From the NCBI GenBank assembly GCA_963735035.1, contig CAVTJJ010000003.1, forward strand, positions 256,001 through 320,000: a stretch of DNA of 64,000 nt, written 5' to 3'. Below the pieces are notes generated by a model. The model was not told where the DNA came from and did no database searches. It saw only the letters and a list, made by a program, of their open reading frames with translations. Position numbers and translations under genes: made by a program. The DNA comes from an uncultured candidate division Zixibacteria bacterium (GTDB lineage: Bacteria; Zixibacteria; MSB-5A5; GN15; FEB-12). This document shows, one piece after another, positions 1-64,000 of the stretch. Numbering within the stretch: the first letter of the stretch is position 1; every line of letters begins with the position of its first letter.

Positions 1-1
1 A

Positions 2-1153
2 ATCGGCGAAGAGCTGACTCTCACTACCGGTACGTCTCGTCCCTCTGAAGGCATAATTGCCGTCAACCATCCCGGCATTATCAAATCGATGCGCAAGGGT
101 GAGCGACTGTTTGTTGACGACGGTAAGCTGGCCTTTGATGTGATCACCGTGTCTTCGGGTAAAGTCCGTATGCGCTGCCTCACCGATGGAGCCCTGACGG
201 GTGGCAAGGGGATCAACCTGCCCGATACCGACCTCAAGATTCCTACAATCACACGGAAGGACAACGAGGACATCGCAACGGCAGTGGCATGTAAGGCCGA
301 TCTGATCGCCCTCTCGTTTGTGCGATCCGGCGATGACATAATTGAGGCCAGACGGATACTGCGCAAGCTTGGTGGAAAACAGAAGATCATCGCCAAACTC
401 GAAAAGCGCGAAGCGGTCGAACGACTCGACGACATCATGCTCCTGGCCGATGGCGTCATGGTCGCCCGCGGGGATCTTGGCGTCGAACTGCCGGTTGAGA
501 CCGTTCCGGAACTCCAGAAACAGATAATCCGCAGGGCCCACCGGCATCGCAAACCTGTGATTGTCGCGACGCAGATGATGGAATCGATGCGCTTTGCTCC
601 AACTCCCACCCGGGCCGAAGTTAACGACGTGGCGTCGGCTGTTTTCGATTTCATCGACGCCGTAATGCTGTCGGCAGAGACCTCCACCGGACAATTCCCG
701 CTTGAGTCCGTCCAGACCATGACCCGCGTTATCGACGCCGCCGAAAAGGACTGTGAGGCAAGGCCACCCCTGGGCGATGCTTATCTTGTGAAATCTGAAG
801 TACCCAACTCGATAGCGGAATCCGTGAGCAACGCCAACTCGCACAACGTCGCCATCTTCGCCTTCACATCCTCGGGATTCACGGCTGAGTTGATTTCCAA
901 CCAGTTTCCCGATCAACCGATTATCGCCGTCACCAATGACAAATCCGTGCTGACTCGCCTCACCGTTTGCCGCGGTGTTTACTCGGTGCTGGCAGGCCAG
1001 CCCCGCTCATTTGATGAAATTCTGCGCGTGGTGGAGAAGATCAGCCGCGACTACAAGATCGCCAAGAAGGGTGAAACGGTAGTCATAACCGGCGGCGTAC
1101 CGTTCGGTCGGATGGTCCCGACCAATTTCATGATGTACCACAAGATTACGTAG
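2..1153 (+). CDS. pyk: Pyruvate kinase, 5'-truncated by the window edge
   Basis: Motifs KGINLP, IIAKLEK, DGVMVARGDLGVE, ATQMMESM, PTRAEVNDV and DAVMLSAE. The frame stays open from position 2, upstream of the ORF-track start at 89. Confidence 0.97.
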   Translation: MGEELTLTTGTSRPSEGIIAVNHPGIIKSMRKGERLFVDDGKLAFDVITVSSGKVRMRCLTDGALTGGKGINLPDTDLKIPTITRKDNEDIATAVACKADLIALSFVRSGDDIIEARRILRKLGGKQKIIAKLEKREAVERLDDIMLLADGVMVARGDLGVELPVETVPELQKQIIRRAHRHRKPVIVATQMMESMRFAPTPTRAEVNDVASAVFDFIDAVMLSAETSTGQFPLESVQTMTRVIDAAEKDCEARPPLGDAYLVKSEVPNSIAESVSNANSHNVAIFAFTSSGFTAELISNQFPDQPIIAVTNDKSVLTRLTVCRGVYSVLAGQPRSFDEILRVVEKISRDYKIAKKGETVVITGGVPFGRMVPTNFMMYHKIT

Positions 1154-1166
1154 CTTGCGAATATTC

Positions 1167-1229
1167 GTAGGACAGAACCCCATGAGGGTTCTGCCACTTG
1201 CCGCACGATAATCAATGCCCCCGTCCTAC
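1167..1229. repeat. GTAG-type REP-like palindromic element between convergent genes
   Basis: GTAGGAC...GTCCTAC inverted ends with internal hairpin CAGAACCC-catga-GGGTTCTG. A near-identical hairpin occurs at ~18747. Confidence 0.65.
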
Positions 1230-1239
1230 AAGAACCATC

Positions 1240-1929
1240 TCACAGACAGTTATGCAGGCCCAGCGTCGGCCCGGTGATGAACAAGTAGTCGATCAGCATC
1301 GAGATATCGCCGATTGTGATGTCGTTACAAGTCGGGTTCGAACCGCCCGATTGGTTGATATCCGCCTCGGACAGACATGCAATGATACCGTCGCACGTCC
1401 CGGTGATGAATTTGGCGTCGATCAGCACCGAAATATCTCCGATAGTCGGTTCATCACCGCCCAGGCCGTTAGCGTTGCCCACACGACCCACGCAGCAACT
1501 GCCGCCGCCATTGCCAAAATCCTGCCAGAAGCCGGCAAGGCATTGTGAATTTGGCGAAGACGAAAACCCTACTGCAGTCTGACCGAGAGTGCCCGAGAGG
1601 GCATAGTTGGCGGATACCGCCTCTCCCCCTCCGCCCGAAATCACGTGCCAGTTGATCTGCTCTCCGGCCTGAGGCGCCTTCGCCACGTATGTGGCCGAAG
1701 AATCCGATTGTACTGGTTTTGCTGCTGTCGGCTCCGTCCGACTGGCTTTGGTCTCAGGGGCAGTTGTTGTAGGGGCTGTCGACGACCGTGCGTTCTCCTT
1801 CGATGGTACTACCTTGGACGTACTGGTTGCCCGCTCACCACGGCCTGATTCACGGTCGCCCGCGAACGAGACTGTACAGACAAGGGTGAGCAGCGTTGCT
1901 AACCACACAGTTGTTAGCCGTATCGTCAT
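1240..1929 (-). CDS. Small secreted protein: signal peptide, S/T/P-rich linker, 'VISGGGG...GQ...GFW' domain, C-terminal dockerin-like domain
   Basis: Hydrophobic N-terminus. C-terminal CC-x-GRVGNANG-GGDEPTIGDIS...EADINQSGG...ITIGDIS-LIDYLF duplicated Ca-binding-loop repeat. Confidence 0.85.
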   Translation of the reverse strand: MTIRLTTVWLATLLTLVCTVSFAGDRESGRGERATSTSKVVPSKENARSSTAPTTTAPETKASRTEPTAAKPVQSDSSATYVAKAPQAGEQINWHVISGGGGEAVSANYALSGTLGQTAVGFSSSPNSQCLAGFWQDFGNGGGSCCVGRVGNANGLGGDEPTIGDISVLIDAKFITGTCDGIIACLSEADINQSGGSNPTCNDITIGDISMLIDYLFITGPTLGLHNCL

Positions 1930-1985
1930 ACTTGCCTCTCTGCAAATTACTCTCTAGATACCTATTTCAAGGCGATGGAACTGAA

Positions 1986-3455
1986 TTATTGCTTGTCTGA
2001 CATGCCTTGCGCTTGCTGTTGGCGCATCTTGTTCATCTTTGCTTCGGCCAGTTCCCTCTTCAGCCTTTCGGCTTCGGCAGTGGCTTTGGCCGCTCTTAGT
2101 TCAAGATCGCGCAGATCGACTTGATACATGGTCTCGGATGAACCCTCCGCACCCGGACCCGTCGGAACTGACACCGCTTCGGCGTTATCGAACCGGCCAG
2201 CCTCGCCCGGAGGCACCAGGGCTACTACGGATCCGTAGGATGTGGGGTAGTAAGTGGCGGTCAAGATCGAATGTTGAGCATATACCGACGCCCCGGCTCC
2301 GAGAGGTGCATTGAGTCTGGACTCGAGCCTGAACGTGTACGATCCTGCTACAGGTTCATAATAGATTCGAGTACATGTTGGTGAGTAATGGTTAGGACTC
2401 AAATCAACAGAACCTGCAATCAAGACTTCACTGCAATAGGCGGGAAGGGTGAATCCGCCTGCGGTTTCATCGATCTGAAGAAATACTCCGTTGGCTCCAA
2501 TTGTACCGATGAGCCACAATCGCCTGATCTGTCCCTGCAATTCGATGTATCCCGGTGCCGGGATTGTAATTGTCACCGTCACAATATCTTGCATGGTTGT
2601 GGACACATAGATTCCATTGGGATTGTAGTTGCTGGCAATCCCCGGCTCATCGAGAATCTCACGGGAGTCAATGGCGTTATCTGGAAGAATGACCGATGAA
2701 TCTCCGGTGACGCTTGCGTCCAGCCACGTGTTTACCGATCCCGCGCTATTGAACAGCATAAGGTTGCCGCCACTGCCGCCGCCCCCCAGTTTGCCACCGG
2801 ACAGATAGGCGCCTCCGTATGTCGTCGAGGAGCTATCGGCCAATTGTAATTCACCAGCGCCTGCTTCACGCAAGATAACTCTTCCCGCACCGTCTGATCC
2901 ATTCATCTGAATCATCCGGTTGTTTGGATCAACCACCACCCGGTCGGTACCTCCCGATTGCCATTGGCTGGCGACCCCATCGTGCAACGTTGTTCCGGTC
3001 ATCGTCCCGCCTGACAGCGGCAAGTAGCCGGGCGCGGAGGCGACAGAATTGGCCTGATCAGCCCTGAAGGCATACGGGACCGAGGTAAGCCGGGTTCTCG
3101 GTGTCATCTCTGTTTGGGATTCAACAGCAATTCCCAGCCATCGGTTCGGCGCGCTGAAGATTGCCGGATCTAGAGCCATCATAGGAGCCTGACCCAGGAT
3201 CACTGAGAACAGACCACTAGCCGTGACAATCTCGACCTTGTCGGACGTCCATAACAGATCGCCGCCTGTAGAATCAGACCAAATGGAGAACACGCAGGGA
3301 TAGCCACCATCCCTTACCGGCTGACCGGCAGGATCGGTCAGACGGCCCTGGTACGACATCGTAGATGGCACCGTCGGCGGAGCAGCCATTGTTGACGAGG
3401 TCACAAGGACCAAGATCACGGCGGTTAACAGTCTAGTGCGCCAATCAAAGTTCAT
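1986..3455 (-). CDS. Secreted fibre/adhesin-like protein with N-terminal 'PSTMSYQGRLTD' domain and C-terminal coiled coil
   Basis: Signal peptide. N-terminal ~110 aa is homologous to 16577..18478 (MSYQG...GxFSVILG...PRTRLTSVPY). Heptad-like C-terminal tail. Confidence 0.8.
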   Translation of the reverse strand: MNFDWRTRLLTAVILVLVTSSTMAAPPTVPSTMSYQGRLTDPAGQPVRDGGYPCVFSIWSDSTGGDLLWTSDKVEIVTASGLFSVILGQAPMMALDPAIFSAPNRWLGIAVESQTEMTPRTRLTSVPYAFRADQANSVASAPGYLPLSGGTMTGTTLHDGVASQWQSGGTDRVVVDPNNRMIQMNGSDGAGRVILREAGAGELQLADSSSTTYGGAYLSGGKLGGGGSGGNLMLFNSAGSVNTWLDASVTGDSSVILPDNAIDSREILDEPGIASNYNPNGIYVSTTMQDIVTVTITIPAPGYIELQGQIRRLWLIGTIGANGVFLQIDETAGGFTLPAYCSEVLIAGSVDLSPNHYSPTCTRIYYEPVAGSYTFRLESRLNAPLGAGASVYAQHSILTATYYPTSYGSVVALVPPGEAGRFDNAEAVSVPTGPGAEGSSETMYQVDLRDLELRAAKATAEAERLKRELAEAKMNKMRQQQAQGMSDKQ

Positions 3456-3677
3456 GCGGTCTCCTGTTTCGATCTTCCGAGAATCGTGCTAGGCATTTCA
3501 AGTATTATCGTCACCCGGCCCCGCAAGGGCCATGGAAAGGGCGTAACAAACCCCGAAAATAGCGTCTGGACGCCGGTTTCGGGCATATTCGAAGGGGATA
3601 TTACGGAGATTGTATGGACAAATACACTCCAAATTGCCCGTTTTGTCAAGATTTGACTGAAACTGGAGTACCGGGAC

Positions 3678-3712
3678 AGAAAAGCCTCCGGATCGGGTGG
3701 ATCCGGAGGCTT
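3678..3712 (-). terminator. Intrinsic terminator after the beta-propeller gene
   Basis: AAGCCTCCGGATC / GATCCGGAGGCTT stem followed by TTTT on the minus strand. Confidence 0.75.
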
Positions 3713-3753
3713 ACATTGAGTATCAACGTAATTGGTGCAGTGAACCCACTGCC

Positions 3754-6336
3754 TCAGAGACAATTCGGCAGGCCCATCGACGGACCTGTAATAAACAAGT
3801 AGTCGATCAATACAGATATATCGCCGATAGTCACATCGTCACAAATTGGTCCGGTGCCGCCGGACTGATTGATATCCGCCTCTGAAATACATGCAATGAT
3901 GTTATCACAAACACCCGTAATGAACTTGGCATCGATCATGGCGCTGACATCGCCGATCGTGGGTTCATCGCCGCCTGTGCCGTTGGCATCGCCAACCCGA
4001 TTGACACAACAGTTGGACTGACTCTTGGACCATTGCGCCAGGTCGATAGAGAGCTTGTTCCCAGCAATCGTGAAGCTCCCCCCCACTATCAATTCACCGT
4101 TGTACTCAGTCAGCGCATTAAGATACAAGGCGTCTACTCCCGATCCCAAGGCTGACCAGGTACGTCCGTTCCAAGAGGCTATCCTTCTAGCCGCTGCTTC
4201 CCCTGCCACGGAGAACCATCCCCCCGCAATCAGTTTTCCATCGTACACTGACAGGACTTCGACATCAGCATTGACCCCTGCTCCCAGCGGTGACCAGTTG
4301 GTCCCATCCCAGAGTGCTATCTTGCTCGCCGCCACAGTGTCGGCCTGTGTAAACCAACCACCGGCAACTAGTTTCCCGTCGTACACGGTCAGGGCATAGA
4401 CGGGGTTGTCCATTCCCCTCCACGATCCCAGCGACGACCAACTGCTACCGTCCCAGGACGCAATTCCGTGAACCTCAACACCGCCGGCGTTTACGAACTC
4501 ACCCCCTGCAATCAATTTCCCATCGTACACAGCCACGGCATAGACGTTGTTATCCATCCCGAATCCGAACCCCAACCAGGACCAACTGCTCCCATCCCAG
4601 GCCGCAACCCGGTAGGCGGGCACTCCGCCGGCCGTTGTGAACGAGCCCCCCGCTATCAATTTGCCATCGTATATGGTGAACGATAAGACCTGACTGCCCA
4701 TCCCCGACCCCAGCGTGGACCAACTGCTCCCATCCCACGACGCTATGTTGTCTGCCCAAACACTGCCGGCCATTGAGAACCGGCCTCCCGCTATCAGTTT
4801 CCCGTCGTACACAGTCATATCAAAGACATAGTTATTGATCCCTGAACCCAACGGCGACCAGACACTTCCATCCCAGGATGCTACTCTATTCGCCATCACG
4901 CCGCCGATCATTGTGAAACTGCCGCCTGCAATCAGTTTTCCGTCGTAAACGGTCAAGGAAAAGACAGTCCCATTCATCCCCGATCCCATTCGTGACCAGT
5001 TGCTACCATCCCAGGACGCTATCCTGGTCGCCGGCACGCCGCCGGCCTTTGTGAACCATCCCCCCGCTATCAGCTTCGTGTCGTACACGGTCAAGGCGTG
5101 GACAGAAGGAGTACCTCCTTCCATTTCCATCCCCGACCCCAACGACGACCAACTGCTCCCATCCCAGGATGCTATCCTGCCTGCTGCCAGGCCATCGGCC
5201 GTAAAGAAATCTCCACCAGCGATCAGTTTCGCGTCATACACAGTCAAGCTAGAGACAACGCCATATTCATTCATCCCCGCCCCCAACGGCGACCAATTGG
5301 CCCCGTCCCAGGACGCCACATTGACAGCAGCTACGCCACCGGCCGTTCTGAAGAAGCCCCCCACTATCAGCTTGTTATCATAAACAGTCAGGGCTTCGCC
5401 CCGTGGGTATTCTCCACCTATCCCCGCCCCCAATGGGGTCCAACTGCTCCCGTCCCAGGAAGCAATACTGTTCGCCGCCACACCACCGGCTGTGAAGAAA
5501 TATCCGCCTGCGATCAGCTTTCCGTCATACACGGTCAGGGAGAGGACAGGGCCGTTCATGCCCGACCCTAGCGGCGACCAACCGCTACCATCCCATGCTG
5601 CAATATTGCTCACCGCTACACCACCGGCCGTCGCGAATACGCCTCCGGCTATGAGTTTCCCGTCGTACACGGTCAAGGACAAGGCATAAGGTTCCTGTAA
5701 AACCGTTCCTCCTATCCCCGACCCCAGCGGTGACCAACTGCTCCCATCCCATGACGCTACTAAGCTGGCCTCGACACCACCGGCTTTAGTGTATTCCCCC
5801 GCCGCTATCAGGTTACCATTGTACACAGTCAGCGCGTTGACACTCGTGCAGACTTCGTCTCCCATTACTGACCCCAAAGAAGACCATGATACACCATCCC
5901 AGGCTGCGATTTTGTCGGCCATTTCACCGCCAGCCGCCTGAAAATATCCGCTGACTACGAGCCGTCCATCGTATACAATTGCATCCGTGACACCGGCGTC
6001 AACGCCGGCAAGCGATGGTGAGATACTGTTATCCCAGAAGATGTCATCCTGGCTGTCGGCTGTTGCAGCTGCTCCGGAAGTTCGGAATATCGGCCGGCCC
6101 GTGGCCGGGTCGATGACCGATTCGAGGCCTGCCATTTCCAGCGATCCCTGATAGCCGGAACGCCGCACCGCCTCCAGATCGAAACGTCCGTCAGGAGCGA
6201 GAAATTCGCTGACACTTCTGCCTTTGGGCGTTCCCACCTCAAGTGCCGATTTGTCCTCAGCCCGTACGTGCGACACTCCTGCAATGAGCCCACACAACGC
6301 TATTGCTGCGATACACAACCAAGAGAATTGTTTCAT
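3754..6336 (-). CDS. Secreted 14-repeat beta-propeller protein (probably 2 x 7 blades) with C-terminal dockerin-like domain
   Basis: ATG at 6336 with AGGAGG RBS, then signal peptide MKQFSWLCIAA. Fourteen ~47-aa repeats LTVYDGKLIAGGxFxxAGGVxAxxIASWDGSSWSxLGSG, then dockerin-like tail. Confidence 0.9.
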   Translation of the reverse strand: MKQFSWLCIAAIALCGLIAGVSHVRAEDKSALEVGTPKGRSVSEFLAPDGRFDLEAVRRSGYQGSLEMAGLESVIDPATGRPIFRTSGAAATADSQDDIFWDNSISPSLAGVDAGVTDAIVYDGRLVVSGYFQAAGGEMADKIAAWDGVSWSSLGSVMGDEVCTSVNALTVYNGNLIAAGEYTKAGGVEASLVASWDGSSWSPLGSGIGGTVLQEPYALSLTVYDGKLIAGGVFATAGGVAVSNIAAWDGSGWSPLGSGMNGPVLSLTVYDGKLIAGGYFFTAGGVAANSIASWDGSSWTPLGAGIGGEYPRGEALTVYDNKLIVGGFFRTAGGVAAVNVASWDGANWSPLGAGMNEYGVVSSLTVYDAKLIAGGDFFTADGLAAGRIASWDGSSWSSLGSGMEMEGGTPSVHALTVYDTKLIAGGWFTKAGGVPATRIASWDGSNWSRMGSGMNGTVFSLTVYDGKLIAGGSFTMIGGVMANRVASWDGSVWSPLGSGINNYVFDMTVYDGKLIAGGRFSMAGSVWADNIASWDGSSWSTLGSGMGSQVLSFTIYDGKLIAGGSFTTAGGVPAYRVAAWDGSSWSWLGFGFGMDNNVYAVAVYDGKLIAGGEFVNAGGVEVHGIASWDGSSWSSLGSWRGMDNPVYALTVYDGKLVAGGWFTQADTVAASKIALWDGTNWSPLGAGVNADVEVLSVYDGKLIAGGWFSVAGEAAARRIASWNGRTWSALGSGVDALYLNALTEYNGELIVGGSFTIAGNKLSIDLAQWSKSQSNCCVNRVGDANGTGGDEPTIGDVSAMIDAKFITGVCDNIIACISEADINQSGGTGPICDDVTIGDISVLIDYLFITGPSMGLPNCL

Positions 6337-6671
6337 GCAGACAACCTCCTCTGACGAGCGGTTAGCTATAACGCGGCGACCGCGATCCTGATTCGACTTT
6401 TGGTATAATGGCGGTACCCAAGACAAACCCGATTCCCGAATTCGCGTCCCAAAGGTTGACTTGACAATGTTGTGCGACGGATAGAATAGTTTACGTTGCC
6501 AATTTACTCCACACAACCCTTCGTGTCAACTGATTTGTGGTTTACCGTATAGATGAGTTAGCGTCCAACGGAATTATCGAGGCAACAATTCGTTATTACA
6601 CACTAACACAGATGCACTTGTTTGTTGGCTCCTATTCTGGTCATAGCCGGAGATGACTGGATCACAAACGA

Positions 6672-6705
6672 GAAGCGGCCATCCCAAGGACGGGATGACC
6701 GCTTC
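6672..6705 (-). terminator. Hairpin, probable terminator after the 6727..9198 gene
   Basis: GAAGCGGcCATCCC / GGGATGaCCGCTTC inverted repeat just past the stop codon. Confidence 0.55.
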
Positions 6706-6726
6706 ACACTCGGGCCATTTGCATTA

Positions 6727-9198
6727 TCACAAACAGTTGGACAAACCCATCGACGGACCGGTAATAAACAAGTAGTCGATCAGCATCGAAATATCTCCAA
6801 TCGTAACGTCATCACAAATCGGAGCAGCGGCGCCAGACTGATTGATATCCGCCTCTGAAAGGCAGTTCAGGATTCCGTCGCAAGTCCCGGTAATGAATTT
6901 GGCGTCGATCATGGCGCTGACATCGCCGATCGTGGGTTCATCGCCGCCCGCACCGTTGGCATCGCCGACTCGAGACACACAACAATTGTCAGGCGATCCG
7001 ACCTCAGTCAATTCACGAAGTAATCCTATCTGAATACCCCGCATCGAGGCTGGATTGTCGAGCGACTCGGAGATCCAGATCGGCGGTTGACTCAAACTGT
7101 AAATCTGGTTGGGATCATTCAGAGAAGCGGTATTGACCCGAGTCCACGAACAGTTGCCTTCCCCTCCATACGCGCTGTCGGTGGCGGCGTTGATCAACGT
7201 TATCGCGTGGTGGTTGTCGGTGATCTTCGCGTTGTGATCGCGTTCCGTTTGGATTCGAAGATATGTCGTTTGAATCAGCGGCATAAAGCGGTCAGCTTCG
7301 CGCTCCGACCAGAAAGCCACATCGGCCGTGTCGTGTGGCACGTGACCGCCGTTGATCTGCGCCGTGGCGGTACGGTTGTGCGGCCCTTCGAAATCGAGGA
7401 GAAAGTGTAGCGGCGGATCATCGGGGTATCGCGCGAGCACACCCGAAGCCATCGTGATGCCGTAGGACTGCGAGAAAATACCTATACGTGCCGGATCGAC
7501 TTCCGGCAAACCGGACAGAAACCGGGTCACCTGGCGAAGGCCATCCTGCTGGATGTACCCGTCGTAATCCTCAGTTGTGTACGATCCGCTGTCGGTGGAA
7601 AGCCCTCGACCGTCGGGATCAAAGTGCATAACGATGAATCCGGAATCAGCCACGGCCGCGGCTAGTCCTGACAAATCGAAGCTGTTTCCCGCCCCTGAAC
7701 CGCCCGGCACCATTACCACTCCGGGATAAGTACGAAGCGGATCGAAACCGGTCGGTCGATGAATATGGGCGACTATATCAATTCCACTGGAAGGATTGAA
7801 TAACAGGATCATCTGAGTACCGGCCACTGCGGGCGGACCGACTTCCAGCACCACCGGTGTACTCCCGACATTTATCTGATCAGCCACGGCGGGTAAGATG
7901 ACTCCGGTCTTCACGTTTGTTGCGATCAGGGAGGCGCCTGTCTGCCCCATCGCGGTAAGAATGCCGCCAAGGTTAACAATATCAGCGCCGTCGGTTTCTC
8001 GAAACAACAGCAGCACCGACTTGTTAGGATCGGAGGGATTCTGCGCCGCGTCTCTCAGCATTTCAAAGACTCTTACACCGGGTACGCCGAGTGTGCCGGT
8101 TCGTTCTTCGATGACGCCACAATCTCTTAACGCCCAGGCGAGGTATGGAAACTGATCGGTCGCGGTGTCAGTGGGTAGTGGCTCTCCCCCGGCCGCCTCA
8201 TAGTCTTCGAAGACTCCCTTGAGTTCATGATCGTTGACGAAGCGTGCGATGACGTTACCCCGTGGGGAAGTCTGGCTGGTGAAATTGTCATGCATCCAGG
8301 TGAGCAGGTCGGCGATACCGGCGGCATAAGTCTCCGTCGAGCGGCCGCCATGATTGCACCATCCCCAGCTCCACACTTGCTGCGGCAAACTAAGCCGCTC
8401 CCGCTCCAGCCATTCCATGTAGACGAGCAGAAATTCCTTTTTCAACTGTGGAAATCTGAGATCGAAGAAGATCCGCCGCTCATCCGGACCGTGATAACTG
8501 GCCTCGCCCGGCTGCGGGAAATGCGGATAGGTGACTATACCGTCTGTCCTCCGTTCGACGGTCCAAACAATGTGCTGTCCCCGAGGTATCGGAACCATTT
8601 CCTCAATAGCTCTAAGATTATACCCCAGGTCTACCCAACAGGTGGGGCATTCATAGTGCGACTCGCCGTGCCAGAGCTGATCCGCACCTACCAGACTCGC
8701 CACCAGGTCATGGTTGTCGTGCCAGTGCTGTTCAATTTCGGCTTGTGAAGCCACAAGTTTGTAAGTCCACTGGGTAGGGTCCGCCCCCTGTAGAAACGAG
8801 TGAGAGTGCACTCCCAAATTGTGTCCGGCGGCAAGATGAGCCGCCCAGAGGGCGCTGTCGCCTTCCATTTTCGCCCGGGCAGCATAGGCGCCGCTCATCT
8901 GAAAAGAAATGCGGGCGCCGACCGATTCCGCCTGGCTCATTTCCCACTCAAGCTGACTTTTGGTGTAGTTGTACCTGGCGGTAGTTGTTGAATACGTCGT
9001 CCCCTCAATCAAAGGCGGCATATAATCGATGACGCTTTCGACCTCAACGTGATTGACATACAGGATATGAATCGGCATCTGCGCCGCAGCCTGCCGTTGT
9101 GCCCCCTCCGCCGAGCCGAGGGTGATCGCTACGGTCGCACAAATCGCGACCAGCCATGTGAATACTCTGGTAGAACAGTTCACTTCACCTCCGAACAA
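6727..9198 (-). CDS. Secreted two-domain protein: deacetylase-like metal-binding N-domain, alpha/beta-hydrolase domain, dockerin-like tail
   Basis: Signal peptide (true start probably GTG ~9183). NHVEVE and GVHSH motifs. VMVPGG, FDPDGRG and RIGIFSQSYG nucleophile elbow. Dockerin-like C-terminus. Confidence 0.8.
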   Translation of the reverse strand: MFGGEVNCSTRVFTWLVAICATVAITLGSAEGAQRQAAAQMPIHILYVNHVEVESVIDYMPPLIEGTTYSTTTARYNYTKSQLEWEMSQAESVGARISFQMSGAYAARAKMEGDSALWAAHLAAGHNLGVHSHSFLQGADPTQWTYKLVASQAEIEQHWHDNHDLVASLVGADQLWHGESHYECPTCWVDLGYNLRAIEEMVPIPRGQHIVWTVERRTDGIVTYPHFPQPGEASYHGPDERRIFFDLRFPQLKKEFLLVYMEWLERERLSLPQQVWSWGWCNHGGRSTETYAAGIADLLTWMHDNFTSQTSPRGNVIARFVNDHELKGVFEDYEAAGGEPLPTDTATDQFPYLAWALRDCGVIEERTGTLGVPGVRVFEMLRDAAQNPSDPNKSVLLLFRETDGADIVNLGGILTAMGQTGASLIATNVKTGVILPAVADQINVGSTPVVLEVGPPAVAGTQMILLFNPSSGIDIVAHIHRPTGFDPLRTYPGVVMVPGGSGAGNSFDLSGLAAAVADSGFIVMHFDPDGRGLSTDSGSYTTEDYDGYIQQDGLRQVTRFLSGLPEVDPARIGIFSQSYGITMASGVLARYPDDPPLHFLLDFEGPHNRTATAQINGGHVPHDTADVAFWSEREADRFMPLIQTTYLRIQTERDHNAKITDNHHAITLINAATDSAYGGEGNCSWTRVNTASLNDPNQIYSLSQPPIWISESLDNPASMRGIQIGLLRELTEVGSPDNCCVSRVGDANGAGGDEPTIGDVSAMIDAKFITGTCDGILNCLSEADINQSGAAAPICDDVTIGDISMLIDYLFITGPSMGLSNCL

Positions 9199-9404
9199 AA
9201 GAAGTTCAGAAACAAAACATGTTCAATTCGAGTCTCTTGAGAGCGAAGAGAACCGATACGACTTTACAAACACCGTCTCGTCAGCCAGCCCGATTACCGG
9301 CCATCAATTGATCAATCAGAAGACATGCAAGTGGTGCGCATATTCGCGACCGCAGGCGGTGTCTTTGTCATCGCCAGGGTCGCTTATGTTCTCAATACAG
9401 TGCT

Positions 9405-9433
9405 AATATAGACCAAAAAGATCATTACTGCAA
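9405..9433 (-). promoter_or_regulatory. Putative sigma70 promoter for 6727..9198
   Basis: Minus strand TTGCAG-17 nt-TATATT. Confidence 0.45.
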
Positions 9434-9443
9434 GAATTGATAC

Positions 9444-9479
9444 AAAAAAGTCTCCGGACCAACTTGATCCGGAGACTTT
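9444..9479 (-). terminator. Intrinsic terminator after the 9521..10975 gene
   Basis: AAAGTCTCCGGA / TCCGGAGACTTT stem with a T6 tract on the minus strand. Confidence 0.8.
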
Positions 9480-9520
9480 CTCAATAGTATGACAGACTCA
9501 ATTACACTTCTACATAGATA

Positions 9521-10975
9521 TCACGGACAGTCGGGAAGGCCTCGCGCAGGTCCTGTGATAAACAAATAATCGATCAGCGCCGAAATGTCGCCGATCGTTA
9601 TGGCGTCACAAGTAGGAATGACGCCACCGGACAAGTTTATATCTCCCTCGCCCAAACACACTATATTGGTGCCGATACCGGAGGAGATACAGGTACCGGT
9701 GATGAACTTGGCGTCGATCATCACGCTGACGTCACCTATAGTTGGTTCATCGCCACCTGTGCCGTTGGCATCGCCAACCCGGCCCATACAGCAGTTGATC
9801 TTGACGGAGACCGGAGCGGACCAGGCTGTTTCTGCTCCAAACGCATCTTTGACCTTGACCTTGACCTCGTAATTGCCAAAATCAGTCCACGAGTGCGAGG
9901 CGAGTGCCGAAGCTCCGGAATTGTATGGGCCGAGCCAGCCGGTGTTCTGACCATCACCCCAGTCCCACCAATAGTATATCATGTTGGCTTCGGGATCGGT
10001 GGCCTCTGAAGCGAATTGCATGTTCTGAAGTGGCAGCCTTTGTCCGCCGCCCATCACTATCGAAGGAGTTGGCGGAGCGGTATTGGCCGGCACGCCGTTG
10101 CCCACTGCAACATGGACTCTGACTTGATTGTTGCCCAGCCAGTCAAGGGTGGTAAGCATGTCGAGCGCCGGCACAACTCGTTGGCCAGACGCTATGATTT
10201 CCGGTTCATAATACGGAACCAGCACATCCTCCGGGTACTCCGCGGGAGCGCCACCCATTTTGGCCCTATAGCCGGCATCTATGTACACGCAGGGGAAAAC
10301 CGTCATGTAAGCCGATTGAATGCGGGCATGGGCCATCGGGTTAACGTCATCGACCATGGCCACGTAGAACATCGGATACTCACCTGACTGATCTATCACG
10401 TGGAGCGCGGACCGCGCTCTTGTGCAGTATGGTCACCAGGTGGCCGTTGCTTCCTCGATAAAAATCGGGTGCGTATATGGCGAAGTCGCCTGGCTGTGCC
10501 CCACTACACCGGGCGTAGCGGCCGCTGCGACATCGGCGTAGCGAGCCTGAAAATACCGTCCGTTGGGCGGATCGGCGTCAGTCAGTACCGTCTGCGACCT
10601 GAACGCCACACCAATCGCCTTAAGGTTGTCCGGGAAGATCTCACCTATGGCCGTCGTGGAGGCGTCCCACGTGCCGGTCAGGTAGACCTTTTCGCCATCG
10701 AGCAGGTTGAAGTTTGAGACCAGAGGAAAGTCAAGAAAACCGTTCTGATAGAAGTCGTCGTTTAGATCGGTCCACCGGGCCATCGGCTCTACGAGGAACA
10801 CTCGTATGGTCCCGGAATAGCTTGCCTCACCATTATCCGGGGCGAGCAAAGGAGGGTTGTCTGGAGGCGTTCCGGGGTTATCGGAACCGCTTTCACAAAC
10901 TTTCCACTCTCCCGCTGTCGCCACAGATACAAAAATGAGGATCAAGCCTACGATTAGTAGGGGGTAACGTTGCAT
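9521..10975 (-). CDS. Probable selenoprotein (484 aa, U181): signal peptide, Omp28/thioredoxin-like domain with UxxC, PKD domain, dockerin-like tail
   Basis: ORFs 10433..11071 and 9521..10399 are in the same frame. The junction reads IEEATATW-TGA-PYCTRARSALHVIDQSG. ATG at 10975 (MQRYPLLIVG). PKD motif YWWDWGDG...SHSW..GNYEVKVKVKD. Hairpin follows the TGA. Confidence 0.88.
10403..10419 (-). promoter_or_regulatory. SECIS-like hairpin 13 nt after the in-frame UGA at 10433-10435
   Basis: mRNA GAGCGC-GGUCC-GCGCUC, a perfect stem with a GGUC-containing loop. Confidence 0.7.
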
Positions 10976-11135
10976 CGGATCCTTTCGCGTACTCTTTGCG
11001 GAGTTTACCTGTCCTCTTGAATCACATGTCGATAATATACCAAAATAGTCGCAAAATGCAACATCCGACATTGGTCATCAGCCATCGGGTTATTGAGGAT
11101 AACCAACCGAAGGAATAGATATCCGCAACCGCGCT

Positions 11136-12380
11136 TCAGAATCGAACCGTTACCCCGGCGTTCACTGAGAAGTCATCGTATTTGTAAACTAGGACGGTCG
11201 AGTTGTTGTCAGTGTAGTCGGCCTGGATACTTGGCTCCAAAGTTACCCCGTTACCCATTTGAAGGGGGCACTGAACTTTGATATCGAACCGCCGACGCCA
11301 ATCGGTGCGGTCCTGAGCGTACAGCAGGCTCACGGTCGATCTCAGCTCCTGAAGAAATCCGAATGGCTTTAGCTCTCGTTCTACGGTGCGCAGGTGTTCC
11401 CGCTCCCAGAACCCGGCCGAGAAGGTGGTAATCAGTCGGGGAATCAAATATGTCTTCAACTTCAGGACGACGGCCTGTCCGGCGAAATCGCCCAACCAGG
11501 GCGATAGATAGCCGGTCGAGTATCCGTAGATAACCGCATTCTTGTCATGATCGAGAAACTGCCGGTTCGAATAAGTCAACGCCAGACCGGTCTTCCTCCC
11601 GAGAGATCGGGAGATGCGCGGCGAAATGTAGAATGATCTAAGTCGGTCAGTAAGAAGGATCGAATACTGTTCGCCGGGAAGGATTTCGGCACGGGTCACC
11701 ATCGTGTCTGGAACACCGAACTCCGGGACGCCCTTGATTAATTTCAAGGGATTTACGTACTGGTACCTTCCGGTCGAGTATCCCAACTCCAGATCTATAG
11801 CGTACGAGCCAAACAGGGTCGTATTGGCTCCAGCCGTGACATCCATTTTCTTTCGGTCAATTACACCATCGATCTTGTACTGCGTGGATGATAGTGAAAG
11901 TCCCGCCCGCAATTGCGTTCGGGAACTCAGGCGGTAGCCCACGCCGAAGGTACCGTCATATACGTCGCCGGTGATTTCATTGGGGTTTAGAGAGTTCGAA
12001 CTCGCGGTGGTATGGTGATACCGACGCTTCTTGAAATTGCCTTCGAGGTAGGTCGAGATACGCGACGAATCGCGGAACGGTATGATCGTCAAGCCGCCGC
12101 CGTAGACCAGGTTGCTTAGATTGATGAACTTGCTGTAGTACTTATGCTCTACTACCAGATTCAGACGGGCAAACCTGAGCGGGTACCAGTTCGCATCAAC
12201 AGTGGAAGTGCTGTATCCGTCCTCCTTCGAGGTCGAGTCCGAAAAGAGATTGCTCGTTGAACTTGCGGACGTCGAGACTTTGACATCAAAGTTAGCGGCA
12301 TTCACCAATGGTGTGACAAAGGCGATTGTCAGGATTAAGAACAATCCGAGGAGCGCGCGGAGAGCTTTCATTAGAAACAC
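11136..12380 (-). CDS. Putative outer-membrane beta-barrel protein
   Basis: Signal peptide (start possibly 12371), alternating beta-strand pattern, C-terminal GVTVRF Bam-type signature. Confidence 0.75.
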   Translation of the reverse strand: MFLMKALRALLGLFLILTIAFVTPLVNAANFDVKVSTSASSTSNLFSDSTSKEDGYSTSTVDANWYPLRFARLNLVVEHKYYSKFINLSNLVYGGGLTIIPFRDSSRISTYLEGNFKKRRYHHTTASSNSLNPNEITGDVYDGTFGVGYRLSSRTQLRAGLSLSSTQYKIDGVIDRKKMDVTAGANTTLFGSYAIDLELGYSTGRYQYVNPLKLIKGVPEFGVPDTMVTRAEILPGEQYSILLTDRLRSFYISPRISRSLGRKTGLALTYSNRQFLDHDKNAVIYGYSTGYLSPWLGDFAGQAVVLKLKTYLIPRLITTFSAGFWEREHLRTVERELKPFGFLQELRSTVSLLYAQDRTDWRRRFDIKVQCPLQMGNGVTLEPSIQADYTDNNSTVLVYKYDDFSVNAGVTVRF

Positions 12381-12790
12381 ACTCCTCCGGCGCAGCCACC
12401 ACCAGCGCCGAGTCCCCCGCCTAAACCCAGGCCTGAGCCGAAACCGGTATCGAAGTCGAGACGATCTTCACTGACAGCCCGGGCGGCAAATTTGCGACGA
12501 CCGAAGGCGTCCTTGCAGTGGAGATGGGCCTGCATACCGACCCCGGTATTGGTGTTTGTGAACATCTGCGACACCTGAAGCTGGCCGACTGAGGCCGATA
12601 CAAAGCCGTGGCGCTCAACTTCATCGGGGATGCCGTCGGTATCGTCATCGGGGGCGTTGTCGTCGAACCCATCACCGTCACAGTCAGTGAAAACAGTCGG
12701 TCCGGAAGGAAGAACTGAGGGGGCGGAGGCAAAGACCAAAATGGCTGCCAGCCAGAATGACGCCAGAATGGCGGAAAGCTTGTAGGGCAT
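12371..12790 (-). CDS. Small secreted protein with Asp-rich DxDGDG Ca-binding loops and Gly-rich/Cys C-terminus
   Basis: Signal peptide, DCDGDGFDD..DDDTDGIPD, ends GGCAGGVCF. Stop overlaps the start of the barrel gene. Confidence 0.7.
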   Translation of the reverse strand: MPYKLSAILASFWLAAILVFASAPSVLPSGPTVFTDCDGDGFDDNAPDDDTDGIPDEVERHGFVSASVGQLQVSQMFTNTNTGVGMQAHLHCKDAFGRRKFAARAVSEDRLDFDTGFGSGLGLGGGLGAGGGCAGGVCF

Positions 12791-12887
12791 CGGCGATTTC
12801 TTTCTAAACCAGATCGTTATCGTCTCAGGGCCACAAGCGTCTAATCTACGTCAATTCTGTGCGTTCTGTCAATATGCGAACTGGTCG

Positions 12888-14441
12888 CTACAAACATGCC
12901 GGCAGGCCCATAGATGAGCCGGTTATAAACAGATAATCGATCAGGATTGAGATGTCGCCGATCGTAATATTGTCACACGTGGGGTTTGATCCTCCCGACT
13001 GGTTTATGTCTGCCTCGAGTAGACACCCTATGATACCATCACAAGAACCAGTGATAAACTTGGCGTCGATCAGCACGCTGACATCGCCTATGGTTGGTTC
13101 ATCATCTCCGCTGTTGTTGGAGTCGCCAACCCTGCCGACACAGCATCCCACCTGGCATTGCCCGGCCTCACCGTAAACCCAGAATGCCGGATATTTGGTC
13201 ATGCCAAGAACGGCGGCATCATAACAGACCCCGGAAGGCTGAGTCCTGATCCAGTTCTCGCAGGCCCCGGCGGTGGGACTATTGAGTTCCCGTCCGGGCC
13301 CCGGAGCCCCGGAGTGATGGAATTCCAGCCCGATGAAAAACGGCTGGTCGACGCAGCATTGACCGTCCGAAAACTGAAATTGACTGGGAACGGAATCGTT
13401 CCCGGTCGCCGAGGTCGTAAACCGAAATAGCTCCACCCCGGGGCCATCACACGAATCCCCGGCCGGAATGATGTCGTAAACGACGATATCCACGTCCTGC
13501 GTCGCGGTATTTCCTCCAAACATGAACCGGAAACCACCAAGTTCGAAGGGATATGGAGAACTACCGCAATCTACTGCCGGATTGTAGAAGGTGTACAGCC
13601 CTTCACCTGCCACAAAACCGCTCAGAAAGACCCAGGAGTTGTCTCCGGTTGTGTTAGTCATGACACAACTGTAGACCGGAGTGCACGGATTGGGATCACA
13701 GTCGGTGTTGTCACCCATGTAGGTTCCTCCCTCCGCTGCACATTCGGCCTGGGTGCTGATCGAGCAAGTACCGAACGGATCGCAGCAGGCGCCCGGTACC
13801 CGACAAAGCCCCGTCTGACCGTCAATCCAGAATGCCGGATAATAGGCGAAGCCGAAATTGATGGCATCGATGAAACTTCCGCCGGTCAGGATGTAGTTCT
13901 CGCATCGGTTCGCCAGAGGCGGGCTGACCGTCTGACGGGCCGGACCCGGCAGGCCGCTGTGTTGAAACTCCAGCCCCATGAAAAAGGGACCGTCGACACA
14001 AAGCGCGCCCGGTAGGAAGTTATAGAGTTGGGGAGTGGAATTGTTTCCCCGCACCTGAATCGACGTGCGAAAAAGCTCCGCGCCCGGCCCCAGGCAGGAG
14101 TCCGAGGAAATGGCATCGTAAGCAACAATGTCGACAATCACCTGACTGGCCGCTCCGCCCATCATGAATTGGAACGAGAGGACCTCATACGGATAGGCGG
14201 CCGTCCCACAATCTTCACTCGGGTTGAAGAACGTATATATTCCCTCGCCGGACACGAACCCTGCCTGAAAGCTCCACGAGGTAGTCGAGGTCACATTGGT
14301 CATGCGGCAGGGCGCGTCAGTATTGAGAGATACGATCGGGGCGGAAGAGACAGAGCCGGTCACCAGCAGAACGATCGCAGCCGCGAAAACACGGCGCGGT
14401 ACCCTCGGACGGACATTCACATACAACGCTCTAAAGAACAC
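12888..14441 (-). CDS. Secreted Cys-rich protein with two tandem ~170-aa domains, a Cys-rich linker and a dockerin-like tail
   Basis: GTG start with GGAGG RBS. Duplicated GFVxGEGxYTFxNP...VDIVxYD...GPGxELFR...FFxGLEF...CEN...YPAFW. Linker GACC...C...CDPNPC. Confidence 0.85.
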   Translation of the reverse strand: MFFRALYVNVRPRVPRRVFAAAIVLLVTGSVSSAPIVSLNTDAPCRMTNVTSTTSWSFQAGFVSGEGIYTFFNPSEDCGTAAYPYEVLSFQFMMGGAASQVIVDIVAYDAISSDSCLGPGAELFRTSIQVRGNNSTPQLYNFLPGALCVDGPFFMGLEFQHSGLPGPARQTVSPPLANRCENYILTGGSFIDAINFGFAYYPAFWIDGQTGLCRVPGACCDPFGTCSISTQAECAAEGGTYMGDNTDCDPNPCTPVYSCVMTNTTGDNSWVFLSGFVAGEGLYTFYNPAVDCGSSPYPFELGGFRFMFGGNTATQDVDIVVYDIIPAGDSCDGPGVELFRFTTSATGNDSVPSQFQFSDGQCCVDQPFFIGLEFHHSGAPGPGRELNSPTAGACENWIRTQPSGVCYDAAVLGMTKYPAFWVYGEAGQCQVGCCVGRVGDSNNSGDDEPTIGDVSVLIDAKFITGSCDGIIGCLLEADINQSGGSNPTCDNITIGDISILIDYLFITGSSMGLPACL

Positions 14442-14640
14442 GACTCACCTCCCTGAGATTTGTACAGGCGCGATGGAACAGAGCCCCGAACGGGGCCCAC
14501 CCGCGCGGAAAGAGCGACCCTCATAGGTCGAGCGACTATCTTACTCTAATGGAATAATATACCAACGATGCCACGATTGTCAAGCTTAGAAAGGAGATAC
14601 CGCCTCTGAGAGCCAACGCGTTGTTACCGGCCACGAAGTA

Positions 14641-14699
14641 TCCCTCGAGGGCATGGCCCACAAGGGATTGATTTGGTGCGGAGGGGGGATCTGAGCCCC
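14641..14699 (-). repeat. Degenerate direct repeat of the tRNA-Leu 3' end plus downstream hairpin (att-like remnant)
   Basis: tccctcgagg..caagggattgatttggtgcggaggggggatctgagcccc aligns with tccctcgagg..caagggattgaaattggtgcggaaggggggatttgaacccc at 18605-18665. Confidence 0.8.
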
Positions 14700-14721
14700 G
14701 TAGCGACTTCGCAGAATTTCG

Positions 14722-14801
14722 TAGGGCGGAACCCCTTGGTGCCTGCTCGCTTTGGCGAGGTTCGGCCGTTCGTATCGGGACTATAAAGGTCCCGACCTAC
14801 A
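14722..14801. repeat. GTAG-type REP-like doublet
   Basis: GTAGGGCGAACC...GGTTCGGCC on the plus strand and GTAGGTCGGGAC-ctttata-GTCCCGA on the minus strand. Confidence 0.6.
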
Positions 14802-14810
14802 AGGCCGTTC

Positions 14811-15344
14811 TCACAAACAGTTCGGCAGACCAAGCGTCGGGCCGGTGACAAACAAATAGTCGATCAAGACTGAAATATCACCAATCGTGATATCTCCCGC
14901 AGTTGGATTCGCACCGCCCGACTGATTGATATCTGCCTCGGTCAGGCATGAGATCACTCCAGTATTACCCGAAATGAACAGCGCGTCGATCAAAACTGAT
15001 ATGTCGCCAATAGTTGGCTCATCACCGCCTGCGCCGTTGGCGTCGCCGACCCTGCCGACACAGCAGCCAAGCGAACCAAGAAGAGGCCAGTACCCCTGAC
15101 TGGATTGAAAGCTCGCAGACGTACCGAAGCCGGCCGCAGCCTGAGCAGCGCTCGCACTGACTTTGAAGCTGGTCGAAGTACCTACCGTTCCTCCGGATGA
15201 AATCACCTGTCGCGTAAACTTGTAATTATCAGCGAGGACAATTCCGGCAACGATGAATAAAACGAGCGCTGTGCGCCAACACAATCTGAATATCTGGTTA
15301 ATCATGCTGTCAACCTTCTTAATAGGTTCTTCTTGTACTAGCAT
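14811..15344 (-). CDS. Small secreted 'VISSGG...QGYW' protein with dockerin-like tail (paralog of 1240..1929)
   Basis: Signal peptide (start probably ~15305), RQVISSGGTVG...QGYW, and a 4-Cys dockerin variant. Confidence 0.85.
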   Translation of the reverse strand: MLVQEEPIKKVDSMINQIFRLCWRTALVLFIVAGIVLADNYKFTRQVISSGGTVGTSTSFKVSASAAQAAAGFGTSASFQSSQGYWPLLGSLGCCVGRVGDANGAGGDEPTIGDISVLIDALFISGNTGVISCLTEADINQSGGANPTAGDITIGDISVLIDYLFVTGPTLGLPNCL

Positions 15345-15425
15345 AACGTCTGGACTGGCTCTTCGGGGAAGCCTTCACGACCTCTCACCTCAGGCCACAA
15401 ATGGAGGGCTACCCTTCAACTACAA

Positions 15426-16580
15426 TCAATGTTCGTCGCTGCATTGCGATGAACTAAACTCTATATCCTTAAAGATCTCAAGTTTTCGGACATCAGTAAC
15501 TCGCTGGCATTCCCAGACAAAAGCAGGACTCCCGTCAAGAATCCCATACGTACCTGCGACGTAATCAAATTCAGCTTCGATCAAGCGGTCTTTCTCATCA
15601 ACTATCATCTTCTCTACATGGAGAATTTGAGTCTTGTCGAGACCAACGGCGCTTCCTAACCTCTTCCACGCTGCTTCAGGTTCGGCTATTCTGGCCTTGA
15701 GGTAGGGTTGGAAATACTCAGAGAACTCGTCTCTAATCACCATTTGAACGAGGTCCTCCTGGATTTCTTGATCGCCGTGCATTGACGTAAAGAAGACGCT
15801 GTCGCCAACTATCTTCTTATAGAAAATGTATCGCACCTCAAGCTTCGGTGCAAGCGCGTGATCAAGAGCGTCGAGACGGCTAAGGACCATAGCTTCGGCA
15901 CCGACTCCAAAGGGACATTGGCTCATTACAAAGAGCTCTATCGTGTTGTCTTTGACTTTCAGAAACGCCGACACCTCCAACTGACCTTCTACCTTCATTG
16001 CTCCCCCGGCGAGGATACGCTGCCCTTCGAGCTTGGTCAACTCGGTAATGTGATCCCCGGTCGCCTCGTACCTAGCTACCGAGTCGACGATGTATGGTTT
16101 CCCATTTTCCACCATGATCGTACCGCGAAGCGTTTGCACATCCCAGATAGGATTCTCCTGAGCGTACTTAATCTTTGCGTTAAGCGACTTGGTCACTTCG
16201 AGAGATAGCTTATCCTTTCCGTTGAGGTTATTGAAATCTACCGAGTTCAATAGTTCAGCGGATTTCTCAGCAGCCCAATAGCCGATGATTTCCATTAGCT
16301 TCGGGTTCTGTATAGCTATTGTGTAAGTTACATCATTCCCACTCTTGGCAATCCGAACAGCGAATGTAGCGTCACCACCATACTTGTTGATGCCCAATAG
16401 TATACTGCTATTAAGAATGGAAAACTCCTGTAGATTCAATCTTAGTTCGTGCCTTCGTGCCAAAGACTGTGAATCACTCGAATTCTCACTGCCTTGCAGT
16501 ACACAAGCAAAGGACAACCAGATAGCGAAGGCGATGATACTGACTATTCTCGTAGTACGTCTATTCGGTATCTTCATCAT
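15426..16580 (-). CDS. Exported protein with C-terminal thioredoxin/DsbA-like domain
   Basis: N-terminal hydrophobic segment. IELFVMSQCPFG, SMHGDQE and GILDGSPAF (cis-Pro-like) motifs. Visibly AT-richer than the housekeeping genes. Confidence 0.7.
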   Translation of the reverse strand: MMKIPNRRTTRIVSIIAFAIWLSFACVLQGSENSSDSQSLARRHELRLNLQEFSILNSSILLGINKYGGDATFAVRIAKSGNDVTYTIAIQNPKLMEIIGYWAAEKSAELLNSVDFNNLNGKDKLSLEVTKSLNAKIKYAQENPIWDVQTLRGTIMVENGKPYIVDSVARYEATGDHITELTKLEGQRILAGGAMKVEGQLEVSAFLKVKDNTIELFVMSQCPFGVGAEAMVLSRLDALDHALAPKLEVRYIFYKKIVGDSVFFTSMHGDQEIQEDLVQMVIRDEFSEYFQPYLKARIAEPEAAWKRLGSAVGLDKTQILHVEKMIVDEKDRLIEAEFDYVAGTYGILDGSPAFVWECQRVTDVRKLEIFKDIEFSSSQCSDEH

Positions 16581-18478
16581 GATGGCCTACAAATACAACA
16601 CTTTAACGTACTAACTGGATTACCGGGGTAGGGTGCGGTACACGATCCAGTGTCGGATGTGATTGTACAGGCTCCCGGCAATCCGGCAATCAGTGTACCT
16701 CCGGCACAAGAACATGCAGATCCATTATTAGATGAGAGACAGATTGCGACGGTAGTCACTGCAGGACCGGTCGGGCCCTGAGGACCGGTCGGGCCCTGAG
16801 GACCGGTCGGGCCCTGAGGACCGGTCGGGCCCTGAGGGCCGGTTGCACCCTGAAGATTGGCATAACTCCCCCAAGTTCCATCGGAGTTCTGAAACCTCAA
16901 ACTGGTTCCAGACCATTGGTGGCTTGGCGCGGGACCAATCAGTCCCGACGGGTTGCCAACCCAAGCGCCGCTGCTATTGATAACCTGCACGCCGGCGACG
17001 GCAATCGCGCCGTTGACGTCGAGCTTTGCTTGGGGAGTAGTAGTGCCTACTCCGATATTCCCGTTGTCATAGATAGTGCCGGAGACCAGCGCGAGGCCAT
17101 CCCATTTCGGCACGTAATTAGCGGTGTTTGAGCCAACTTGCGGATCGGTTTCGGCGCCGCTACCCGTCTCATCGTTTGCTGCTGCCCAAAAGTAGCCATT
17201 CCATTTGATCACTTGCCCACTTGCTGCCGTGTTCTGTGCAAAATCATTGAACAGAATCGTCCCGTTCAGGATTTGTGTGGTTGTCACGGCGTTGGTAGCG
17301 ATGTCGGCTGAACCTATTGTCCCATCAAGAATCTCGGAGGTAGTGACCGCCCCAGGGGCGATTGATAGAGAGGTAACTGCGTCCGCTGCAATCTGTAGGG
17401 AGCCAACGGCATCGGTGGCAATATGTTCACTGGTAACGCCACCAGAGGCAATTGAAAGTGTTGCCACGCCCGATGTGGCCCCGCCAGACAAGCCACTGCC
17501 CGCTACAACTTCGGTGATATCACCACTTCCACTCCCCCCCCCAGCTGCGGTGGTCTGCAGTGTACCATCCGGGAACCTGATGCCATCTACCCCCGGTGTA
17601 CCTCCAATATGCAAAGCCGCCTGAGGGTTGGCTGTGTTGATACCAAATCCGCCGGCCGCGCGCACTATGAACTGGTTGGGGCCTGTCGACCCGAAGACCG
17701 CATTTTGTCCATCTGCCCACACAAAGGAACCATCATGACTTGCGTTAGCCCTAAGACCTGCAGCAAAGGAGTAACTGCCATCGGCCGAGTTGTAACGACC
17801 TCCTGGTACGACTGAGTAATCGCCACCGGCACGATTATCTCGACCACCACTGACAACCGAGTAGTCACCTACCCCGGCTTTTGCTTCAGAACCGGCTTTT
17901 CCGTCAGCGGCAGCTTTTCCGTCAGAACCGGCAGTGTTGTCCAGACCACCACCAACGGTGGAGTAGGCTCCGCTGGCCATGTTCCCCTCCCCGGCCACGA
18001 ACGCCCCCACACCGGAATTGGTGTTGCTTGAGCCAATAGTGGCCTTTCCGCCAATTGACACATCGCCGTCGACGTTGCCTCCACCTGAACCATCCAAACT
18101 GGCAACTCGCGCTGAGTAGGGAACCGATGTCAACCTGGTCCTGGGCTCAATTGTTTCACCACTAATAACCATCTGGAGCCAGCACTCGCTCCCACCAAAA
18201 ACGGTTGGCGGGATCGGCACAGTACTACCCAGAATCACTGTAAATCCGCCATTGCTGACAGTCACTGTGGGGTGTGATTCGGTCCACAAGACGGTACCAC
18301 CAGTTGCCTGGCTGAAAATAGTGAATTGCATTGCCACTGCCCCTTCGACAGGAGTGCCGTCGCCGTTGGTTATGTGTCCCTGGTAACTCATCATCTGTGG
18401 CACTTCGGCCAAAACGGCTGACATCAGTCCGAGGCAGACGACTATTAGTATGGTGGAAAACCCTGCCAGATTCTTCAC
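16577..18478 (-). CDS. Secreted fibre/adhesin-like protein: MSYQG N-domain, beta-roll-like repeats, collagen GXY repeat, Cys-rich tip
   Basis: Signal peptide, VPQMMSYQGHIT, SGAYSTVGGGLDNTA / GDYSVVSGGRDNRA repeats, GFGINTANPQAALHI and GNIGVGTTTPQAKLDV motifs, (GPQGPT)4. Confidence 0.85.
   Translation of the reverse strand: MKNLAGFSTILIVVCLGLMSAVLAEVPQMMSYQGHITNGDGTPVEGAVAMQFTIFSQATGGTVLWTESHPTVTVSNGGFTVILGSTVPIPPTVFGGSECWLQMVISGETIEPRTRLTSVPYSARVASLDGSGGGNVDGDVSIGGKATIGSSNTNSGVGAFVAGEGNMASGAYSTVGGGLDNTAGSDGKAAADGKAGSEAKAGVGDYSVVSGGRDNRAGGDYSVVPGGRYNSADGSYSFAAGLRANASHDGSFVWADGQNAVFGSTGPNQFIVRAAGGFGINTANPQAALHIGGTPGVDGIRFPDGTLQTTAAGGGSGSGDITEVVAGSGLSGGATSGVATLSIASGGVTSEHIATDAVGSLQIAADAVTSLSIAPGAVTTSEILDGTIGSADIATNAVTTTQILNGTILFNDFAQNTAASGQVIKWNGYFWAAANDETGSGAETDPQVGSNTANYVPKWDGLALVSGTIYDNGNIGVGTTTPQAKLDVNGAIAVAGVQVINSSGAWVGNPSGLIGPAPSHQWSGTSLRFQNSDGTWGSYANLQGATGPQGPTGPQGPTGPQGPTGPQGPTGPAVTTVAICLSSNNGSACSCAGGTLIAGLPGACTITSDTGSCTAPYPGNPVSTLKCCICRPS
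16763..16852. repeat. 18-bp tandem repeat, 4 exact copies plus 1 degenerate, encoding collagen-like GPQGPT
   Basis: aggaccggtcgggccctg repeated exactly four times. Confidence 0.9.
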
Positions 18479-18526
18479 GGTCTCTTCTCCTTATATGTGG
18501 CGTAGTCGCGTGTGTACTCTGATGCT

Positions 18527-18555
18527 AGTATAAGCAGGCCGGCCAAATCTGTCAA
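18527..18555 (-). promoter_or_regulatory. Sigma70-type promoter for the islet operon
   Basis: Minus strand TTGACA-17 nt-TATACT. Confidence 0.65.
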
Positions 18556-18638
18556 GACCACTTTGCGCAATTCCATCCAAGGCGTAGTCACCATGCATGA
18601 AAAATCCCTCGAGGATCTTATCCTCAAGGGATTGAAAT

Positions 18639-18723
18639 TGGTGCGGAAGGGGGGATTTGAACCCCCACGGATTACTCCACTACCCCCTCAAGATAGCGTG
18701 TCTACCAATTCCACCACTTCCGC
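18639..18723 (-). tRNA. tRNA-Leu(GAG)
   Basis: GCGGAAG...CTTCCGC-A-CCA acceptor stem, anticodon loop TT-GAG-GG, long variable arm, GTTCAAATC T-loop. Lies in the usual position after secG. Confidence 0.95.
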
Positions 18724-18744
18724 ATCCATTGTTCGTTGTATTTG

Positions 18745-18815
18745 CGGCAGAACCCCAGAGGGTTCTGCCTTATATGTCTTTCATAATGTCGAAACCGCTG
18801 GGGTTTCGACCTACA
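18745..18815. repeat. REP-like doublet
   Basis: GGCAGAACCC-caga-GGGTTCTGCC and, on the minus strand, GTAG-GTCGAAACC-ccagc-GGTTTCGAC. Confidence 0.65.
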
Positions 18816-18827
18816 AGGCTTGTGTTG

Positions 18828-19277
18828 TTAGTTTCCGCTCTTCTTGGTAGTGTCGCCGAGACCGAGGCTGTCCAGATTGATCGACGGTGTGCCGGACTGG
18901 CGCGCCAGCGAATCCTGCGAGGCGGCTTCCTGCTGACGCTGCATCTGCTCGAGCTGTTGCTCGCGTTCCTGTTGCGCCTGACGCGTTACCGACGATTCAG
19001 CCGGAGCTGTGGTTTGTCCATCGGCTGCCGGAGCAACTCTGTTGCTGGACGACATCAACGCCAAAGCGCCACAGTTAACGAAGAAGACAATGGCCAGCAC
19101 CGTCGTGGCTTTGGAAAGAAACGACGCCGCACCGCGGCCGCCGAACACAGCGTTGGAAACACCGCCGCCGAAAGCCGTGCCACCGGCCAGACCTTCGCCT
19201 TTAGCAGACTGCATCAGCACGACAATGATGAGCGCGACACAGACGAGAACATGAAAAACAACCCAGGGGATAAACAA
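18828..19277 (-). CDS. secG: Preprotein translocase subunit SecG
   Basis: VLMQSAKGEGLAGG..FGG...FLSKAT motif, located between tpiA and tRNA-Leu. Confidence 0.93.
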   Translation of the reverse strand: MFIPWVVFHVLVCVALIIVVLMQSAKGEGLAGGTAFGGGVSNAVFGGRGAASFLSKATTVLAIVFFVNCGALALMSSSNRVAPAADGQTTAPAESSVTRQAQQEREQQLEQMQRQQEAASQDSLARQSGTPSINLDSLGLGDTTKKSGN

Positions 19278-19293
19278 TTGACCAAACCTCCGC

Positions 19294-20043
19294 TTACGCC
19301 GCCTTTATGATCGCGATAAACTCATCGGCCTTCAATGACGCGCCGCCCACGAGGGCGCCGTCAATATCAGGCTGCGACAATAATCCGGCTGCATTTTTCG
19401 CATTGACCGAGCCGCCGTACAGAATAGGTACTGTCTCCGACACAGCGCGGTCGATAGCCGCCAGCTTAGCGCGAACAAAACAATGAACCGCCTCGGCCAT
19501 TTCCGGGGTGGCGGTTCTACCCGTACCTATCGCCCAAACGGGCTCATAGGCAATTACTGTCTTCTTCAATGCGTCGGCCGAAAATCCTGCCAGGACGCCG
19601 TCAATTTGCTTCCCGACAACGGCTTCGGTCCGACTGCCCTCGCGTTCATCCAGCGTTTCGCCGACACAAATAATCGGCGTCAGGCCGGCCGCCAGAGCTT
19701 TTCCGGCTTTGGCATTTATCAACTGATCAGATTCAGCGTGATACTGCCGCCGCTCGGAGTGTCCCAAGATAACGAAGGTGGCCCCGACTGTCAACAGCAT
19801 CGCGGCCGAAATCTCACCTGTAAACGCCCCTTTGTCGTGTTGGCTCATGTCCTGGCCGCCCACCGCGATATGGCTGCCGAGCAGCAGCCTGGAGGCGGTT
19901 GGCAGGGCGGTAAAGGGAGGACAGACAACCACCTGGGCGCGAGAACTCTTACTTTCGCCGGCCAAAAGCGCCCGGATCAGTTGCTCGGTTTCGCCGAGCG
20001 TACCGTTCATTTTCCAGTTGCCGGCGATTATCTTCCGGCGCAT
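19294..20043 (-). CDS. tpiA: Triosephosphate isomerase
   Basis: IAGNWKMN, ILGHSERR, AYEPVWAIGTG and LVGGASL motifs. Confidence 0.98.
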   Translation of the reverse strand: MRRKIIAGNWKMNGTLGETEQLIRALLAGESKSSRAQVVVCPPFTALPTASRLLLGSHIAVGGQDMSQHDKGAFTGEISAAMLLTVGATFVILGHSERRQYHAESDQLINAKAGKALAAGLTPIICVGETLDEREGSRTEAVVGKQIDGVLAGFSADALKKTVIAYEPVWAIGTGRTATPEMAEAVHCFVRAKLAAIDRAVSETVPILYGGSVNAKNAAGLLSQPDIDGALVGGASLKADEFIAIIKAA

Positions 20044-20044
20044 C

Positions 20045-21259
20045 TCAGAGCGCCCCTACGCGAGTCTGGTTGGTCAGCGCCGCGACGCCCGGAAGGTCCT
20101 TGCCTTCGAGGAATTCCAGCGATGCCCCACCGCCGGTGGAAATGTGGCTGAGCCGATCTTCCAGGCCGGACCGCGAGACCGCCGCGGCTGAATCGCCGCC
20201 CCCGACTACGGTCGTGGCGCCGTTGTCGGTCGCCTCGGCCAACATCCGCGCCACCGCGAAAGTCCCTTCGGCAAACGGCGGACACTCGAAAACCCCCATC
20301 GGTCCATTCCAGAGCACGGTCTTGACGTTCGCCAGCGCTTTCGCGAACAGTTTGATCGATTCCGGTCCGATGTCGAGCCCCTTCATGCCTTCGGGGATAT
20401 TCTTGATCGAGACAATACTGGTCTTCGCCTTGGCGTCGATCTCGGACGCTATCACCGCGTCAACCGGGAGCAGGAACTTGACGCCCGACGTTTCCGCTTT
20501 GGTCATGATTTCTCGCGCCATGGATACGCGGTCAGGTTCGAGCAGCGAGTCGCCGATCGAATAGCCGAGCGCCTTGGCGAACGTGAACACCATGCCGCCG
20601 CCGATGATCAGGATATCAACTTTGCTGACCAAATGCTCAACCACCAGGATCTTATCTGAAATCTTCGCGCCACCGAGTATGGCCGCAAACGGCCGCACCG
20701 GTTCCGACAGCGCACCGCCCAGATAATGCAGTTCTTTTTCCATCAGGAAGCCTGCGACCGATTGATCGAAATAGCGCGTGACTCCCTCGGTCGAGGCGTG
20801 CGCCCGATGGGCCGATCCGAAAGCGTCGTTGACATAAATGTCCGCCAACGAAGCCAGTTTCTGAGCAAACTCCGGATTATTCTTCTCTTCCTCGGGATGG
20901 AAGCGAAGGTTCTCCAGAAGAATGACATCGCCCGCTTTCATCCGTCCGACCAGATTGGCCGCTTCCGGACCAATGCAGTCTTCGGCGAAAGTCACCGGTT
21001 TACCCAGTAGTTCCTGAAGCCGTCGCGCCGCCGGACGTAGCGACTGTTTCGGATCGGGGCCTCCCTTGGGACGCCCGAGATGCGAGCAGGCGATTACCGC
21101 ACCGCCGTCGCCGAGGATCTTCCTCAGAGTCGGCAGGGCGGCCTTGATGCGGCGATCGTCGGTGATATTCTGCCGCTCGTCGAGCGGAACATTAAAATCA
21201 ACCCTTACCAGGGCCTTGCGGCCCCGGAAATTGATGTCTGAAACGGTCACTTTGTTCAT
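20045..21259 (-). CDS. pgk: Phosphoglycerate kinase
   Basis: RVDFNVP, LLENLRF, WNGPMGVFE and HISTGGGASLE motifs. ATG at 21259. Confidence 0.98.
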   Translation of the reverse strand: MNKVTVSDINFRGRKALVRVDFNVPLDERQNITDDRRIKAALPTLRKILGDGGAVIACSHLGRPKGGPDPKQSLRPAARRLQELLGKPVTFAEDCIGPEAANLVGRMKAGDVILLENLRFHPEEEKNNPEFAQKLASLADIYVNDAFGSAHRAHASTEGVTRYFDQSVAGFLMEKELHYLGGALSEPVRPFAAILGGAKISDKILVVEHLVSKVDILIIGGGMVFTFAKALGYSIGDSLLEPDRVSMAREIMTKAETSGVKFLLPVDAVIASEIDAKAKTSIVSIKNIPEGMKGLDIGPESIKLFAKALANVKTVLWNGPMGVFECPPFAEGTFAVARMLAEATDNGATTVVGGGDSAAAVSRSGLEDRLSHISTGGGASLEFLEGKDLPGVAALTNQTRVGAL

Positions 21260-21279
21260 CGTTTGTGCCTCAAGAAGTT

Positions 21280-23027
<1,748 letters not shown>

Positions 23028-23168
23028 AGTTATCTTATTCAACATATCAACGTTCGCCAAGTTTCATAGCCGACCCATTCGGCCGGCTCTCCTTTTTGTG
23101 CGCCGACCCTTCGATCGGCATATTCCTACTAATCGGCACCGTTGGCGGCTTAAGCTACCGCCGAAAGG

Positions 23169-24741
23169 CTATTTGCCCGGCTGTTTAGCACCGTAGAATA
23201 TCAACCGCTGGGAGCGGTAGTCAAATAGAACTCGAAACTGGCTGAGAACCATATTCCCAATATTTCCAGCCAGTTCTACAGAGCCGGCAAGGCCGCTGCC
23301 GCTATCGGGAAGCAATACCCGAAGGTCGGATATACGAATGTCGCCGAACGCAAACGAAGCGGCATAGGCCGATTTACCACTGAGACCTCCGCCCACCCCG
23401 CCAATCTCGTGAGGGAGGTCCTGAATATCGCTCAATTTCGCAAGCAAATCGTGGGTACGGCTGAATTCCCGGTTCACGATCAAACCAAAAGCGTTTCCGA
23501 GATCGACCAGATACAATCCAGGCAGACCGTTCAACTCCGCCTTCACAGTCGGTACCTGCAGGGTAAGGTCGAACGGAACCTCAATACCCCCCAGGGGTGG
23601 CTGGAAACGATCCGGGTTATAGACCGTCAGAGAATTGGACGCGTAGTCGACCAACACGGGGAAACGTGAAAGAAAATCGTATCCAAGGAGCCCCCCGAAC
23701 GGAAGATCTTCGGCTGAACGCTTACTCCCTACCAGCGACAAATCCATCACCCCACCGACTTGAGAGAGCAACACCAGGCCGCCGATGACCAGTGAGTCGG
23801 TTTGAATCAGGTCAACCTTCTCGTAGCCTGCCACACCGATTGCCGGCAAATTTCCTACGACCGCGAGGTTCAGCCCCTCAATCGACGGACGGTGGAACAG
23901 ATTGGCTGAGGCGCCGGAGTCTAGCAGAGAAGCGTAACGGTCGTCCATTGACTGACGCTGTGAAATAGATATGTCCCGCGACCATCTGGAATGGCACCGT
24001 CACCGAATCGGCTCCGGCCGGGAAACGATAATCGACGGCCGACGCCGGACGGGCGAAGCGGCTCGAATCAATCGGCCGGTCAAAAATGACGCTGTCCATG
24101 GTCACGGTCATGTCGGTTTCGGCGGCCTGCGCAACGGCATGCGAAGTCATCGCCATCAGCACGCCCTGGACAAATTGATGCTCGCTGTACTCGGTCTTGA
24201 CTTCGAGGTTGTCCATATAGGACACGTCAAAGAGCTGGTGCCCGTCGGCGGTATCGAAATAAGAATACACCGTATCCGTGAACAATGGGCTGAATGATAC
24301 TTTGTGGCACACGATGCTATCGTGGGTCTCCAGGCCGAGATACTCTTTTCCGCCCGGTAGACGGTCGGGAAAGAGATACGAGTAGGTCTGGAAGTACACC
24401 TGGCTGAGCAGAGAGCGCTTCTCGTGCCCGCTCAGAAAGCTGATCTGGCCGTTTTGGTCTCTCTGCCAGGCGTCAGTGCCGTCGAACACTTGCATAAGCG
24501 CAAAAGGTCCGAGTCGCAGTTCGACACACAGTCGGTTCGGCATCGCAACCCAGATTTCCATCGTCCCCGGCATCCCGCTCAGGTTGGCGTTACCGGACGC
24601 GTACATCGTCTTGACCGAGCGCAGTTTCTCCAGGGCGGCAGGCCCACCCACCGATTGGATCAGAAGTGAATCGAGATTGAAAGCAAAGCCGGATCCGGCT
24701 ACCGCCGTCAGCAGGATCGTAACCAATAGGAAACGTCGCAT
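23169..24741 (-). pseudogene. Secreted double retropepsin-like aspartyl protease, frameshifted near 23928
   Basis: Removing one base at ~23928 joins ORFs 23878..24741 and 23169..23948 into VNGRPLRFLLDSGAS. Second half-site LVDLGNA, plus GLLGYDFL and GNIGNMVL. Confidence 0.75.
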
Positions 24742-24769
24742 AGATTAGCTCCTCGAACGCGGGAACTCG

Positions 24770-25990
24770 TCAGTATTCCTGCCAATGGTAGTCGGCTGAG
24801 ATTATCAAGCCGATGAGCGTCCAGAACAGTATCAAGGCCGTGCCACCGTAGCTCACAAACGGCAAGGCCAGACCGGTGACCGGCATCAGGCTGAGAGTCA
24901 TGCCAATATTGACGAAGAACTGAAACATGATGATCCCGGTCGCACCCATCACTACGTTGGAAGCGAATCGGGAACGACATCGTCCGGCTATCTTGATGGC
25001 CCGATAGAACACGTAGCAGAACAGGCCCATCACAATGACGGCTCCGAGCATGCCGAATTCCTCGCCGAGCACCGAGAAAATGAAATCGGTATGGCGTTCG
25101 GGCAGGAAATCGAGTCGCGACTGGGAACCGTTCATCAGCCCCTTGCCGAAAATCCCCCCCGAACCAATAGCAATCTTCGACTGAATAATCTGGTATCCGG
25201 CGCCGCGTGGATCGCGACCGGGATCGAGGAACGTCAGGATGCGGAGTTTCTGGTAATCGGCAAGACGGTTCCACAGCAGGGGTGTTATTCCCCCTACTAC
25301 CAGATTCAAGACGATCAATGAAATTCCAGACACCAGACCCGGACGAAGCACCAGCACAATCGCCAGCAACAAGATTATATACAGCCCCCAGGCCACCCAG
25401 TGTGACGCCGCCACCAGTGATATAATCGGCGATACAATCAGGAAGAGATATCCTATCGAGAATCCGGACCAGAACCAGAGTACGAACAGCAGAACGAAGA
25501 AGACCAGCGACGTCCCCATGTCGGGTTGTTTCAGAATCAGGGCCGCCGGAATGAGAGTCAGAATCGCTGAGATGGAGAAGCGTCGCTTTGAATTGGCCGC
25601 GAGTCGTGTGTAGGCAAAGAATCGACTGAGGGTCAAAAGAAGCGCAATCTTGGCCACATCCGACGGGGCCAGATTGACCGGGCCGAAGGCGAAAAAACGC
25701 CGGGCATCACTCAGTTTTGAATGTCCAAAGATCAGCACGGCGACCAGCAGCACAATGGCTAAACCGTAAAGCAAGTAAGCACTGACGTCAAAAAGGCGGA
25801 CCGGCAAGTGAATTACTACGGCGAAGACACTGAGTGCGAAGAGCAGCCAGACCATTTGACGGACGTAGTAGTATTTTTCGTACCCGTTGTCGGCGTAGTG
25901 CTGGGCCGACATAACCATGATGATGCCGATAACCGAGAGCGCCAATACGGCGCCGATCAATTTCCAGTCGAGCTGTCCGTAATTAAGCAT
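24770..25990 (-). CDS. rodA: Rod shape-determining SEDS protein RodA
   Basis: KQPDMGT, FLPERHTDFIF and LPFVSYGG motifs. Confidence 0.96.
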   Translation of the reverse strand: MLNYGQLDWKLIGAVLALSVIGIIMVMSAQHYADNGYEKYYYVRQMVWLLFALSVFAVVIHLPVRLFDVSAYLLYGLAIVLLVAVLIFGHSKLSDARRFFAFGPVNLAPSDVAKIALLLTLSRFFAYTRLAANSKRRFSISAILTLIPAALILKQPDMGTSLVFFVLLFVLWFWSGFSIGYLFLIVSPIISLVAASHWVAWGLYIILLLAIVLVLRPGLVSGISLIVLNLVVGGITPLLWNRLADYQKLRILTFLDPGRDPRGAGYQIIQSKIAIGSGGIFGKGLMNGSQSRLDFLPERHTDFIFSVLGEEFGMLGAVIVMGLFCYVFYRAIKIAGRCRSRFASNVVMGATGIIMFQFFVNIGMTLSLMPVTGLALPFVSYGGTALILFWTLIGLIISADYHWQEY

Positions 25991-27798
25991 TACTTGCGCT
26001 CCTCGACTGCAGCGATGACCTTCCCACCCGCCTTCTTCGTCATGTAGGCTTCGATAATCTTCCCTACTACCGGCGCGGCGACAGTCGAGCCGTGACCGGC
26101 GTTTTCGACGATGGCGCAGACTACGATTTCCGGAGACTCAAGCGGGGCAATACCCACAAACAGCGAGTGATCTTCGCCGTGCGGGTTCTGCGCCGTGCCG
26201 GTCTTCCCGCCGACAGTGAATCCCATATGGCTGAGCGAGCGGGCCGTACCGCGATCCCCCATCACGACCAGACGAAGCCCCTCGATCAGAGTAGACATCG
26301 TTTCCTGCGAGAACGGCAACACAAACGAGCGGGTAGGCTGGATCACTTGGCGTCGGCCATCGGAATAAGTAACGGCCCGTACCAGGTGCGGTTTGAAGAC
26401 CGGCCCCCGATTGGCCAGACCACAAAAGAACTGGGTCAACTGCAGCGGCGTCACCAGGATTTCACCCTGACCTATCGAGTTATTCAATACCAATGCCTGG
26501 GTCCACCCCCGCTTGCCGTAACGCTTGTCATAATATTCGCTGTTGGGATTATTCCCGGACATTTCACCTGCGATTTCAATTCCGGTAGGCTTGCCAAAAC
26601 CACACAAATCGTAATATTTGCTCAGAACGTCGACGCCCAGTTTCAGACCGAGCTGATACATGTAGATATCACAGGACTGTTCGATAGCGTGGACGGCGGT
26701 GAGAGCGCCATGCCCTTTCAAATCCCAGCAATGAAAGATCCGGTTCCCGAACCGATAGCCGCCGGTGCAGGCATGGAAAGTAGTCAGGGGGGTAATGACT
26801 CGCTCTTCAAGACCGGCGCCGACCGTCAAGAGCTTGGCCGTTGAACCGGGCGGGTACAACCCGGTCAGAGGACGATTCAGAAGCGGGTGAGTAATGTCGG
26901 TTGACATGCGCTGCCAGGTCGTGTCCGGAATAACTCCGGAGAAGATATTCGCATCCCAGCTCGGATACGAAGTCATGGCCAGGATTTCGCCGTTGCGCGG
27001 ATCGATCGCTATCACGGCGCCGCAACAGAACGAATCCAATGCCAGAAGGCTGGCCCGCTGAAGATCCATATCGAGGGTCAAGTGCAGATCGGCCCCTGGC
27101 ACGGGATCTACCCGCGGACGGCCTTCGTAGGCGCCCAGCACCTGACCTGAAGCGAAAACTTCGATAAACTCGGTTCCTTCGACGCCGCGCAATTGCTGAT
27201 CGTAGGTCTTCTCCAGACCTTTCTTGCCAACTACCGAACCGAGCCTCAGCCCGGAAGATTTGTTCTGGTCGAGTTCCTCGCGTGAAACCTCGCTGACGTT
27301 ACCGGTGGCGCATTCGGCGCCGGTAATTTCGGCGTACTTGCGGACCCGCTCCATTTGATATGTGACTCCGGGAAAGCGGTCGTGCTGTTCTTCAAGTACC
27401 GCCACGACCTCAAACGGGATATCGCGGAAAACCGGAGCGGGCTGAAACCGGCTGATCGTGTTCTTGGTCATGCGGCGACGGATCTCAAGGGTATCGGTCT
27501 TGAGCAACCCCGCCAGGTTGAGCAGTGTCAGATGGGGTACTTCTTCGGAGGGTATTACCGAGACTGTGTACGACGCCCTGGTATCGACCATGATGCGGCC
27601 ATCCCGATCAAACAGCGTTCCACGCCGGGGAACAATCGGAACAACTCTGATACGGTTGTTTTCGGATTGTTCGGCCAGATCGTCGTGCTGAAACACTTGA
27701 AGGCGAAACAGTCCCGCCAATAGAAAAAGAAATATCAGGACGACGCTCGCCAGAGCAGCCGTTTCGCGTCCGGACATTGACAGGTTAAGGCGTTCCAT
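25990..27798 (-). CDS. mrdA: Penicillin-binding protein 2
   Basis: PPGSTAK (SxxK), SCD and GKTGTAQ motifs, between mreD and rodA. Confidence 0.96.
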   Translation of the reverse strand: MERLNLSMSGRETAALASVVLIFLFLLAGLFRLQVFQHDDLAEQSENNRIRVVPIVPRRGTLFDRDGRIMVDTRASYTVSVIPSEEVPHLTLLNLAGLLKTDTLEIRRRMTKNTISRFQPAPVFRDIPFEVVAVLEEQHDRFPGVTYQMERVRKYAEITGAECATGNVSEVSREELDQNKSSGLRLGSVVGKKGLEKTYDQQLRGVEGTEFIEVFASGQVLGAYEGRPRVDPVPGADLHLTLDMDLQRASLLALDSFCCGAVIAIDPRNGEILAMTSYPSWDANIFSGVIPDTTWQRMSTDITHPLLNRPLTGLYPPGSTAKLLTVGAGLEERVITPLTTFHACTGGYRFGNRIFHCWDLKGHGALTAVHAIEQSCDIYMYQLGLKLGVDVLSKYYDLCGFGKPTGIEIAGEMSGNNPNSEYYDKRYGKRGWTQALVLNNSIGQGEILVTPLQLTQFFCGLANRGPVFKPHLVRAVTYSDGRRQVIQPTRSFVLPFSQETMSTLIEGLRLVVMGDRGTARSLSHMGFTVGGKTGTAQNPHGEDHSLFVGIAPLESPEIVVCAIVENAGHGSTVAAPVVGKIIEAYMTKKAGGKVIAAVEERK

Positions 27799-27806
27799 AT
27801 CGCTGC

Positions 27807-28295
27807 TCAGAATATCGTCTTAATTCGCTTGATCGTAAGCACTCGTTCTTTAACGAGGAAGAACATCCAGGCCAGCACTGAAGTATAAACGGCCCCGGCG
27901 AGGACGTAGGTGACCAGATTCAGCAGGAACCCGTCGGCCCGGCTAACCAGCAAGACCGCGGTGTTGTGCACCAGAATACCGGCGATAACCAGAAGAAGTT
28001 TGGCCCGAAGTGATTCGAGGTTCATGCGGTCTCTGATCTGGCAGGCAACCAGAGCCAGCGCCGCCATAATCAATCCCTGCAGTCCGAGTTGCGACGGCGG
28101 CCCACCAGCGAACGCGACCAGGCCGGCTACGAATCCAAACCAGGTGGCCGGGATGTCGTCTTTGTAGATGGCAACCATCATCACAACCAGCGCCGGAACG
28201 TTCATAGACGCCGTGTAGATATCGGTGGCGGTTTGCAGGATCACCACGTGAAAGGCGATCAGAACCAGATAGATCAAATAGGGGATGACTTTCAC
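27807..28295 (-). CDS. mreD: Rod shape-determining protein MreD
   Basis: Small polytopic membrane protein between mreC and mrdA. Confidence 0.8.
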   Translation of the reverse strand: MKVIPYLIYLVLIAFHVVILQTATDIYTASMNVPALVVMMVAIYKDDIPATWFGFVAGLVAFAGGPPSQLGLQGLIMAALALVACQIRDRMNLESLRAKLLLVIAGILVHNTAVLLVSRADGFLLNLVTYVLAGAVYTSVLAWMFFLVKERVLTIKRIKTIF

Positions 28296-29083
28296 TGCCG
28301 ACGCTCCCGGAGCACAAACAATTCCTCTAACGAGTTGAAATTGGCGGCGGGATCGATCTGCACCCGGCAGAAGGTCTCCTCCGCCGGACGTTCAACTTCA
28401 CGCACCGTGCCTATCACCAGACCGGCGGGATAGGTTCCACCGAGACCGCTGGACAATACTTGGTAGCCCACCTCTATCTTTCCAAGTATCGGAAAGTTGT
28501 CCAGAATCATCCCTTCGTGCGTGCGATATCGGACGATTCCCATCTCCCTGCTTTCGGCAACGCGTGCCGCCACTCTATGCGTGGGATTGGTCAAGAGTTC
28601 GATTGTGGCTACAACTTCCATCGATGAAACGACTTTGCCAACCAGGCCGTCCTGATTTATCACGGGCATACCCGGTACGACGCCGTCCCGGGTTCCCCTG
28701 TTTATAACCGCAGATAGCGGCGCCACAGTTCCAGTGATAGAAACAACTTTGGCCGGCAGGAGCTCGTAACCGGGAGGCGGCTCGAAATTCAGCACGCTCC
28801 GCAGGCGGACATTTTCGCGCTGAATTTCGTTGAGGTTGGACAGGCGCAGGGTCGCCTCACGCAGAAGCAACTGGAGCCGTTCGTTTTCGGCCTTGACCCC
28901 CATCGTATTGGCCACGCTGGTCTTAACCCTGGCAAAGGGGTAATACAGAATAGTGGCTACGGCCCCGCCGACTACCGGCGCGAGTTGCGCCTGACCGACA
29001 ATCAGTCCGACAGCCAGAATGCACACGGCGACGAAATTGAGCGTGCGCACATAGCTTGAGACCAGGTTTGAAATCCATTTCAT
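28292..29083 (-). CDS. mreC: Rod shape-determining protein MreC
   Basis: ENERL/ENVRLR coiled coil, GLVGKV and SSGLGGTYPAGLVIG motifs. Confidence 0.93.
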   Translation of the reverse strand: MKWISNLVSSYVRTLNFVAVCILAVGLIVGQAQLAPVVGGAVATILYYPFARVKTSVANTMGVKAENERLQLLLREATLRLSNLNEIQRENVRLRSVLNFEPPPGYELLPAKVVSITGTVAPLSAVINRGTRDGVVPGMPVINQDGLVGKVVSSMEVVATIELLTNPTHRVAARVAESREMGIVRYRTHEGMILDNFPILGKIEVGYQVLSSGLGGTYPAGLVIGTVREVERPAEETFCRVQIDPAANFNSLEELFVLRERRQ

Positions 29084-29110
29084 GCGCTAAGTCGTTCCTA
29101 GTCTGAAGCG

Positions 29111-29563
29111 TTAGTCGATCTTGTCGATGAGCGCAAGTACGTCTCCCGGCGAAGTGGCTTCCATGAGTTTCTGACGGTTCTCGGGTGATTTCATGAGAAA
29201 CGAAAGGCGCGCCATGACATTCAGATGGGCGCCGATGGCGTCTTCCGGCGCGGCGATCAGGAAGAAGAGATGAACCGGCTTGTGGTCCATGGCGTCAAAA
29301 TCGATACCCCGGTCGTTGCGTCCGAAAGCGATCACGATACCCTTGACCGAACGGGTCTTGGCGTGCGGGAAAGCTACCCCATAGCCGACCCCGGTCGTCA
29401 CGAGCTCTTCCCGCTCCTTGACATCCTGCATCAGGCGATCATGATCCTTGACCATGGTGGAAGTACACGCAAGTTCCACCAACTCTTCAATTGAAGCCTC
29501 CTTGGTGGTCGCCTTCATATTGAAAACTACGAGGCTTTCTTCGCAGAATTTTGACAGTTTCAT
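29111..29563 (-). CDS. ptsN: PTS EIIA (Ntr/fructose-type) component
   Basis: REELVTTGVGYGVAFPH and FDAMDHKPV motifs. ATG at 29563. Confidence 0.85.
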   Translation of the reverse strand: MKLSKFCEESLVVFNMKATTKEASIEELVELACTSTMVKDHDRLMQDVKEREELVTTGVGYGVAFPHAKTRSVKGIVIAFGRNDRGIDFDAMDHKPVHLFFLIAAPEDAIGAHLNVMARLSFLMKSPENRQKLMEATSPGDVLALIDKID

Positions 29564-29574
29564 CAGTGCATCCC

Positions 29575-29745
29575 TTATTTCAATTTCTCTGCTTCGTCCA
29601 GCATAAGAACCGGGATGTCGTCGGCCACGCGAAAGGCCAGGCGGCAATTACGACATTCCAGACGGTTCCGTTCGGGGAGGTAGTTGAGTATCCCGTGACA
29701 CTGGGGGCAGGCGAGTTTATCTACGAGTTTATCCGGCAGCGTCAT
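29575..29745 (-). CDS. Trm112/YcaR family protein (56 aa), missed by the ORF track
   Basis: Translated by hand: MTLPDKLVDKLACPQCHGILNYLPERNRLECRNCRLAFRVADDIPVLMLDEAEKLK. Start overlaps the accA stop. Confidence 0.9.
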   Translation of the reverse strand: MTLPDKLVDKLACPQCHGILNYLPERNRLECRNCRLAFRVADDIPVLMLDEAEKLK

Positions 29746-30716
29746 TATCGCACCTTGTATTCACCCATGGCGCGGAACTTCAACAGACGCTCTTCGAGAA
29801 GTTCCGCCACCGGTTTGTCTTTCAACTGGACCAGGGCCGCCAGGACATCGATCTTGACCAGACGGGCCGATTCGGCCGGGTCGTTGTGAGCGCCGCTCGG
29901 CGGCTCAGGAACAATTTTGTCGACCACGCCCAGACGGAGTAGAGTTTCGGCGGTCGGTTTCAGCGCCTCGGCAGCTTCGGGTCCTTTGGCCGAGTCGCGC
30001 CAGAGAATGGCGGCACACGCTTCGGGAGATATCACCGAGTACCAGGCATATTCGAGAACGAAGATTCTATCACCGATGCCGATACCCAGCGCGCCGCCCG
30101 AAGCACCTTCACCGAGTATGACTATGACAATCGGCACTTTGATCGTAAACATGGCGCGAAGATTCTCGGCAATGGCCCACGCCTGACCGCGCTCTTCGGC
30201 GCCGATGCCCGGATAAGCGCCCGGAGTATCGATGAGAATTAGTATCGGGACGCCGAACTTTTCGGCGAGATGAAACAGCCTGAGCGCCTTGCGATATCCT
30301 TCGGGGTTGGCCATGCCAAAATTGCGGCGCAGCTTGTCCTTGGTGTCACGCCCTTTTTCTTGGGCGACGATCATCACCTTGGTCCCGTCGAGTTTCGCAA
30401 AACCGCCGACCATGGCATGATCATCAGAGAAACAACGATCGCCGTGCAACTCGACAAAATCGGTTGTCATAAGCTTGATGAAATCGAGCGAATGCGGCCG
30501 GCGCGGATGACGGGAGAGCTGGACGCGCTGCCAGCGAGTGAGTGACGAATAGATCTCGCTGCGGAGCTGGTCGAGCTTCTCGCGCATCGAACGAATCTCG
30601 GTATCAAGCTGGACGCCTCCGCCTCCGGAGAAATCCTTCATGTCGGAAATCTTCTTTTCCAGCTCGACTATCGGCCGTTCAAAATCGAGATACTGATGTC
30701 CCTCAGCCATGCTCAC
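29745..30716 (-). CDS. accA: Acetyl-CoA carboxylase carboxyltransferase alpha subunit
   Basis: LDFERPI, ELHGDR, DTPGAYPG and YSVISPE motifs. Confidence 0.97.
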   Translation of the reverse strand: MSMAEGHQYLDFERPIVELEKKISDMKDFSGGGGVQLDTEIRSMREKLDQLRSEIYSSLTRWQRVQLSRHPRRPHSLDFIKLMTTDFVELHGDRCFSDDHAMVGGFAKLDGTKVMIVAQEKGRDTKDKLRRNFGMANPEGYRKALRLFHLAEKFGVPILILIDTPGAYPGIGAEERGQAWAIAENLRAMFTIKVPIVIVILGEGASGGALGIGIGDRIFVLEYAWYSVISPEACAAILWRDSAKGPEAAEALKPTAETLLRLGVVDKIVPEPPSGAHNDPAESARLVKIDVLAALVQLKDKPVAELLEERLLKFRAMGEYKVR

Positions 30717-30743
30717 CGTCTCGCAACAATTACCGGTTCAGTT

Positions 30744-31817
30744 TCAATTACCGTCGACTTCGCGCCGCCCCCGGTTAGGTCGGGAAAGTCGAGCCATAAA
30801 GATAAGGAACAGGACGGAAATTACAACCATAAAAAGGACCAGCAAACCAAACACTACCAACCGGTTAAGGAAATACATCGCCAGCGCGAAGAGGCCGAAG
30901 ACCGCCGACAGCACGTAAAAGACCCAAACCACCGCCCGGGGGGATAGCCCCGCGAGCGCCAAATAGTGAAACAGATGCCGACGGTCGGCTTTCATGACGT
31001 TCTTTCCGGCCGCCAAACGACGAGAAAACGAAATGACAGCTTCCATCAGCGGCACACCCAATACTAGCAACGGAAGATACAACGCCGCCGCCGTATACGA
31101 CTTAATAGGTACCAACAATGAGATGACTGCGAAGTAGTAACCAATCTGAAGCGACCCGGAATCGCCCAGGAATATCTTTGCGGGATACCGGTTGTAGACG
31201 AGAAAGACCGCAAGGAACCCAATCAGCGCATAGGCAAACAACACCGCCGGACCGGCCGAATATAGAATTCCTATAATTATCAACGTCAGCGCCGCAATCA
31301 ACGAGACGCCCGCCGCGAGGCCGTCGAGGCCGTCAATCAGATTGATCGCGTTGGTGAGCATCACCACCCAGACCACCGTAATCAGCATGGAGAGTGAGCC
31401 AATTTCATAGGTGCCGGCGAAAGGAATCGTGATCGGATCAATTGTAAGCCCGCCCCCGTATAGAACCAGGCCGACCGCAATCTGCGCTGTCAGTTTGGAC
31501 CAGGCCGAAAGCGGTTTGATGTCATCGGCTAATCCAAGCAGGAGAATCATCACCGCGCCGGCAAAGATATACGGAAGCGACCGGCCTAACTCCGTCGCTG
31601 TAGACTGCGAAACCAGTATGCTCACACCGAGGGCAATCCAAACGGACACGAACAGCACCGCACCACCGATATTGGGGACCGGACGCTTATGTCGTTTGTG
31701 GCGTCCGGGTCGATCTACCAGATCGAGCTTTTCAGCGAGACGAATCGCGGGCCGCATCAACACCAGCGCCGATAGCAGACTGACAACGAGTGCGGACAGG
31801 AGCGCGGGCCAGTTCAT
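30744..31817 (-). CDS. WecA/TagO-family undecaprenyl-phosphate GlcNAc-1-phosphate transferase
   Basis: GLADD, NAINLIDGLDGL, FLGDSGS and DRRHLFH motifs. ATG at 31817. Confidence 0.9.
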   Translation of the reverse strand: MNWPALLSALVVSLLSALVLMRPAIRLAEKLDLVDRPGRHKRHKRPVPNIGGAVLFVSVWIALGVSILVSQSTATELGRSLPYIFAGAVMILLLGLADDIKPLSAWSKLTAQIAVGLVLYGGGLTIDPITIPFAGTYEIGSLSMLITVVWVVMLTNAINLIDGLDGLAAGVSLIAALTLIIIGILYSAGPAVLFAYALIGFLAVFLVYNRYPAKIFLGDSGSLQIGYYFAVISLLVPIKSYTAAALYLPLLVLGVPLMEAVISFSRRLAAGKNVMKADRRHLFHYLALAGLSPRAVVWVFYVLSAVFGLFALAMYFLNRLVVFGLLVLFMVVISVLFLIFMARLSRPNRGRREVDGN

Positions 31818-32692
31818 CGTGGTCGATCTCCCCCGCTCCGTGGCGGCAACAGCAACGACCCCAGCAAGTTCAGGCCCAAGAGAACCGGTAACAGCACCAC
31901 CGAGAATCCGTTCGGGAAGTTCTTGAGGAAATATTTCCAGACCGAGAGATGGTGCCACCAGAGCCGACGCACGCGCCCTTCGCGACTTCCCTCACCCCAG
32001 CGATGAATCCCCCCCGCCGCCGGGACGAACAAATTCACCCGCTGGTGTTGATGGAGCCGAAGGGACAGATCGGTGTCTTCCATGTACATGAAGAAACGAC
32101 GGTCGAAGCCGCCGATTTCACCAAACAGATCGCGACGGATGAGCACGAATGTAGCCGCCACCGCGGGAACTTCAATCGTGTGTGACGAATCTCCAAGAGT
32201 ATATCGATCGTTTGGAGAAGCTTTGCGGCCCGTGAATCTAGTCACTGCAGAACCGCGGGAAAAGATCATGTTGTTTATCGACGGAAACCGGCGACAGGTC
32301 GCCTGGAATGTATTGTCGGGGTTGCGAAGCCGCCCGGAAACAAGGCCGGCGTTCGGGTGCGCTTGAGCTTCGGCGAATAGAGCTGAAACTGAATTAGCAT
32401 CAGGAATTACATCGGGGTTTAGAAACAACAGATACTCGCCGCGAGCGATTTCCGCTCCCTGATTACAGGCGGCTGCGAAGCCGACGTTCTTGTTGTTCCT
32501 GATAATTCGGGCCGAAGGACAAAGCCGCTCTGATTCGGAAGCCGAAGCGTCCGTCGAAGCATTGTCCACCACGATGAGTTCATGAGATAGGCCGGAAACG
32601 GCACCCGGAAGCGCGGTCAGACAATCTGTAAGGGCAGGCAGAGAATTACAGGATACTATGATTACCGAAACTTGTGGGTCGTTGGCGGACAC
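31814..32692 (-). CDS. GT2 glycosyltransferase (WbbL-like)
   Basis: VVDNAS, GFAAACNQG, LNPD and FFMYMEDTD motifs. Confidence 0.9.
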   Translation of the reverse strand: MSANDPQVSVIIVSCNSLPALTDCLTALPGAVSGLSHELIVVDNASTDASASESERLCPSARIIRNNKNVGFAAACNQGAEIARGEYLLFLNPDVIPDANSVSALFAEAQAHPNAGLVSGRLRNPDNTFQATCRRFPSINNMIFSRGSAVTRFTGRKASPNDRYTLGDSSHTIEVPAVAATFVLIRRDLFGEIGGFDRRFFMYMEDTDLSLRLHQHQRVNLFVPAAGGIHRWGEGSREGRVRRLWWHHLSVWKYFLKNFPNGFSVVLLPVLLGLNLLGSLLLPPRSGGDRPR

Positions 32693-32701
32693 ACATCTGC
32701 T

Positions 32702-33436
32702 CTAGGAAAGCCTGCCCAGAATTGATTTCAATCTAAGCGACCAGACCATCCAGATAGCTTCCCGCATGATCTTCTTTGACATCTTGGACACCCCGGCGAG
32801 CCGTTCATAGAAGATGATCGGGATCTCTTTGATGCGAAAGCCCTTCTTCCAGGCCCGCATGGACATTTCTATCTGGAACGAATACCCCGATGAGCGCACC
32901 CGGTCCAGGTCGATACGTTCGAGCACCTCGCGCCGGAAACACTTGAACCCACCCGTCGCATCGCGCAGCGGGAGGCCGGTTACCAGGCGGGTGTAGACAT
33001 TGGCGTAGTACGAGAGCAACAGACGGCTCATCGGCCAGTTGATGACGTTGACCCCGGAAATGTAGCGGGAACCGATGACCAGATCGCAATTTTGAATTTC
33101 GCGCAGGAAGTCTTTGATATATTCGGGGCTGTGCGAGAAGTCGGCGTCCATTTCGAAAATGAAATCGAACTTCTGCTCGATGGCCCATCTGAAACCGGCG
33201 ATATAGGCGCGGCCCAGTCCCTGCTTTTGCTCCCGATGCAGCACGAAGACTTTTTCCAGTTGAGTCGTCAGCCGGTCGGCCACTTCGCCGGTGCCGTCAG
33301 GGGAATTGTCGTCCACGATCAACACATGAATACGCGGATCCAGTGGGATGACCGAGTGGACGATCTTTTCGATATTGTCCCGCTCGTTGTAGGTCGGGAA
33401 AATTATCAGGGCGCGTTGTGTATTAGCCACGGTCAT
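32702..33436 (-). CDS. Polyprenol monophosphomannose synthase-like GT2
   Basis: PTYNERDN, DDNSPDGT, GLGRAY and EMDADFSH motifs. ATG at 33436. Confidence 0.92.
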   Translation of the reverse strand: MTVANTQRALIIFPTYNERDNIEKIVHSVIPLDPRIHVLIVDDNSPDGTGEVADRLTTQLEKVFVLHREQKQGLGRAYIAGFRWAIEQKFDFIFEMDADFSHSPEYIKDFLREIQNCDLVIGSRYISGVNVINWPMSRLLLSYYANVYTRLVTGLPLRDATGGFKCFRREVLERIDLDRVRSSGYSFQIEMSMRAWKKGFRIKEIPIIFYERLAGVSKMSKKIMREAIWMVWSLRLKSILGRLS

Positions 33437-35984
33437 CCGTTTCCTCTTCAGGCTCAACGACGTCGTCCGCCGACTTGCGGCGACGATCCATAAAGATACA
33501 ACCTGCAATTATACCTAACAGCGGCAGAATCGTCAACAAGGTAACCGTCTTGCCGAGCGCGTACCGGCTCGAGTGGTACTCAAAGCGCACTTCGCGGCTC
33601 CCTGCCGGGATTTCCACGGCCCGGAAGGCGCCGTAGGCGCGAAGGCAGTTGACCGGCTTGCCATCGACCGTCACCTGCCAAGACGGGAACCAGGTATCGG
33701 TCAGTACCAGAATGGCATTCTGAGCTGCATTTACTCCGACCGTTACGGTTTCGGGCTGATAGTCGATGATCCAGGCAGAATCGGTGGGGTTCTCAGCAGT
33801 TGGCATTGACAGAGTCGGCTGATCTTCGAGCAGGACGGTGTGTCGCATATCGCTACGACCGCTGATCACCTCGTTGACCATCTGCTTGCGGTCGGTTACG
33901 ACTATATACTTGTCGACCAGAAAGACCCGTGGAAAGGCGTTGTCGTTGCGGATCAGCCTCTCGTTGCCATAAGAGGTGGCCGTCACCAGAGGTATCGGTC
34001 CAAAATGATTAGGCGGAATATCCTGGTCCGTAGGATTGATCAGATACTTCGTCCCGGTCAGGTTTAGCAGGCGGGGGTTGAAAGTATATATGTTATCCAG
34101 ATTCGGTCCGCCCAAGAGGTCATCGTACCAGCGAAGTTGATTGCCGTGATACCCTACAGTGGCATCAATGCCATGGACAGGGAAATCTGCTTCCTTGACA
34201 TCCGCCACATTTATGACCCGAAACCTCTCCTTCTGGCCGGTCAGAAAACGCGTCAGCGGGGTTTCATTGTACCTCGACGCAAACTCACGCGGATCGACAA
34301 TCCGGATGAAACGGCTGTCGAACCGGACACCGTCGATAACAGGCAGCGCTATGAGTGCGATCATGATGCCCGCGCCCATTTTCCCTTCGCGATAGAGCCA
34401 GAGGAAAAACGCGGCCAGCGCCACGAAGAAAAACGCTATCCAGGCACCCGATTGAATTGCCGGCAAGTTCATATTGGCGACGTCCAGCTTGGTGACTCCT
34501 CGCTGTACCAGTTGGGTCGACGCCTCGCTGTAGAAGATCGTGCACCAGAGCTTGATCATGCCCTGCCCGGCCACCGAGAAACAGATTGCGAGAAGCAATA
34601 TGAACGACGGGAAACCAAACAGAACGTAGTTGGCTTTATTGCCGATCAGTTTCTTCCCCTCGTCGCGCCAGTCGAATAAGCTCTGTACGCCCATCCCGGC
34701 CAGGAGCGCCACTGAGAACGAGCCGAGGAACATGATCATCGACGCCCCCCGCATCGACTTGACCATGGGGACTATAGCGTACATCAACCGGAAGAACGGT
34801 GTCGTTCCCCCCATCCCGTAGAAGATAGCGAATATTGTCAACCCTCCGAAGAACCAGGCTTCCTTTCTATTCCTGTAGAAGAACAGCCCGACTATCGCCA
34901 GATACAGGGCGACTGTCCCAAGCCATTCGGAATTGTCTTTGAAGGCGTTCTTACCCCAATAGTAAGTTTTGGCCTTCTCGGTCGAAGTTCCGGAGAACTC
35001 CGGGATGACCAGCGAAGCCACTTCTTCCTGGTGCAACGACCACGAGGTTGCCCAGTCCCACCCTCTCTTGGTGTCAGCGCGAGGTGAATATTGCTGCGTG
35101 TAGCTAATACCAGGATACATCTGGATGGCAGATATCATCAGCCCAATCACGACTGCGTAGACTACAAACAACCCCGGCTTAATGGCGGGCAAAATCGATT
35201 TCTTCTGCACCCAGATATTGATCAACTTGAACGCGGAATAGAAACTTAGTCCCCAGAGCGCGAAATACGACATCTGCGGGTGCGGTGTGAGCAGGATGAA
35301 ACCGATGGTTAGCCCGGTCAGAGAGAAATATTTCAGGCGACCGATGAGATGTTCTTTCTCGAAGCCTCGATCGAGGAAATACATCATCAAGGGGAAAAGC
35401 GCTATGACGTAGATCTTCCCGTCGTGTCCGGGGGTGACCATCGAAACGAAATACCCCGCGAACATATAACATGCGCCTGCGACCAGCGCCGATATCCGCC
35501 GAAGTTTGAACTGTCGCGCCGCGCGGTACATGAAGATGCCGGCGATGTAGATGTGCAGGATCATCAGCCAGCCGAGATCGCGGGCGATATTGATCGGCTC
35601 GATCTTATCGTCGAACCAGACCCGCATGTACTTCACGAACAGACTGGGCGGATAGAAAATGTCGCTGTGGAACGCCTCGACAAACGGCATCCCGGCGAAC
35701 TGGTGCGGCATCCATTGAGGAATCGCGCCCCCGTGCGCCGCCATGTAGGTCGCCTGGTAGATGCGAAACATCAGGCTCGACGCCAGAACGTCGGAGCTGT
35801 ACATCATCTGGTTCGAGAAAATAAAATCGGAAAACAGGAACACCATCGCCAGGAAGAGCGCCACAAACACCACCGGCACAAACCAGCGGCTGTTTTCCAG
35901 GTTGAGGGCTTGTCTTCGGGGGCGGGCGGAAGAGTGTTTTTGCTGACCCACAGTATCTCCAGAGAAAACCGGATTATTTGCCAA
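33423..35984 (-). CDS. YfhO-family (GT-C-like) polytopic membrane protein
   Basis: PQWMPHQFAGMP, many TM helices, C-terminal PSWQVTVDGK...AFRAVEIPAG. Confidence 0.85.
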   Translation of the reverse strand: MANNPVFSGDTVGQQKHSSARPRRQALNLENSRWFVPVVFVALFLAMVFLFSDFIFSNQMMYSSDVLASSLMFRIYQATYMAAHGGAIPQWMPHQFAGMPFVEAFHSDIFYPPSLFVKYMRVWFDDKIEPINIARDLGWLMILHIYIAGIFMYRAARQFKLRRISALVAGACYMFAGYFVSMVTPGHDGKIYVIALFPLMMYFLDRGFEKEHLIGRLKYFSLTGLTIGFILLTPHPQMSYFALWGLSFYSAFKLINIWVQKKSILPAIKPGLFVVYAVVIGLMISAIQMYPGISYTQQYSPRADTKRGWDWATSWSLHQEEVASLVIPEFSGTSTEKAKTYYWGKNAFKDNSEWLGTVALYLAIVGLFFYRNRKEAWFFGGLTIFAIFYGMGGTTPFFRLMYAIVPMVKSMRGASMIMFLGSFSVALLAGMGVQSLFDWRDEGKKLIGNKANYVLFGFPSFILLLAICFSVAGQGMIKLWCTIFYSEASTQLVQRGVTKLDVANMNLPAIQSGAWIAFFFVALAAFFLWLYREGKMGAGIMIALIALPVIDGVRFDSRFIRIVDPREFASRYNETPLTRFLTGQKERFRVINVADVKEADFPVHGIDATVGYHGNQLRWYDDLLGGPNLDNIYTFNPRLLNLTGTKYLINPTDQDIPPNHFGPIPLVTATSYGNERLIRNDNAFPRVFLVDKYIVVTDRKQMVNEVISGRSDMRHTVLLEDQPTLSMPTAENPTDSAWIIDYQPETVTVGVNAAQNAILVLTDTWFPSWQVTVDGKPVNCLRAYGAFRAVEIPAGSREVRFEYHSSRYALGKTVTLLTILPLLGIIAGCIFMDRRRKSADDVVEPEEETDDRG

Positions 35985-36894
35985 TCACAAGGGCGATCAG
36001 AGCGGCCAGGGCGTCGATCACCACCGACCACAACCGGGCGACTATAGCAAGTGCCGGGGCGATCGGCCCCACAAACGGCGCTAATAACGCACCCATAATC
36101 AATTCGCGCGGGCCCAGGCCGCCGGGAGCAAACAGCGCCAGATAACCGATCTGATACGCGATATTATACAAACCGATGGCCAACACAAGCGATGGCGCTT
36201 TGTCGCCAAGAACCGACAAAAGAAACAGCCAGAAGGCCACGCCGAACAAAATCCAGCCCGCAGAATAGCCGATAAACGCTTGCAGGGCAACCGATTTGTC
36301 GAGCGAGAATTCGGCCGTCGGGCGACCCAGTTTCTTTAGAAGGGCGTTGGCCGCACGCAGAAACGGCTTCGGATAAAACACCAGAATGGCGCAGCCAATC
36401 AGTCCAAGCGCGCCCGCCGTATAGGCCGATCCGGGCCCCATGATCTTGAACTTTTCGATGAGCAACTGAGGCTCAAACAGGGCGGCGATCACCCATACCA
36501 GAAGCGACGACGGTATCGTAAAGAGCTGGTAAATGACAAACGACGCCGTCGCCTGCTCCTCGGGAATCCCCTTCTGTTTGGCGTAGTAGAGCATCCCGAA
36601 AACTTGCCAGATCTTGCCGGGGACATAGCGTCCGAGGTTGGAAAGGTTCAGGATACGAAACCCGGCCGTCTGGCTCAGGTCGTGGCCAAACGCCGAAATG
36701 ACCCGCACCCAGGCGGCGGAGAAGACCAACAGCGCCACCATAGCGCAGATGATTGACAGGAGCATGTAGCCGTAGTTGAAATGCCAGTCGAAATTCTTGA
36801 TTTGGTCCCAGTTGCTCCAGACCTGAAGGCCGACGTAGTAGAGCACGACGAGAGTGAGAATCAGCTTGAAGGTGAAGATGGCGGCTTTTTTCAT
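35974..36894 (-). CDS. Lysylphosphatidylglycerol-synthase-TM / flippase-like membrane protein
   Basis: LGRYVPGK and APGGLGPRE motifs. Confidence 0.8.
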   Translation of the reverse strand: MKKAAIFTFKLILTLVVLYYVGLQVWSNWDQIKNFDWHFNYGYMLLSIICAMVALLVFSAAWVRVISAFGHDLSQTAGFRILNLSNLGRYVPGKIWQVFGMLYYAKQKGIPEEQATASFVIYQLFTIPSSLLVWVIAALFEPQLLIEKFKIMGPGSAYTAGALGLIGCAILVFYPKPFLRAANALLKKLGRPTAEFSLDKSVALQAFIGYSAGWILFGVAFWLFLLSVLGDKAPSLVLAIGLYNIAYQIGYLALFAPGGLGPRELIMGALLAPFVGPIAPALAIVARLWSVVIDALAALIALVIGK

Positions 36895-37062
36895 CGCAGG
36901 GTATGGTACCCCAAGCGGGGCGCGGGTTCAACTAGAAAAGATGGGGGGCTTTCGCCAGGGAGGAAGCCAAATACGATCGGTATCTTAAGAGTGATCGGCA
37001 GGGTTCCACCCCTGCCGGAAACAGAACGGCAGGCACGGAGGCCTGCCGATCAGGAAGCTGCG

Positions 37063-38016
37063 CTATTTCTTGTTGAGTTGCTCCAGAATCGCGTTGGATT
37101 TGCGACGAAGGTCCGAGATCTCTTCCTTCAAAGCCGTCACACCCTCGGAAATAAACCCCATCAGGAAGAAACTCGTGCCGACCCCTATCAAGAGCATGAC
37201 CAGGTACAACCAGGTCCGGTTGCCGTGCATCATGACGAAACGTTCGTAGATCGCCCACAGGCCGACTATCACGCCGAGCAGAACGAAGATCAGGCCGGTA
37301 ATTCCGAAAAACAGAAGCGGTTTGCGAAGAAACGTAATCTGGAACTTGACCGCCATCATGTCGAGCACACCAACAGGAATCCGCCAGACCGAAAACTTGG
37401 TCTTCCCCCACGAACGCGGGTAGAGTTTGACCTTGACCTCTTCGACACTGAACCCCTCGTTGGCCGCCAGCGGCACGAGATAACGATGCCAGTCGCGACG
37501 GAGAAAGATGCTTTCGACAACCACCCGCCGAAACGCTTTCACCGAATTCAGGTCGTGAACATCCAGCCCGAATATTTTCCGCGAGAACCAGTTGTAGATC
37601 GATGACACAAACCGCTTGGCGTATTTTCCCTGTTTCCAGCCGGTGCATATATCAGCCCCGTCGGCAATCGGCGCCACCAAGGCCGGGATGTCTTCGGGAA
37701 GATACTGCAGATCGGCCGGGTAAAAGACGTACACCTCGCCGGTCGCCTTCGCGAACCCGGTTTGAAGTGCTTCGGTCAGGCCGCGATTGCGCTGGTGTGA
37801 CGCCCATCGGATGAAACCGTATTTCTGCGCGTTGGCCTTGATCTTGTCGAGCGTGCCGTCGGTGGAGCCGTCGTCGACAAACACCAGTTCGCCTTTGAAG
37901 GGGGCCTTCTTGAGCATCTCGTCGTAAAGACGGCAGAATTCATCGATATTCCCTTCCTCGTTGAGGGCGGGAATGATGGTCGAAACGGTAAAGTCGTATT
38001 TGGGATCAAGGGCCAT
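37063..38016 (-). CDS. GT2 glycosyltransferase (ArnC/GtrB-like) with two C-terminal TM helices
   Basis: IPALNEEGN, VDDGSTDGT and ADLQY motifs. Confidence 0.88.
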   Translation of the reverse strand: MALDPKYDFTVSTIIPALNEEGNIDEFCRLYDEMLKKAPFKGELVFVDDGSTDGTLDKIKANAQKYGFIRWASHQRNRGLTEALQTGFAKATGEVYVFYPADLQYLPEDIPALVAPIADGADICTGWKQGKYAKRFVSSIYNWFSRKIFGLDVHDLNSVKAFRRVVVESIFLRRDWHRYLVPLAANEGFSVEEVKVKLYPRSWGKTKFSVWRIPVGVLDMMAVKFQITFLRKPLLFFGITGLIFVLLGVIVGLWAIYERFVMMHGNRTWLYLVMLLIGVGTSFFLMGFISEGVTALKEEISDLRRKSNAILEQLNKK

Positions 38017-38192
38017 GGATATATCCTTAGTTGGAACCGGAAGAGCGGCACTCGTCCGATCCCAAAGCTTGCCAGCCGCTTAAATCGCATAATAGCAGGC
38101 GGGGTTGTCAAAACTCAACATGTTTTTTGGCAGAAATCCGGCAGAGATGGAACCCTGCCGATTGAGTTTGGGAGCAGATATCTGAAGTATGT

Positions 38193-38224
38193 CGGCAGAT
38201 GTGGACATCTGCCGGGCACGGTTA
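38193..38224. repeat. 32-bp palindromic direct repeat, copy 1
   Basis: cggcagatgtggacatctgccgggcacggtta, identical to 38937..38968. Confidence 0.9.
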
Positions 38225-38256
38225 ACGCACAACGGCTCCAGCTTTGAGCGTCCCAG

Positions 38257-38874
38257 TTACCGGTTATTCAGCGAGGCCCAGATGTACCAGCAGGCGACCG
38301 TACGGTACGGCCGGAATCGTTCGCCGAACTCCTCAAAATCGGTATCGTTACGATCGACCCCGTAGAGGTTGCAGATCCCCTTCTGAATGCCGAGATCACC
38401 AGCCGCGAAAATGTCAAGCCGCCCCAGCGTGAACATCAGATACATCTGCGCGCTCCACGGCCCCAGACCCTTGACCTGAGTGATGGTTTCGGCGATTTCT
38501 TCGTCGGTCATGCGGGGGAAGCGGCGCACGTTTAAGAAGCCGGAATCGATCTTCTCGATCAGGTCACGAACGGCCCGGATCTTGGCAAAGGACAAACCGG
38601 CTTCGCGGAATGAGGCGTCGTCGAGCTTGCGAAATGCTGTGATCGATGCCGTCCTGCACCCGGCCGCTCGGCATACTTTCTTGTAGATGGCGTCCGCTAC
38701 GGTGCCGGAGAGTTGCTGTCCGACGATGATTCTGACGAAGGCATTGAACCCGATTTGTTGTTTATGGTAGTCGAGGCGGCCAACCTGTTTGATGACGGCG
38801 GCCAGTTTCTTGTCGGTCTTTTTGAGGTGGGCGATGGCCAGGTCGATTTCGCGCTTGCGGTCGGTGGTAGTCAT
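38257..38874 (-). CDS. alkA: DNA-3-methyladenine glycosylase II (HhH-GPD)
   Basis: IVGQQLS, VKGLGPWSA, GDLGI and RPYRT motifs. Confidence 0.88.
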   Translation of the reverse strand: MTTTDRKREIDLAIAHLKKTDKKLAAVIKQVGRLDYHKQQIGFNAFVRIIVGQQLSGTVADAIYKKVCRAAGCRTASITAFRKLDDASFREAGLSFAKIRAVRDLIEKIDSGFLNVRRFPRMTDEEIAETITQVKGLGPWSAQMYLMFTLGRLDIFAAGDLGIQKGICNLYGVDRNDTDFEEFGERFRPYRTVACWYIWASLNNR

Positions 38875-38936
38875 GGGAGTCTATACGGATGTTTAGTATT
38901 GGAGGATATCACATTATGTTTACGACATTGCAAACC

Positions 38937-38968
38937 CGGCAGATGTGGACATCTGCCGGGCACGGTTA
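38937..38968. repeat. 32-bp palindromic direct repeat, copy 2
   Basis: Identical to 38193..38224. Followed by a related palindrome at ~38987-39036. Confidence 0.9.
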
Positions 38969-39041
38969 TCACAATCGTTCTTTCCTGCGGCAGACGAGGA
39001 CCCCCGATCAAGTCGGGGGCAGGCTCTGCCGGCCACATCCA

Positions 39042-40355
39042 TCACCCTTCGTACACCACCTTGCCGCCAAGGATCGTGCGGTACACTTTCCCGGACAGCG
39101 TCCAGCCGATAAACGGCGAGTTGCACGATTTCGACTTGAAATTCTCCGCCTTCACCTTCCACTTCTTGTCCGGGTCGATGATCGTAATGTCCGCCGGTGA
39201 CCCGACCGCCATCGTTCCGCCCTGAAGGCCGAAGATTCGCGCCGGATTCGAAGTCATCTTCTGGATCGCATCGGCCCAGCCGAGATACCCCTTGTCGATC
39301 AGATACGTCTTCACCAGACCAAGTGTAGTCTCGAGACCGATCATACCTGACGGGGCCTGGTCGAACTCGCCGTCCTTGTCCTCGCTAGAATGCGGGGCAT
39401 GATCGGAGGCGATGCAGTCGATTGTGCCGTCGATCAGACCTTCGATGACCGCGTCGAGATCGTCTTTCGTGCGCAACGGCGGATTGACCTTCAGGTTGGT
39501 GTTGTACTCCTTGCCGATCTCATCGTCGGTCAGCACAAAGTAATGCGGGCAGGTTTCGGTCGTGACCTGGATCCCTTCGCGCTTGGCGGCGCGAACCGCC
39601 TCGATCGCCCGCCGCGTCGTGATATGCTGAATGTGCAAACGTGAGCCGGTGAGACGGCAGAGGGCGATATCACGCAGGACCGCAATTTCTTCGGCGGCGG
39701 CCGGACGGCCTTTCATCCCCACACGCGCCGACTGCGCCGATTCGTTCATCACCCCACCCTCGCAGAGGAACGAATCTTCGGCGTGCTGCATGACGGGGAT
39801 ATTGAACATCTTGGCGTATTGCAGCGCCCGGCGCATGATCTCCGGGTTCTGGACATAGTTGCCGTCGTCGGTAATAGCAATCGCGCCCATCTTAACCAGG
39901 TCGCCGATCTCCGCCAATTCCAGACCTTCGATATTCTTGGTGATCGCGCCCGCCACGAACACGCGGGCGGAGGCGTCTTTCGCGCGGTCCTGAACGAACC
40001 TGACCGTCTCCTGACTGTCGATTCGCGGTCGGGTGTTGGGCATGCAGCAGACCGAAGTAAATCCGCCGGCCGCGGCGGCCTCGCATCCCGAAGCGATAGT
40101 CTCGGCACCTTCCTTGCCCGGCTCGCGAAGATGAACGTGCACGTCAATCAGTCCCGGCACGACAATCTTGCCTTCGGCGTCAATAACACTTCCAGGCTCA
40201 ATCGATTTGAGCGTGCGTCGAAGCGCCGCCGTTTCGATTTCGATTCCGGCAATGACGCCGTCTTTGATGAGGACGCAAGCGTCCTGGCCGAATCCGAGCG
40301 CAGGGTCGATTACACGCCCGCCGGTAATGACCGTATCGAATTTCTTGCTGGACAT
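39042..40355 (-). CDS. pyrC: Dihydroorotase (type I)
   Basis: DVHVHLREPG, MPNT, KVNPPLR and ASDHAPH motifs. Confidence 0.96.
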   Translation of the reverse strand: MSSKKFDTVITGGRVIDPALGFGQDACVLIKDGVIAGIEIETAALRRTLKSIEPGSVIDAEGKIVVPGLIDVHVHLREPGKEGAETIASGCEAAAAGGFTSVCCMPNTRPRIDSQETVRFVQDRAKDASARVFVAGAITKNIEGLELAEIGDLVKMGAIAITDDGNYVQNPEIMRRALQYAKMFNIPVMQHAEDSFLCEGGVMNESAQSARVGMKGRPAAAEEIAVLRDIALCRLTGSRLHIQHITTRRAIEAVRAAKREGIQVTTETCPHYFVLTDDEIGKEYNTNLKVNPPLRTKDDLDAVIEGLIDGTIDCIASDHAPHSSEDKDGEFDQAPSGMIGLETTLGLVKTYLIDKGYLGWADAIQKMTSNPARIFGLQGGTMAVGSPADITIIDPDKKWKVKAENFKSKSCNSPFIGWTLSGKVYRTILGGKVVYEG

Positions 40356-40358
40356 TGT

Positions 40359-41291
40359 TTACGCCTCCTCTTTCCGACCGGAGAGCAGATAGAGCACTGC
40401 CATCCGGACTGCCACGCCGTTAGTCACCTGATCGAGAATTACCGATTTGTCGCCGTCGGCCACATCCGTTGAAATTTCCACTCCCCGATTCATCGGTCCA
40501 GGGTGCATGATTGTGTAGTTGCGATTCAGCCGTTTGAGTCGATCCCGGTTGATACCGAACAGGTTCGTATATTCACGCAGTGAGGGGAACATGCCGGCTT
40601 TCTGGCGCTCCAGTTGGATGCGCATGACATTGACCACATCGGCTCCTTCAAGAGCTTCGTCGACATTGGTATATACGTCACACTCGAACTCTTCCACCCC
40701 GTGTGGGATCAGGGTCGACGGCCCGCAGAGCGCCACCGACGCTCCCATGGTCTTGAGACCCCAGATGTTAGAGCGAATCACGCGGGAGTGCATGACATCG
40801 CCGACCAGCACTACGCGCAGGCCTTTCAGCTTGCCGTACTTGTGCCGAATCGTGAGCATGTCGAGAAGAGCCTGCGTCGGGTGCTCATGGGTTCCGTCGC
40901 CGGCATTGATGATGTTGGCGTCCATGCACTGAGTCAGGAAGTAGGGCACGCCCGATGAGGCGTGACGCACTACCACCATGTCGATCTTCATAGCTTCGAT
41001 ATTCTGGACGGTGTCGCGAAGCGATTCGCCCTTGGATACCGACGAGGTCGCCTTCGAAAAATTGATCGAATCGGCCGACAAACGTTTCTCGGCCAGTTCA
41101 AACGATATCCGGGTGCGAGTAGACGCTTCGTAGAAGAGGTTCAGCACGGTGAGACCGCGCAGGGTCGGCAGCTTCTTGATCTCGCGTTCGAGGACTTCGC
41201 GGAAAGTCTCGGCGGCGTCGAGTATGGCGACAATGTCTTCCTGTGGGACACCCTCGAGCCCGAGCAGATGGCGTGACGAAAGACGGCTCAT
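40359..41291 (-). CDS. pyrB: Aspartate carbamoyltransferase catalytic subunit
   Basis: FYEASTRT, HEHPTQALLD and MHPGPMNRG motifs. Confidence 0.97.
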   Translation of the reverse strand: MSRLSSRHLLGLEGVPQEDIVAILDAAETFREVLEREIKKLPTLRGLTVLNLFYEASTRTRISFELAEKRLSADSINFSKATSSVSKGESLRDTVQNIEAMKIDMVVVRHASSGVPYFLTQCMDANIINAGDGTHEHPTQALLDMLTIRHKYGKLKGLRVVLVGDVMHSRVIRSNIWGLKTMGASVALCGPSTLIPHGVEEFECDVYTNVDEALEGADVVNVMRIQLERQKAGMFPSLREYTNLFGINRDRLKRLNRNYTIMHPGPMNRGVEISTDVADGDKSVILDQVTNGVAVRMAVLYLLSGRKEEA

Positions 41292-41911
41292 CGCTTGCCT
41301 CCTTTCCGGGCGGCTTTCGCGGCCGGTTTCTTCTTGCCGGTCGGAGCTTTGGTTGGCGAAGCTTTCTCTGTTGCGCCGGAAATCACGCTGACCTGATCCT
41401 TCCCTTCCTTTTCTTTCACTTCGAGCACTACCTGATCGGAGCGCGACGTCGGGATGTTGATTCCGACAAAATCGGCTTTGATCGGCAGTTCACGGTGACC
41501 CCGATCAACCAGCACTGCCAGTTGGATCGTGCGCGGGCGGCCGAAATCGACGATGTGATCCAGGGCCGCGCGAATTGTCCGCCCAGTGAACAGGACGTCG
41601 TCGACCAGAATGATATTCTTGTCCTGAACCGGGAAGAGAATGTCGGTGCGCTGGATAATGGGCTGATCCAGCTTCTGATGGACGTCATCCCGGTACAGCG
41701 AGATGTCCATCAGCCCTACCGGTACGGCGACCCCTTCGAGCTCTTCAATAAGGCCGGCGATGCGCTTGGCCAGGAAGGCTCCACGCGTCAGAATGCCGAC
41801 GATGGCGATTGAATTGACGTCATTGTTGTGCTCCATGATCTCGTGAGAGATCCGCGCCAGGGCGCGAGCGATCTTCTTGTCATCGAGAATGACCTTGCTA
41901 TTAGCCGTCAA
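41288..41911 (-). CDS. pyrR: Pyrimidine attenuation regulator / UPRTase PyrR
   Basis: DISLYRDD, LVDDVLFTGRT and DRGHRELPI motifs. Confidence 0.96.
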   Translation of the reverse strand: MTANSKVILDDKKIARALARISHEIMEHNNDVNSIAIVGILTRGAFLAKRIAGLIEELEGVAVPVGLMDISLYRDDVHQKLDQPIIQRTDILFPVQDKNIILVDDVLFTGRTIRAALDHIVDFGRPRTIQLAVLVDRGHRELPIKADFVGINIPTSRSDQVVLEVKEKEGKDQVSVISGATEKASPTKAPTGKKKPAAKAARKGGKR

Positions 41912-42010
41912 AACGGCACCTCCGTGTGTATCTGTGAAATAGGATTAATTCCGAGTTACTCGGCAGATTACGGCATGGATTGGAAGAAAAATCAGAGATC
42001 ATTAAGCTTT

Positions 42011-42046
42011 CCACCTTTGGTGACCTCTCTGGATCACCTTAAAAGG
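42011..42046 (-). promoter_or_regulatory. PyrR-binding RNA leader
   Basis: mRNA CCUUUUAAGGUGAUCCAGAGAGGUCACCAAAGG contains the UCCAGAGAGG PyrR-binding core in a stem-loop upstream of pyrR. Confidence 0.8.
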
Positions 42047-42081
42047 TCGGATCGATCCGGCCAAGGCCGGAAGTCGGCGTG

Positions 42082-42109
42082 AGTATAAGCGATCCCTCGA
42101 CGCTGTCAA
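42082..42109 (-). promoter_or_regulatory. Sigma70 promoter of the pyr operon
   Basis: Minus strand TTGACA-16 nt-TATACT. Confidence 0.6.
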
Positions 42110-42157
42110 GCGGCCGAAACAATTTTGTTTAGATATGTGAAAAGAAATTGCCGGGGC

Positions 42158-43651
42158 TCAGCCCTCTGAGAGCATGCTCGAAAGGCGGGGGTCGCCGAAA
42201 AGCTCGGCTACGGACAGCGGCAATAATTCCCCGCGACGAGTGAGATACAGTACCCGATCGCACACCTGGCGGATCACGTCGCCGTCGTGGCTGATAACCA
42301 ACTGACCCAGATTCATGGACTTGAGAGAGTGCGACAGGGCCATGAACCGGCCGACCCCTTCACCGTCGAGACCGGCGGTGGGTTCATCGAAAATGATGAT
42401 CGACGGCTCCATAGCCAGAACGGCGGCAAAGGCCAGGCGGCGCTTTTCACCAGCCGAAAGCGAGAAGGGATCACGGTCGGCGTAGCGTGCAGGGTGCAAG
42501 CCGACTAGTTCGAGAAATTCACCGATTTCATCGGGGGTGAGCTTGCGGCCGAGGTTCTCCGGGCCAAAGCCTACTTCGTGGGCGCACGTTTCGAGAAAGA
42601 ACTGCCGCTCCGGCTGCTGCAGAACCAGGGCCAACTCACCGCGAATATCTTTCAATTTGAGCGGCTGGCCGGTTTTGTTGAGATAGACGATTTCCCCTTT
42701 CGATGGAGCCGCCAGTCCGGCCATTAGCAGACCGATCGTGCTCTTCCCCGCTCCAGTAGGACCGATCAGGCCGACCGTCTCCCCCGCCTTGAGCTCAGCC
42801 GATAGCCTCTCGAAGACCACAGGCGACATCGGCCAGTTGAAAGTGACATCGTTCATCTTTGCCGCGTCCAATGAGGAGGACTTGTCACCCGCACTCTTGG
42901 CTCGCTTGGGTATTCGAACCTGCATTGCCGATGTATCCGGCACGGTCAAACCGGCCAGGGTACAGAGGCGACTGTCACTAAGCAGCGCAGTCGGGGCGCC
43001 ATCGGCGACAACCGTACCGGAATCGAGAACCACAAGACGAGAATACTGCCGTGCCACCTGGGCGCTCTGGGTAATGCGAATCTCGATCAGGCGACGGTCT
43101 TCTTTATGGAGTCGTTCGAGCTCTGCTGACAGAATCAATCGCCCGGCCTGATCGAGAAACGAGTCGGGTTCATCAAGAAGCAGCACCGCCGGTTGCTGTA
43201 CCATCACCGACGCCAGCGCCACGCGTTGCTTTTCTCCACCGGACAGGTCGGATGTGAGGCGTTGACACAGGTGCTCGATGCCAAACTGTTTAGCGGCCTT
43301 GGATACCTCGGCTTCCATCTCGGCCTGGGGCATCGCCCGATTTTCAAGCGCGAAGGCGATCTCTTTCTCCACCAGCGTGGCCACTATCTGGTTGTCTGGA
43401 TTTTGAAAGAGAATGCCCACGCGGGTATCGGGGGTGCCGTCATGAGTATGGCCGTCGACAGTGATTTTTCCCCGGCCGGGTTTGATCAACCCGGCAATCA
43501 GTTTGACGAGGGTCGACTTGCCCGACCCGTTGCGCCCCATAACACACAGTGATTCACCGTCGCGCAGGCGCAGGGTGACGTCGTGTAAGGCCGCCTCCGT
43601 ACGGCGCGGGTACCAGTAGCTGATGTGGTCGAGGTCTATCATAGGATCCAT
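42158..43651 (-). CDS. Fused double-ATPase of an ECF-type transporter
   Basis: Two Walker A motifs (GRNGSGKS, GPTGAGKS), FQNPDNQ, LSGGEKQR and LSAGEKRR. Confidence 0.9.
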   Translation of the reverse strand: MDPMIDLDHISYWYPRRTEAALHDVTLRLRDGESLCVMGRNGSGKSTLVKLIAGLIKPGRGKITVDGHTHDGTPDTRVGILFQNPDNQIVATLVEKEIAFALENRAMPQAEMEAEVSKAAKQFGIEHLCQRLTSDLSGGEKQRVALASVMVQQPAVLLLDEPDSFLDQAGRLILSAELERLHKEDRRLIEIRITQSAQVARQYSRLVVLDSGTVVADGAPTALLSDSRLCTLAGLTVPDTSAMQVRIPKRAKSAGDKSSSLDAAKMNDVTFNWPMSPVVFERLSAELKAGETVGLIGPTGAGKSTIGLLMAGLAAPSKGEIVYLNKTGQPLKLKDIRGELALVLQQPERQFFLETCAHEVGFGPENLGRKLTPDEIGEFLELVGLHPARYADRDPFSLSAGEKRRLAFAAVLAMEPSIIIFDEPTAGLDGEGVGRFMALSHSLKSMNLGQLVISHDGDVIRQVCDRVLYLTRRGELLPLSVAELFGDPRLSSMLSEG

Positions 43652-43660
43652 TAACAGGTT

Positions 43661-43770
43661 GTGTCAGTTCCTGCGATCCGCCTTTGGCGGATCGCAGGAA
43701 CTGACACACTCGGCGTCAGGTCACACCACAAAATCGCTGAAAGCGATTTCGTGGCAGGACCTGACGCAAC
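43661..43770. repeat. Two adjacent long palindromes (REP-like)
   Basis: GTGTCAGTTCCTGCGATCCGCC-ttt-GGCGGATCGCAGGAACTGACAC (22-bp perfect stem) and GCGTCAGGTC...GACCTGACGC, which recurs at 51508. Confidence 0.8.
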
Positions 43771-43792
43771 CATTAGTCAATCACTCATAAAG

Positions 43793-43824
43793 AGAGCCGG
43801 CGTCTAAGTAAGAGACGCCGGCTC
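43793..43824 (-). terminator. Hairpin/terminator after gcvPB
   Basis: GAGCCGGCGTCT / AGACGCCGGCTC stem. Confidence 0.6.
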
Positions 43825-43844
43825 AATTTGGCAAGTCGGATAAC

Positions 43845-45308
43845 TTACGCTATGTAATTCACGTCCAGATTGCGGACCGCCAGAGTCTCGTCCAGCCGCC
43901 TGACCGGCGTGTTGTGAGGGGCCGACGTCACAATATTAGGATCGGTTTCCGCCTCACGGGCGATTCGGATCATAATCTCGGCGAAAGCTTCGAGCGTCTC
44001 GATAGTCTCCGTCTCGGTCGGCTCGATCATCAAAGCCTCGTGGACGATCAACGGGAAATAGTTGGTCGGGGCGTGGACGCCGAAATCGAGTAGCCGTTTG
44101 GAAATGTCGGAAGTCTTGACGCCGAGCTTCTTCTGCCGATCACCCGACAGCACAAACTCGTGCATGCAGTGGCGATCGTACGGCAGGTCGAAATCCTTCT
44201 TGAGCAGCTCTTTCAGGTAGTTGGCATTGAGCACGGCGTTTTCAGATGCTTCGCGCAATCCTTTGCCACCCAGGTTACGGATGTAAGCGTAGGCCCGGAC
44301 CATATTGGCGAAATTGCCGTAGAACGTGTGCAGGCGACCGATTGACTTCGGACGGTCGTAATTGAAAAACAGCTTACCGCCGTCACCCTTCTCCAACACT
44401 GGGAAGGGAAGGAACTTTTCGAGTTCCTTAGTAACACCAACTGCGCCCGCGCCCGGCCCGCCGCCGCCGTGCGGGGTCGAGAAGGTCTTGTGCAGGTTGA
44501 AGTGCATGATGTCGAAACCGACATCGCCGGGACGGAAAATACCCATGTTGGCGTTCAGGTTGGCGCCGTCCATATAGAGCAGGCCGCCGGCCTTGTGCAC
44601 TACCCGGGCGATTTCCTCGATATTGCTTTCGAACAGCCCCAGCGTATTCGGATTGGTCATCATCATGCCGGCGACTTCGTCGTCGAGCGCCGCCGCGACC
44701 GCTTCGGGAGAAATAATACCCCGCTCGTTCGATTTGATCTCGACCGTCGTGAAACCGATCGAAGTCACCGACGCCGGGTTGGTACCGTGGGCCGAATCCG
44801 GGATAATGATCTTATGCCGCTTGTTGCCTTTGTCCAGATGGTAGGCGCGCATAATCAACAGACCGGTGAACTCACCGTGAGCGCCGGCTACCGGCTGGAG
44901 CGAAATTGCCGGGAAACCGGAAACTTCGCGCAGGAAACCGATCAATTCCCACATCAACTGCAGACTACCCGTCGACCGACTACACGGAGTGAGTGGGTGA
45001 TGCTCCTGAAAACCACGAAGCGACGCGGCCACGTCGTTCATCTTGGGGTTGTACTTCATCGTACACGATCCCAGCGGGTAAAAGCCCTTGTCGATGTGGT
45101 GGTTCTTGGTCGACAGATTGACAAAGTGACGGACCACTTCCGGCTCAGCCACTTCGGGCAGAGCGGCGTCTTGGGAACGCCTAAACCGCTCCGGTATGGT
45201 CTTCAAGATGTCAGCTTCGTTGTGTTTGGTCGCGGGAAGGGTGTACCCCTTGCGGCCCGACTGGGATTTCTCGTATATCAGAATCTTTTCTTCCACGGCT
45301 CTATCCAA
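43845..45308 (-). CDS. gcvPB: Glycine decarboxylase subunit 2
   Basis: PLGSCTMKYNP, AHGTNPAS and HFNLHKTFSTPHGGGGPG motifs. Confidence 0.97.
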   Translation of the reverse strand: MDRAVEEKILIYEKSQSGRKGYTLPATKHNEADILKTIPERFRRSQDAALPEVAEPEVVRHFVNLSTKNHHIDKGFYPLGSCTMKYNPKMNDVAASLRGFQEHHPLTPCSRSTGSLQLMWELIGFLREVSGFPAISLQPVAGAHGEFTGLLIMRAYHLDKGNKRHKIIIPDSAHGTNPASVTSIGFTTVEIKSNERGIISPEAVAAALDDEVAGMMMTNPNTLGLFESNIEEIARVVHKAGGLLYMDGANLNANMGIFRPGDVGFDIMHFNLHKTFSTPHGGGGPGAGAVGVTKELEKFLPFPVLEKGDGGKLFFNYDRPKSIGRLHTFYGNFANMVRAYAYIRNLGGKGLREASENAVLNANYLKELLKKDFDLPYDRHCMHEFVLSGDRQKKLGVKTSDISKRLLDFGVHAPTNYFPLIVHEALMIEPTETETIETLEAFAEIMIRIAREAETDPNIVTSAPHNTPVRRLDETLAVRNLDVNYIA

Positions 45309-45326
45309 AATAGTTTCGACTCAGCC

Positions 45327-46205
45327 TTACTTCTTGTCGCCGGCGGGAGTCGGGTTCTTCAATTTCTTTATCTGTCCTTCAGCGTAATCCTTGTCCTCGG
45401 AGTCAGGGTAACGCTGAATGTATGATTCGAATATCGATATGGCCTGGGCGGTGTCGCCCTTCTTGACGTTCACAATCGCCTGCATCAGCAAGGCATCGCG
45501 ACCGTGAAACGTCGTAAACTCTTGCTCGATCTTCTTGTAAGCGTCGATAGCTTCGTCATATTTCTTGTCGCGACGGAGAAAATCGGCAAAGGCTATCCGT
45601 GCTTCGCCCGAGAGCGAATCGTGCAGATCGCCGGTCTCGATCACTTTGGTGTACCAGTTCTGAGCATCTGTCGCCTGACCGCGATACTTGTACTTGTCCG
45701 CAATCTGAAGATCGAGAGACCGGTCGGTAGCGGCGCTCGCCTTAGCAAGCATGTCGTTCAGAGTGCCGATACCCTTGGAAAAATCTTCGAATGTCTTGAG
45801 ATATTCCTGCGTCGGCTCATACCCTACCAGGCGGTCAACTTCCACACCGCTCTTGTTTACCAGCATTGACGTCGGAAATGCCTTGGCATAGTAACGCGCA
45901 GCGACTGCCGAATCCTTTTCGGGATTTACTCTGGCCAGAATCATCTGATTGGAGAAGAACTTGATTGTAGTATCATTTATGAACACGACCGTGTCCAGCG
46001 TCTTGCACCACGTTCACCAATCGGTGTAGAATTCGATCACCACGAATTGGCTGTCTTTAGCCGCTTTCAAGGCATCGTCGATCTGAGAGTAGTACGGCAC
46101 GTAGCCGGGCTTGGTGACCAGTGAAGTCGACGGCGTTTCGCCGGCGAGGCAAACCGTCGCAACCACTGACGTCAGCAGCAGAGTCGCAAAAATCAGAAGA
46201 CGCAT
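45327..46205 (-). CDS. Probable selenoprotein (292 aa, U64): exported thioredoxin-like domain with UxxC plus C-terminal TPRs
   Basis: ORFs 46014..46271 and 45327..45986 are in frame. The junction reads VVIEFYTDW-TGA-TWCKTLDTVVF. AFPT cis-Pro motif, signal peptide from ATG 46205, TPR-like helices. Confidence 0.9.
45980..45997 (-). promoter_or_regulatory. SECIS-like hairpin 16 nt after the in-frame UGA at 46014-46016
   Basis: mRNA UGGACAC-GGUC-GUGUUCA, a 7-bp stem with a GGUC loop. Confidence 0.65.
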
Positions 46206-46236
46206 CTCGGTTCCTTCCTGTAACCTTCGTAATTTC

Positions 46237-46623
46237 CTACTGTTTGGGGGCGTCGATCGCCTCGAAATCATCGCCGAGCACGGCCGACAGGAGTAGTTCG
46301 ACTTCCTGCCGGAACTCGCGCGGCACCATCAAATAATGTTTGTCGCCCCGGGAGGGTTTGGCGCCGGAAATCCAACCGACCCCGTTGGGCAGCGGTTGAA
46401 AAGCCGAGGACATAACGATCGAGGGGATATTGTTCGATTCCAGGAGCCCGCGCACGAGTTGCGAAGTAAGGTCTTTCTCTATCTGGCAGACTCTAATCCA
46501 GCTATCGTCCGGCGAAACCGCCGCTGCACCGGCGGGCATCTGGTCTACCAGACCGACCTTGCACTCGGGGCATATCACCATCGAAGTATCATATTCAAAT
46601 GAGCATTCAGGACAATAAGGCAT
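46237..46623 (-). CDS. Zinc-ribbon plus DUF2007-like protein
   Basis: MPYCPEC...CPEC and GLLESNNIP motifs. Confidence 0.75.
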   Translation of the reverse strand: MPYCPECSFEYDTSMVICPECKVGLVDQMPAGAAAVSPDDSWIRVCQIEKDLTSQLVRGLLESNNIPSIVMSSAFQPLPNGVGWISGAKPSRGDKHYLMVPREFRQEVELLLSAVLGDDFEAIDAPKQ

Positions 46624-46989
46624 CTAAGACTCTTTCACGTTGCGTTGCCATTTGTCGCCCAGCACCATATCAAGAACGCCGGTGGCCTCTTCCACGCACT
46701 CTTCGGGCGTAGAGACTTCAAACAACTGCGATCCGGCTTTGTAAAACCCAGTCAGCGTCAGACCGGCCTGTCCGAAAAACCCGGACTTGGAGATCACGAC
46801 CGCCGGGATTTCGTACGATTTCAGAACTTCCCGGGCGTAGTCGGCCGAGATGTTGTCGGCTATGAAACCGAGCAGCACCCAGGGACTTTCCGATTGCTCC
46901 GCCTCGGACTTGCCGAGTTCGCGCGAGCAGACCGGACACTCGGTCACGCCGTCCTCCCATTCGGTTTTACACACCGGACAAAACGCCAC
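46624..46989 (-). CDS. Zinc-ribbon plus DUF2007-like protein (paralog)
   Basis: FCPVC...CPVC and VLKSYEIP motifs. Confidence 0.75.
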   Translation of the reverse strand: MAFCPVCKTEWEDGVTECPVCSRELGKSEAEQSESPWVLLGFIADNISADYAREVLKSYEIPAVVISKSGFFGQAGLTLTGFYKAGSQLFEVSTPEECVEEATGVLDMVLGDKWQRNVKES

Positions 46990-48322
46990 GGGCTGACAAC
47001 TCCTTCAATCCGCCGACCAGGGCGGCGATATCGGCGTCGGTACGTTTCTCGGTGAGCGCCACGATCAGGCAGTTCTTCATCGAGGGATACCATCGACCGG
47101 CATCTACTCCCGGCAGGACGCCTCTTTCCATCATGTGTATGACCACATCGCTCGCCGGCACCGGGGTTTTCACCGCGAACTCGCGAACAAACGGGCCACG
47201 GAAATACATTTCGAATCCGCTGAGCGCGGCAATCTGCGTCGCAGCGTTCTGGGCTTTCTCAGCCGAAATCAGCGCCACCTGCTTGAGGCCGGTTTTGCCC
47301 ATCAGGCTGAAATAGATCGACGCCATCGTGGCGCACAGCGCTTCATTGGAGCATATATTAGACGTCGCCTTCTGACGGCGGATGTGCTGCTCCCGGGTCT
47401 GGAGGGTGAGCACGAATCCGTTCTTGCCATCGACATCTTTGGTGCGTGCCGCGATTCGACCCGGCATGCTTCGAACCAAATCTTTCTTTACCGAGAAGAA
47501 ACCAAGCAGCGGACCGCCGAACGAGAGCGGAATGCCCAAAGGCTGGCCTTCGCCCAAGGCTATATCGGCACCGATTTCGCCTGGAGTCTTAAGAAGGGAC
47601 TGGACGATCGGATCGACCACCATCACGAGCTTGCCGCCCGCCTGATGAATGACCTCACCCATCCGTTCCACTTCTTCGAGTTGTCCGAAGAAGTTTGGCT
47701 GAGCCACGATGACACAGGCGGTCCGATTGTCAACCGCGGCCGTAAGCTTCTTGAGATCGGTGACGCCATCAGTCAATGGCACCGTCACGATTTCGACTTC
47801 GCGCGGTGTGACGTAGGTTGCGATGACTTCTCGAATAAGCGGGCTGACCGTCTCGCAGACCACGATCTTGTTTCGGTCGGTGACTGAGACACAGATAAGC
47901 GCCGCCTCGCCGGCCGCCGTGGCGCCGTCGTACATTGACGCGTTGGCGACATCGAGACCGGTCAGACGACAGATGTGGGTCTGGTATTCGTAAATGGCCT
48001 GCAGTGTTCCTTGAGCGACTTCAGCCTGATAAGGTGTGTATGCCGTGACAAATTCCGGCCGGGAAGCCAGTGCGGTCAGCGCCGACGGCACAAAGTGATC
48101 GTAGACACCACCGCCCGCAAAACAAACCGAACCCTGACGGTTCATCAGCGAGAGGCGCTCGATCTCGGCCAGCACTTCCATTTCGGAAAGCGCAGGAATG
48201 TTGAGCGGCCGGTTCAGTCGCAGCTTATGGGGGATATCCTGCAGAATATCTTCAATCGTGCCGACCCCGATCTTCTGAAGCATCTTCTTTCGGTCGGCAT
48301 CGGTGTTGGACAAGTAAGACAT
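46967..48322 (-). CDS. gcvPA: Glycine decarboxylase subunit 1
   Basis: TAYTPYQAE, NASMYDG and TREQHIRRQKATSNICSN motifs. Confidence 0.97.
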   Translation of the reverse strand: MSYLSNTDADRKKMLQKIGVGTIEDILQDIPHKLRLNRPLNIPALSEMEVLAEIERLSLMNRQGSVCFAGGGVYDHFVPSALTALASRPEFVTAYTPYQAEVAQGTLQAIYEYQTHICRLTGLDVANASMYDGATAAGEAALICVSVTDRNKIVVCETVSPLIREVIATYVTPREVEIVTVPLTDGVTDLKKLTAAVDNRTACVIVAQPNFFGQLEEVERMGEVIHQAGGKLVMVVDPIVQSLLKTPGEIGADIALGEGQPLGIPLSFGGPLLGFFSVKKDLVRSMPGRIAARTKDVDGKNGFVLTLQTREQHIRRQKATSNICSNEALCATMASIYFSLMGKTGLKQVALISAEKAQNAATQIAALSGFEMYFRGPFVREFAVKTPVPASDVVIHMMERGVLPGVDAGRWYPSMKNCLIVALTEKRTDADIAALVGGLKELSARGVLSGV

Positions 48323-48361
48323 GTGAAACCTGTGAGCAAGTCCCTCAAAGGGACCGTATTG

Positions 48362-48742
48362 TTAGTGTGACAACAGGTGGGTGTAACCCTCGGCATCGAG
48401 CAGTTGATCTACCTCGGAATGGTCTTCCATCTCGACCTTGATGATCCATCCTTCGCCGTAACAATCCCGATTGACCATCATCGGATCGTCACCCAGCGCG
48501 GTGTTTACTTCGACTACCTTGCCGGTAACGGGCGAATAGACTTCGGAGACCGCTTTGACGGCTTCGATGGTGCCGAAAGCTTCGCCGAGTCTGACTTCGG
48601 TGCCGACTTTGGGCAGCTCGACAAACACCACATCACCCAATTCACCCTGAGCATAGTCGGTAACGCCGACGGTAGCCAAAGGACCTTCAACTCCAACCCA
48701 CTCGTGTTCCGTAGTGTACCTAAGATCTGCTGGAACGTTCAC
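48362..48742 (-). CDS. gcvH: Glycine cleavage system H protein
   Basis: HEWV, GVTDYAQ and IEAVKAVSE (lipoyl-Lys) motifs. Confidence 0.96.
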   Translation of the reverse strand: MNVPADLRYTTEHEWVGVEGPLATVGVTDYAQGELGDVVFVELPKVGTEVRLGEAFGTIEAVKAVSEVYSPVTGKVVEVNTALGDDPMMVNRDCYGEGWIIKVEMEDHSEVDQLLDAEGYTHLLSH

Positions 48743-48756
48743 TCAAAACCTCCGGA

Positions 48757-50220
48757 TTAGTGCGAATCTGCATCAGCGACTGTCACTGTGGCCGGTTCGG
48801 TGGTGGTCGGAGTCTCCGACGTATCACCTTCACCCGGTCGCTTAAGCGTTATTGAATTTTTTTTTTGATCGTCCCGCCCCTGGCGGAATTTAGTCTCTAT
48901 GAACGAAGTATCGTAGTTGCCTGCAATGAAATCGGGATGCGCGAATATCTCCTGGTGGAACTGGATCGTGGTCGGCACACCCTGAATGACCAATTGATCG
49001 AGCGAAACACGCATCTTGGCTATAGCCTGCTCGCGGGTGCGGGCCCGAACGATCAGCTTGGCGATCATCGAATCATAATACGGCGGAATCACATAGTCGG
49101 CATAGACGGCCTTGTCAATACGAACTCCCGGGCCGCCCGGAAGGTGGATAGCCTCGATCTTGCCCGGCGTCGGACGAAAATCTTTCTCGACATCCTCGGC
49201 GTTGATCCGGCACTCCATCGCGACCCACTTGGGCTTGATGTCTTCCTGGCGATAAGTCAGTTTCTCGCCCAGGGCGACTTTAATCTGATCCTGAACCAGG
49301 TCCACTTCGAACGCTTCCTCGGTAATCGGATGTTCCACCTGGATACGGGTATTCATTTCCATAAAATAGAAATTGCGCTGCTCATCGACCAGGAACTCGA
49401 TCGTCCCGGCGCCCCGATACTCGACATTACGAGCGCCCATCACCGCCGCGGCTCCCATCCGGGCCCGCAGATCGTCGGTCATAATAGGCGACGGCGTCTC
49501 TTCAATCAGTTTCTGATGACGGCGCTGGATAGAACAATCGCGCTCGCCAAAATGGAAGTAGTTCCCGTGGGTGTCGCCAAGAAGCTGAAACTCGACATGG
49601 TGCGGGTTGACTATAACTTTTTCGAGATAGAGATCAGGGTTTGAGAAGGCGTTGGCGGCTTCGGTCGAAGCAATATGAAAGCCGCGCTCCAACTCGGCCG
49701 CGTCGCGACAAATTCTCATCCCCTTGCCGCCGCCACCAGCGACCGCCTTGAGGATGACCGGGTATCCGACCTGTTCGGCTATCTCGCGTGCATCCAAATA
49801 AGACGCGACGATACCTTCCGAACCGGGAATCACCGGCACCCCGGCAGCCTTCATGAGCGCCTTGGCCGAGGCCTTGTCGCCCATCTGACGAATTTGTTTG
49901 GGAGTCGGACCGATGAAGTTGATGCCACACGATTCGCAGACTTCTGCGAAATCGGCGTTCTCAGCCAGGAAACCATAACCGGGATGAATCGCACCCGCAT
50001 TGGTGACTTCGGCCGCAGCGATGATCCGCTTGAAATCCAGGTATGACTGAGCAGCCGGCGGCGGACCGATACAGACGTCTTCATCGGCAAACCGCACATG
50101 CAGAGCATTACGGTCGGCTTCGGAATAGACCGCAACCGTCTTGAGGCCCAGCTCCTGGCAGGCACGAATTACGCGAAGGGCGATTTCGCCCCGATTAGCA
50201 ATCAGAACCTTATCAAACAA
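48757..50220 (-). CDS. accC: Biotin carboxylase
   Basis: [27 protein letters not shown] and [10 protein letters not shown] motifs. Confidence 0.96.
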
Positions 50221-50407
50221 AACGACTCCTTAGCCGGAAACGACCGTCTAAAGCCGATGTCACCGGCAAAACAGACTGTAAGAATACGGCAAACCTTCGG
50301 GGTTGACAAGGGGCAAGTTAGCCACCGACAACGCTGAACGCAACCTGCACGGGCACAATGTCATGCAGGTGAAGAATGAAACGAAAACCGGCCCTCAGGA
50401 AGAACCG

Positions 50408-50803
50408 TCAGTCAGCTTTGCCCGGCTGGTCTGATCCTTTATCCCCTTTGAACTTGTCTTTGATCTGGGCGATTTTCGACGCCACCCCCGGAATGGCTTC
50501 GACCAGGCTTTCCCAGTTACCTTTCTTGGCCGGAAGCAGGCTGATCCCGTCCTTGTCCATAATGATGAACGCGGCCGGTTCAATGGAAACCCCGCCGCCA
50601 CCACCACCGCCAAATCCGGAACCTTTCTGTTCGTACTCACCCTGACCGCCACCGGCACCAAAACCGACCGTCATCTTGATGATCGGAATGACGGTCTTGT
50701 CGCCAACCGTAATCGGAGCACCGACTATCGATTCCGTCCGGGCCATGTTCTTCAGCTCGCCGACGACGCTGTGAAGAATTTCAACCACATTATTGTCTGA
50801 CAT
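50408..50803 (-). CDS. YtfJ/GerW-family protein
   Basis: IVGAPI, VGFGAGG and GGGGGGVSIEP motifs. Confidence 0.85.
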   Translation of the reverse strand: MSDNNVVEILHSVVGELKNMARTESIVGAPITVGDKTVIPIIKMTVGFGAGGGQGEYEQKGSGFGGGGGGGVSIEPAAFIIMDKDGISLLPAKKGNWESLVEAIPGVASKIAQIKDKFKGDKGSDQPGKAD

Positions 50804-51446
50804 CGCGAACTCCTTCTTTTTCACCTATTGATAACCTGATGATTTTCCTGATGGGAAGACGCCACATGAACAGCGCCATTAGCCAAACCAAACGGTAGAC
50901 CGGCCAGGCTATCGAGACTCGGGCCGAACCGGAAAATGAGCGACCGGTCCAGTTCGGTACGATCGAGACGCGTCCGAATAGAGCGGGCGCCATAGCAGCC
51001 ACCGCGTGATAATATCCAAAAACTTGCCCTGTAACATCGGGCGTATCGAAGCCGAATTCAATTTCCGCTTCAGCTTCTTCGACTATCGTAGACTTCAAAA
51101 CGCCCACCGCCAGCCGCCAGCACGCCGAAAGGCTCTCGGGGATAATCGCTATGATCGAGCCGAGGGAACGACGCCGTTTCGACGGGGATGGTACTTCTTC
51201 GACTTCGGCCGTGGGGACTTTGGTCTGTTGGGTGGTTGTCCGGCCCTTTTCAAGGCGAAATCGTTTTAGATTCATCCCGAACAGACGAATGACACCTTCA
51301 CTATGTACAAAATCGAATTCCGGGCCGGAGCGTCCCAGGCCGACAAAGAGAATTTTGCGCTCGCGTGAAATCTCCAGACGCAGACGGACTCGTACTAGCA
51401 ACGTCGCAATGATAAGAATGAGAATCGCCGCCAGAATGTAGATCAT
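50790..51446 (-). CDS. DUF2953-like membrane-anchored protein
   Basis: EFGFDTPDVTG motif, immediately upstream of the YtfJ gene. Confidence 0.7.
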   Translation of the reverse strand: MIYILAAILILIIATLLVRVRLRLEISRERKILFVGLGRSGPEFDFVHSEGVIRLFGMNLKRFRLEKGRTTTQQTKVPTAEVEEVPSPSKRRRSLGSIIAIIPESLSACWRLAVGVLKSTIVEEAEAEIEFGFDTPDVTGQVFGYYHAVAAMAPALFGRVSIVPNWTGRSFSGSARVSIAWPVYRLVWLMALFMWRLPIRKIIRLSIGEKEGVRDVRQ

Positions 51447-51507
51447 ATCCTAGATTATATACTCTTGGTGGAGCGGTAAGTTGCCAGTATTGACAGACCC
51501 GGTCCAT

Positions 51508-51556
51508 GCGTCAGGTCACAACCCCGACCAAGTCGGGGTCAGGACCTGACGCAACC
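51508..51556. repeat. REP-like palindrome related to 43714-43770
   Basis: GCGTCAGGTCAC...CAGGACCTGACGCAACC with an internal ACCCCGAC/GTCGGGGT hairpin. Confidence 0.75.
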
Positions 51557-51572
51557 CCAGCGCCCACGACTT

Positions 51573-52226
51573 CTATACCACGCTGGCTGACGGACAAAGC
51601 TTGGCCAGAAAGCATTCGCTGCATTTCGGTTTGCGCGCCACGCAAACTGCCCGCCCGTGATCGATCAGCATATGCGAATATACGATCCAGTCGGATTGCG
51701 GCAAGACCTTCATCAGGTCCTGCTCGACCTTGACCGGATCGGTCTCGCGCGTCAGACCGAGCAGGCGGCTGATCCGGCCGACATGGGTATCGACTACTAC
51801 ACCCTCGGCCAGACCGAACCCGGCGCCGAGAACCACCGACGCCGTTTTGCGCCCCACTCCCGACAGCTTGACCAGTTCGTCCAGCGTGCGCGGTATCTCG
51901 CCTTCGTGACGCTCGATCAGTTGCAGGGCCGAGGCCTTGATCGCCTTGGCTTTGTTCACGTAGAAACCGGTGGCGAAGACTTCTTTCTGAAGCGCTTCCG
52001 GATCGGCTTCGGCAAAAGCCTGTACCGATGGATACTTCTTGAAGAGATCTGGCGTGACTTTGTTGACGCGTTCATCGGTGCATTGCGCCGACAGAATCGT
52101 CGCCACCAGAAGTTGGTGTGGGGTCTTGAAATCGAGCGAACAGTGCGATTTCGGATAATGCTTCTTGAGCAGCGCGACAATTTTCGCCGCCCGACCCTGA
52201 CGGTCTTTCTGTGATTCGCGCGGCAT
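51573..52226 (-). CDS. nth: Endonuclease III
   Basis: LSAQCTD, GVGRKTA, VDTHV and Fe-S C-x6-C-x2-C-x5-C motifs. Confidence 0.96.
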   Translation of the reverse strand: MPRESQKDRQGRAAKIVALLKKHYPKSHCSLDFKTPHQLLVATILSAQCTDERVNKVTPDLFKKYPSVQAFAEADPEALQKEVFATGFYVNKAKAIKASALQLIERHEGEIPRTLDELVKLSGVGRKTASVVLGAGFGLAEGVVVDTHVGRISRLLGLTRETDPVKVEQDLMKVLPQSDWIVYSHMLIDHGRAVCVARKPKCSECFLAKLCPSASVV

Positions 52227-52228
52227 GG

Positions 52229-53098
52229 CTACCCCGCACAGCCAAGAATGATCACGCGGTCCACCCCGGCCAGATCTTTGAGGTAGGCAAACGACTGATA
52301 CCGGTTGTCGCTTTCGGTCATCTGCGCGACTTTTTCAGCCTGGTCGTAACCGACTTCGAACATGATTCGTCCGCCGGGCGCCAGGAAATTTGGACCGTCG
52401 CGCAAGATCACGCGCACCGGGTCGAGTCCGTCTTCGCCCCCGACCATGGCGATGATTGGATCGTGCAGCACTTCTTTCTGGAGCGTCGGATACTCTTTTT
52501 CAGTGATGTACGGCGGATTAGACAAGATCAGATTGAACTTCTCCCCTTCGCGAAGAGCCCCAAAGAAATCCGACTTACGAAATTCAATGCGGTCGGCCAC
52601 GTCCATGTCCCGGGCGTTCCGGCGAGCGACATCGAGGGCTTCTTCGGAGATGTCCAGCGCAACCACGGTGGCGTCCTTCAGCTCGGCCGCCATGGTGACG
52701 GCAATCACACCGGAGCCGGTGCCAAGATCGAGAATCCGGGATGATTTAATCCCGTTCGCACTCAGGAATTTCATACCGGCTTCGCACAGCGTCTCGGTCT
52801 CGGGCGTAGGCGCCATGACCGATTCATTGACGAAGAACTTCCGGCCGTAGAACCAGGATTCCTGAAGGATAAACTGGAGCGGGTAGCGTTCGCGACGGCG
52901 GTTAAGAATCTCATCGATTCTCTGCATCGCTTTGTCGTCGAGCAGTTCCTGTCCGTGCATATAGAGATTGAGCCGGTCGACCTCAAGTACATGACAGAGA
53001 ATCCATTCGACTTCGACCCGGGCGCAGTCGATACCTACATCTTCGAGCAGTTTGGCCCGCTCGGAGATGAAATGCGGCAGATATGGAACGTCAGCCAC
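52229..53098 (-). CDS. prmC: Release-factor glutamine methyltransferase
   Basis: LDLGTGSG and SNPPY motifs, near prfA. Confidence 0.94.
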   Translation of the reverse strand: MADVPYLPHFISERAKLLEDVGIDCARVEVEWILCHVLEVDRLNLYMHGQELLDDKAMQRIDEILNRRRERYPLQFILQESWFYGRKFFVNESVMAPTPETETLCEAGMKFLSANGIKSSRILDLGTGSGVIAVTMAAELKDATVVALDISEEALDVARRNARDMDVADRIEFRKSDFFGALREGEKFNLILSNPPYITEKEYPTLQKEVLHDPIIAMVGGEDGLDPVRVILRDGPNFLAPGGRIMFEVGYDQAEKVAQMTESDNRYQSFAYLKDLAGVDRVIILGCAG

Positions 53099-53118
53099 GG
53101 GTAGCCCTATCGCATCAA

Positions 53119-54082
53119 TCAGCGGGGAACGGCCCGATTCTTGGTCAAACCGATCACATACAGAGCGACCACCACGGCGATCCAGGAGTAACAGAACGTC
53201 TTGGTGAATTCACGTGAAAACTGGATTGAGTGCGGTATCAGGTAGATGAACATCATGACGGCGAACGTACTCACGCCTATCCAGCCACGCGTAATCGGCG
53301 AATAGAGATCACGCCCGAATCGTCCGCGACTGAACGAACCCAGAGTTGTCAGAGCCGCGAAGAGCAGATAGACCAGCAGAAGTTGTGTCTTGTTGTCGGT
53401 GGCATCGGTGCCGAACGGAACGCCTTCCCAGGTACCGTTGAAAGCATAGTAGTTCATGGGAATTCCGAGCGGGTACCCGCCCATGAAACAGGCGAACACC
53501 GCCCCGAAAAGATAGATCGACATCGGCCGGACATCGCCGCCACGAATGACGCCAATCCCTTCAACTGGCCGCCAGCGCCACAAAGAAGACCGTGGCGAAA
53601 GATGAACAGGAGATGTCCCAGCAGGACAACCAGATTGGTACTTCGCCGATATACTTGAGGAAGAACGGAGTACCGTCAGTCTGCGCGAACCGTGCGACCG
53701 GTGAGCCGGTCGCGTCAACCACTTCAAAGTAGTAATGGAATCGCCCGCCTCTGTCCCCGGCGGTTACGCTGACGGCATATTCGTTTGACTTAGCTCCCGA
53801 CGGAGTCATCTCAACCGCATCGAAATCGGTCATCTGAGCCGGTGTCAGACCACGCGGCTGGGAAGTACGAAATATTACACGCTTCCCCTCGATCGGTCCA
53901 GTTACCGAGACAGTAATCCTGTCAGTCTGCTGTTCCGTAATCTTGGGCACCGAAGTCATTTCAAAAGTGTACGGTCCGTCGGTGTGGGTCAGCAATTCCG
54001 GCCGCCCACGGGAATTATTGCGCGCGATGTGCAGCATTGCCAGGGTGGCCAGGAAGGCCACGCCAAACTTGATGAACTTCAT
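53119..54082 (-). pseudogene. Membrane protein broken by several indels at ~53565-53632
   Basis: The coding signal switches frames: KYIGEVPIW / VVLLGHLLFI / FATVFFVALAA / VEGIGVIRGG...WEGVPFGTDATDNKT. Confidence 0.65.
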
Positions 54083-55170
54083 CCGTTCTTGCTCCTTATG
54101 CCCGGTTCAGCAAATTTCAACCGCTCGGCTTGATCGTGCTCGCGTAGCGGCTGGATCAGACAATCAACATCGCCGCTGAGGATTTCGCTCAAACGATGCA
54201 GCGTCAAGCCGATGCGATGATCGGTAACTCGCGATTGCGGAAAATTATAGGTCCGAATCTTGGCGGAACGATCGCCGGTGGAAACCATGGATCGCCGCTC
54301 GGCCTCGATCTTGGCGTTTCGCTCGGCGAGCATTTTGTCGTACAGACGGGCGCGCAGGACTTTCAGAGCCTTAGCCCGGTTCTTGATCTGCGATTTTTCG
54401 TCCTGGCAGGTCACCACCAGACCGGTTGGTATGTGGGTAATCCGAACCGCCGAGTCGGTCGTGTTGACCGACTGGCCGCCGTGGCCGGTGGAACGGTAGA
54501 CGTCAACCCGGATGTCTTCTTCCCTGATTTCGACTTCGACTTCCTCGGCTTCCGGAAGAACGGCGACCGTAATCGCCGAGGTATGTATGCGCCCCTGCGA
54601 TTCGGTGGCTGGGACGCGCTGGACACGATGCACGCCCGATTCGAATTTCATCTGGCCGTAGGCGGCTTCGCCTTCGAGCGCGAAGATTATTTCTTTGAAG
54701 GCGCCGGGGATAGAGTCCGAGGTGCTGAGCACTTCAAGTTTCCACCCCTTACGATCGGCGTAACGCTGGTACATGCGAAAGACATCGGCCACAAACAGCC
54801 CCGCCTCGTCGCCGCCGGTGCCGGCCCGGATTTCGACTACGGCCGGTTTGTCGTCGGTGGGATCGCGCGGCAGCAAACGAAGTTTGAATTCCCGTTCGGC
54901 TGCGTCGATAAGCGCCTCGTTTTCGGCCAACTCTTCACGCGCCATCGCCATCATATCGTCGTCGCCGCCTTCTTCGATTATCTCCTGAGCATCGTCAATG
55001 CTCTTGCGAACACGGCGGTATTCCTGTCCGGCCTCTAGAATGTTAACGAGCTGACTTCGCTCGCGATTCAGCTCGATCAGTTTCTTGCGGTCGGCCAGGT
55101 TGACGGGGTCGGACAGTTGTTGGTCCAACTCGGCCAGGCGCGTTTCAAGTCTGTCAATAATCTCCAACAT
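54079..55170 (-). CDS. prfA: Peptide chain release factor 1
   Basis: [19 protein letters not shown] and IRTYNFPQ motifs. Confidence 0.97.
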
Positions 55171-55240
55171 AGAACAATATCCTCTACAAACGGGAACGTA
55201 TGAGATACAGTCCCCGGGGGCAAGAGCTATTGAGGACCAG

Positions 55241-56221
55241 CTACAACACGGGAATGCGCCGGCAAGTTAATTTGGAATTGGTCACCCCGAGCGACGCCTC
55301 AAGGGCGGCGATGGCGACCTCGAGTTGTTCCAGCGACGGTTCTTTGGTCGTAATGCGCTGTAGCCAGAGACCGGGAGCGATCAGAACGCGGGTGATGGCG
55401 CTGTCGCGAGTGCGGCCGGAAAGCTTGAGTAGTTCATACGACGTACCGGCCACAATCGGCAGCAAGCTGAAATGCACTCCGAACCGGGTGGCCAGCAGCG
55501 GGGCGTGACCCGTTATGACGGCGTAGATCGAATCCGATACGGAATAGACCAGTATGGCCAGGATGGCTACTATTAATATGAACGAAGTGCCGCAGCGGGG
55601 ATGGAATCGGGTAAAAGTAGCCGCCGCCTGGGGGGTGAGCTCCTGACCCATTTCATAGGCGTAAATTGATTTGTGCTCCGCGCCGTGGTATTCGAAAACG
55701 CGACGAAATTCACCGAATAAAGAGATGGCCCAAACATAGAGCAGGAAGAGTGTCAATCGTACCGCTCCGGCGACCAGGTTGAACCCGACCGCGTCGCGAC
55801 TGTAACCGAACAGTTCGGACATTCCCTCGGCGGCAGCCAGAGGCAGGTAGAAGAAAATGCCGATCCCCATGGCCATAGCGAATAGCGCTGTCACGGCCAG
55901 CAGGAATGTGTTGCGTTTCTTCTTACTGGGGGTGTACTCGCGCCCTTCCTTGACCGCTTCTTCCTTTTCGGCCTCTTGAATAGCAATCTCTGCGGAAAAA
56001 TTGAGGGTCTTGATCCCCAGCACGAGCATTTCTACAAAGGCGACCGCGCCACGAATGATAGGTGTATTCAGAATCTTATAGCGACTGGCGAGCGGGGTGA
56101 ACGGTTCGGTCTTGATCAGGATTTCACCGTTGGGGGTACGCACCGCCGTGGCCACGCGCTCTTTGGAGCGCATCATGACCCCTTCGATTACCGCTTGTCC
56201 GCCTACGTTCAGATCCGCCAT
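55241..56221 (-). CDS. DUF1385 membrane protein
   Basis: [19 protein letters not shown] and HPRCGTSF motifs, in the usual rpmE-prfA context. Confidence 0.9.
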
Positions 56222-56399
56222 GCGACGATTCTCAGATTGTCCGCTGGGTTCTTCATTACTAAGACTAAATACGCTTCCAAAAATCAAAACCGCGAGCTTT
56301 AGATCAATCTAAAATCATGCTCGCGGCTGATCCACTAAAACCGCTTGCCGCCTGAAACGCCAGGAGACTGTCGGCGGTTCTCCGGTTTCGGCAACCGGG

Positions 56400-56630
56400 C
56401 TACTTCTCTTTGGCCGTATCTGCGTCTTTGGCCGGAATGTTGTACTTGCGACGGAACCTCTCGACACGACCGGCGGTGTCCATAAGCTTCTGCCGGCCCG
56501 TAAAGAACGGATGGCAGTTGGAGCAAATTTCAACCGCGATCGACTTCGAGGTTGAGCGGGTCGGATAGGTCGCGCCACAAGCGCAAGTGATGGTCAATTC
56601 GCTGTACTTCGGGTGAATCCCGGGTTTCAT
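56400..56630 (-). CDS. rpmE: 50S ribosomal protein L31 (Zn-binding type)
   Basis: [13 protein letters not shown] and [10 protein letters not shown] motifs. Confidence 0.96.
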
Positions 56631-56798
56631 CTGTCTAACCTCTATTAGCAGTTCATTATCTTCCGGTAATGCTTGCGGGCGACCCAAGGTCACCCAGCCA
56701 GCCGAACAATATATGGAATTGGATCAAAACCGCAAGGGCAAAGCCATAATTTTGACCAAACCCCACCACTTCTTAGTCGTTCAACAAGATACGGCGGC

Positions 56799-57458
56799 TC
56801 AGGTTCCCGACTGCGCCAGCACTGTCGACCAGTAATACTTATTGTGAATCAACGACTTGACTCGAAACCGTCGGCCCAAGATGGCCGCCAGCTCTTCCGC
56901 ACTGAAGTAATTCTTAACGATTATGAACGACCGACCGTCAGACAATTCCCGCTTCTTATAATTGTTGCCGTTCTCGTCCAGTTGCGGCACAACCGGGGAT
57001 CCTTCGGCGGGAGGATTGTTGTCGATCATCCAAATCAGGCCATCGACGCGCAAGGGTCTGGTCAGGACTTCAAACAGCCTTTCGTATTCCTGGCGCGGTT
57101 GGTGTGAGAACCAAAAACCGAGCGCCACCAGATCGAACTTGCCTTCGCCGAACGAATCGACAAACATATCGGCCGCGCTGAAACTGACCGGACAACCGTA
57201 CTCTTTCTTGCGGGCCTCAATCAGGGTTTCGGGGGCAACATCGGACGCTACAATCGACTTAGCTGTCCGACTCATCACCTGAGTCCAGTAACCGGTGCCG
57301 CACGCCAGTTCCAATACGTCCTTGCCGGCCACTAGCTCGGCCAGACGTTCGCCTTCGGCCACCAGCTCCGCGCGACGAACCGGGTCATCACGGTAATAGA
57401 TTTGCTCGTATTCCGGCGCCCGGGCACGATAGTATTTTTCTATGTCATCGCCTTGCAT
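56799..57458 (-). CDS. Class I SAM-dependent methyltransferase
   Basis: VLELACGTGYW and GFWFSH motifs. ATG at 57458. Confidence 0.88.
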   Translation of the reverse strand: MQGDDIEKYYRARAPEYEQIYYRDDPVRRAELVAEGERLAELVAGKDVLELACGTGYWTQVMSRTAKSIVASDVAPETLIEARKKEYGCPVSFSAADMFVDSFGEGKFDLVALGFWFSHQPRQEYERLFEVLTRPLRVDGLIWMIDNNPPAEGSPVVPQLDENGNNYKKRELSDGRSFIIVKNYFSAEELAAILGRRFRVKSLIHNKYYWSTVLAQSGT

Positions 57459-58065
57459 ATTTCTTCCTGACAATTCCGGCCAGACGGCGACCGAGCCGGT
57501 CAGCCTCGTGCAACCTATCCGGTTTGTCCATGACATCGCCGACTCGTTCGGCATCAATACTTTGATGTATAACCAGGCCTTCGTTGGTGACCTCGATCCA
57601 CTTGAAGAATCCGGCGATACACCGCCGGGCGCCTTCGACCCAGGCCTTTTCCCCGCCGACCAAGACCATTGCGCCCGGACGAGATCGAGCGATTCGCTGG
57701 ACAAAATGTCGCTCCCCTTCCGCCCGATCAAAATTATAGGGACGGATACAATTGCAGCGATCGATAAACAGTTTGGCCGAAGCAGATACCGAATCGAAAT
57801 AAATCGGCGAACCGAATAAGAGACAGTCGCACTTCACTACTTTGTCATATAGCTCGGTCATGGCGTCATCGATGAAACAGTAGTTAGGCATAGGAGATTC
57901 ACCGCAGGCCTGACAGGCGCTGATATCGTAATCCGAGAGGCGAATCAACTCGTGGCGCGATTTGACATCCAACCGACTGCTAATACTCGCCGCGATGCGA
58001 TCCAACAGAATCTCGGTTGAGGAGCCGGACACCGGCGAGGCGCACAGCGAAAGAATCTTAATCAA
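57445..58065 (-). CDS. Iron-sulfur flavoprotein / flavodoxin family protein
   Basis: CQACGES...CFIDD and GSPIYF...KLFIDR motifs. TTG at 58065 with GGAGG RBS. Confidence 0.85.
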   Translation of the reverse strand: MIKILSLCASPVSGSSTEILLDRIAASISSRLDVKSRHELIRLSDYDISACQACGESPMPNYCFIDDAMTELYDKVVKCDCLLFGSPIYFDSVSASAKLFIDRCNCIRPYNFDRAEGERHFVQRIARSRPGAMVLVGGEKAWVEGARRCIAGFFKWIEVTNEGLVIHQSIDAERVGDVMDKPDRLHEADRLGRRLAGIVRKKYARR

Positions 58066-59941
58066 GCTCGGTCTCCTCCAGCCGGTCGAGTTCCGCATAC
58101 AATTCGAGAATGTCATTCTCTAATTCGCGAACCCGTTCGGTCGTCTTGTGCAAATGCTCCCAGTCGTCGGCTTTCTCGGAGGCAGTTAAGTCAATTTCGG
58201 TCTTGGCCAGATCGGCTTCAGCCGCCTCGATCTTGAGGCGAACCGTTTCAAGCGCCTTACGGTGCCGTGAGCGTTGTTTGGACTTTTCTTTGAATTCGAG
58301 GAATTCCTGTTTGTCCGATGAACTCTTGAGTTTTGGTCCGGGTTCCGCCGCGGCCATCTTTTCTGCAAAAGCGGTGTAGTTGCCGCTGTAAACACGGGCA
58401 CGACCGTCACGCAGATGCACAATTCGATCAACCACCTGATCGAGAAAGTAACGGTCGTGGCTAACGATCAAACAACTGCCGTCGTATTCCTGCAGAGCCG
58501 ACTCGAGCGCTTCGCGCGCCTGCATGTCGAGGTGATTGGTGGGCTCGTCCATGATGATCAGGTTGGCCGGATGATAGAGCAGCCGTGCCAAGCAGAGCTT
58601 GGTCTTTTCGCCGCCCGAAAGTGCCGCCACTCGCTTCAGCACATCCTCACCGGTAAATCCGAACCGGGCCAGAAATGACCGCATCGGGCCGACCTCGGCG
58701 GCCGGATCGAGCGCCCAGAGATTGTCCAGCACCGTTGCGCTTTCAACAAGGTCCGACAGGTCCTGATCGAAATAGGCGACGTCGACATTGTTCCCCAGGC
58801 GAATATTCCCGGACGCGGGTGTCAATTCACCTATCAATGCTTTCAAGAGAGTCGACTTGCCGCACCCGTTGCGCCCAACGAGACCGACTTTCTCGCCCCG
58901 ATAGATATCAAACTCGATCTCCTGAATGACCGGTTCGTTGCCGTATGAGACCGAGACTTCCTCTACCGACAAGACGTGCGAGTAAGACCGCCCGGACGAC
59001 TGTACGGAGATGGTCGGCCCGACATCATCCGATCGGGGCGGCGGCAGACGTTTGATGCGACCGAGATACTTCAGTTTCGACTGCGCCTGTTTGGTCTTTT
59101 GTCCGGCCATATTGCGGCGGATGAATTCTTCGAGCCGCTTGATTTCTTCCTGCTGGTGGCGATACCAGTGTGCTGCCTGCTCGCGACGGGCGTGTCTCTC
59201 TACCAGGTAGCGACTGATGCCACCGGCGTATCTTTCGATCTTGGCGAAACTGAGATCCCAGACTTCATCTGTCACAGCCTGAAGAAAAGTCCGGTCATGC
59301 GACACAATCACCACCGTCTTCTGTGATTCCTTGAGGAACTGCTCCAGCCAGGTTGTTGATTCGATATCAAGATGGTTGGTGGGCTCATCGAGCAGGACCA
59401 GATTTCCCTGCCCTGCCAGAAGACGGGCCAAGCCAGCGCGGTTACGCTCGCCGCCGGAGAAGTTCCGCAGACGCTCACCGAACCGGTCCCGAGGAAACCC
59501 GAGACCGTTAAGGATCGCAGAGATCTGGGAATCGAAACCGAAGCCGTCGAGTCGTTCATAGTCGTGCTGAAGTGTTCCGAGTCGCTCCAACTGGCTGCGG
59601 TCGGACGGGTTCTCTTCGAGAAAGTGTTCAAGCGAGGCGATTTCGCGTCGCATCCGGATCAACTCGGCCCGGGCATCGGCGACAAAATCGAACAGCGTCA
59701 TGTCGAGATATTCGTTCTTCTCCTGCTCGACATAATCAATGAGGCAGTCCTTGGCGCGGTTAACCGTACCCGAATCGACTGACTGTTTCCCCGCCATGAT
59801 TTCCAGAAGTGTGGTCTTGCCGATTCCGTTCTTGCCGACCAGGGCGATATGTTCGCCGGACTGAATCGCGAATGAGACCTGATCCAGAATGATCTGGTCT
59901 TTGTGGCGCTTGCAGAGATTTTCGGCGGTGAGCAGAGTCAT
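58058..59941 (-). CDS. ABC-F family ATPase
   Basis: Two ABC domains (GKNGIGKT, GRNGCGKS, DEPTNHLD x2), no TM segments, C-terminal coiled coil. Confidence 0.93.
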   Translation of the reverse strand: MTLLTAENLCKRHKDQIILDQVSFAIQSGEHIALVGKNGIGKTTLLEIMAGKQSVDSGTVNRAKDCLIDYVEQEKNEYLDMTLFDFVADARAELIRMRREIASLEHFLEENPSDRSQLERLGTLQHDYERLDGFGFDSQISAILNGLGFPRDRFGERLRNFSGGERNRAGLARLLAGQGNLVLLDEPTNHLDIESTTWLEQFLKESQKTVVIVSHDRTFLQAVTDEVWDLSFAKIERYAGGISRYLVERHARREQAAHWYRHQQEEIKRLEEFIRRNMAGQKTKQAQSKLKYLGRIKRLPPPRSDDVGPTISVQSSGRSYSHVLSVEEVSVSYGNEPVIQEIEFDIYRGEKVGLVGRNGCGKSTLLKALIGELTPASGNIRLGNNVDVAYFDQDLSDLVESATVLDNLWALDPAAEVGPMRSFLARFGFTGEDVLKRVAALSGGEKTKLCLARLLYHPANLIIMDEPTNHLDMQAREALESALQEYDGSCLIVSHDRYFLDQVVDRIVHLRDGRARVYSGNYTAFAEKMAAAEPGPKLKSSSDKQEFLEFKEKSKQRSRHRKALETVRLKIEAAEADLAKTEIDLTASEKADDWEHLHKTTERVRELENDILELYAELDRLEETELD

Positions 59942-59944
59942 CGG

Positions 59945-62009
59945 CTACTCCTCGGCCGATTTTCGACCCAGAAGCATCTCCACCGCCAACAGGACCGCCG
60001 CTGCCCAGAGGAAAAGCGGCCAGAGTTCACGACCGACCCGATACTTGGAAAGACTCTCCGCCAGAGCGTCGGTATATCCCACACGTCTGAATGGCTGCGA
60101 CCCGAGTGATGCGGCCATTTGATCCGGATCGATAGGTCGCCAGGTCGCATTCCGCCGGATTGATGTTGACCGCAAAGCGATCGATCTCGCGCCCGCGAGT
60201 CGCCAGATGATATATCCCGGCTTGATCGGCGTCGTTGATCCGCACGAGGGTCGCACCCTGATCGTCTTCAGAAGACAGTCCGACCACGGTGCTGTCGGGC
60301 CGCATGAGATCGATCCCGAAACCGACCGCCTGATTGGAAGGCAGCGAACGCGTGATAGTCTGCCCGGCAAACAGCTTGATCTCGAGACTGGTAAGATCCG
60401 AAGACAGATACTCGATCACACGGGAGACAAACGGCACGAAGAATCCCTGGCTGGTCAGGTCGCAGTAGTTCGGCGCCATGGGGCCCGCAAATGTTATGAC
60501 TCTCCCCTGTCCCGCTGATGTCTCTACCAGCGCAGGCATTCCGCCGGTGAAACTCATGAGCACTTTGCCGGAACTACCGACCTTGACCTGAGGCAACGTA
60601 TAGAATTTAACTTCGGGCGGTCGGCTTTCCTTGAGCTTGAACGGAAGGAAGATCGGATGATTGAAATCTATCTGGTCGAACGTATAGAAACCCGCCCGTG
60701 TGAATGTCTGGCGCACTGGGCCATCGTAAGTGACCCCGGCCGTCTCGGACCAGACCGTGTTGAAATTCGTAATGTCGGTGTTACCGCCGTAGATCAGAAA
60801 CAGAGAACCGCCGCGACGGACATACGACTGTAAGCGCCGATTCTGGGCGTCATCGAGTCTCGGCACGCCGGATAATACCACCACACTGTAGTCCATGAAA
60901 TTTACGCCGGCGAGTTGATCGGGCGCGGCCGTCTTGACCGACCAGTACTGTGCACCTTCCTGATCAGGCACCAGGGCCAGCGAGAGCAGCGAAGTAACCG
61001 GATCGCCGTCAACGAGCAGAATATCGGACTGCTCCGGAATTTTGAAAGAGAAGTAGTAGCGGTTGTCGGGTGCAAAATGATCATCGGACAATTCCACATA
61101 ACCGGAGTGGAAACCGGTTCCGGCGACCGAGCGGGTGAAACGGACCGAGGTTTCGCTGCCGGCGGCCGCTTTGAAATCCATTTGGGCCACCCGACGGCCA
61201 TCGAGGTATAGCGAGGCAATTCGTGAGTCGCTGTCGGTCCGGTCGTAGTTACGGATAGTTGCGACCACGTCGAAGTCGTGTCCCGGATGAATGAGCTGTC
61301 CACCGAAATCGACCGCCACGATGCCGAGGTTGTCGATTTCTTCCTGTGGCAGTTCGACCAGATAGACCGGGATGTTGTGTCCTTTGAGCAGGTCTGCCTC
61401 GGGGAGTGACGACCGCTGTAGATCGGTCACGAGAAACAATTCGTGATTCAGGGACGGAGCCGATTCGAGCAGGTCGAGAGCGGTCTTCAGACCGGTCTGG
61501 AAATCAGTCGATGCCGCACCGCGATGCAGCCGCTGGAGTTCGGCGATAGCGGCGGCCGGCGATCCCATTGAGGGAGAACCCAGCCCGCCGGATCGGTCGA
61601 GCGGCACAATTGCAACCTGATCGGACGGCGAGAAGGTATTTATCAGTAGAACTGTTCGTTGTCTGGCTAAATCGAGCAGGTTGCCGTCGGCGACAGAGCG
61701 ATCCATCGAAACTGAATTGTCGAATAGGATGACGGCGGCTACGGCAGCGTGGGAGCCGACCGAACCTTCGCGCAGCGTGGGACGGGCAAAGGCAAGAACC
61801 GCCATGAGAATAATCAGCATCCGCAGGATCAACAGCAGCCACTGGCGCAGTTTGAGGCGTCGTAGCTGGCGTTTCTCCATTTGCTTCAGATGCTTTAGCG
61901 ACGAGAACTCCACCACCTTGACCCGACGTCGCGAAAACAAATGGATCAGGAGCGGAATAAGGGCCGCCGCCGCGGCCAGAAGTACGGTGCTGTTGAGAAA
62001 CCCAAACAT
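59945..62009 (-). CDS. BatA/vWA domain membrane protein, frameshifted near 60140
   Basis: IPLLIHL...LAFARP BatA N-terminus and DNSVSM MIDAS motif. Removing one base at ~60140 joins NPAECDL to RPIDPDQ...ELWPLFLWAA...EMLL. Confidence 0.8.
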
Positions 62010-62012
62010 CGG

Positions 62013-63920
62013 TTAGCGTCGGTACGGCCGCTGAAGCAGCAGCCGCGCTTCTTCCTGGTGATAGGCGGCCGATGACCCGGCCAGCACTTTCTCGTAGTAC
62101 TCACGGGCCAGGGCGCGTTCCCCGCGCACGTCAGCGACTTTGCCCAGCCAGAGGTTGACCATTCCCAAGTAGAATACTCTGGTTTCGAGGAACATCGCCG
62201 TCTGAAGGCAGGACTCGGCGTTTTCCGTATCGCCCGTCCCGAGATAGGCTATGCCAAGCCACATCATCTGACTCGCCGAGGGATTGTGGCGGGTGTCCGC
62301 TTGCGTCAGAGCCGCTATGGCGGCGCTGTAATAGTTGAGCGCCTCTTTCTTGTCGGCTGCAACGGATGAATGCGACAGAATGTTGCCTAACATCACCTGG
62401 CTCTCGGACAGTCCGCCCGTGCGGCCACTGGCCGCAATCACCTGGGAAAACAGTTGGCGTGCCGCCGTAGTATCGCCCACACAAAGTTTGTATAGACCCT
62501 GGTTAAATGGAATCAAGGTACTGGAGGAATCCAGCTCCCGGGCTCGATTCAAATCCGCCGCCGCCGAATCGTATTCACCGTTCATCAGGCGATACCCGGC
62601 TAGCTGCATCCACTCGGAAGCCAGAGTGTCGATAAGCTTTATCACTGCCGTCTGCCTGGTCGCCGCCGCGAAGTAATCACCGGCGAAGAAGGCAGTGCGT
62701 GAAAGCGTGGTGGAAGCCTCAAACGAGTCACGGAAATTGCTCGCCTTCGCAAGCATCTCCTTGGCATAATCGTGGGCCGTCGTATAGTCAAAGCGGGCCT
62801 CGGCCAGGCCGGTATGATAGGCAAGCTCCTCATACGAAATGCTGACCGTGTCCACGTAATGCAGCCATTCGGCCTTCAACTGGTCAAGTGTCTTTCCGTA
62901 GGTGGATTCGATGGTGGCGCGGAGATTAAGATCATCCGCTTTGCGATACAGATCCAGAAATAGACCAACCTGATACTGGTTTATGAGATACCGAACAAAG
63001 GTCGCCGAGACTCGATCCGACGTGAGCGGATCGTACTGATAATAGGCATAGGTATCGAGCAGTGAATCGAGCGGGAAAGAGCGCTTTTCGCGCAGCATCT
63101 GCTTCATCTCGTGAATGGCGAACGATGAGTAGTTCGCGAATCCGTCGGCCAGAAACGCCGGAGCGTACCCGTAGTTGTGATAAATTGCCGCCTGGCTGAT
63201 AAGAAACGGAAAGACCGAATTGCGCTCTTTGGAATACACCGCGAAAATCGTGCTTCGGACAGGATCAACCATCATCGCGAAACGATCGTCCCAGATTACC
63301 GTGTTGATCTTACAGGGGCAGATGAACAGAAGGTACTTGCCCGGCATCGAGAAATTTAGCATCCGGTTAAGATTATCGTATTCCTCTTCCAGTATCCCTT
63401 TGATCGAATTCCAATAATAGTCGCCCAGTGACCGTTCGACATAGTAGATGTTCATGTGCGCGGTCGGATCAATCGCAAAATCCTTGGCCTCATGATGCGA
63501 ATACGGGCACCAGGCCGTATCCACACTGACCGCCTTGAGCGGCGTGACAGTAAGCGAAAAACGCGCGCCGTTCTTCCCGATCAGGTTGCTCACCCTCCCC
63601 GGAAGACCGTATTCGATGTTGAAGTTCCGGGCGCCGTGCTGCGGTTGGGGGGCGAAAGTGTACGCGTGCACCATGATCTCGGTCGAGACCGTGTCAACTT
63701 TCGTCACGTTGACATCAATGGAGAGCCCGGCCGCAAACCCGGTGACGATCTTGCCTTTGACAAAATCGGCCGTATCGGCCCAAAGAAGCCGGTCACGCGA
63801 TCCGGCCGAATCCCACTGGTAGATATTCAAAGCGCAACGTACCGCGTTGGAGGCGGGTTCTGAAGCCAGGGCCGCTCCGGCGATCACCACAGACAAAACG
63901 ATTGATAGCAATTTCATCAT
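62013..63920 (-). CDS. Secreted TPR-containing protein
   Basis: Signal peptide and C-terminal TPR-like helical repeats. Confidence 0.75.
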   Translation of the reverse strand: MMKLLSIVLSVVIAGAALASEPASNAVRCALNIYQWDSAGSRDRLLWADTADFVKGKIVTGFAAGLSIDVNVTKVDTVSTEIMVHAYTFAPQPQHGARNFNIEYGLPGRVSNLIGKNGARFSLTVTPLKAVSVDTAWCPYSHHEAKDFAIDPTAHMNIYYVERSLGDYYWNSIKGILEEEYDNLNRMLNFSMPGKYLLFICPCKINTVIWDDRFAMMVDPVRSTIFAVYSKERNSVFPFLISQAAIYHNYGYAPAFLADGFANYSSFAIHEMKQMLREKRSFPLDSLLDTYAYYQYDPLTSDRVSATFVRYLINQYQVGLFLDLYRKADDLNLRATIESTYGKTLDQLKAEWLHYVDTVSISYEELAYHTGLAEARFDYTTAHDYAKEMLAKASNFRDSFEASTTLSRTAFFAGDYFAAATRQTAVIKLIDTLASEWMQLAGYRLMNGEYDSAAADLNRARELDSSSTLIPFNQGLYKLCVGDTTAARQLFSQVIAASGRTGGLSESQVMLGNILSHSSVAADKKEALNYYSAAIAALTQADTRHNPSASQMMWLGIAYLGTGDTENAESCLQTAMFLETRVFYLGMVNLWLGKVADVRGERALAREYYEKVLAGSSAAYHQEEARLLLQRPYRR

Positions 63921-64000
63921 ATCAGCTTATACCCCGCTGTCCCTTTAAGGGGACGAGATTCATTGACGGATCGACCGAGAGAGCCGCCGCTCCCGAATTA

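Follow-up and report, generated by a model that had tools for sequence, protein, structure and literature searches.

A gene split at an in-frame UGA in Zixibacteria probably encodes an exported UxxC selenoprotein with a PKD domain and a dockerin-like tail

We propose that positions 9521–10975 on the minus strand of the window (the whole stretch of 64,000 nucleotides of Zixibacteria DNA that was analysed) form one gene for an exported, 484-residue UxxC selenoprotein, a predicted thiol-disulfide oxidoreductase, and put the probability of this reading at about 0.9. Under translation table 11, the minus strand yields two ORFs in one frame (10433..11071 and 9521..10399), which are parted by TGA 10433–10435 alone, as a preliminary description of this DNA had stated. 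Translated with TGA as U, the frame runs from the ATG at 10973–10975 to a stop of its own, the TGA at 9521–9523, over 484 residues with one internal TGA only, and the peptide EEATATW-U-PYC, which had been read from it earlier, is recovered around codon 181. The full-length 484-codon frame aligns end to end with Cys-containing homologs, and a homolog from the same genus shares its MQRY start. The two ORFs are most likely one misannotated gene, the product of which would incorporate selenium, act as a catalyst and possibly be displayed at the surface.

Coordinates of the features assigned to the proposed selenoprotein gene (residue numbers refer to the read-through product)
Feature	Position in the window	Strand	Basis or remark
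Whole selenoprotein gene	9521..10975	minus	484 codons plus TGA stop; read-through translation
Shine-Dalgarno-like AAGGA	10980..10984	minus	4 nt upstream of ATG; inferred from sequence
Signal peptide, residues 1–21 (MQRYPLLIVGLILIFVSVATA)	10913..10975	minus	judged by eye
Beta-rich N-terminal domain, residues ~52–155, V-E-P-x-x-R-W motif	10511..10822	minus	AlphaFold pLDDT >90
Thioredoxin/glutaredoxin-like fold, residues ~168–264	10184..10474	minus	model and fold searches
In-frame UGA, codon 181, proposed selenocysteine	10433..10435	minus	plus strand 'tca'
UGC, Cys184, predicted resolving Cys of UxxC	10424..10426	minus	invariant in 36/36 aligned sequences
SECIS-like hairpin GAGCGCG-GUC-CGCGCUC	10403..10419	minus	starts 13 nt after UGA; MFE and centroid folds
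PKD domain, residues 316–391	9803..10030	minus	Pfam PKD_4 35.6 bits, cut-off 27
Cys-rich two-repeat dockerin-like C-terminal tail, residues 396–484	9524..9790	minus	repeats and profile matches
Intrinsic-terminator-like hairpin, 18-bp stem then U tract	~9440..9482	minus	~40 nt past stop

Comparison across the phylum places the internal TGA at a position where other members of the family carry cysteine. The 39 copies found in 30 genomes (those in loci L020–L049) have TGA in 21 cases and TGC or TGT in 18, all in one alignment column, which is the first position of U/C-x-x-C; aligning the homologs, as had been suggested earlier, thus brought out Cys/TGA alternation at exactly this codon. The flanks of the column are conserved (T-H-x-V-F-x-E-E-x-T-x-x-[WYS]-[U/C]-x-x-C-P), and the TGA-bearing copies come from many genera, with flanking frames intact and downstream domains conserved. 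Non-TGA copies always have Cys in the residue-181 column, never Trp or Gly. Among the ~119 listed matches spanning residue 181 in 201 genomes of the phylum, ~70 contain one TGA and ~49 none, by a hand count from the match table; the family is a common one in the Zixibacteria phylum, where it has predicted selenium as well as sulphur versions. On a 38-sequence tree the Sec/Cys state changes nine times, at least five of these changes being forced by well-supported branches; sister pairs of opposite state occur (for example, L022 with Cys and L023 with Sec), and Sec and Cys paralogs stand side by side within single loci. Genuine selenoprotein families typically show such repeated switching, and with at least five well-supported switches the family would offer a compact natural system in which to ask what Sec offers over Cys. 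One family copy (L048) has an extra TAA and is truncated, and the window protein, with UPYC-T, departs from the family consensus CPYC-P.

A predicted hairpin begins 13 nt behind the UGA, with 7 bp in its stem and GUC as its loop. Spacer and stem have the same lengths behind the single in-frame TGA of selD in this genome, where the loop is GUU. In bacterial SECIS elements the distance from the UGA to the loop G is about 16–37 nt. Across the 21 TGA forms, 76.2% of hairpin cells are paired (slid-partner controls, 29–50%), and covariation reaches 0.451 against 0.243 in shuffled alignments (0/500 as high). In the 18 Cys forms only 37.3% of cells are paired and covariation is 0.125 against 0.140 shuffled (344/500), while the 52 nt downstream of the codon fold with a mean MFE of -9.7 kcal/mol, compared with -13.0 kcal/mol in TGA forms. 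The putative hairpin, with its compensatory changes, is kept in TGA forms only. The 71-nt hairpin region of the window sequence alone folds no better than its shuffles (z -1.01; 34/200 as good), and support for the element therefore comes from the cross-genome comparison. The remaining 24% of TGA-form cells are unpaired in a fixed register; in some copies the register is shifted or the loop longer, and the hairpin is a poor fit to L046 and L047. Rfam returned one tRNA only in the window, with no family at gathering score at the UGA/hairpin site.

The genome also holds what is needed to decode such a codon. A search for the four sel genes, proposed in the preliminary description, found selA (511.5 bits), selB (327.8 bits), selD (394.1 bits) and a tRNA-Sec with anticodon TCA (67.6 bits), all above curated cut-offs; ARAGORN likewise calls a tRNA-SeC (tca).

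The N-terminal half bears the marks of export. The N-terminus, MQRYPLLIVGLILIFVSVATA, shows one basic residue, a hydrophobic core and an A-x-A motif, followed by GE after the presumed cleavage point, and the structural model places a helix at residues 4–18, then a low-confidence linker. Hydrophobic leaders are present in other family members too, and inspection of residues 1–21 by eye agrees with the signal peptide that had been proposed upstream of the UGA. The beta-rich domain that follows has no Pfam family match; its residues E63, P64, R67 and W68 are nearly invariant in the family alignment.

The UGA itself falls within a thioredoxin-like fold containing T168-H169, U181-P-Y-C184 and the invariant P228. 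The model has a beta strand (171–177), then U181..C184 where a helix (184–197) begins, and P228 directly precedes the strand 229–232; position 181 (C or U), C184 and P228 are invariant in the family alignment. Residues 50–296 were modelled separately because the full-length fold search was swamped by PKD matches; this model has an AlphaFold pLDDT of 94.8, compared with 86.6 for the full-length protein. Foldseek with residues 50–296 returned thioredoxins at the top (probability 1.0, TMt ~0.6, best E 8.4e-4), and in the VIA fold search the best 50 of 50 rows were thioredoxin-fold structures, with Z of 6.6–8.3; the best, with Z 8.3 and an rmsd of 2.2 over 101 residues, is 'middling' by the tool's own scale. 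Pfam Glutaredoxin scores 15.4 bits on the window protein, below its cut-off of 22.9, and at E<=0.01 Pfam Thioredoxin and Glutaredoxin each match 2/36 family members. With Pfam scores below cut-off and a middling Z, what carries the fold call is the motif, together with the invariant Pro and the 50/50 thioredoxin-fold matches. Alternation, hairpin, machinery and model agree with the earlier proposal that Sec is the first residue of a UxxC motif in a thioredoxin-type fold.

Downstream of the redox domain, the PKD domain that had been recognised after the UGA is well founded: PF18911 scores 35.6 bits and PF00801 28.4 bits (cut-offs 27 and 23.5), 29/36 family members match, and PDB 4xed matches the region both by profile (E 2e-28) and by fold (TMt 0.92). 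The tail consists of two D-x-N...I-G-D-[IV]-S-x-[LM]-I-D-x-x-F repeats. The genome contains 70 matches to it at E<=1e-5, itself included, and all those that were placed against listed ORFs (six in the window) are C-terminal. Being matched by ~70 loci, the tail resembles a general tag for sorting or anchoring. The family profile matches PDB type I dockerins such as 1daq (E 6.6e-5), and Pfam Dockerin_1 (PF00404) matches 10/36 family members at the equivalent place (best E 9.9e-11). The earlier label of a dockerin-type surface-display tag should be put more cautiously: the tail of the window protein is a Cys-rich, dockerin-like variant in which Dockerin_1 has no match at E<=0.1, and cohesin matches in the genome are weak (five by Pfam, three of them just over the cut-off, at 25.7–29.3 bits vs 24.1).

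The single terminator described earlier is also borne out. The 18-bp hairpin with its U tract after the stop has a z of -4.49, none of 200 shuffles folding as well, and a consensus scan lists no terminator between the two ORF halves. The hairpin at ~9440–9482 is itself absent from that scan because its loop/stem rule does not fit; the scan returned one promoter-like and one terminator-like site, with no excess over shuffles. Nine neighbouring ORFs, compared with Pfam, gave no functional clue to the selenoprotein gene; one of them has beta-propeller repeats and another a weak collagen-repeat match.

Taken at face value, the annotation describes two genes: a secreted protein of ~180 residues ending at TGA 10433–10435 and a PKD/dockerin-like protein starting at GTG 10397–10399. 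Table 11 yields exactly these ORFs, and the 23 closest database proteins (P0002–P0024, which include the window's own C-terminal ORF) are fragments of 266–289 aa covering only the C-terminal 56–59% of the query. We nevertheless consider two separate genes highly improbable. The break would fall inside the thioredoxin fold, between strand 171–177 and helix 184–197; 18/39 family copies and four full-length database homologs (P0025, P0026, P0028 and P0029) are continuous, with Cys at the residue-181 position; the downstream ORFs begin at varying internal Met or Val codons inside a conserved domain; and the hairpin covaries in TGA forms only. The earlier expectation that ORF callers would cut this gene in two is thus borne out by the databases themselves, the 23 closest entries being its C-terminal pieces. 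If so, a protein family of a little-known sediment phylum has been systematically halved in public databases, and recognising the Sec codon would restore an otherwise hidden redox active site and make a phylum-wide addition to the prokaryotic selenoproteome.

Should the codon be real but accidental, a pseudogene or an assembly or sequencing error would have turned a Cys codon into TGA, which lies one base from both TGC and TGT. This is scarcely credible when the same TGA column recurs in 21 copies from many genera with frames and downstream domains intact, and when the genome retains a complete Sec machinery. Contigs of relatives from an independent freshwater-sediment run (records 7 and 8) span the site as well, with no difference at 10433–10435 among the rows listed; no run with reads of the window's own strain was found (this one, the only run listed, shares 0.06 of the sampled words and is from a relative), and no RNA runs containing the stretch were listed. 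Read-through might otherwise take place without selenium, by a near-cognate Cys or Trp tRNA or through genome-wide reassignment of UGA, and the product would then carry CxxC or WxxC. In favour of this, the UGA is followed by C, a context in which termination is weak in E. coli. Yet the aligned residue in non-TGA forms is always Cys and never Trp or Gly, and SelB-dependent decoding calls for just such a hairpin as this one, fixed in position, covarying and shaped like the selD SECIS, which leaves selenium-free read-through highly improbable. A TGA ends the selenoprotein gene while table 11 leaves selA and selB open, and there is therefore no genome-wide reassignment of UGA; codes with UGA as Trp or Gly were rejected on the grounds of this TGA stop and of the aligned Cys in non-TGA forms.

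We conclude that a single selenoprotein gene accounts best for these data, and suggest the following mechanism. By analogy with standard bacterial Sec decoding, the ribosome would read UGA codon 181 as selenocysteine, the hairpin 13 nt downstream acting as a bacterial SECIS that recruits SelB with Sec-tRNA(Sec, UCA); the second TGA, at 9521–9523, has no such hairpin behind it and would terminate translation. The predicted product has, in order, a Sec-type signal peptide, the beta-rich N-domain, the thioredoxin/glutaredoxin-like fold, the PKD domain and the Cys-rich dockerin-like tail, and its active site U181-P-Y-C184 would lie opposite the invariant (presumably cis) Pro228. Such a protein would be an extracytoplasmic thiol-disulfide (selenosulfide) oxidoreductase with Sec181 as the attacking nucleophile and Cys184 as the resolving residue, held at the envelope or cell surface by its tail. 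The analysis shows the frame, the Sec/Cys alternation, the covariation of the hairpin, the Sec machinery and the fold; selenium insertion itself, export, substrate, redox direction and tethering are inferred.

A further step would be to suppose that this selenoenzyme works outside the cell, mounted on the surface or on a cohesin-like scaffold by means of a PKD spacer and a dockerin-type tail, and carries out extracellular redox chemistry there; we regard this extension as unlikely. Were it true, the chemistry would exploit selenocysteine's low pKa and its resistance to oxidation. Possible substrates would be polysulfide or elemental sulfur, metal(loid)s, and disulfides in the many Cys-rich tails of proteins secreted alongside it, and repeated Sec/Cys switching among tandem paralogs would tune the chemistry to the local selenium supply.

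The preliminary description had called the protein Omp28-like, and this likeness of the family holds only as remote homology. Pfam Omp28 (PF11551) has no match in the window protein at E<=0.1 and matches 1/36 relatives, at E 0.0098. Neither does the window protein match NCBIfam NF045500 (Omp28_seleno) at E<=0.1; at E<=0.01 this model matches 13/36 family members, far below its cut-off (best 32.4 bits vs 200), and no members above the cut-off occur in the same genome or among 201 genomes of the phylum (best 83.7 bits). Profile-profile comparison by hhalign is what sustains the relationship: the family profile aligns with NF045500 relatives, themselves sub-threshold at 58–84 bits and not certified members, with a probability of 97.6% (E 2.8e-12, 112 columns). 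In the GOS selenoproteome study, NF045500 ('Omp28-related selenoprotein') appears as 'hypothetical protein GOS_C' (PMC2398784), the name under which Table 1 of a review also lists it (PMC13188914). The GOS_C and window families have in common a UxxC thioredoxin-like fold, Sec and Cys forms, a SECIS (or SECIS-like) element just downstream and a C-terminal sorting-type tail, and they align around T-H-x-V-x-x-E-x-x-T-x-x-W-[U/C]-x-x-C-P. Unlike GOS_C, the window family has a beta-rich domain of ~120 residues before the redox domain, a PKD domain after it and a dockerin-like end. Five of the sub-threshold NF045500 relatives end in a ...NYPNPFN...-type tail, which we take to be a type IX secretion C-terminal domain, whereas the window family ends in the dockerin-like tail.

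Bacterial Sec-containing thioredoxin (PF00085) and glutaredoxin (PF00462), both with UxxC, are given as experimentally verified in Table 1 of the same review (PMC13188914). As in these proteins, Sec in the window protein would take the place of the first, nucleophilic Cys of CxxC, where helix 1 begins. The motif of the C-P-Y-C type and a Pro-x-x-F-x-D-G-G stretch of the window protein resemble glutaredoxin. The Sec-containing thioredoxin and glutaredoxin are small proteins of the cytoplasm, with thioredoxin reductase or glutathione as their reductant; the window protein is 484 residues long and differs from them in its signal peptide, its three additional domains and its tail. Closer in presumed location are the predicted exported thioredoxin-fold selenoproteins (thiol:disulfide interchange protein, DsbA-like and DsbG-like) given in Table 1 of the review (PMC13188914). 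These predicted proteins share with the window protein a UxxC thioredoxin fold and presumed extracytoplasmic action, and the Pfam/NCBIfam models for DsbA-like, DsbG-like and interchange proteins have no significant match to the window family.

In its C-terminal part the protein invites comparison with the type I dockerins of cellulosomal enzymes (PF00404; PDB 1daq, 2mte), which likewise place two tandem repeats, each a calcium loop with a helix, at the very end of a secreted protein; the tail of the window protein differs in having longer loops and seven Cys, and in being present at ~70 loci in one genome. We found no account of this family in the literature, although subscription journals and the deep-Sep and GOS supplements could hold one, and the available text of the review does not mention Omp28, dockerin or Zixibacter (PMC13188914). 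As far as Table 1 of that review is available, the PKD and dockerin-like module is absent from all 119 (sub)families, and the known bacterial UxxC thioredoxin-fold selenoproteins stand there without display modules (PMC13188914). The architecture, described at the outset as unusual, is so in its combination of PKD and dockerin-like modules; the UxxC thioredoxin-fold selenoprotein at its centre is familiar, and a catalytic Sec that follows a signal peptide and precedes a PKD and dockerin-like tag would make it possible to test whether bacteria employ selenocysteine in chemistry at the envelope or beyond it.

Two same-frame ORFs are called on the minus strand under table 11 (10433..11071 and 9521..10399), and reading TGA as selenocysteine (Sec, U) joins them in one frame of 484 residues, 9521-10975, whose sole interruption is the TGA at plus-strand positions 10433-10435, codon 181 (...FIEEATATW-U-PYCTR...). 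The gene's own stop is a second TGA (9521-9523); the start codon at 10975 (MQRY...) is also used by a same-genus homolog and has AAGGA 4 nt on its 5' side. At ~9440-9482, 3' of the stop, lies a hairpin with a stem of 18 bp and a U tract (z -4.49, 0 of 200 shuffles as good), which the consensus terminator/promoter scan did not list; the same scan found no site between the two ORF halves. Frames, translation and this hairpin bear out the preliminary description of the split ORFs, the TGA, the W-U-PYC context and the terminator. Its central interpretation, UGA as Sec in a UxxC motif, is judged right on the strength of Sec/Cys alternation, SECIS covariation, the genomic machinery and fold searches, and we estimate at about 0.9 the probability that the gene genuinely decodes Sec and that its product is an exported UxxC protein of thioredoxin fold.

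Features of the window, of the read-through protein and of the selD locus
Feature	Position	Strand	Basis or remark
selD, itself a selenoprotein (...VACAG-U-ASKLGPG...)	G000:C3:544642-545568 (own genome, locus L010)	-	in-frame TGA and SECIS-like hairpin
SECIS-like hairpin GAGCGCG-GUC-CGCGCUC	10403-10419	-	starts 13 nt after UGA 10433-10435
Signal peptide, then disordered linker	residues 1-21 (signal peptide)		signal peptide judged by eye
Beta-rich domain, seven strands	residues ~52-155		AlphaFold model
Beta-alpha-beta-alpha-beta-beta-alpha unit	residues ~168-264		AlphaFold model
Beta hairpin	between 168-264 unit and PKD domain		AlphaFold model
PKD domain	residues 316-391		Pfam and model
C-terminal tail, two helices	after PKD domain		AlphaFold model
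Tail-bearing ORF	1240..1929	-	tail match at C-terminal end
Tail-bearing ORF	3754..6516	-	tail match at C-terminal end
Tail-bearing ORF	6727..9198	-	tail match at C-terminal end
Tail-bearing ORF (selenoprotein gene itself)	9521..10975	-	tail match at C-terminal end
Tail-bearing ORF	12888..14441	-	tail match at C-terminal end
Tail-bearing ORF	14811..15344	-	tail match at C-terminal end
Ordinary tRNA gene	18642-18723	-	only Rfam match in window

The genome, 96.9% complete, contains the whole of the Sec machinery searched for: selA (511.5 bits), selB (327.8 bits), selD (394.1 bits, with one in-frame TGA) and a tRNA-Sec (67.6 bits; tRNA-SeC with anticodon tca according to ARAGORN). The selD product is a textbook selenoprotein.

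The 23 closest database proteins (P0002-P0024, including the window's C-terminal ORF) are 266-289 aa long and align with no more than the C-terminal 56-59% of the query. These are gene-caller stumps beginning after the TGA, the very split by ORF callers that had been anticipated. Four more distant, full-length homologs (P0025, P0026, P0028 and P0029) have Cys aligned to the TGA position. When 201 genomes of the phylum were searched in six frames, 100 of them gave matches at E<=1e-10; certain matches, e.g. family f16, rest on the PKD domain only. Among the matches listed, to which six more can be added, ~119 span residue 181, with exactly one TGA in ~70 and none in ~49 by hand count. All 39 family copies in the 30 loci fetched (L020-L049) were aligned, and TGA (21 copies, one of which, L048, has an additional TAA and is truncated) and TGC/TGT (18 copies) alternate at exactly one column, the first Cys of [U/C]-x-x-C-P, within the conserved block T-H-x-V-F-x-E-E-x-T-x-x-W. 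A maximum-likelihood tree of 38 copies (without the partial copy L032_1) needs nine Sec/Cys changes, at least five of them forced by starred, well-supported branches, and Sec and Cys paralogs stand in tandem within single loci, e.g. L029, L030, L039 and L040. Tandem arrays of 2-4 paralogs, mixed in Sec and Cys, are frequent in other genomes (also L032, L033 and L034). Contigs of relatives from one public freshwater-sediment run cover the TGA site, with no difference at 10433-10435 among the rows listed, which were all but 26.

The hairpin of the window gene and that of selD, which begins 13 nt downstream of the selD UGA, have the same 13-nt spacer and 7-bp stem (GUC versus GUU loop). When the 21 TGA forms are aligned without gaps, 76.2% of the cells of the 7-pair helix are paired, with double changes in six of seven pairs and a covariation of 0.451 versus 0.243 when shuffled, a value reached by 0 of 500 shuffles; a slid-partner control gave 29-50% pairing. 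The same columns in the 18 Cys forms are paired in 37.3% of cells, no different from shuffles (344/500). Two observations count against a SECIS: the fixed hairpin register is a poor fit in a few TGA copies, and the window's 71-nt region by itself folds no better than shuffles (z -1.01). At the sequence level, four independent lines (machinery, database homologs, whole genomes and SECIS) agree in predicting codon 181 to be Sec.

Pfam detects in the window protein a PKD domain above threshold, a Glutaredoxin match below threshold (residues 177-233, 15.4 bits versus 22.9) and nothing else. The family alignment comprised 36 sequences, namely the window protein, 31 of the 39 locus copies and four database proteins; the window's duplicate, one masked-base copy and six partial or truncated copies were left out. 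The AlphaFold model built from it has a pLDDT of 86.6 over the whole chain and 94.8 over residues 50-296. U181..C184 sit at the start of the first helix of the 168-264 unit and P228 immediately precedes its third strand; T168, H169, U/C181, C184 and P228 are invariant. Foldseek matched the 50-296 model to thioredoxins (probability 1.0, TMt ~0.6, best E 8.4e-4), and the best 50 rows of VIA-align against 48,161 chains were all thioredoxin-fold. The top VIA-align Z was 8.3 (rmsd 2.2 over 101 residues), a value rated middling by the tool, and for this reason the thioredoxin-fold assignment draws on the motif and the invariant residues as well.

Seven Cys and two copies of the repeat D-x-N...I-G-D-[IV]-S-x-[LM]-I-D-x-x-F occur in the last 89 residues, for which the genome gives 70 matches at E<=1e-5, one of them the gene itself. 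Dockerin_1 of Pfam has no match in the window protein; it matches 10 of the 36 family members (best 9.9e-11), and the family profile matches solved type I dockerins, e.g. 1daq (E 6.6e-5). The genome has weak cohesin matches, three of them barely above the cut-off. By the genomic matches, the Dockerin_1 hits and the profile match, the tail is dockerin-like, and its behaviour is that of a general sorting or anchoring tag. The preliminary description of a dockerin-like tail thus holds for the repeats and the family, although Dockerin_1 misses the window protein. Six of the tail matches are C-terminal ends of minus-strand ORFs in the window, and this 14-kb stretch (1240..15344), in which these six genes have in common a Cys-rich dockerin-like tail of ~85 residues and mostly belong to no Pfam family, looks like a cluster of proteins with one common sorting/anchoring tag.

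By analogy with standard bacterial Sec biology, SelB-GTP-Sec-tRNA(Sec) would bind the hairpin as the ribosome arrives at the UGA, so that Sec181 is inserted, and the terminal TGA, without such a hairpin, would lead to termination. The signal peptide would direct the chain through the Sec translocon. Fold and motif suggest that Sec181 attacks a substrate disulfide or other oxidised sulfur/selenium species and that Cys184 resolves the selenosulfide. Through its PKD domain and tail the enzyme may be positioned at the cell envelope or surface, and we infer surface display of the window protein. Neighbouring genes gave no hint on substrate, redox direction (reductase, isomerase or oxidase) or extracytoplasmic electron source.

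A second selenoprotein is likely, judging from its sequence, at 45327..46271 (minus strand, TGA at 46014-46016). Read-through of this TGA gives an ORF of 314 aa whose product has a leader-like N-terminus, the motif ...EFYTDW-U-TWC..., a Pfam Thioredoxin match across the TGA (42.9 bits, cut-off 23.5) and C-terminal TPR repeats.

The NCBIfam family NF045500, 'Omp28-related selenoprotein', is the 'hypothetical protein GOS_C' (UxxC) in Table 1 of a 2026 review (PMC13188914); the GOS paper (PMC2398784) described GOS_C as a protein of unknown function with a thioredoxin-like fold, carrying Sec in 74 sequences and Cys in 312. NF045500 did not match the window protein at E<=0.1; 13 of the 36 relatives match at E<=0.01, with at most 32.4 bits versus a cut-off of 200, and the 201 genomes hold no member above cut-off (best 83.7 bits). 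Pfam Omp28 matches one of the 36 (E 0.0098). These scores rule out membership in either family. In a profile-profile comparison with five sub-threshold NF045500 relatives, whose CxxC redox domain lies early in the model-matching region and which end in a ...NYPNPFN... tail (two of them with a long unrelated N-terminal extension), the family aligned over 112 columns (probability 97.6%, E 2.8e-12), a span running from the T-H...E-E...C-x-x-C-P block to the Pro and D-G...G-G motifs. Together with the sub-threshold scores this makes the family a remote relative inside the Omp28-like thioredoxin-fold superfamily; 'Omp28-like', as originally proposed, survives as remote homology, not as membership. 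A second, related Omp28_seleno-like set in other genomes of the class (L058-L062; 58-84 bits against NF045500, below cut-off) has CxxC or, in some, TGA, ends in a ...NYPNPFN... tail, bears a long N-terminal extension in two cases and may add to the Sec/Cys families that lack annotation in this phylum.

A literature search, its reach being outside subscription journals and supplements, found no description of the family. The selenoprotein family is misannotated phylum-wide, its presumed extracytoplasmic display architecture is uncommon, and Sec/Cys switching is frequent among its tandem paralogs. The novelty lies in the architecture, a PKD and dockerin-like module on an already known kind of protein: unlike the window family, none of the 119 (sub)families in Table 1 of the review (PMC13188914) is listed there with a PKD or dockerin module.

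Follow-up and report, generated by a model that had tools for sequence, protein, structure and literature searches.

Two probable selenoprotein genes with SECIS hairpins of a general bacterial type in an uncultured Zixibacteria bacterium

The DNA analyzed here (the window) is a stretch of 64,000 nucleotides from an uncultured Zixibacteria bacterium. It carries two genes that each contain an in-frame UGA followed by a short hairpin (Table 1). The translation of gene 1 reads as a signal peptide, a domain with a W-U-P-Y-C motif, a PKD domain (matches to PKD_4 and PKD) and a dockerin-like C-terminus; its start, its stop and the dockerin-like label are all predictions from the translation, with the UGA at 9523..9521 taken as the real stop. 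Gene 2 matches the Pfam Thioredoxin family (PF00085) at 5.3e-11 over residues 72-157, a span that includes the U of the UxxC motif, and also matches TPR families. The UPYC domain of gene 1 is without any Pfam or NCBIfam match, and no thioredoxin-family profile covers its U. The sole NCBIfam row for this gene scores 16.1 bits where the cut-off is 300, which is insignificant, and comparison with the PDB gave CPYC glutaredoxins at non-significant E values of 0.19 and 0.56. When a Cys-form orthologue of gene 1 was looked up in the Atlas, the result pointed to Omp28 (PF11551) with a score of 0.93, which we record as a lead only.

Table 1. Positions within the window of the two genes, their recoded codons and the hairpins that follow them
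Feature	Position	Strand	Description or evidence
Gene 1	9521..10975	(-)	Predicted exported protein; open reading frame and translation
Probable Sec-UGA codon, gene 1 (TW-U-PYC)	10433..10435	(-)	Homologous sites fetched: TGA n=20, TGT/TGC n=16
Probable SECIS upper hairpin, gene 1: GAGCGC-GGUCC-GCGCUC	10403..10419	(-)	-10.7 kcal/mol and covarying stem among orthologues
Gene 2	45327..46205	(-)	Thioredoxin-fold protein (W-U-T-W-C), predicted to be exported; TPR repeats at C-terminus
Probable Sec-UGA codon, gene 2 (DW-U-TWC)	46014..46016	(-)	Orthologous sites: TGA n=19, TGT/TGC n=12
Probable SECIS upper hairpin, gene 2: UGGACAC-GGUC-GUGUUCA	45980..45997	(-)	Kept in 19/19 TGA orthologues

A first-pass annotation of this DNA had reported a hairpin behind each of the two in-frame UGAs, and both are present on the minus strand with the sequences and positions it gave, the loops lying 19 nt (site 1) and 23 nt (site 2) from the UGA. 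Counting from the U of the UGA, the GGU of site 1 occupies nt 23-25 and the loop of site 2 nt 27-30. The first hairpin can be folded with 6 bp and a 5-nt loop or, alternatively, with 7 bp and a 3-nt loop; the second, which also encodes the peptide L-D-T-V-V-F, has 7 bp and a 4-nt loop. The stability of the site 1 hairpin alone was equalled by just 1 of 200 shuffled sequences and that of site 2 by 5 of 200, and in its 60-nt context site 2 has a z-score of just -0.90.

The consensus model for bacterial SECIS elements used by bSECISearch, as set out in the legend to Fig. 2 of PMC13188914, describes an upper stem of 4-16 bp that is capped by 3-9 loop nucleotides, and a spacing of 16-37 nt; one of the first two loop nucleotides is G, as a rule with G or U after it, and the minimum free energy is at most -7.5 kcal/mol. 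Within what that description covers, both sites agree with it in spacing, in the lengths of loop and stem, and in having G and then G or U where the loop begins, and in both genes the in-frame UGA aligns with Cys in homologues. As to energy, site 1 has -10.7 kcal/mol, and site 2 has -6.8 kcal/mol when folded alone, weaker than that threshold, and -13.9 kcal/mol in its 60-nt context. The fdhF element of E. coli K-12, which also lies immediately 3′ of its Sec-UGA, shows the very same apical loop, GGUC; it occupies nt 22-25 there and nt 23-26 and 27-30 at our two sites, where the spacing is 1 to 5 nt longer. PMC8659212 gives G23 and U24 of the fdhF loop as conserved SelB contacts and places a bulged U17 in the upper stem. 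The loop GU is found at both of our sites, while the bulge is missing from their perfect, uninterrupted helices of 6-7 bp and site 1 is without an evident extended lower helix. The bulged U17 belongs to the E. coli element; the general bacterial model, as far as the legend describes it, does not include such a bulge.

The genome encodes the machinery that such elements would serve. SelA, SelB, SelD and tRNA-Sec are all present, with matches above curated cut-offs. The tRNA-Sec was found by ARAGORN and also by Rfam (RF01852, where it scores 67.6 bits and the gathering score is 47), the selB match (327.8 bits) runs over positions 1-575 of a 581-position model, selA (511.5 bits) adjoins selB, and selD itself contains one in-frame TGA. 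A pyrrolysine cassette was noted as well.

Further evidence comes from relatives, in which the same sites occur in both Sec and Cys forms. Of 81 genomes, 47 have homologues of gene 1, in which the UGA position is TGA in some cases and a Cys codon in others. A uniform criterion was applied to the fetched sequences, namely a contiguous stem of at least 5 bp and a loop of 3-6 nt including GU. By this criterion the hairpin is present in 15/20 TGA forms of gene 1 and 0/16 Cys forms, and in 19/19 TGA forms of gene 2 versus 4/12 Cys forms, contrasts that overstate their statistical weight because the related genomes are non-independent. The five TGA forms of gene 1 that fail this criterion show, by eye, stems of 4 bp, a mismatch within the stem or the loop GGGCC. 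This natural comparison indicates that the hairpin accompanies the UGA and decays once the UGA has become a Cys codon. The stems themselves have changed in a compensatory manner. In gene 1, four of the six pairs have changed on both sides, the covariation score of 0.326 (shuffled mean 0.201) was matched by none of 500 shuffles, and stems of wholly different sequence in different orthologues have kept their pairing. The gene 2 stem is paired in 90.8% of cells, as against 25.7-49.3% in slid registers, and its pair 21:36 has been swapped from G-C to C-G in four sequences.

Scans of the genome show how far such a hairpin can be used as a search tool. GGTC-loop hairpins with a stem of at least 5 bp occur 1,214 times in 7,229,914 nt (both strands counted), and at a distance of 10-30 nt about 453 pairs of UGA and hairpin were counted for about 126,585 TGA trinucleotides, or about 0.4% per TGA. 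After likely true stops they follow TGA in 5/862 cases, TAA in 2/515 and TAG in 8/794, and the five TGAs concerned resemble ordinary gene ends. Candidate read-through TGAs were selected with a dicodon, best-of-six-frames filter, which gave 117 that are flanked in frame, before and after, by coding-like sequence; an initial filter based on codon usage was of no use, letting through 2,487 candidates because antisense frames also score well in it. Exactly two of the 117, namely the sites in the window, have a GGTC-loop hairpin. A search relaxed to GU-loop hairpins (stem of at least 5 bp) does not discriminate on its own, since such a hairpin follows 14,432 of the 126,585 TGAs (11.4%) and 15 of the 117 candidates. 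A looser set of 749 candidates yielded no additional convincing selenoprotein, and profile scans of the genome itself added nothing (PF00085, seven matches and one TGA, that of the Thioredoxin match in gene 2; PF00384, one match and no TGA; PF00578, 11 matches and no TGA). In the window, Rfam at gathering thresholds found nothing but a tRNA, and no SECIS family.

Together with the two window genes, SelD and a DUF1573 gene make four supported selenoprotein genes in this genome, a list that may be incomplete because the Pfam search covered the 60 best-scoring of the 115 non-window candidates. The SelD hairpin is GGCCGG-GGUUC-CUGGCC, with GGU again at nt 23-25. In the DUF1573 gene, where the PF07610 match covers the UGA and NF041425 (OS_HP2_seleno) is also matched, it is GCUGUC-GGU-GACAGC. 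The suggestion in the first-pass annotation that the motif could enumerate the selenoproteome is thus supported in part: a loop that begins with GGU recovers 4/4 supported genes provided that the coding filter is applied, whereas strict GGUC recovers 2/4 and is invalid for this purpose because it misses SelD and DUF1573 of the same genome. We estimate that a stem of 6-7 bp plus GGU holds too little information for searching 7.2 Mb, and that a covariance model built from a single gene family would mostly encode that gene's own sequence.

The first-pass annotation had read the shared CGGUC as a lineage-specific SECIS consensus. Such a consensus would be recognized by a SelB of altered specificity. 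The exact GGUC at both window sites and in 19/19 TGA orthologues of gene 2, together with GGUCY in 9/21 Sec forms of gene 1 (by reading of the alignment), are what such a consensus would produce. However, the same loop is found in E. coli K-12 fdhF, the published general model already covers such a loop, and the selB model is matched over its full length with no hint of an unusual SelB. Nor is the lineage uniform: orthologues of gene 1 also have GGUAC, GGUGC, CGUGC and AGUU, SelD has GGUUC in this genome and AGUUU in most relatives, and DUF1573 has GGU or GGC. Across orthologues of the same order the loops are therefore GGUCY, GGUAC, GGUGC, CGUGC, AGUU, AGUUU and GGC, with only GU or GG conserved, and we consider a lineage-specific consensus very unlikely.

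Rather less credible still is the view that conserved protein sequence, such as the L-D-T-V-V-F of site 2, gives rise to the hairpins incidentally and that they have no function as RNA. The gene 2 hairpin does lie on a conserved peptide, and six of its eight pairs are without a two-sided change (three never vary and three vary on one side only). Against this, the third positions of its codons ACG GUC GUG never differ among the 19 TGA forms but do differ among the Cys forms, so the synonymous positions are frozen in TGA forms only; Cys forms with similar peptides use other codons and have lost the hairpin in 8/12 cases; and compensatory swaps occur in both genes, the gene 1 stems pairing in spite of their wholly different sequences. 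The least plausible possibility, to which we give hardly any weight, is that a suppressor tRNA reads the UGAs as Cys or Trp, or that they represent stops, pseudogenes or mistakes in the assembly, with hairpins that have nothing to do with them. Two other in-frame TGAs in the genome, in tgt and in an LPG_synthase_TM gene, do resemble errors or nonsense mutations, but these are unique to this genome (five relatives have D/Q/E and L/F/T at these positions) and are without a GGU-loop hairpin, whereas the two UGAs of the window are found again in many genomes and are aligned with Cys. Among the 49 tRNAs that were found, tRNA-Sec alone has a UCA anticodon, which also speaks against Cys insertion by a variant tRNA that reads UGA, the alternative raised in the first-pass annotation.

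Our results make it very probable that both hairpins are canonical bacterial SECIS elements at Sec-UGA codons in UxxC redox motifs, and that GGUC reflects the general rule of SelB recognition and not an invention of this lineage. This rests on the hairpins, the Sec machinery genes, the alternation of Sec and Cys, the way hairpin and UGA go together among relatives and the covarying stems, and in this respect the original reading of the hairpins as SECIS elements is borne out. Judged from sequence, a ribosome arriving at either in-frame UGA would encounter a downstream hairpin whose apical G-G-U SelB would contact with its mRNA-binding end, and SelB would then bring Sec-tRNA(Sec) so that selenocysteine is inserted and termination avoided. 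The predicted products are two signal-peptide-bearing, UxxC thiol-oxidoreductase-like selenoproteins; SelB binding, selenocysteine insertion and protein export would all be expected in this organism. Two well-supported selenoprotein genes with their SECIS elements are thereby added for an uncultured lineage, and genes 1 and 2 should be annotated as read-through selenoproteins rather than truncated ORFs. Current knowledge of SECIS recognition is unchanged by these hairpins.

Among known selenoprotein families, Thioredoxin (pfam00085, UxxC) and DUF1573 (pfam07610, UGC; OS_HP2) appear in the tabulation of PMC9312934, OS_HP2 having been first reported in PMC1976440. Gene 2 differs from the thioredoxin UxxC family by its added C-terminal TPR repeats, and gene 1 could not be assigned to a listed family because its UPYC domain lacks a Pfam or NCBIfam match. 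It is possible, although we hold the suggestion tentatively, that gene 1, with its predicted export, UPYC domain, PKD domain and dockerin-like tail, represents a selenoprotein family not yet listed. Separately, and with similar reserve, a G-loop hairpin displaced far beyond the usual distance from the UGA may be acceptable to the SelB of this order if the mRNA in between is folded by a covarying spacer helix. All of the 22 DUF1573/OS_HP2 genes examined that bear a UGA have an invariant GCUGUC-GG(U/C)-GACAGC hairpin whose loop lies 42 nt past the UGA, beyond the spacing range given for the consensus model in the legend cited above, and this distal hairpin is preceded by a helix (nt 13-39) with compensatory changes. 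The SECIS of the DUF1573/OS_HP2 gene is seen as a two-helix element.

Hairpins do follow both in-frame UGA codons of the window, on the minus strand, and the coordinates and loop distances given in the first-pass annotation agree with ours (see the table; nucleotides are counted from the U of UGA). Judged by sequence comparison, both are new examples of known bacterial SECIS elements, a reading that the annotation had proposed and that is upheld by the selenocysteine machinery of the genome, by the coupling of hairpin to UGA among relatives and by covariation in the stems. Folded in isolation the hairpins reach -10.7 kcal/mol (gene 1) and -6.8 kcal/mol (gene 2), and equally stable folds were found in 1 of 200 and 5 of 200 shuffles, respectively.

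Recoded genes and their hairpins in the window, with the DUF1573 gene elsewhere in the source genome (G000, contig C6)
Feature	Position	Strand	In-frame UGA	Motif	Remark
Gene 1 (WUPYC gene)	about 10975..9521	minus	10435..10433	T-W-U-P-Y-C	
Gene 1 hairpin	10419..10403	minus		GAGCGC-GGUCC-GCGCUC	loop 19 nt past UGA
Gene 2 (Trx-TPR gene)	46205..45327	minus	46016..46014	D-W-U-T-W-C	
Gene 2 hairpin	45997..45980	minus		UGGACAC-GGUC-GUGUUCA	loop 23 nt past UGA
DUF1573/OS_HP2 gene		minus	G000:C6 406706	P-G-U-G-C-T	two-helix SECIS; fetched loci L020/L133, outside the window

The Pfam Thioredoxin match of gene 2 (5.3e-11) runs across the UGA, and the gene also carries TPR repeats. Gene 1 matches PKD alone in Pfam, and its UPYC domain has no family in Pfam or NCBIfam; when a Cys-form orthologue was looked up with a language model, the lead was to Omp28 (PF11551) clusters, with a score of 0.93. 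By reading of the translations, the N-termini of both proteins have hydrophobic, signal-like segments. Gene 2 is flanked by two large minus-strand ORFs (window 43845-45308 and 46967-48322) that, from their translations, may encode the glycine dehydrogenase subunits (gcvPB and gcvPA), and two small Cys-rich ORFs (46237-46623 and 46624-47103) also lie between these. The genome encodes a tRNA-Sec with a UCA anticodon, called by both ARAGORN and Rfam (RF01852, 67.6 bits; gathering score 47), as well as selA (511.5 bits) adjoining selB (327.8 bits, model positions 1-575 of 581), and a selD that has one in-frame TGA of its own. No further tRNA with a UCA anticodon was present among the 49 tRNAs found by ARAGORN.

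The coupling to UGA was followed in 81 genomes (the source genome and 80 of the same order), with up to 30 loci fetched per query. Gene 2 had matches in 80 of the 81, and its 30 loci held 31 orthologous sites (19 TGA, 12 TGT/TGC). Gene 1 is frequent in the order, with matches in 47 of the 81 genomes, and its Sec and Cys forms often stand together in tandem; its 30 loci held 37 sites, namely 20 TGA, 16 Cys and one misaligned by a codon. This last site was left out of the counts; by eye it belongs to the Sec forms and has a GGUCC hairpin. Under a uniform criterion (contiguous stem of at least 5 bp, GU-containing loop of 3-6 nt, loop start at nt 13-35) the hairpin was present in 19/19 TGA and 4/12 Cys forms for gene 2, and in 15/20 and 0/16, respectively, for gene 1, contrasts that are descriptive and carry no statistical test because related genomes are non-independent. 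One of the 15 gene 1 positives (GUACAA loop, nt 35) is probably spurious, and in the five TGA forms that failed, inspection by eye points to stems of 4 bp, a mismatch within the stem or GGGCC as the loop. The four of the 12 Cys-codon copies of gene 2 that keep the hairpin (loci L077, L093, L097 and L099) have a GGUC or GGUU loop in it, which looks like a relic SECIS left by recent Sec-to-Cys replacement.

Constraint on the stems is also visible at the RNA level. Columns 25-35 of gene 2 do not vary among its 19 TGA forms, the third positions of the ACG GUC GVG-type codons (here ACG GUC GUG) included, and the Cys forms use different codons at this stretch; pair 21:36 changes from G-C to C-G in four sequences, and 90.8% of the alignment cells are paired, as against 25.7-49.3% in slid registers. 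The gene 1 stems are wholly unlike in sequence (GAGCGC, UAACGC, AACCAG, GACGCC, AAUGCC, GCAAGG). With one fixed register, both sides have changed at four of six pairs, and the covariation score of 0.326, against a shuffled mean of 0.201, was equalled in 0 of 500 shuffles; register shifts of 1-2 nt in some sequences lower the paired fraction to 67.5%.

Chance occurrence of such hairpins was gauged in the whole genome (3.61 Mb, six contigs; the window is G000:C3:256001-320000). It has 1,214 hairpins with a GGTC loop and a stem of 5 bp or longer in 7.23 Mb (both strands summed), and TGA stands at no preferred distance from them genome-wide. Such a hairpin begins 10-30 nt past 5/862 TGA, 2/515 TAA and 8/794 TAG likely true stops, compared with both of the two window UxxC sites. 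A coding filter, which required that a TGA's own frame be the best coding frame both upstream and downstream, retained 117 TGAs; only two are followed by a GGTC-loop hairpin, and both are the window sites. Given these background rates, two matches at two pre-chosen UxxC sites are far beyond chance. The further proposal of the annotation, that the CGGUC loop is a lineage-specific consensus, is wrong: GGUC occurs in E. coli, the published general model is fitted and the loop varies within the lineage. The hairpin after the UGA of E. coli K-12 fdhF has the apical loop GGUC at nt 22-25 (read from the gene record). A review (PMC8659212) places the start of the E. coli upper stem-loop 11 nt from the UGA and names loop G23 and U24 and a bulged U17 as conserved positions. 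The general bacterial model, as set out in PMC13188914, has a loop of 3-9 nt, a stem of 4-16 bp and a spacing of 16-37 nt; it places a G at loop position 1 or 2, in most cases with G or U next to it on the 3' side, and asks that the energy not exceed -7.5 kcal/mol. Both window hairpins fit it, the energy of the bare gene 2 hairpin being the sole shortfall. Loops of gene 1 orthologues read GGUCC, GGUCU, GGUAC, GGUGC, CGUGC and AGUU, those of SelD orthologues GGUUC, AGUUU or GGU, and those of DUF1573 genes GGU (18) and GGC (4).

As a means of listing selenoproteins, which the annotation had also suggested, the GGUC motif was only half successful: it finds genes 1 and 2 and misses SelD and DUF1573, that is, two of four. 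SelD (G000:C3:544642-545568, minus) is a selenoprotein with TGA in 30/30 fetched orthologues too; its SECIS stem is GGCCRR/YYGGCC, with GU at nt 24-25 in most and one nucleotide further on in GGU-loop variants. Pfam, run on the best 60 of 115 non-window candidates, gave three genes whose TGA lies within a domain match (DUF1573, LPG_synthase_TM and TGT). We rejected tgt and LPG_synthase_TM: their TGAs (G000:C6 314797 and 271322) lie inside otherwise intact genes in the source genome only, five relatives have D/Q/E and L/F/T there, and a GGU-loop hairpin is absent at both. We read the two as probable nonsense mutations or errors of assembly. Another hairpin motif (stem of at least 6 bp, loop beginning GGU, start at nt 13-51) follows 781 of 126,583 TGA trinucleotides and 4/117 coding-filtered TGAs, precisely those of SelD, DUF1573 and the two window genes, a recovery that is partly circular because the motif was framed after the four genes were known. 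Without the coding filter it yields 112 long read-through frames, nearly all junk.

PMC9312934 lists DUF1573 among the predicted selenoprotein families, with UGC as its motif, and the family corresponds to OS_HP2 of PMC1976440. The gene scores 61.4 bits against NF041425, under the model cut-off of 100, and the family has matches in 80/81 genomes, most with one TGA. The invariant hairpin GCUGUC-GG(U/C)-GACAGC at nt 40-54 is present in 22/22 TGA forms and 1/29 Cys-codon sites, and its loop, 42 nt past the UGA, lies outside the 16-37 nt spacing of the model as given in PMC13188914. Between the UGA and this hairpin there is a spacer helix (nt 13-21 with 32-39; 81.8% paired), in which compensatory change is strong at two pairs (counts UA 9, AU 5, GU 3, GC 2; and UA 12, GC 6) and the apical loop has, as read from the alignment, no conserved G. 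We infer that it may serve to cut the effective distance from the UGA to the G-containing loop.

The genome also carries a pyrrolysine cassette (C2:19500-23300; locus L198, 1-3714) with pylC, pylD, a CUA-anticodon tRNA and pylSn. The three protein genes have profile matches above curated cut-offs; the tRNA (C2:21792-21864) is an ARAGORN call, with no Rfam call at the gathering score. TAG nevertheless remains in common use as a stop codon, at the end of 794 of 2,171 long ORFs. With this cassette as well as the Sec machinery, the genome therefore seems to have both the Sec and the Pyl system.

Follow-up and report, generated by a model that had tools for sequence, protein, structure and literature searches.

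A putative exported selenocysteine-containing thioredoxin–TPR protein encoded between gcvPA and gcvPB in Zixibacteria

The window analyzed here is a stretch of 64,000 nucleotides from an uncultured candidate division Zixibacteria bacterium (contig CAVTJJ010000003.1, positions 256,001 to 320,000 of the forward strand). Between gcvPA and gcvPB, on the minus strand of the window, lies a reading frame for a thioredoxin–TPR (Trx–TPR) protein, which is interrupted by a TGA codon at the very place of the active-site nucleophile. The question raised by this locus was whether the TGA ends the gene or is read as selenocysteine (Sec), and what the full-length protein might do.

The in-frame TGA and the selenocysteine machinery of the genome

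Translation of the frame 46205-45327 on the minus strand revealed a single internal stop, the TGA of codon 64, flanked by VVIEFYTDW and TWCKTL (Table 1), with GC3 similar on both sides of it (0.70 before, 0.65 after). This translation, together with a match to the Pfam Thioredoxin model, confirmed the thioredoxin active-site context that the preliminary description had assigned to the TGA. The gene caller had cut the frame in two, leaving a short ORF upstream and one of 219 residues that begins with GTG 45986. The scan for promoters and terminators detected a terminator-like hairpin after gcvPB (43824-43794) and nothing specific to the Trx–TPR gene.

Table 1. Features of the Trx–TPR gene and its neighborhood (positions in the window)
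Feature	Position	Strand	Remarks
Trx–TPR gene	46205-45327	minus	292 codons including putative Sec64; ATG 46205, stop TAA 45329-45327; full-length Cys orthologs of 281-319 aa
TGA, putative Sec64, nucleophile position of W-U-T-W-C	46016-46014	minus	translation and homolog comparison
Cys67, putative resolving cysteine	46005..46007	minus	C in 100/102 copies, S in 2
Purine-rich ribosome-binding site AGGAAGGA	46212..46219	minus	6 nt before ATG; from sequence
Candidate SECIS hairpin, 7-bp stem, GGUC loop (45990-45987)	45980..45997	minus	starts 23 nt after UGA; encodes L-D-T-V-V-F
Predicted Sec-pathway signal peptide, residues 1-21	46143..46205	minus	basic n-region, hydrophobic helix, VCLA cleavage-like end
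Thioredoxin-fold domain, ~residues 34-146, DsbH/DsbD-gamma/Thioredoxin_2 type	45768..46106	minus	profiles and structure matches
cis-Pro111 of A-F-P-T loop	45873..45875	minus	Y-P in 71/102, F-P in 25/102 copies
All-helical TPR domain, ~residues 147-285	45351..45767	minus	profiles, model; like periplasmic YfgM, BamD, CpoB/YbgF
gcvPA	46967-48322	minus	NF001696, 596.9 bits, over cut-off
gcvPB	43845-45308	minus	NF003346, 721.9 bits, over cut-off
Small zinc-ribbon and DUF2007-like protein, CxxC-CxxC	46237-46623	minus	weak NCBIfam match; Atlas feature search
Second small zinc-ribbon protein, CxxC-CxxC, related to the first	46624-46989	minus	weak NCBIfam match

A contig of a related strain spanned 45973-46278 with 12 differences, none of them at the TGA or in the downstream hairpin, the contigs being those of one DNA run. 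A second contig, of depth 2.8, carried a paired 1-base insertion/deletion at 45996/46002 and probably belongs to another organism.

The genome to which the window belongs (G000, 97% complete) contains selA and selB adjacent to each other on contig C6 and selD on contig C3, all above the profile cut-offs, as well as a tRNA-Sec (67.6 bits, anticodon UCA), so that the search for the Sec trait suggested at the outset found every component. The selD gene has its own in-frame TGA, followed after ~20 nt by a hairpin with a GUU loop. When the TGA codons of the genome were filtered by coding signal (dicodons) and hairpin, 102 passed, with the codon-64 TGA at the top of the ranking and that of selD next; this filter, tuned after earlier scans, does not give an exhaustive selenoproteome. 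The scan for GGTC loops in the same genome returned 61 hits, among which no further convincing selenoprotein was recognized. A motif-only scan (TGAs near Cys) and a single-codon coding filter were rejected as too noisy, the latter having missed both the codon-64 TGA and selD.

The window holds a second Sec candidate in the minus-strand frame 9521-10975, where TGA 10435-10433 stands in A-T-W-U-P-Y-C of an exported protein with a PKD domain. A 7-bp hairpin with a GUC loop follows ~20 nt after this UGA, which was absent among the 90 of 102 rows of the filter output that were listed. Another type of code expansion was met on contig C2 of the genome, where the region 12000-31999 (L083) contains, at ~6100-12200 counted within the region, a pyrrolysine cluster with ORFs for a PylC-like protein, PylD and a class II synthetase (PylSc-like), a radical-SAM-looking ORF upstream and a tRNA-Pyl call at 9793-9861 of the region (anticodon CUA). 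Since the first 27 kb of this contig have 66-71% GC vs 55% for the rest, the stretch is most likely chimeric or contaminating rather than a sign of dual code expansion in the organism; it may also come from horizontal transfer.

Codon 64 and the hairpin across the phylum

Nearly all genomes of the phylum that were searched gave a homolog (159 of 161, in 19 families, E<=1e-15). All 40 relatives gave some match, strong in 39 of them and weak only in G001 (77% complete). By hand count, 77 of the 150 listed phylum matches contained TGA, with three listed matches not covering the site and 25 further matches outside the list. Codon 64 was read in 102 copies from 99 genomes and 18 families, which were chosen and not drawn at random (30 best loci, 10 order-level, 40 other-order, 10 TGA and 10 non-TGA same-family loci): it was TGA in 59, TGY (Cys) in 42 and AGT (Ser) in one, with no Trp codon, and at least 222 sense codons followed it in every copy. 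The TGA/Cys comparison proposed beforehand hence gave exchange at one codon, and homologs lacking the downstream half, named as a sign against recoding, did not occur in this set. TGA is kept at this codon in 13 of the 18 sampled families, which is more than chance would give. A further 32 loci, retrieved by a peptide pattern that fixes residue 64 as Cys, were all Cys forms and hold no estimate of the Sec frequency.

In protein databases the homologs are usually split in two at the active site: among 120 listed proteins 52 were full length and 68 were short forms beginning past it. The annotation error is systematic, as these 68 appear as "TPR proteins" stripped of redox function, signal peptide and selenium. 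Named homologs were mostly labelled Zixibacteria, with some Ignavibacteria-labelled records within the same clades. The family, with a gene nearly universal in the phylum, lends itself directly to a new HMM.

The hairpin downstream of the TGA had not been part of the preliminary description. It agrees with the bSECIS definition of PMC13188914 (section 5) in all four respects, i.e., a GGUC loop, a stem of 7 bp, the distance of 23 nt and the folding energy, which was -9.9 and -13.0 kcal/mol for the 40 and 52 nt after UGA, respectively, and -6.8 kcal/mol for the hairpin alone. The 81 nt from UGA folded no better than shuffled sequences (z -0.13), so it is conservation and not stability that backs the hairpin. 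In the first set of copies (43 rows after five duplicates were dropped), a hairpin of <=-3 kcal/mol was present in 17/18 TGA vs 2/25 Cys copies, and the synonymous positions of the D-T-V-V codons, which vary freely among the Cys copies, were identical in 16-17 of the 18 TGA copies. The SECIS core was found in 26 of 27 TGA vs 3 of 19 Cys copies within the same family (f1), and in 9/10 vs 2/10 in the held-out set, whose tenth TGA copy had a compensatory C:G to U:A change.

Pairing in the stem reached 99.5% in TGA copies, with nine double-sided changes, no shuffle out of 500 as high and 29-52% in slid controls, vs 72.2% in Cys copies (158/500 shuffles as high), although such counts overstate the independence of the copies. 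The exchange of G:C for C:G at one stem pair swaps the encoded Phe/Leu. In the test with independent pairs, Sec and SECIS were concordant in 4-5 of six and opposite in none (p 0.06-0.125), six pairs being too few for significance. Outside the home family, TGA copies of f2, f10, f11, f13, f15, f5 and f6 mostly lacked a hairpin that passes the consensus filter and in most cases folded another one in the same zone; one hairpin was common to all five f3 Sec copies, different ones occurred in f16, f12, f8 and f5, and several had no early loop G. Judged by these comparisons, the hairpin is under selection, and it agrees with the SECIS model for bacteria. Hairpins specific to each lineage, all at one orthologous site, provide material for studies of SelB–SECIS co-evolution.

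Could the TGA be a true stop after all, resulting from a pseudogene or a sequencing error or separating two products of 63 and 219 residues, or be read as Trp or Cys in a changed code? In this genome UGA normally acts as a stop (in 562 of 1372 long frames; also in ecfA and pyrR), the short forms prevail among the listed database homologs, and the GTG start proposed for the downstream product lies inside the 3' arm of the hairpin. Such short forms, however, are the usual output of gene callers at any Sec codon and have neither the signal peptide nor the active site. The TGA stays at one codon across families and swaps with Cys but never with Trp, the only tRNA with the anticodon UCA is tRNA-Sec, and the contig of the related strain has the same TGA. 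All these alternatives taken together are extremely improbable, and on the comparative evidence the apparent stop almost certainly encodes selenocysteine in a real selenoprotein gene. The initial view that a chance mutation or a base-call error was unlikely gained ground from the recurrence in 13 families and the identity in the related strain, and that of Sec readthrough from the Sec machinery, the TGA/Cys exchange and the covarying hairpin.

The distribution of Sec and Cys was followed on two quick trees, built after removal of the catalytic codon and of the peptide encoded by the hairpin, in which the root and the overall direction of change were not set. The 53-row tree required 10 Sec/Cys changes, three of them forced by starred branches, and the tree of f1 and f4 (51 rows) required 14, six of them forced; the latter showed little clustering of the Sec label (30-41 of 500 shuffles gave as low a value). 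One copy with TGT and an intact hairpin (L137) is sister to a TGA copy (L129) at 0.03 substitutions per site, which suggests a recent reversion from Sec to Cys. Loss of the Sec machinery as the meaning of Cys copies was considered and rejected, since selA was above the cut-off in 39 of 40 relatives; the only one without a match, G005 (85% complete), has a Trx–TPR copy with TGT and an intact hairpin. In two genomes (L015 in G016, L029 in G018) tandem copies, one Sec and one Cys, sit between gcvPA and gcvPB, the Cys copy possibly being a selenium-independent back-up, and two matches each were also noted in G087 and G155. Selenium would thus be a tunable option and not a requirement, with many switches to Cys in lineages whose Sec machinery is intact. 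The close Sec/Cys pairs and the tandem paralogs make the benefit of selenium to a thioredoxin testable in natural variants.

Two gcv-embedded copies depart from the motif, with S-K-W-S (L103) and C-P-W-S (L113); their existence indicates that redox activity is not indispensable everywhere. In G071 (L103, L104; family f10; also L105, G072) the embedded S-K-W-S copy has no active-site Cys or Sec and a Sec paralog lies elsewhere, its best hairpin being 36 nt from UGA.

Protein architecture and known relatives

The signal peptide was called by eye, and the structure model has a helix at residues 2-20. A hydrophobic 10-mer comes before the Trx domain in 101 of the 102 copies, and a rough pattern marks 33 copies as having a lipobox-like motif; the protein is very likely exported to the envelope. 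Pfam Thioredoxin matched residues 50-135 with 43.1 bits (cut-off 23.5) and Thioredoxin_2 scored 31.7 (cut-off 27); TPR_6 and TPR_14 also exceeded their Pfam cut-offs. The thioredoxin fold is indicated by the Pfam score, by a (C/U)xxC motif where the active-site helix begins and, from sequence, by the cis-Pro loop F110-P111-T112, with P111 being the same in every row of the 51-row alignment. The exported Trx-plus-TPR architecture and the FPT loop followed by TPR-like helices, both proposed before any profile was run, therefore held. The AlphaFold2 model based on the same alignment (pLDDT 93.9, pTM 0.85) shows a thioredoxin domain followed by an all-helical domain.

Among solved structures, neither Foldseek nor VIA-align gave a match spanning both domains. 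With the whole chain, Foldseek placed CnoX/YbbN on top (3qou, E 5.6e-9; 3qdn), at TM 0.27-0.32, rmsd ~22 and 13-15% identity. VIA-align of the Trx domain returned chlamydial DsbH first (2ju5, Z 14.6, rmsd 2.3, 112 aligned), with several thioredoxins within 1 Z. For the TPR part the best matches were 8zht_B (Z 12.9), 3qky (Z 12.5) and 2xev (Z 12.0), with YfgM, BamD and YbgF among the matches, such Z values being common for helical repeats and hence not distinctive. At ~833000 of contig C4 (L039), the same genome encodes another exported protein of the thioredoxin fold, which has W-C-G-W-C and lacks a TPR domain.

No NCBIfam model reached its cut-off with the Trx–TPR protein. TrxA (TIGR01068) scored 43.8 bits vs 96.8, and a true WCGPC thioredoxin is encoded elsewhere in the genome. 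DsbH (NF043050) scored 26.9 bits vs 190, with weak matches in 38 of 51 family members; DsbH and DsbD gamma share with our protein the exported location and the best, though tied, structure match of the Trx domain, but DsbH lacks a TPR domain, and the 2026 catalogue does not count it among the selenoproteins. TsoB (NF045694) matched the Trx domain only (46.8 vs 805 bits) and NF041199 (Trx7/PDZ), weakly matched by five of the 51 members, did not match the Trx–TPR protein; these families have CxxU or UxxxxU with PDZ or rhodanese/DsbD domains, in contrast to UxxC with TPR here. CnoX/YbbN resembles the protein in the order of an N-terminal Trx and a C-terminal TPR domain, in its ~285 aa and in being the top Foldseek match, and four listed homologs bear the JGI name "thioredoxin-like negative regulator of GroEL". 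It differs in being cytoplasmic, the Trx–TPR protein being predicted to be exported and to carry Sec. PF14561, which we take as a proxy for the CnoX-type TPR with the GroEL-binding last helix, was not among the matches of the Trx–TPR protein, and its single match in the genome was in a different TPR protein. CnoX is described as a chaperedoxin (PMC6282202) that works with cytoplasmic GroEL/DnaK and binds GroEL via its last helix (PMC8129009; bioRxiv 2022.05.03.490446). By its sequence the protein would work like a UxxC thioredoxin-fold oxidoreductase, and by the tests applied it is not a member of TrxA, DsbH or CnoX.

Among bacterial selenoproteins, those with UxxC in a thioredoxin fold form a common class that is already catalogued. 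The catalogued members and our protein are alike in UxxC at the Trx active site, in passing both Pfam models and in an in-ORF consensus SECIS; the signal peptide or lipoprotein anchor and the C-terminal TPR domain set the latter apart. The 2026 catalogue has no TPR fusion in its 119-family table and neither "tetratricopeptide" nor "TPR" in its main text, the separation from its UxxC family (representative WP_011366075.1) being made by the table description. Seven Zixibacteria genomes appear as screened in Table S1 of BSepDB (PMC13326102), which may hold family members under Trx or thiol:disulfide interchange protein. A term search in deep-Sep (PMC12013277) gave no match for TPR or thioredoxin, PMC8318568 mentions Zixibacteria only as a recovered genome, and our literature search returned no paper on the Trx–TPR family or on Zixibacteria selenoproteins. 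Exported selenoproteins as such are known already, e.g., SaoB, SaoC and SaoX (bioRxiv 2022.07.06.499078).

Acidobacteriota, Krumholzibacteriota, KSB1, Planctomycetota and Spirochaetota have uncharacterized exported Thioredoxin_2/7-plus-TPR proteins of the same architecture and length (Atlas scores 0.94-0.98, with TM reaching 0.77 beyond the phylum), among them a KSB1 protein (P0145) with 32% identity over 259 aa, but the database representatives examined are Cys forms. The family adds an exported Trx–TPR architecture, absent from the 2026 catalogue and from NCBIfam, to the known selenoproteins, with no new recoding mechanism and no new chemistry.

Possible role and the position between gcvPA and gcvPB

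We favour, with modest confidence, an account in which the protein is an exported Sec thioredoxin–TPR disulfide reductase/isomerase of the envelope fed by DsbD. On the comparative evidence, SelB with Sec-tRNA, acting on the GGUC-loop hairpin, would read UGA64 as selenocysteine, and the signal peptide would take the chain through the Sec translocon. In the envelope, as the fold suggests, the Sec64 selenolate would attack disulfides or oxidized cysteines of clients and Cys67 would resolve the intermediate; DsbD, supplied by cytoplasmic thioredoxin, would re-reduce the enzyme, and the TPR domain may pick or hold the clients. The genome encodes DsbD (a 634-codon frame with a CxxC domain) with the WCGPC thioredoxin 2.6 kb away, and no match to DsbB, VKOR or Thioredoxin_4 (DsbA-type) was found in it, which makes a reductase/isomerase likely, from gene content, rather than an oxidase. 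DsbD itself, present at E<=1e-20 in 29 of 41 genomes (a threshold that could miss short CcdA types) and missing in several near-complete ones carrying the Trx–TPR gene, is a plausible electron donor, slightly favoured on the same grounds. The top structural match of the Trx domain, DsbH, has been described as a reductase of the periplasm that isomerizes weakly (PMC4217174), which speaks for a reductase/isomerase as well.

A different weight of the two domains is conceivable: the TPR part could be a periplasmic holdase that guards exported clients against aggregation or over-oxidation, as cytoplasmic CnoX does, with the Sec/Cys site secondary. A CnoX-like chaperone role is possible because DsbD occurs in only part of the genomes and the L103 and L113 copies are redox-dead or one-Cys. 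It is suggested further by the best whole-chain Foldseek matches and the same domain order and size, by the TPR part resembling YfgM, BamD and CpoB, by a gene near-universal in the phylum while DsbD is not, and by the S-x-x-S copy that persists in G071 beside the Sec paralog and is reminiscent of SXXC, the motif found in E. coli CnoX (PMC8129009). On the other hand, the whole-chain match to CnoX is weak, its partner GroEL is cytoplasmic and out of reach for an exported protein, and the resolving Cys is nearly always kept while the costly Sec codon and SECIS are under selection, which points to catalysis. We consider the holdase role possible yet rather doubtful; it overlaps with the reductase/isomerase account and the two are not mutually exclusive. 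Its boldest form, equally tentative, would make the protein the first selenium-containing periplasmic chaperedoxin, encoded by a phylum core gene, with the TPR domain docking on envelope-biogenesis machinery (YfgM/BamD-like) and the Sec site repairing or guarding cysteines during export in cells without DsbA/DsbB. If true, it would offer a natural experiment in Sec–Cys switching and SECIS evolution, with at least six and up to ~14 switches in two families, a different hairpin per lineage and RNA pairing that dictates a Phe/Leu residue. Still less probable is that the protein serves a single envelope pathway (as a thioredoxin of cytochrome c maturation or an electron donor to a periplasmic peroxiredoxin or Msr) or that it acts as the missing disulfide oxidase. 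The weak matches to ResA, StoA and MsrAB models that hint at a partner were all far below the cut-offs, and no ccm, prx or msr gene was present among the ORFs of window 38000-54000 (neighbors at other loci were compared against nine window proteins only). The role of an oxidase is vacant in this genome, as no DsbA, DsbB or VKOR match was found, but without DsbB or VKOR there is no known re-oxidant for it. The redox potential of DsbA lies in the range of ~-120 mV.

The location inside the gcv cluster proved to be conserved. Both flanking genes in the window exceeded their model cut-offs, as the preliminary description had them, and of its two zinc-ribbon/DUF2007 genes the DUF2007 label was partly supported: neither ORF had a Pfam match at E<=0.01, the NCBIfam zinc-ribbon matches of both were far below cut-off, and the Atlas feature search linked 46237-46623 to DUF2007-bearing clusters at 0.91-0.95 (34-70% of members). 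Across the phylum none to three such genes occur per locus. The comparison of synteny proposed there showed the order around the insert to be conserved phylum-wide: gcvPA preceded and gcvPB followed the gene at 29 of the 30 order-level loci (one ends at a contig end) and at 15 of the 16 full-length named loci, and both accompanied 33 of the 40 other-order loci, the rest having gcvPA only (2), gcvPB only (2; contig ends) or neither (3). L073-L082 and L127-L146 were excluded from these counts.

Such constancy, with 18 nt from the Trx–TPR stop to the gcvPB ORF, could mean that the protein serves glycine cleavage or that selenium-dependent readthrough tunes gcvPB by polarity. The glycine cleavage system is cytoplasmic, and an exported protein cannot serve it, so the location is better seen as positional. 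Cys copies sit at the same place, which argues against a conserved selenium switch; accC upstream and, in 15 of 40 distant loci, an ECF ATPase downstream, both unrelated to glycine cleavage, are also conserved, gcvT being ~19 kb away; the operon is split beside the gene in f15, and the loci read around the Sec copies of f6 and f10 contain no gcv gene. A functional link to glycine cleavage is therefore very unlikely, and the position probably reflects old inherited gene order. Elsewhere in the window, several exported proteins encoded at 6724-14441 on the minus strand share a C-terminal Cys-flanked repeat domain (CC...GD.N..GGDEPTIGD...C), which we take to be dockerin-like.
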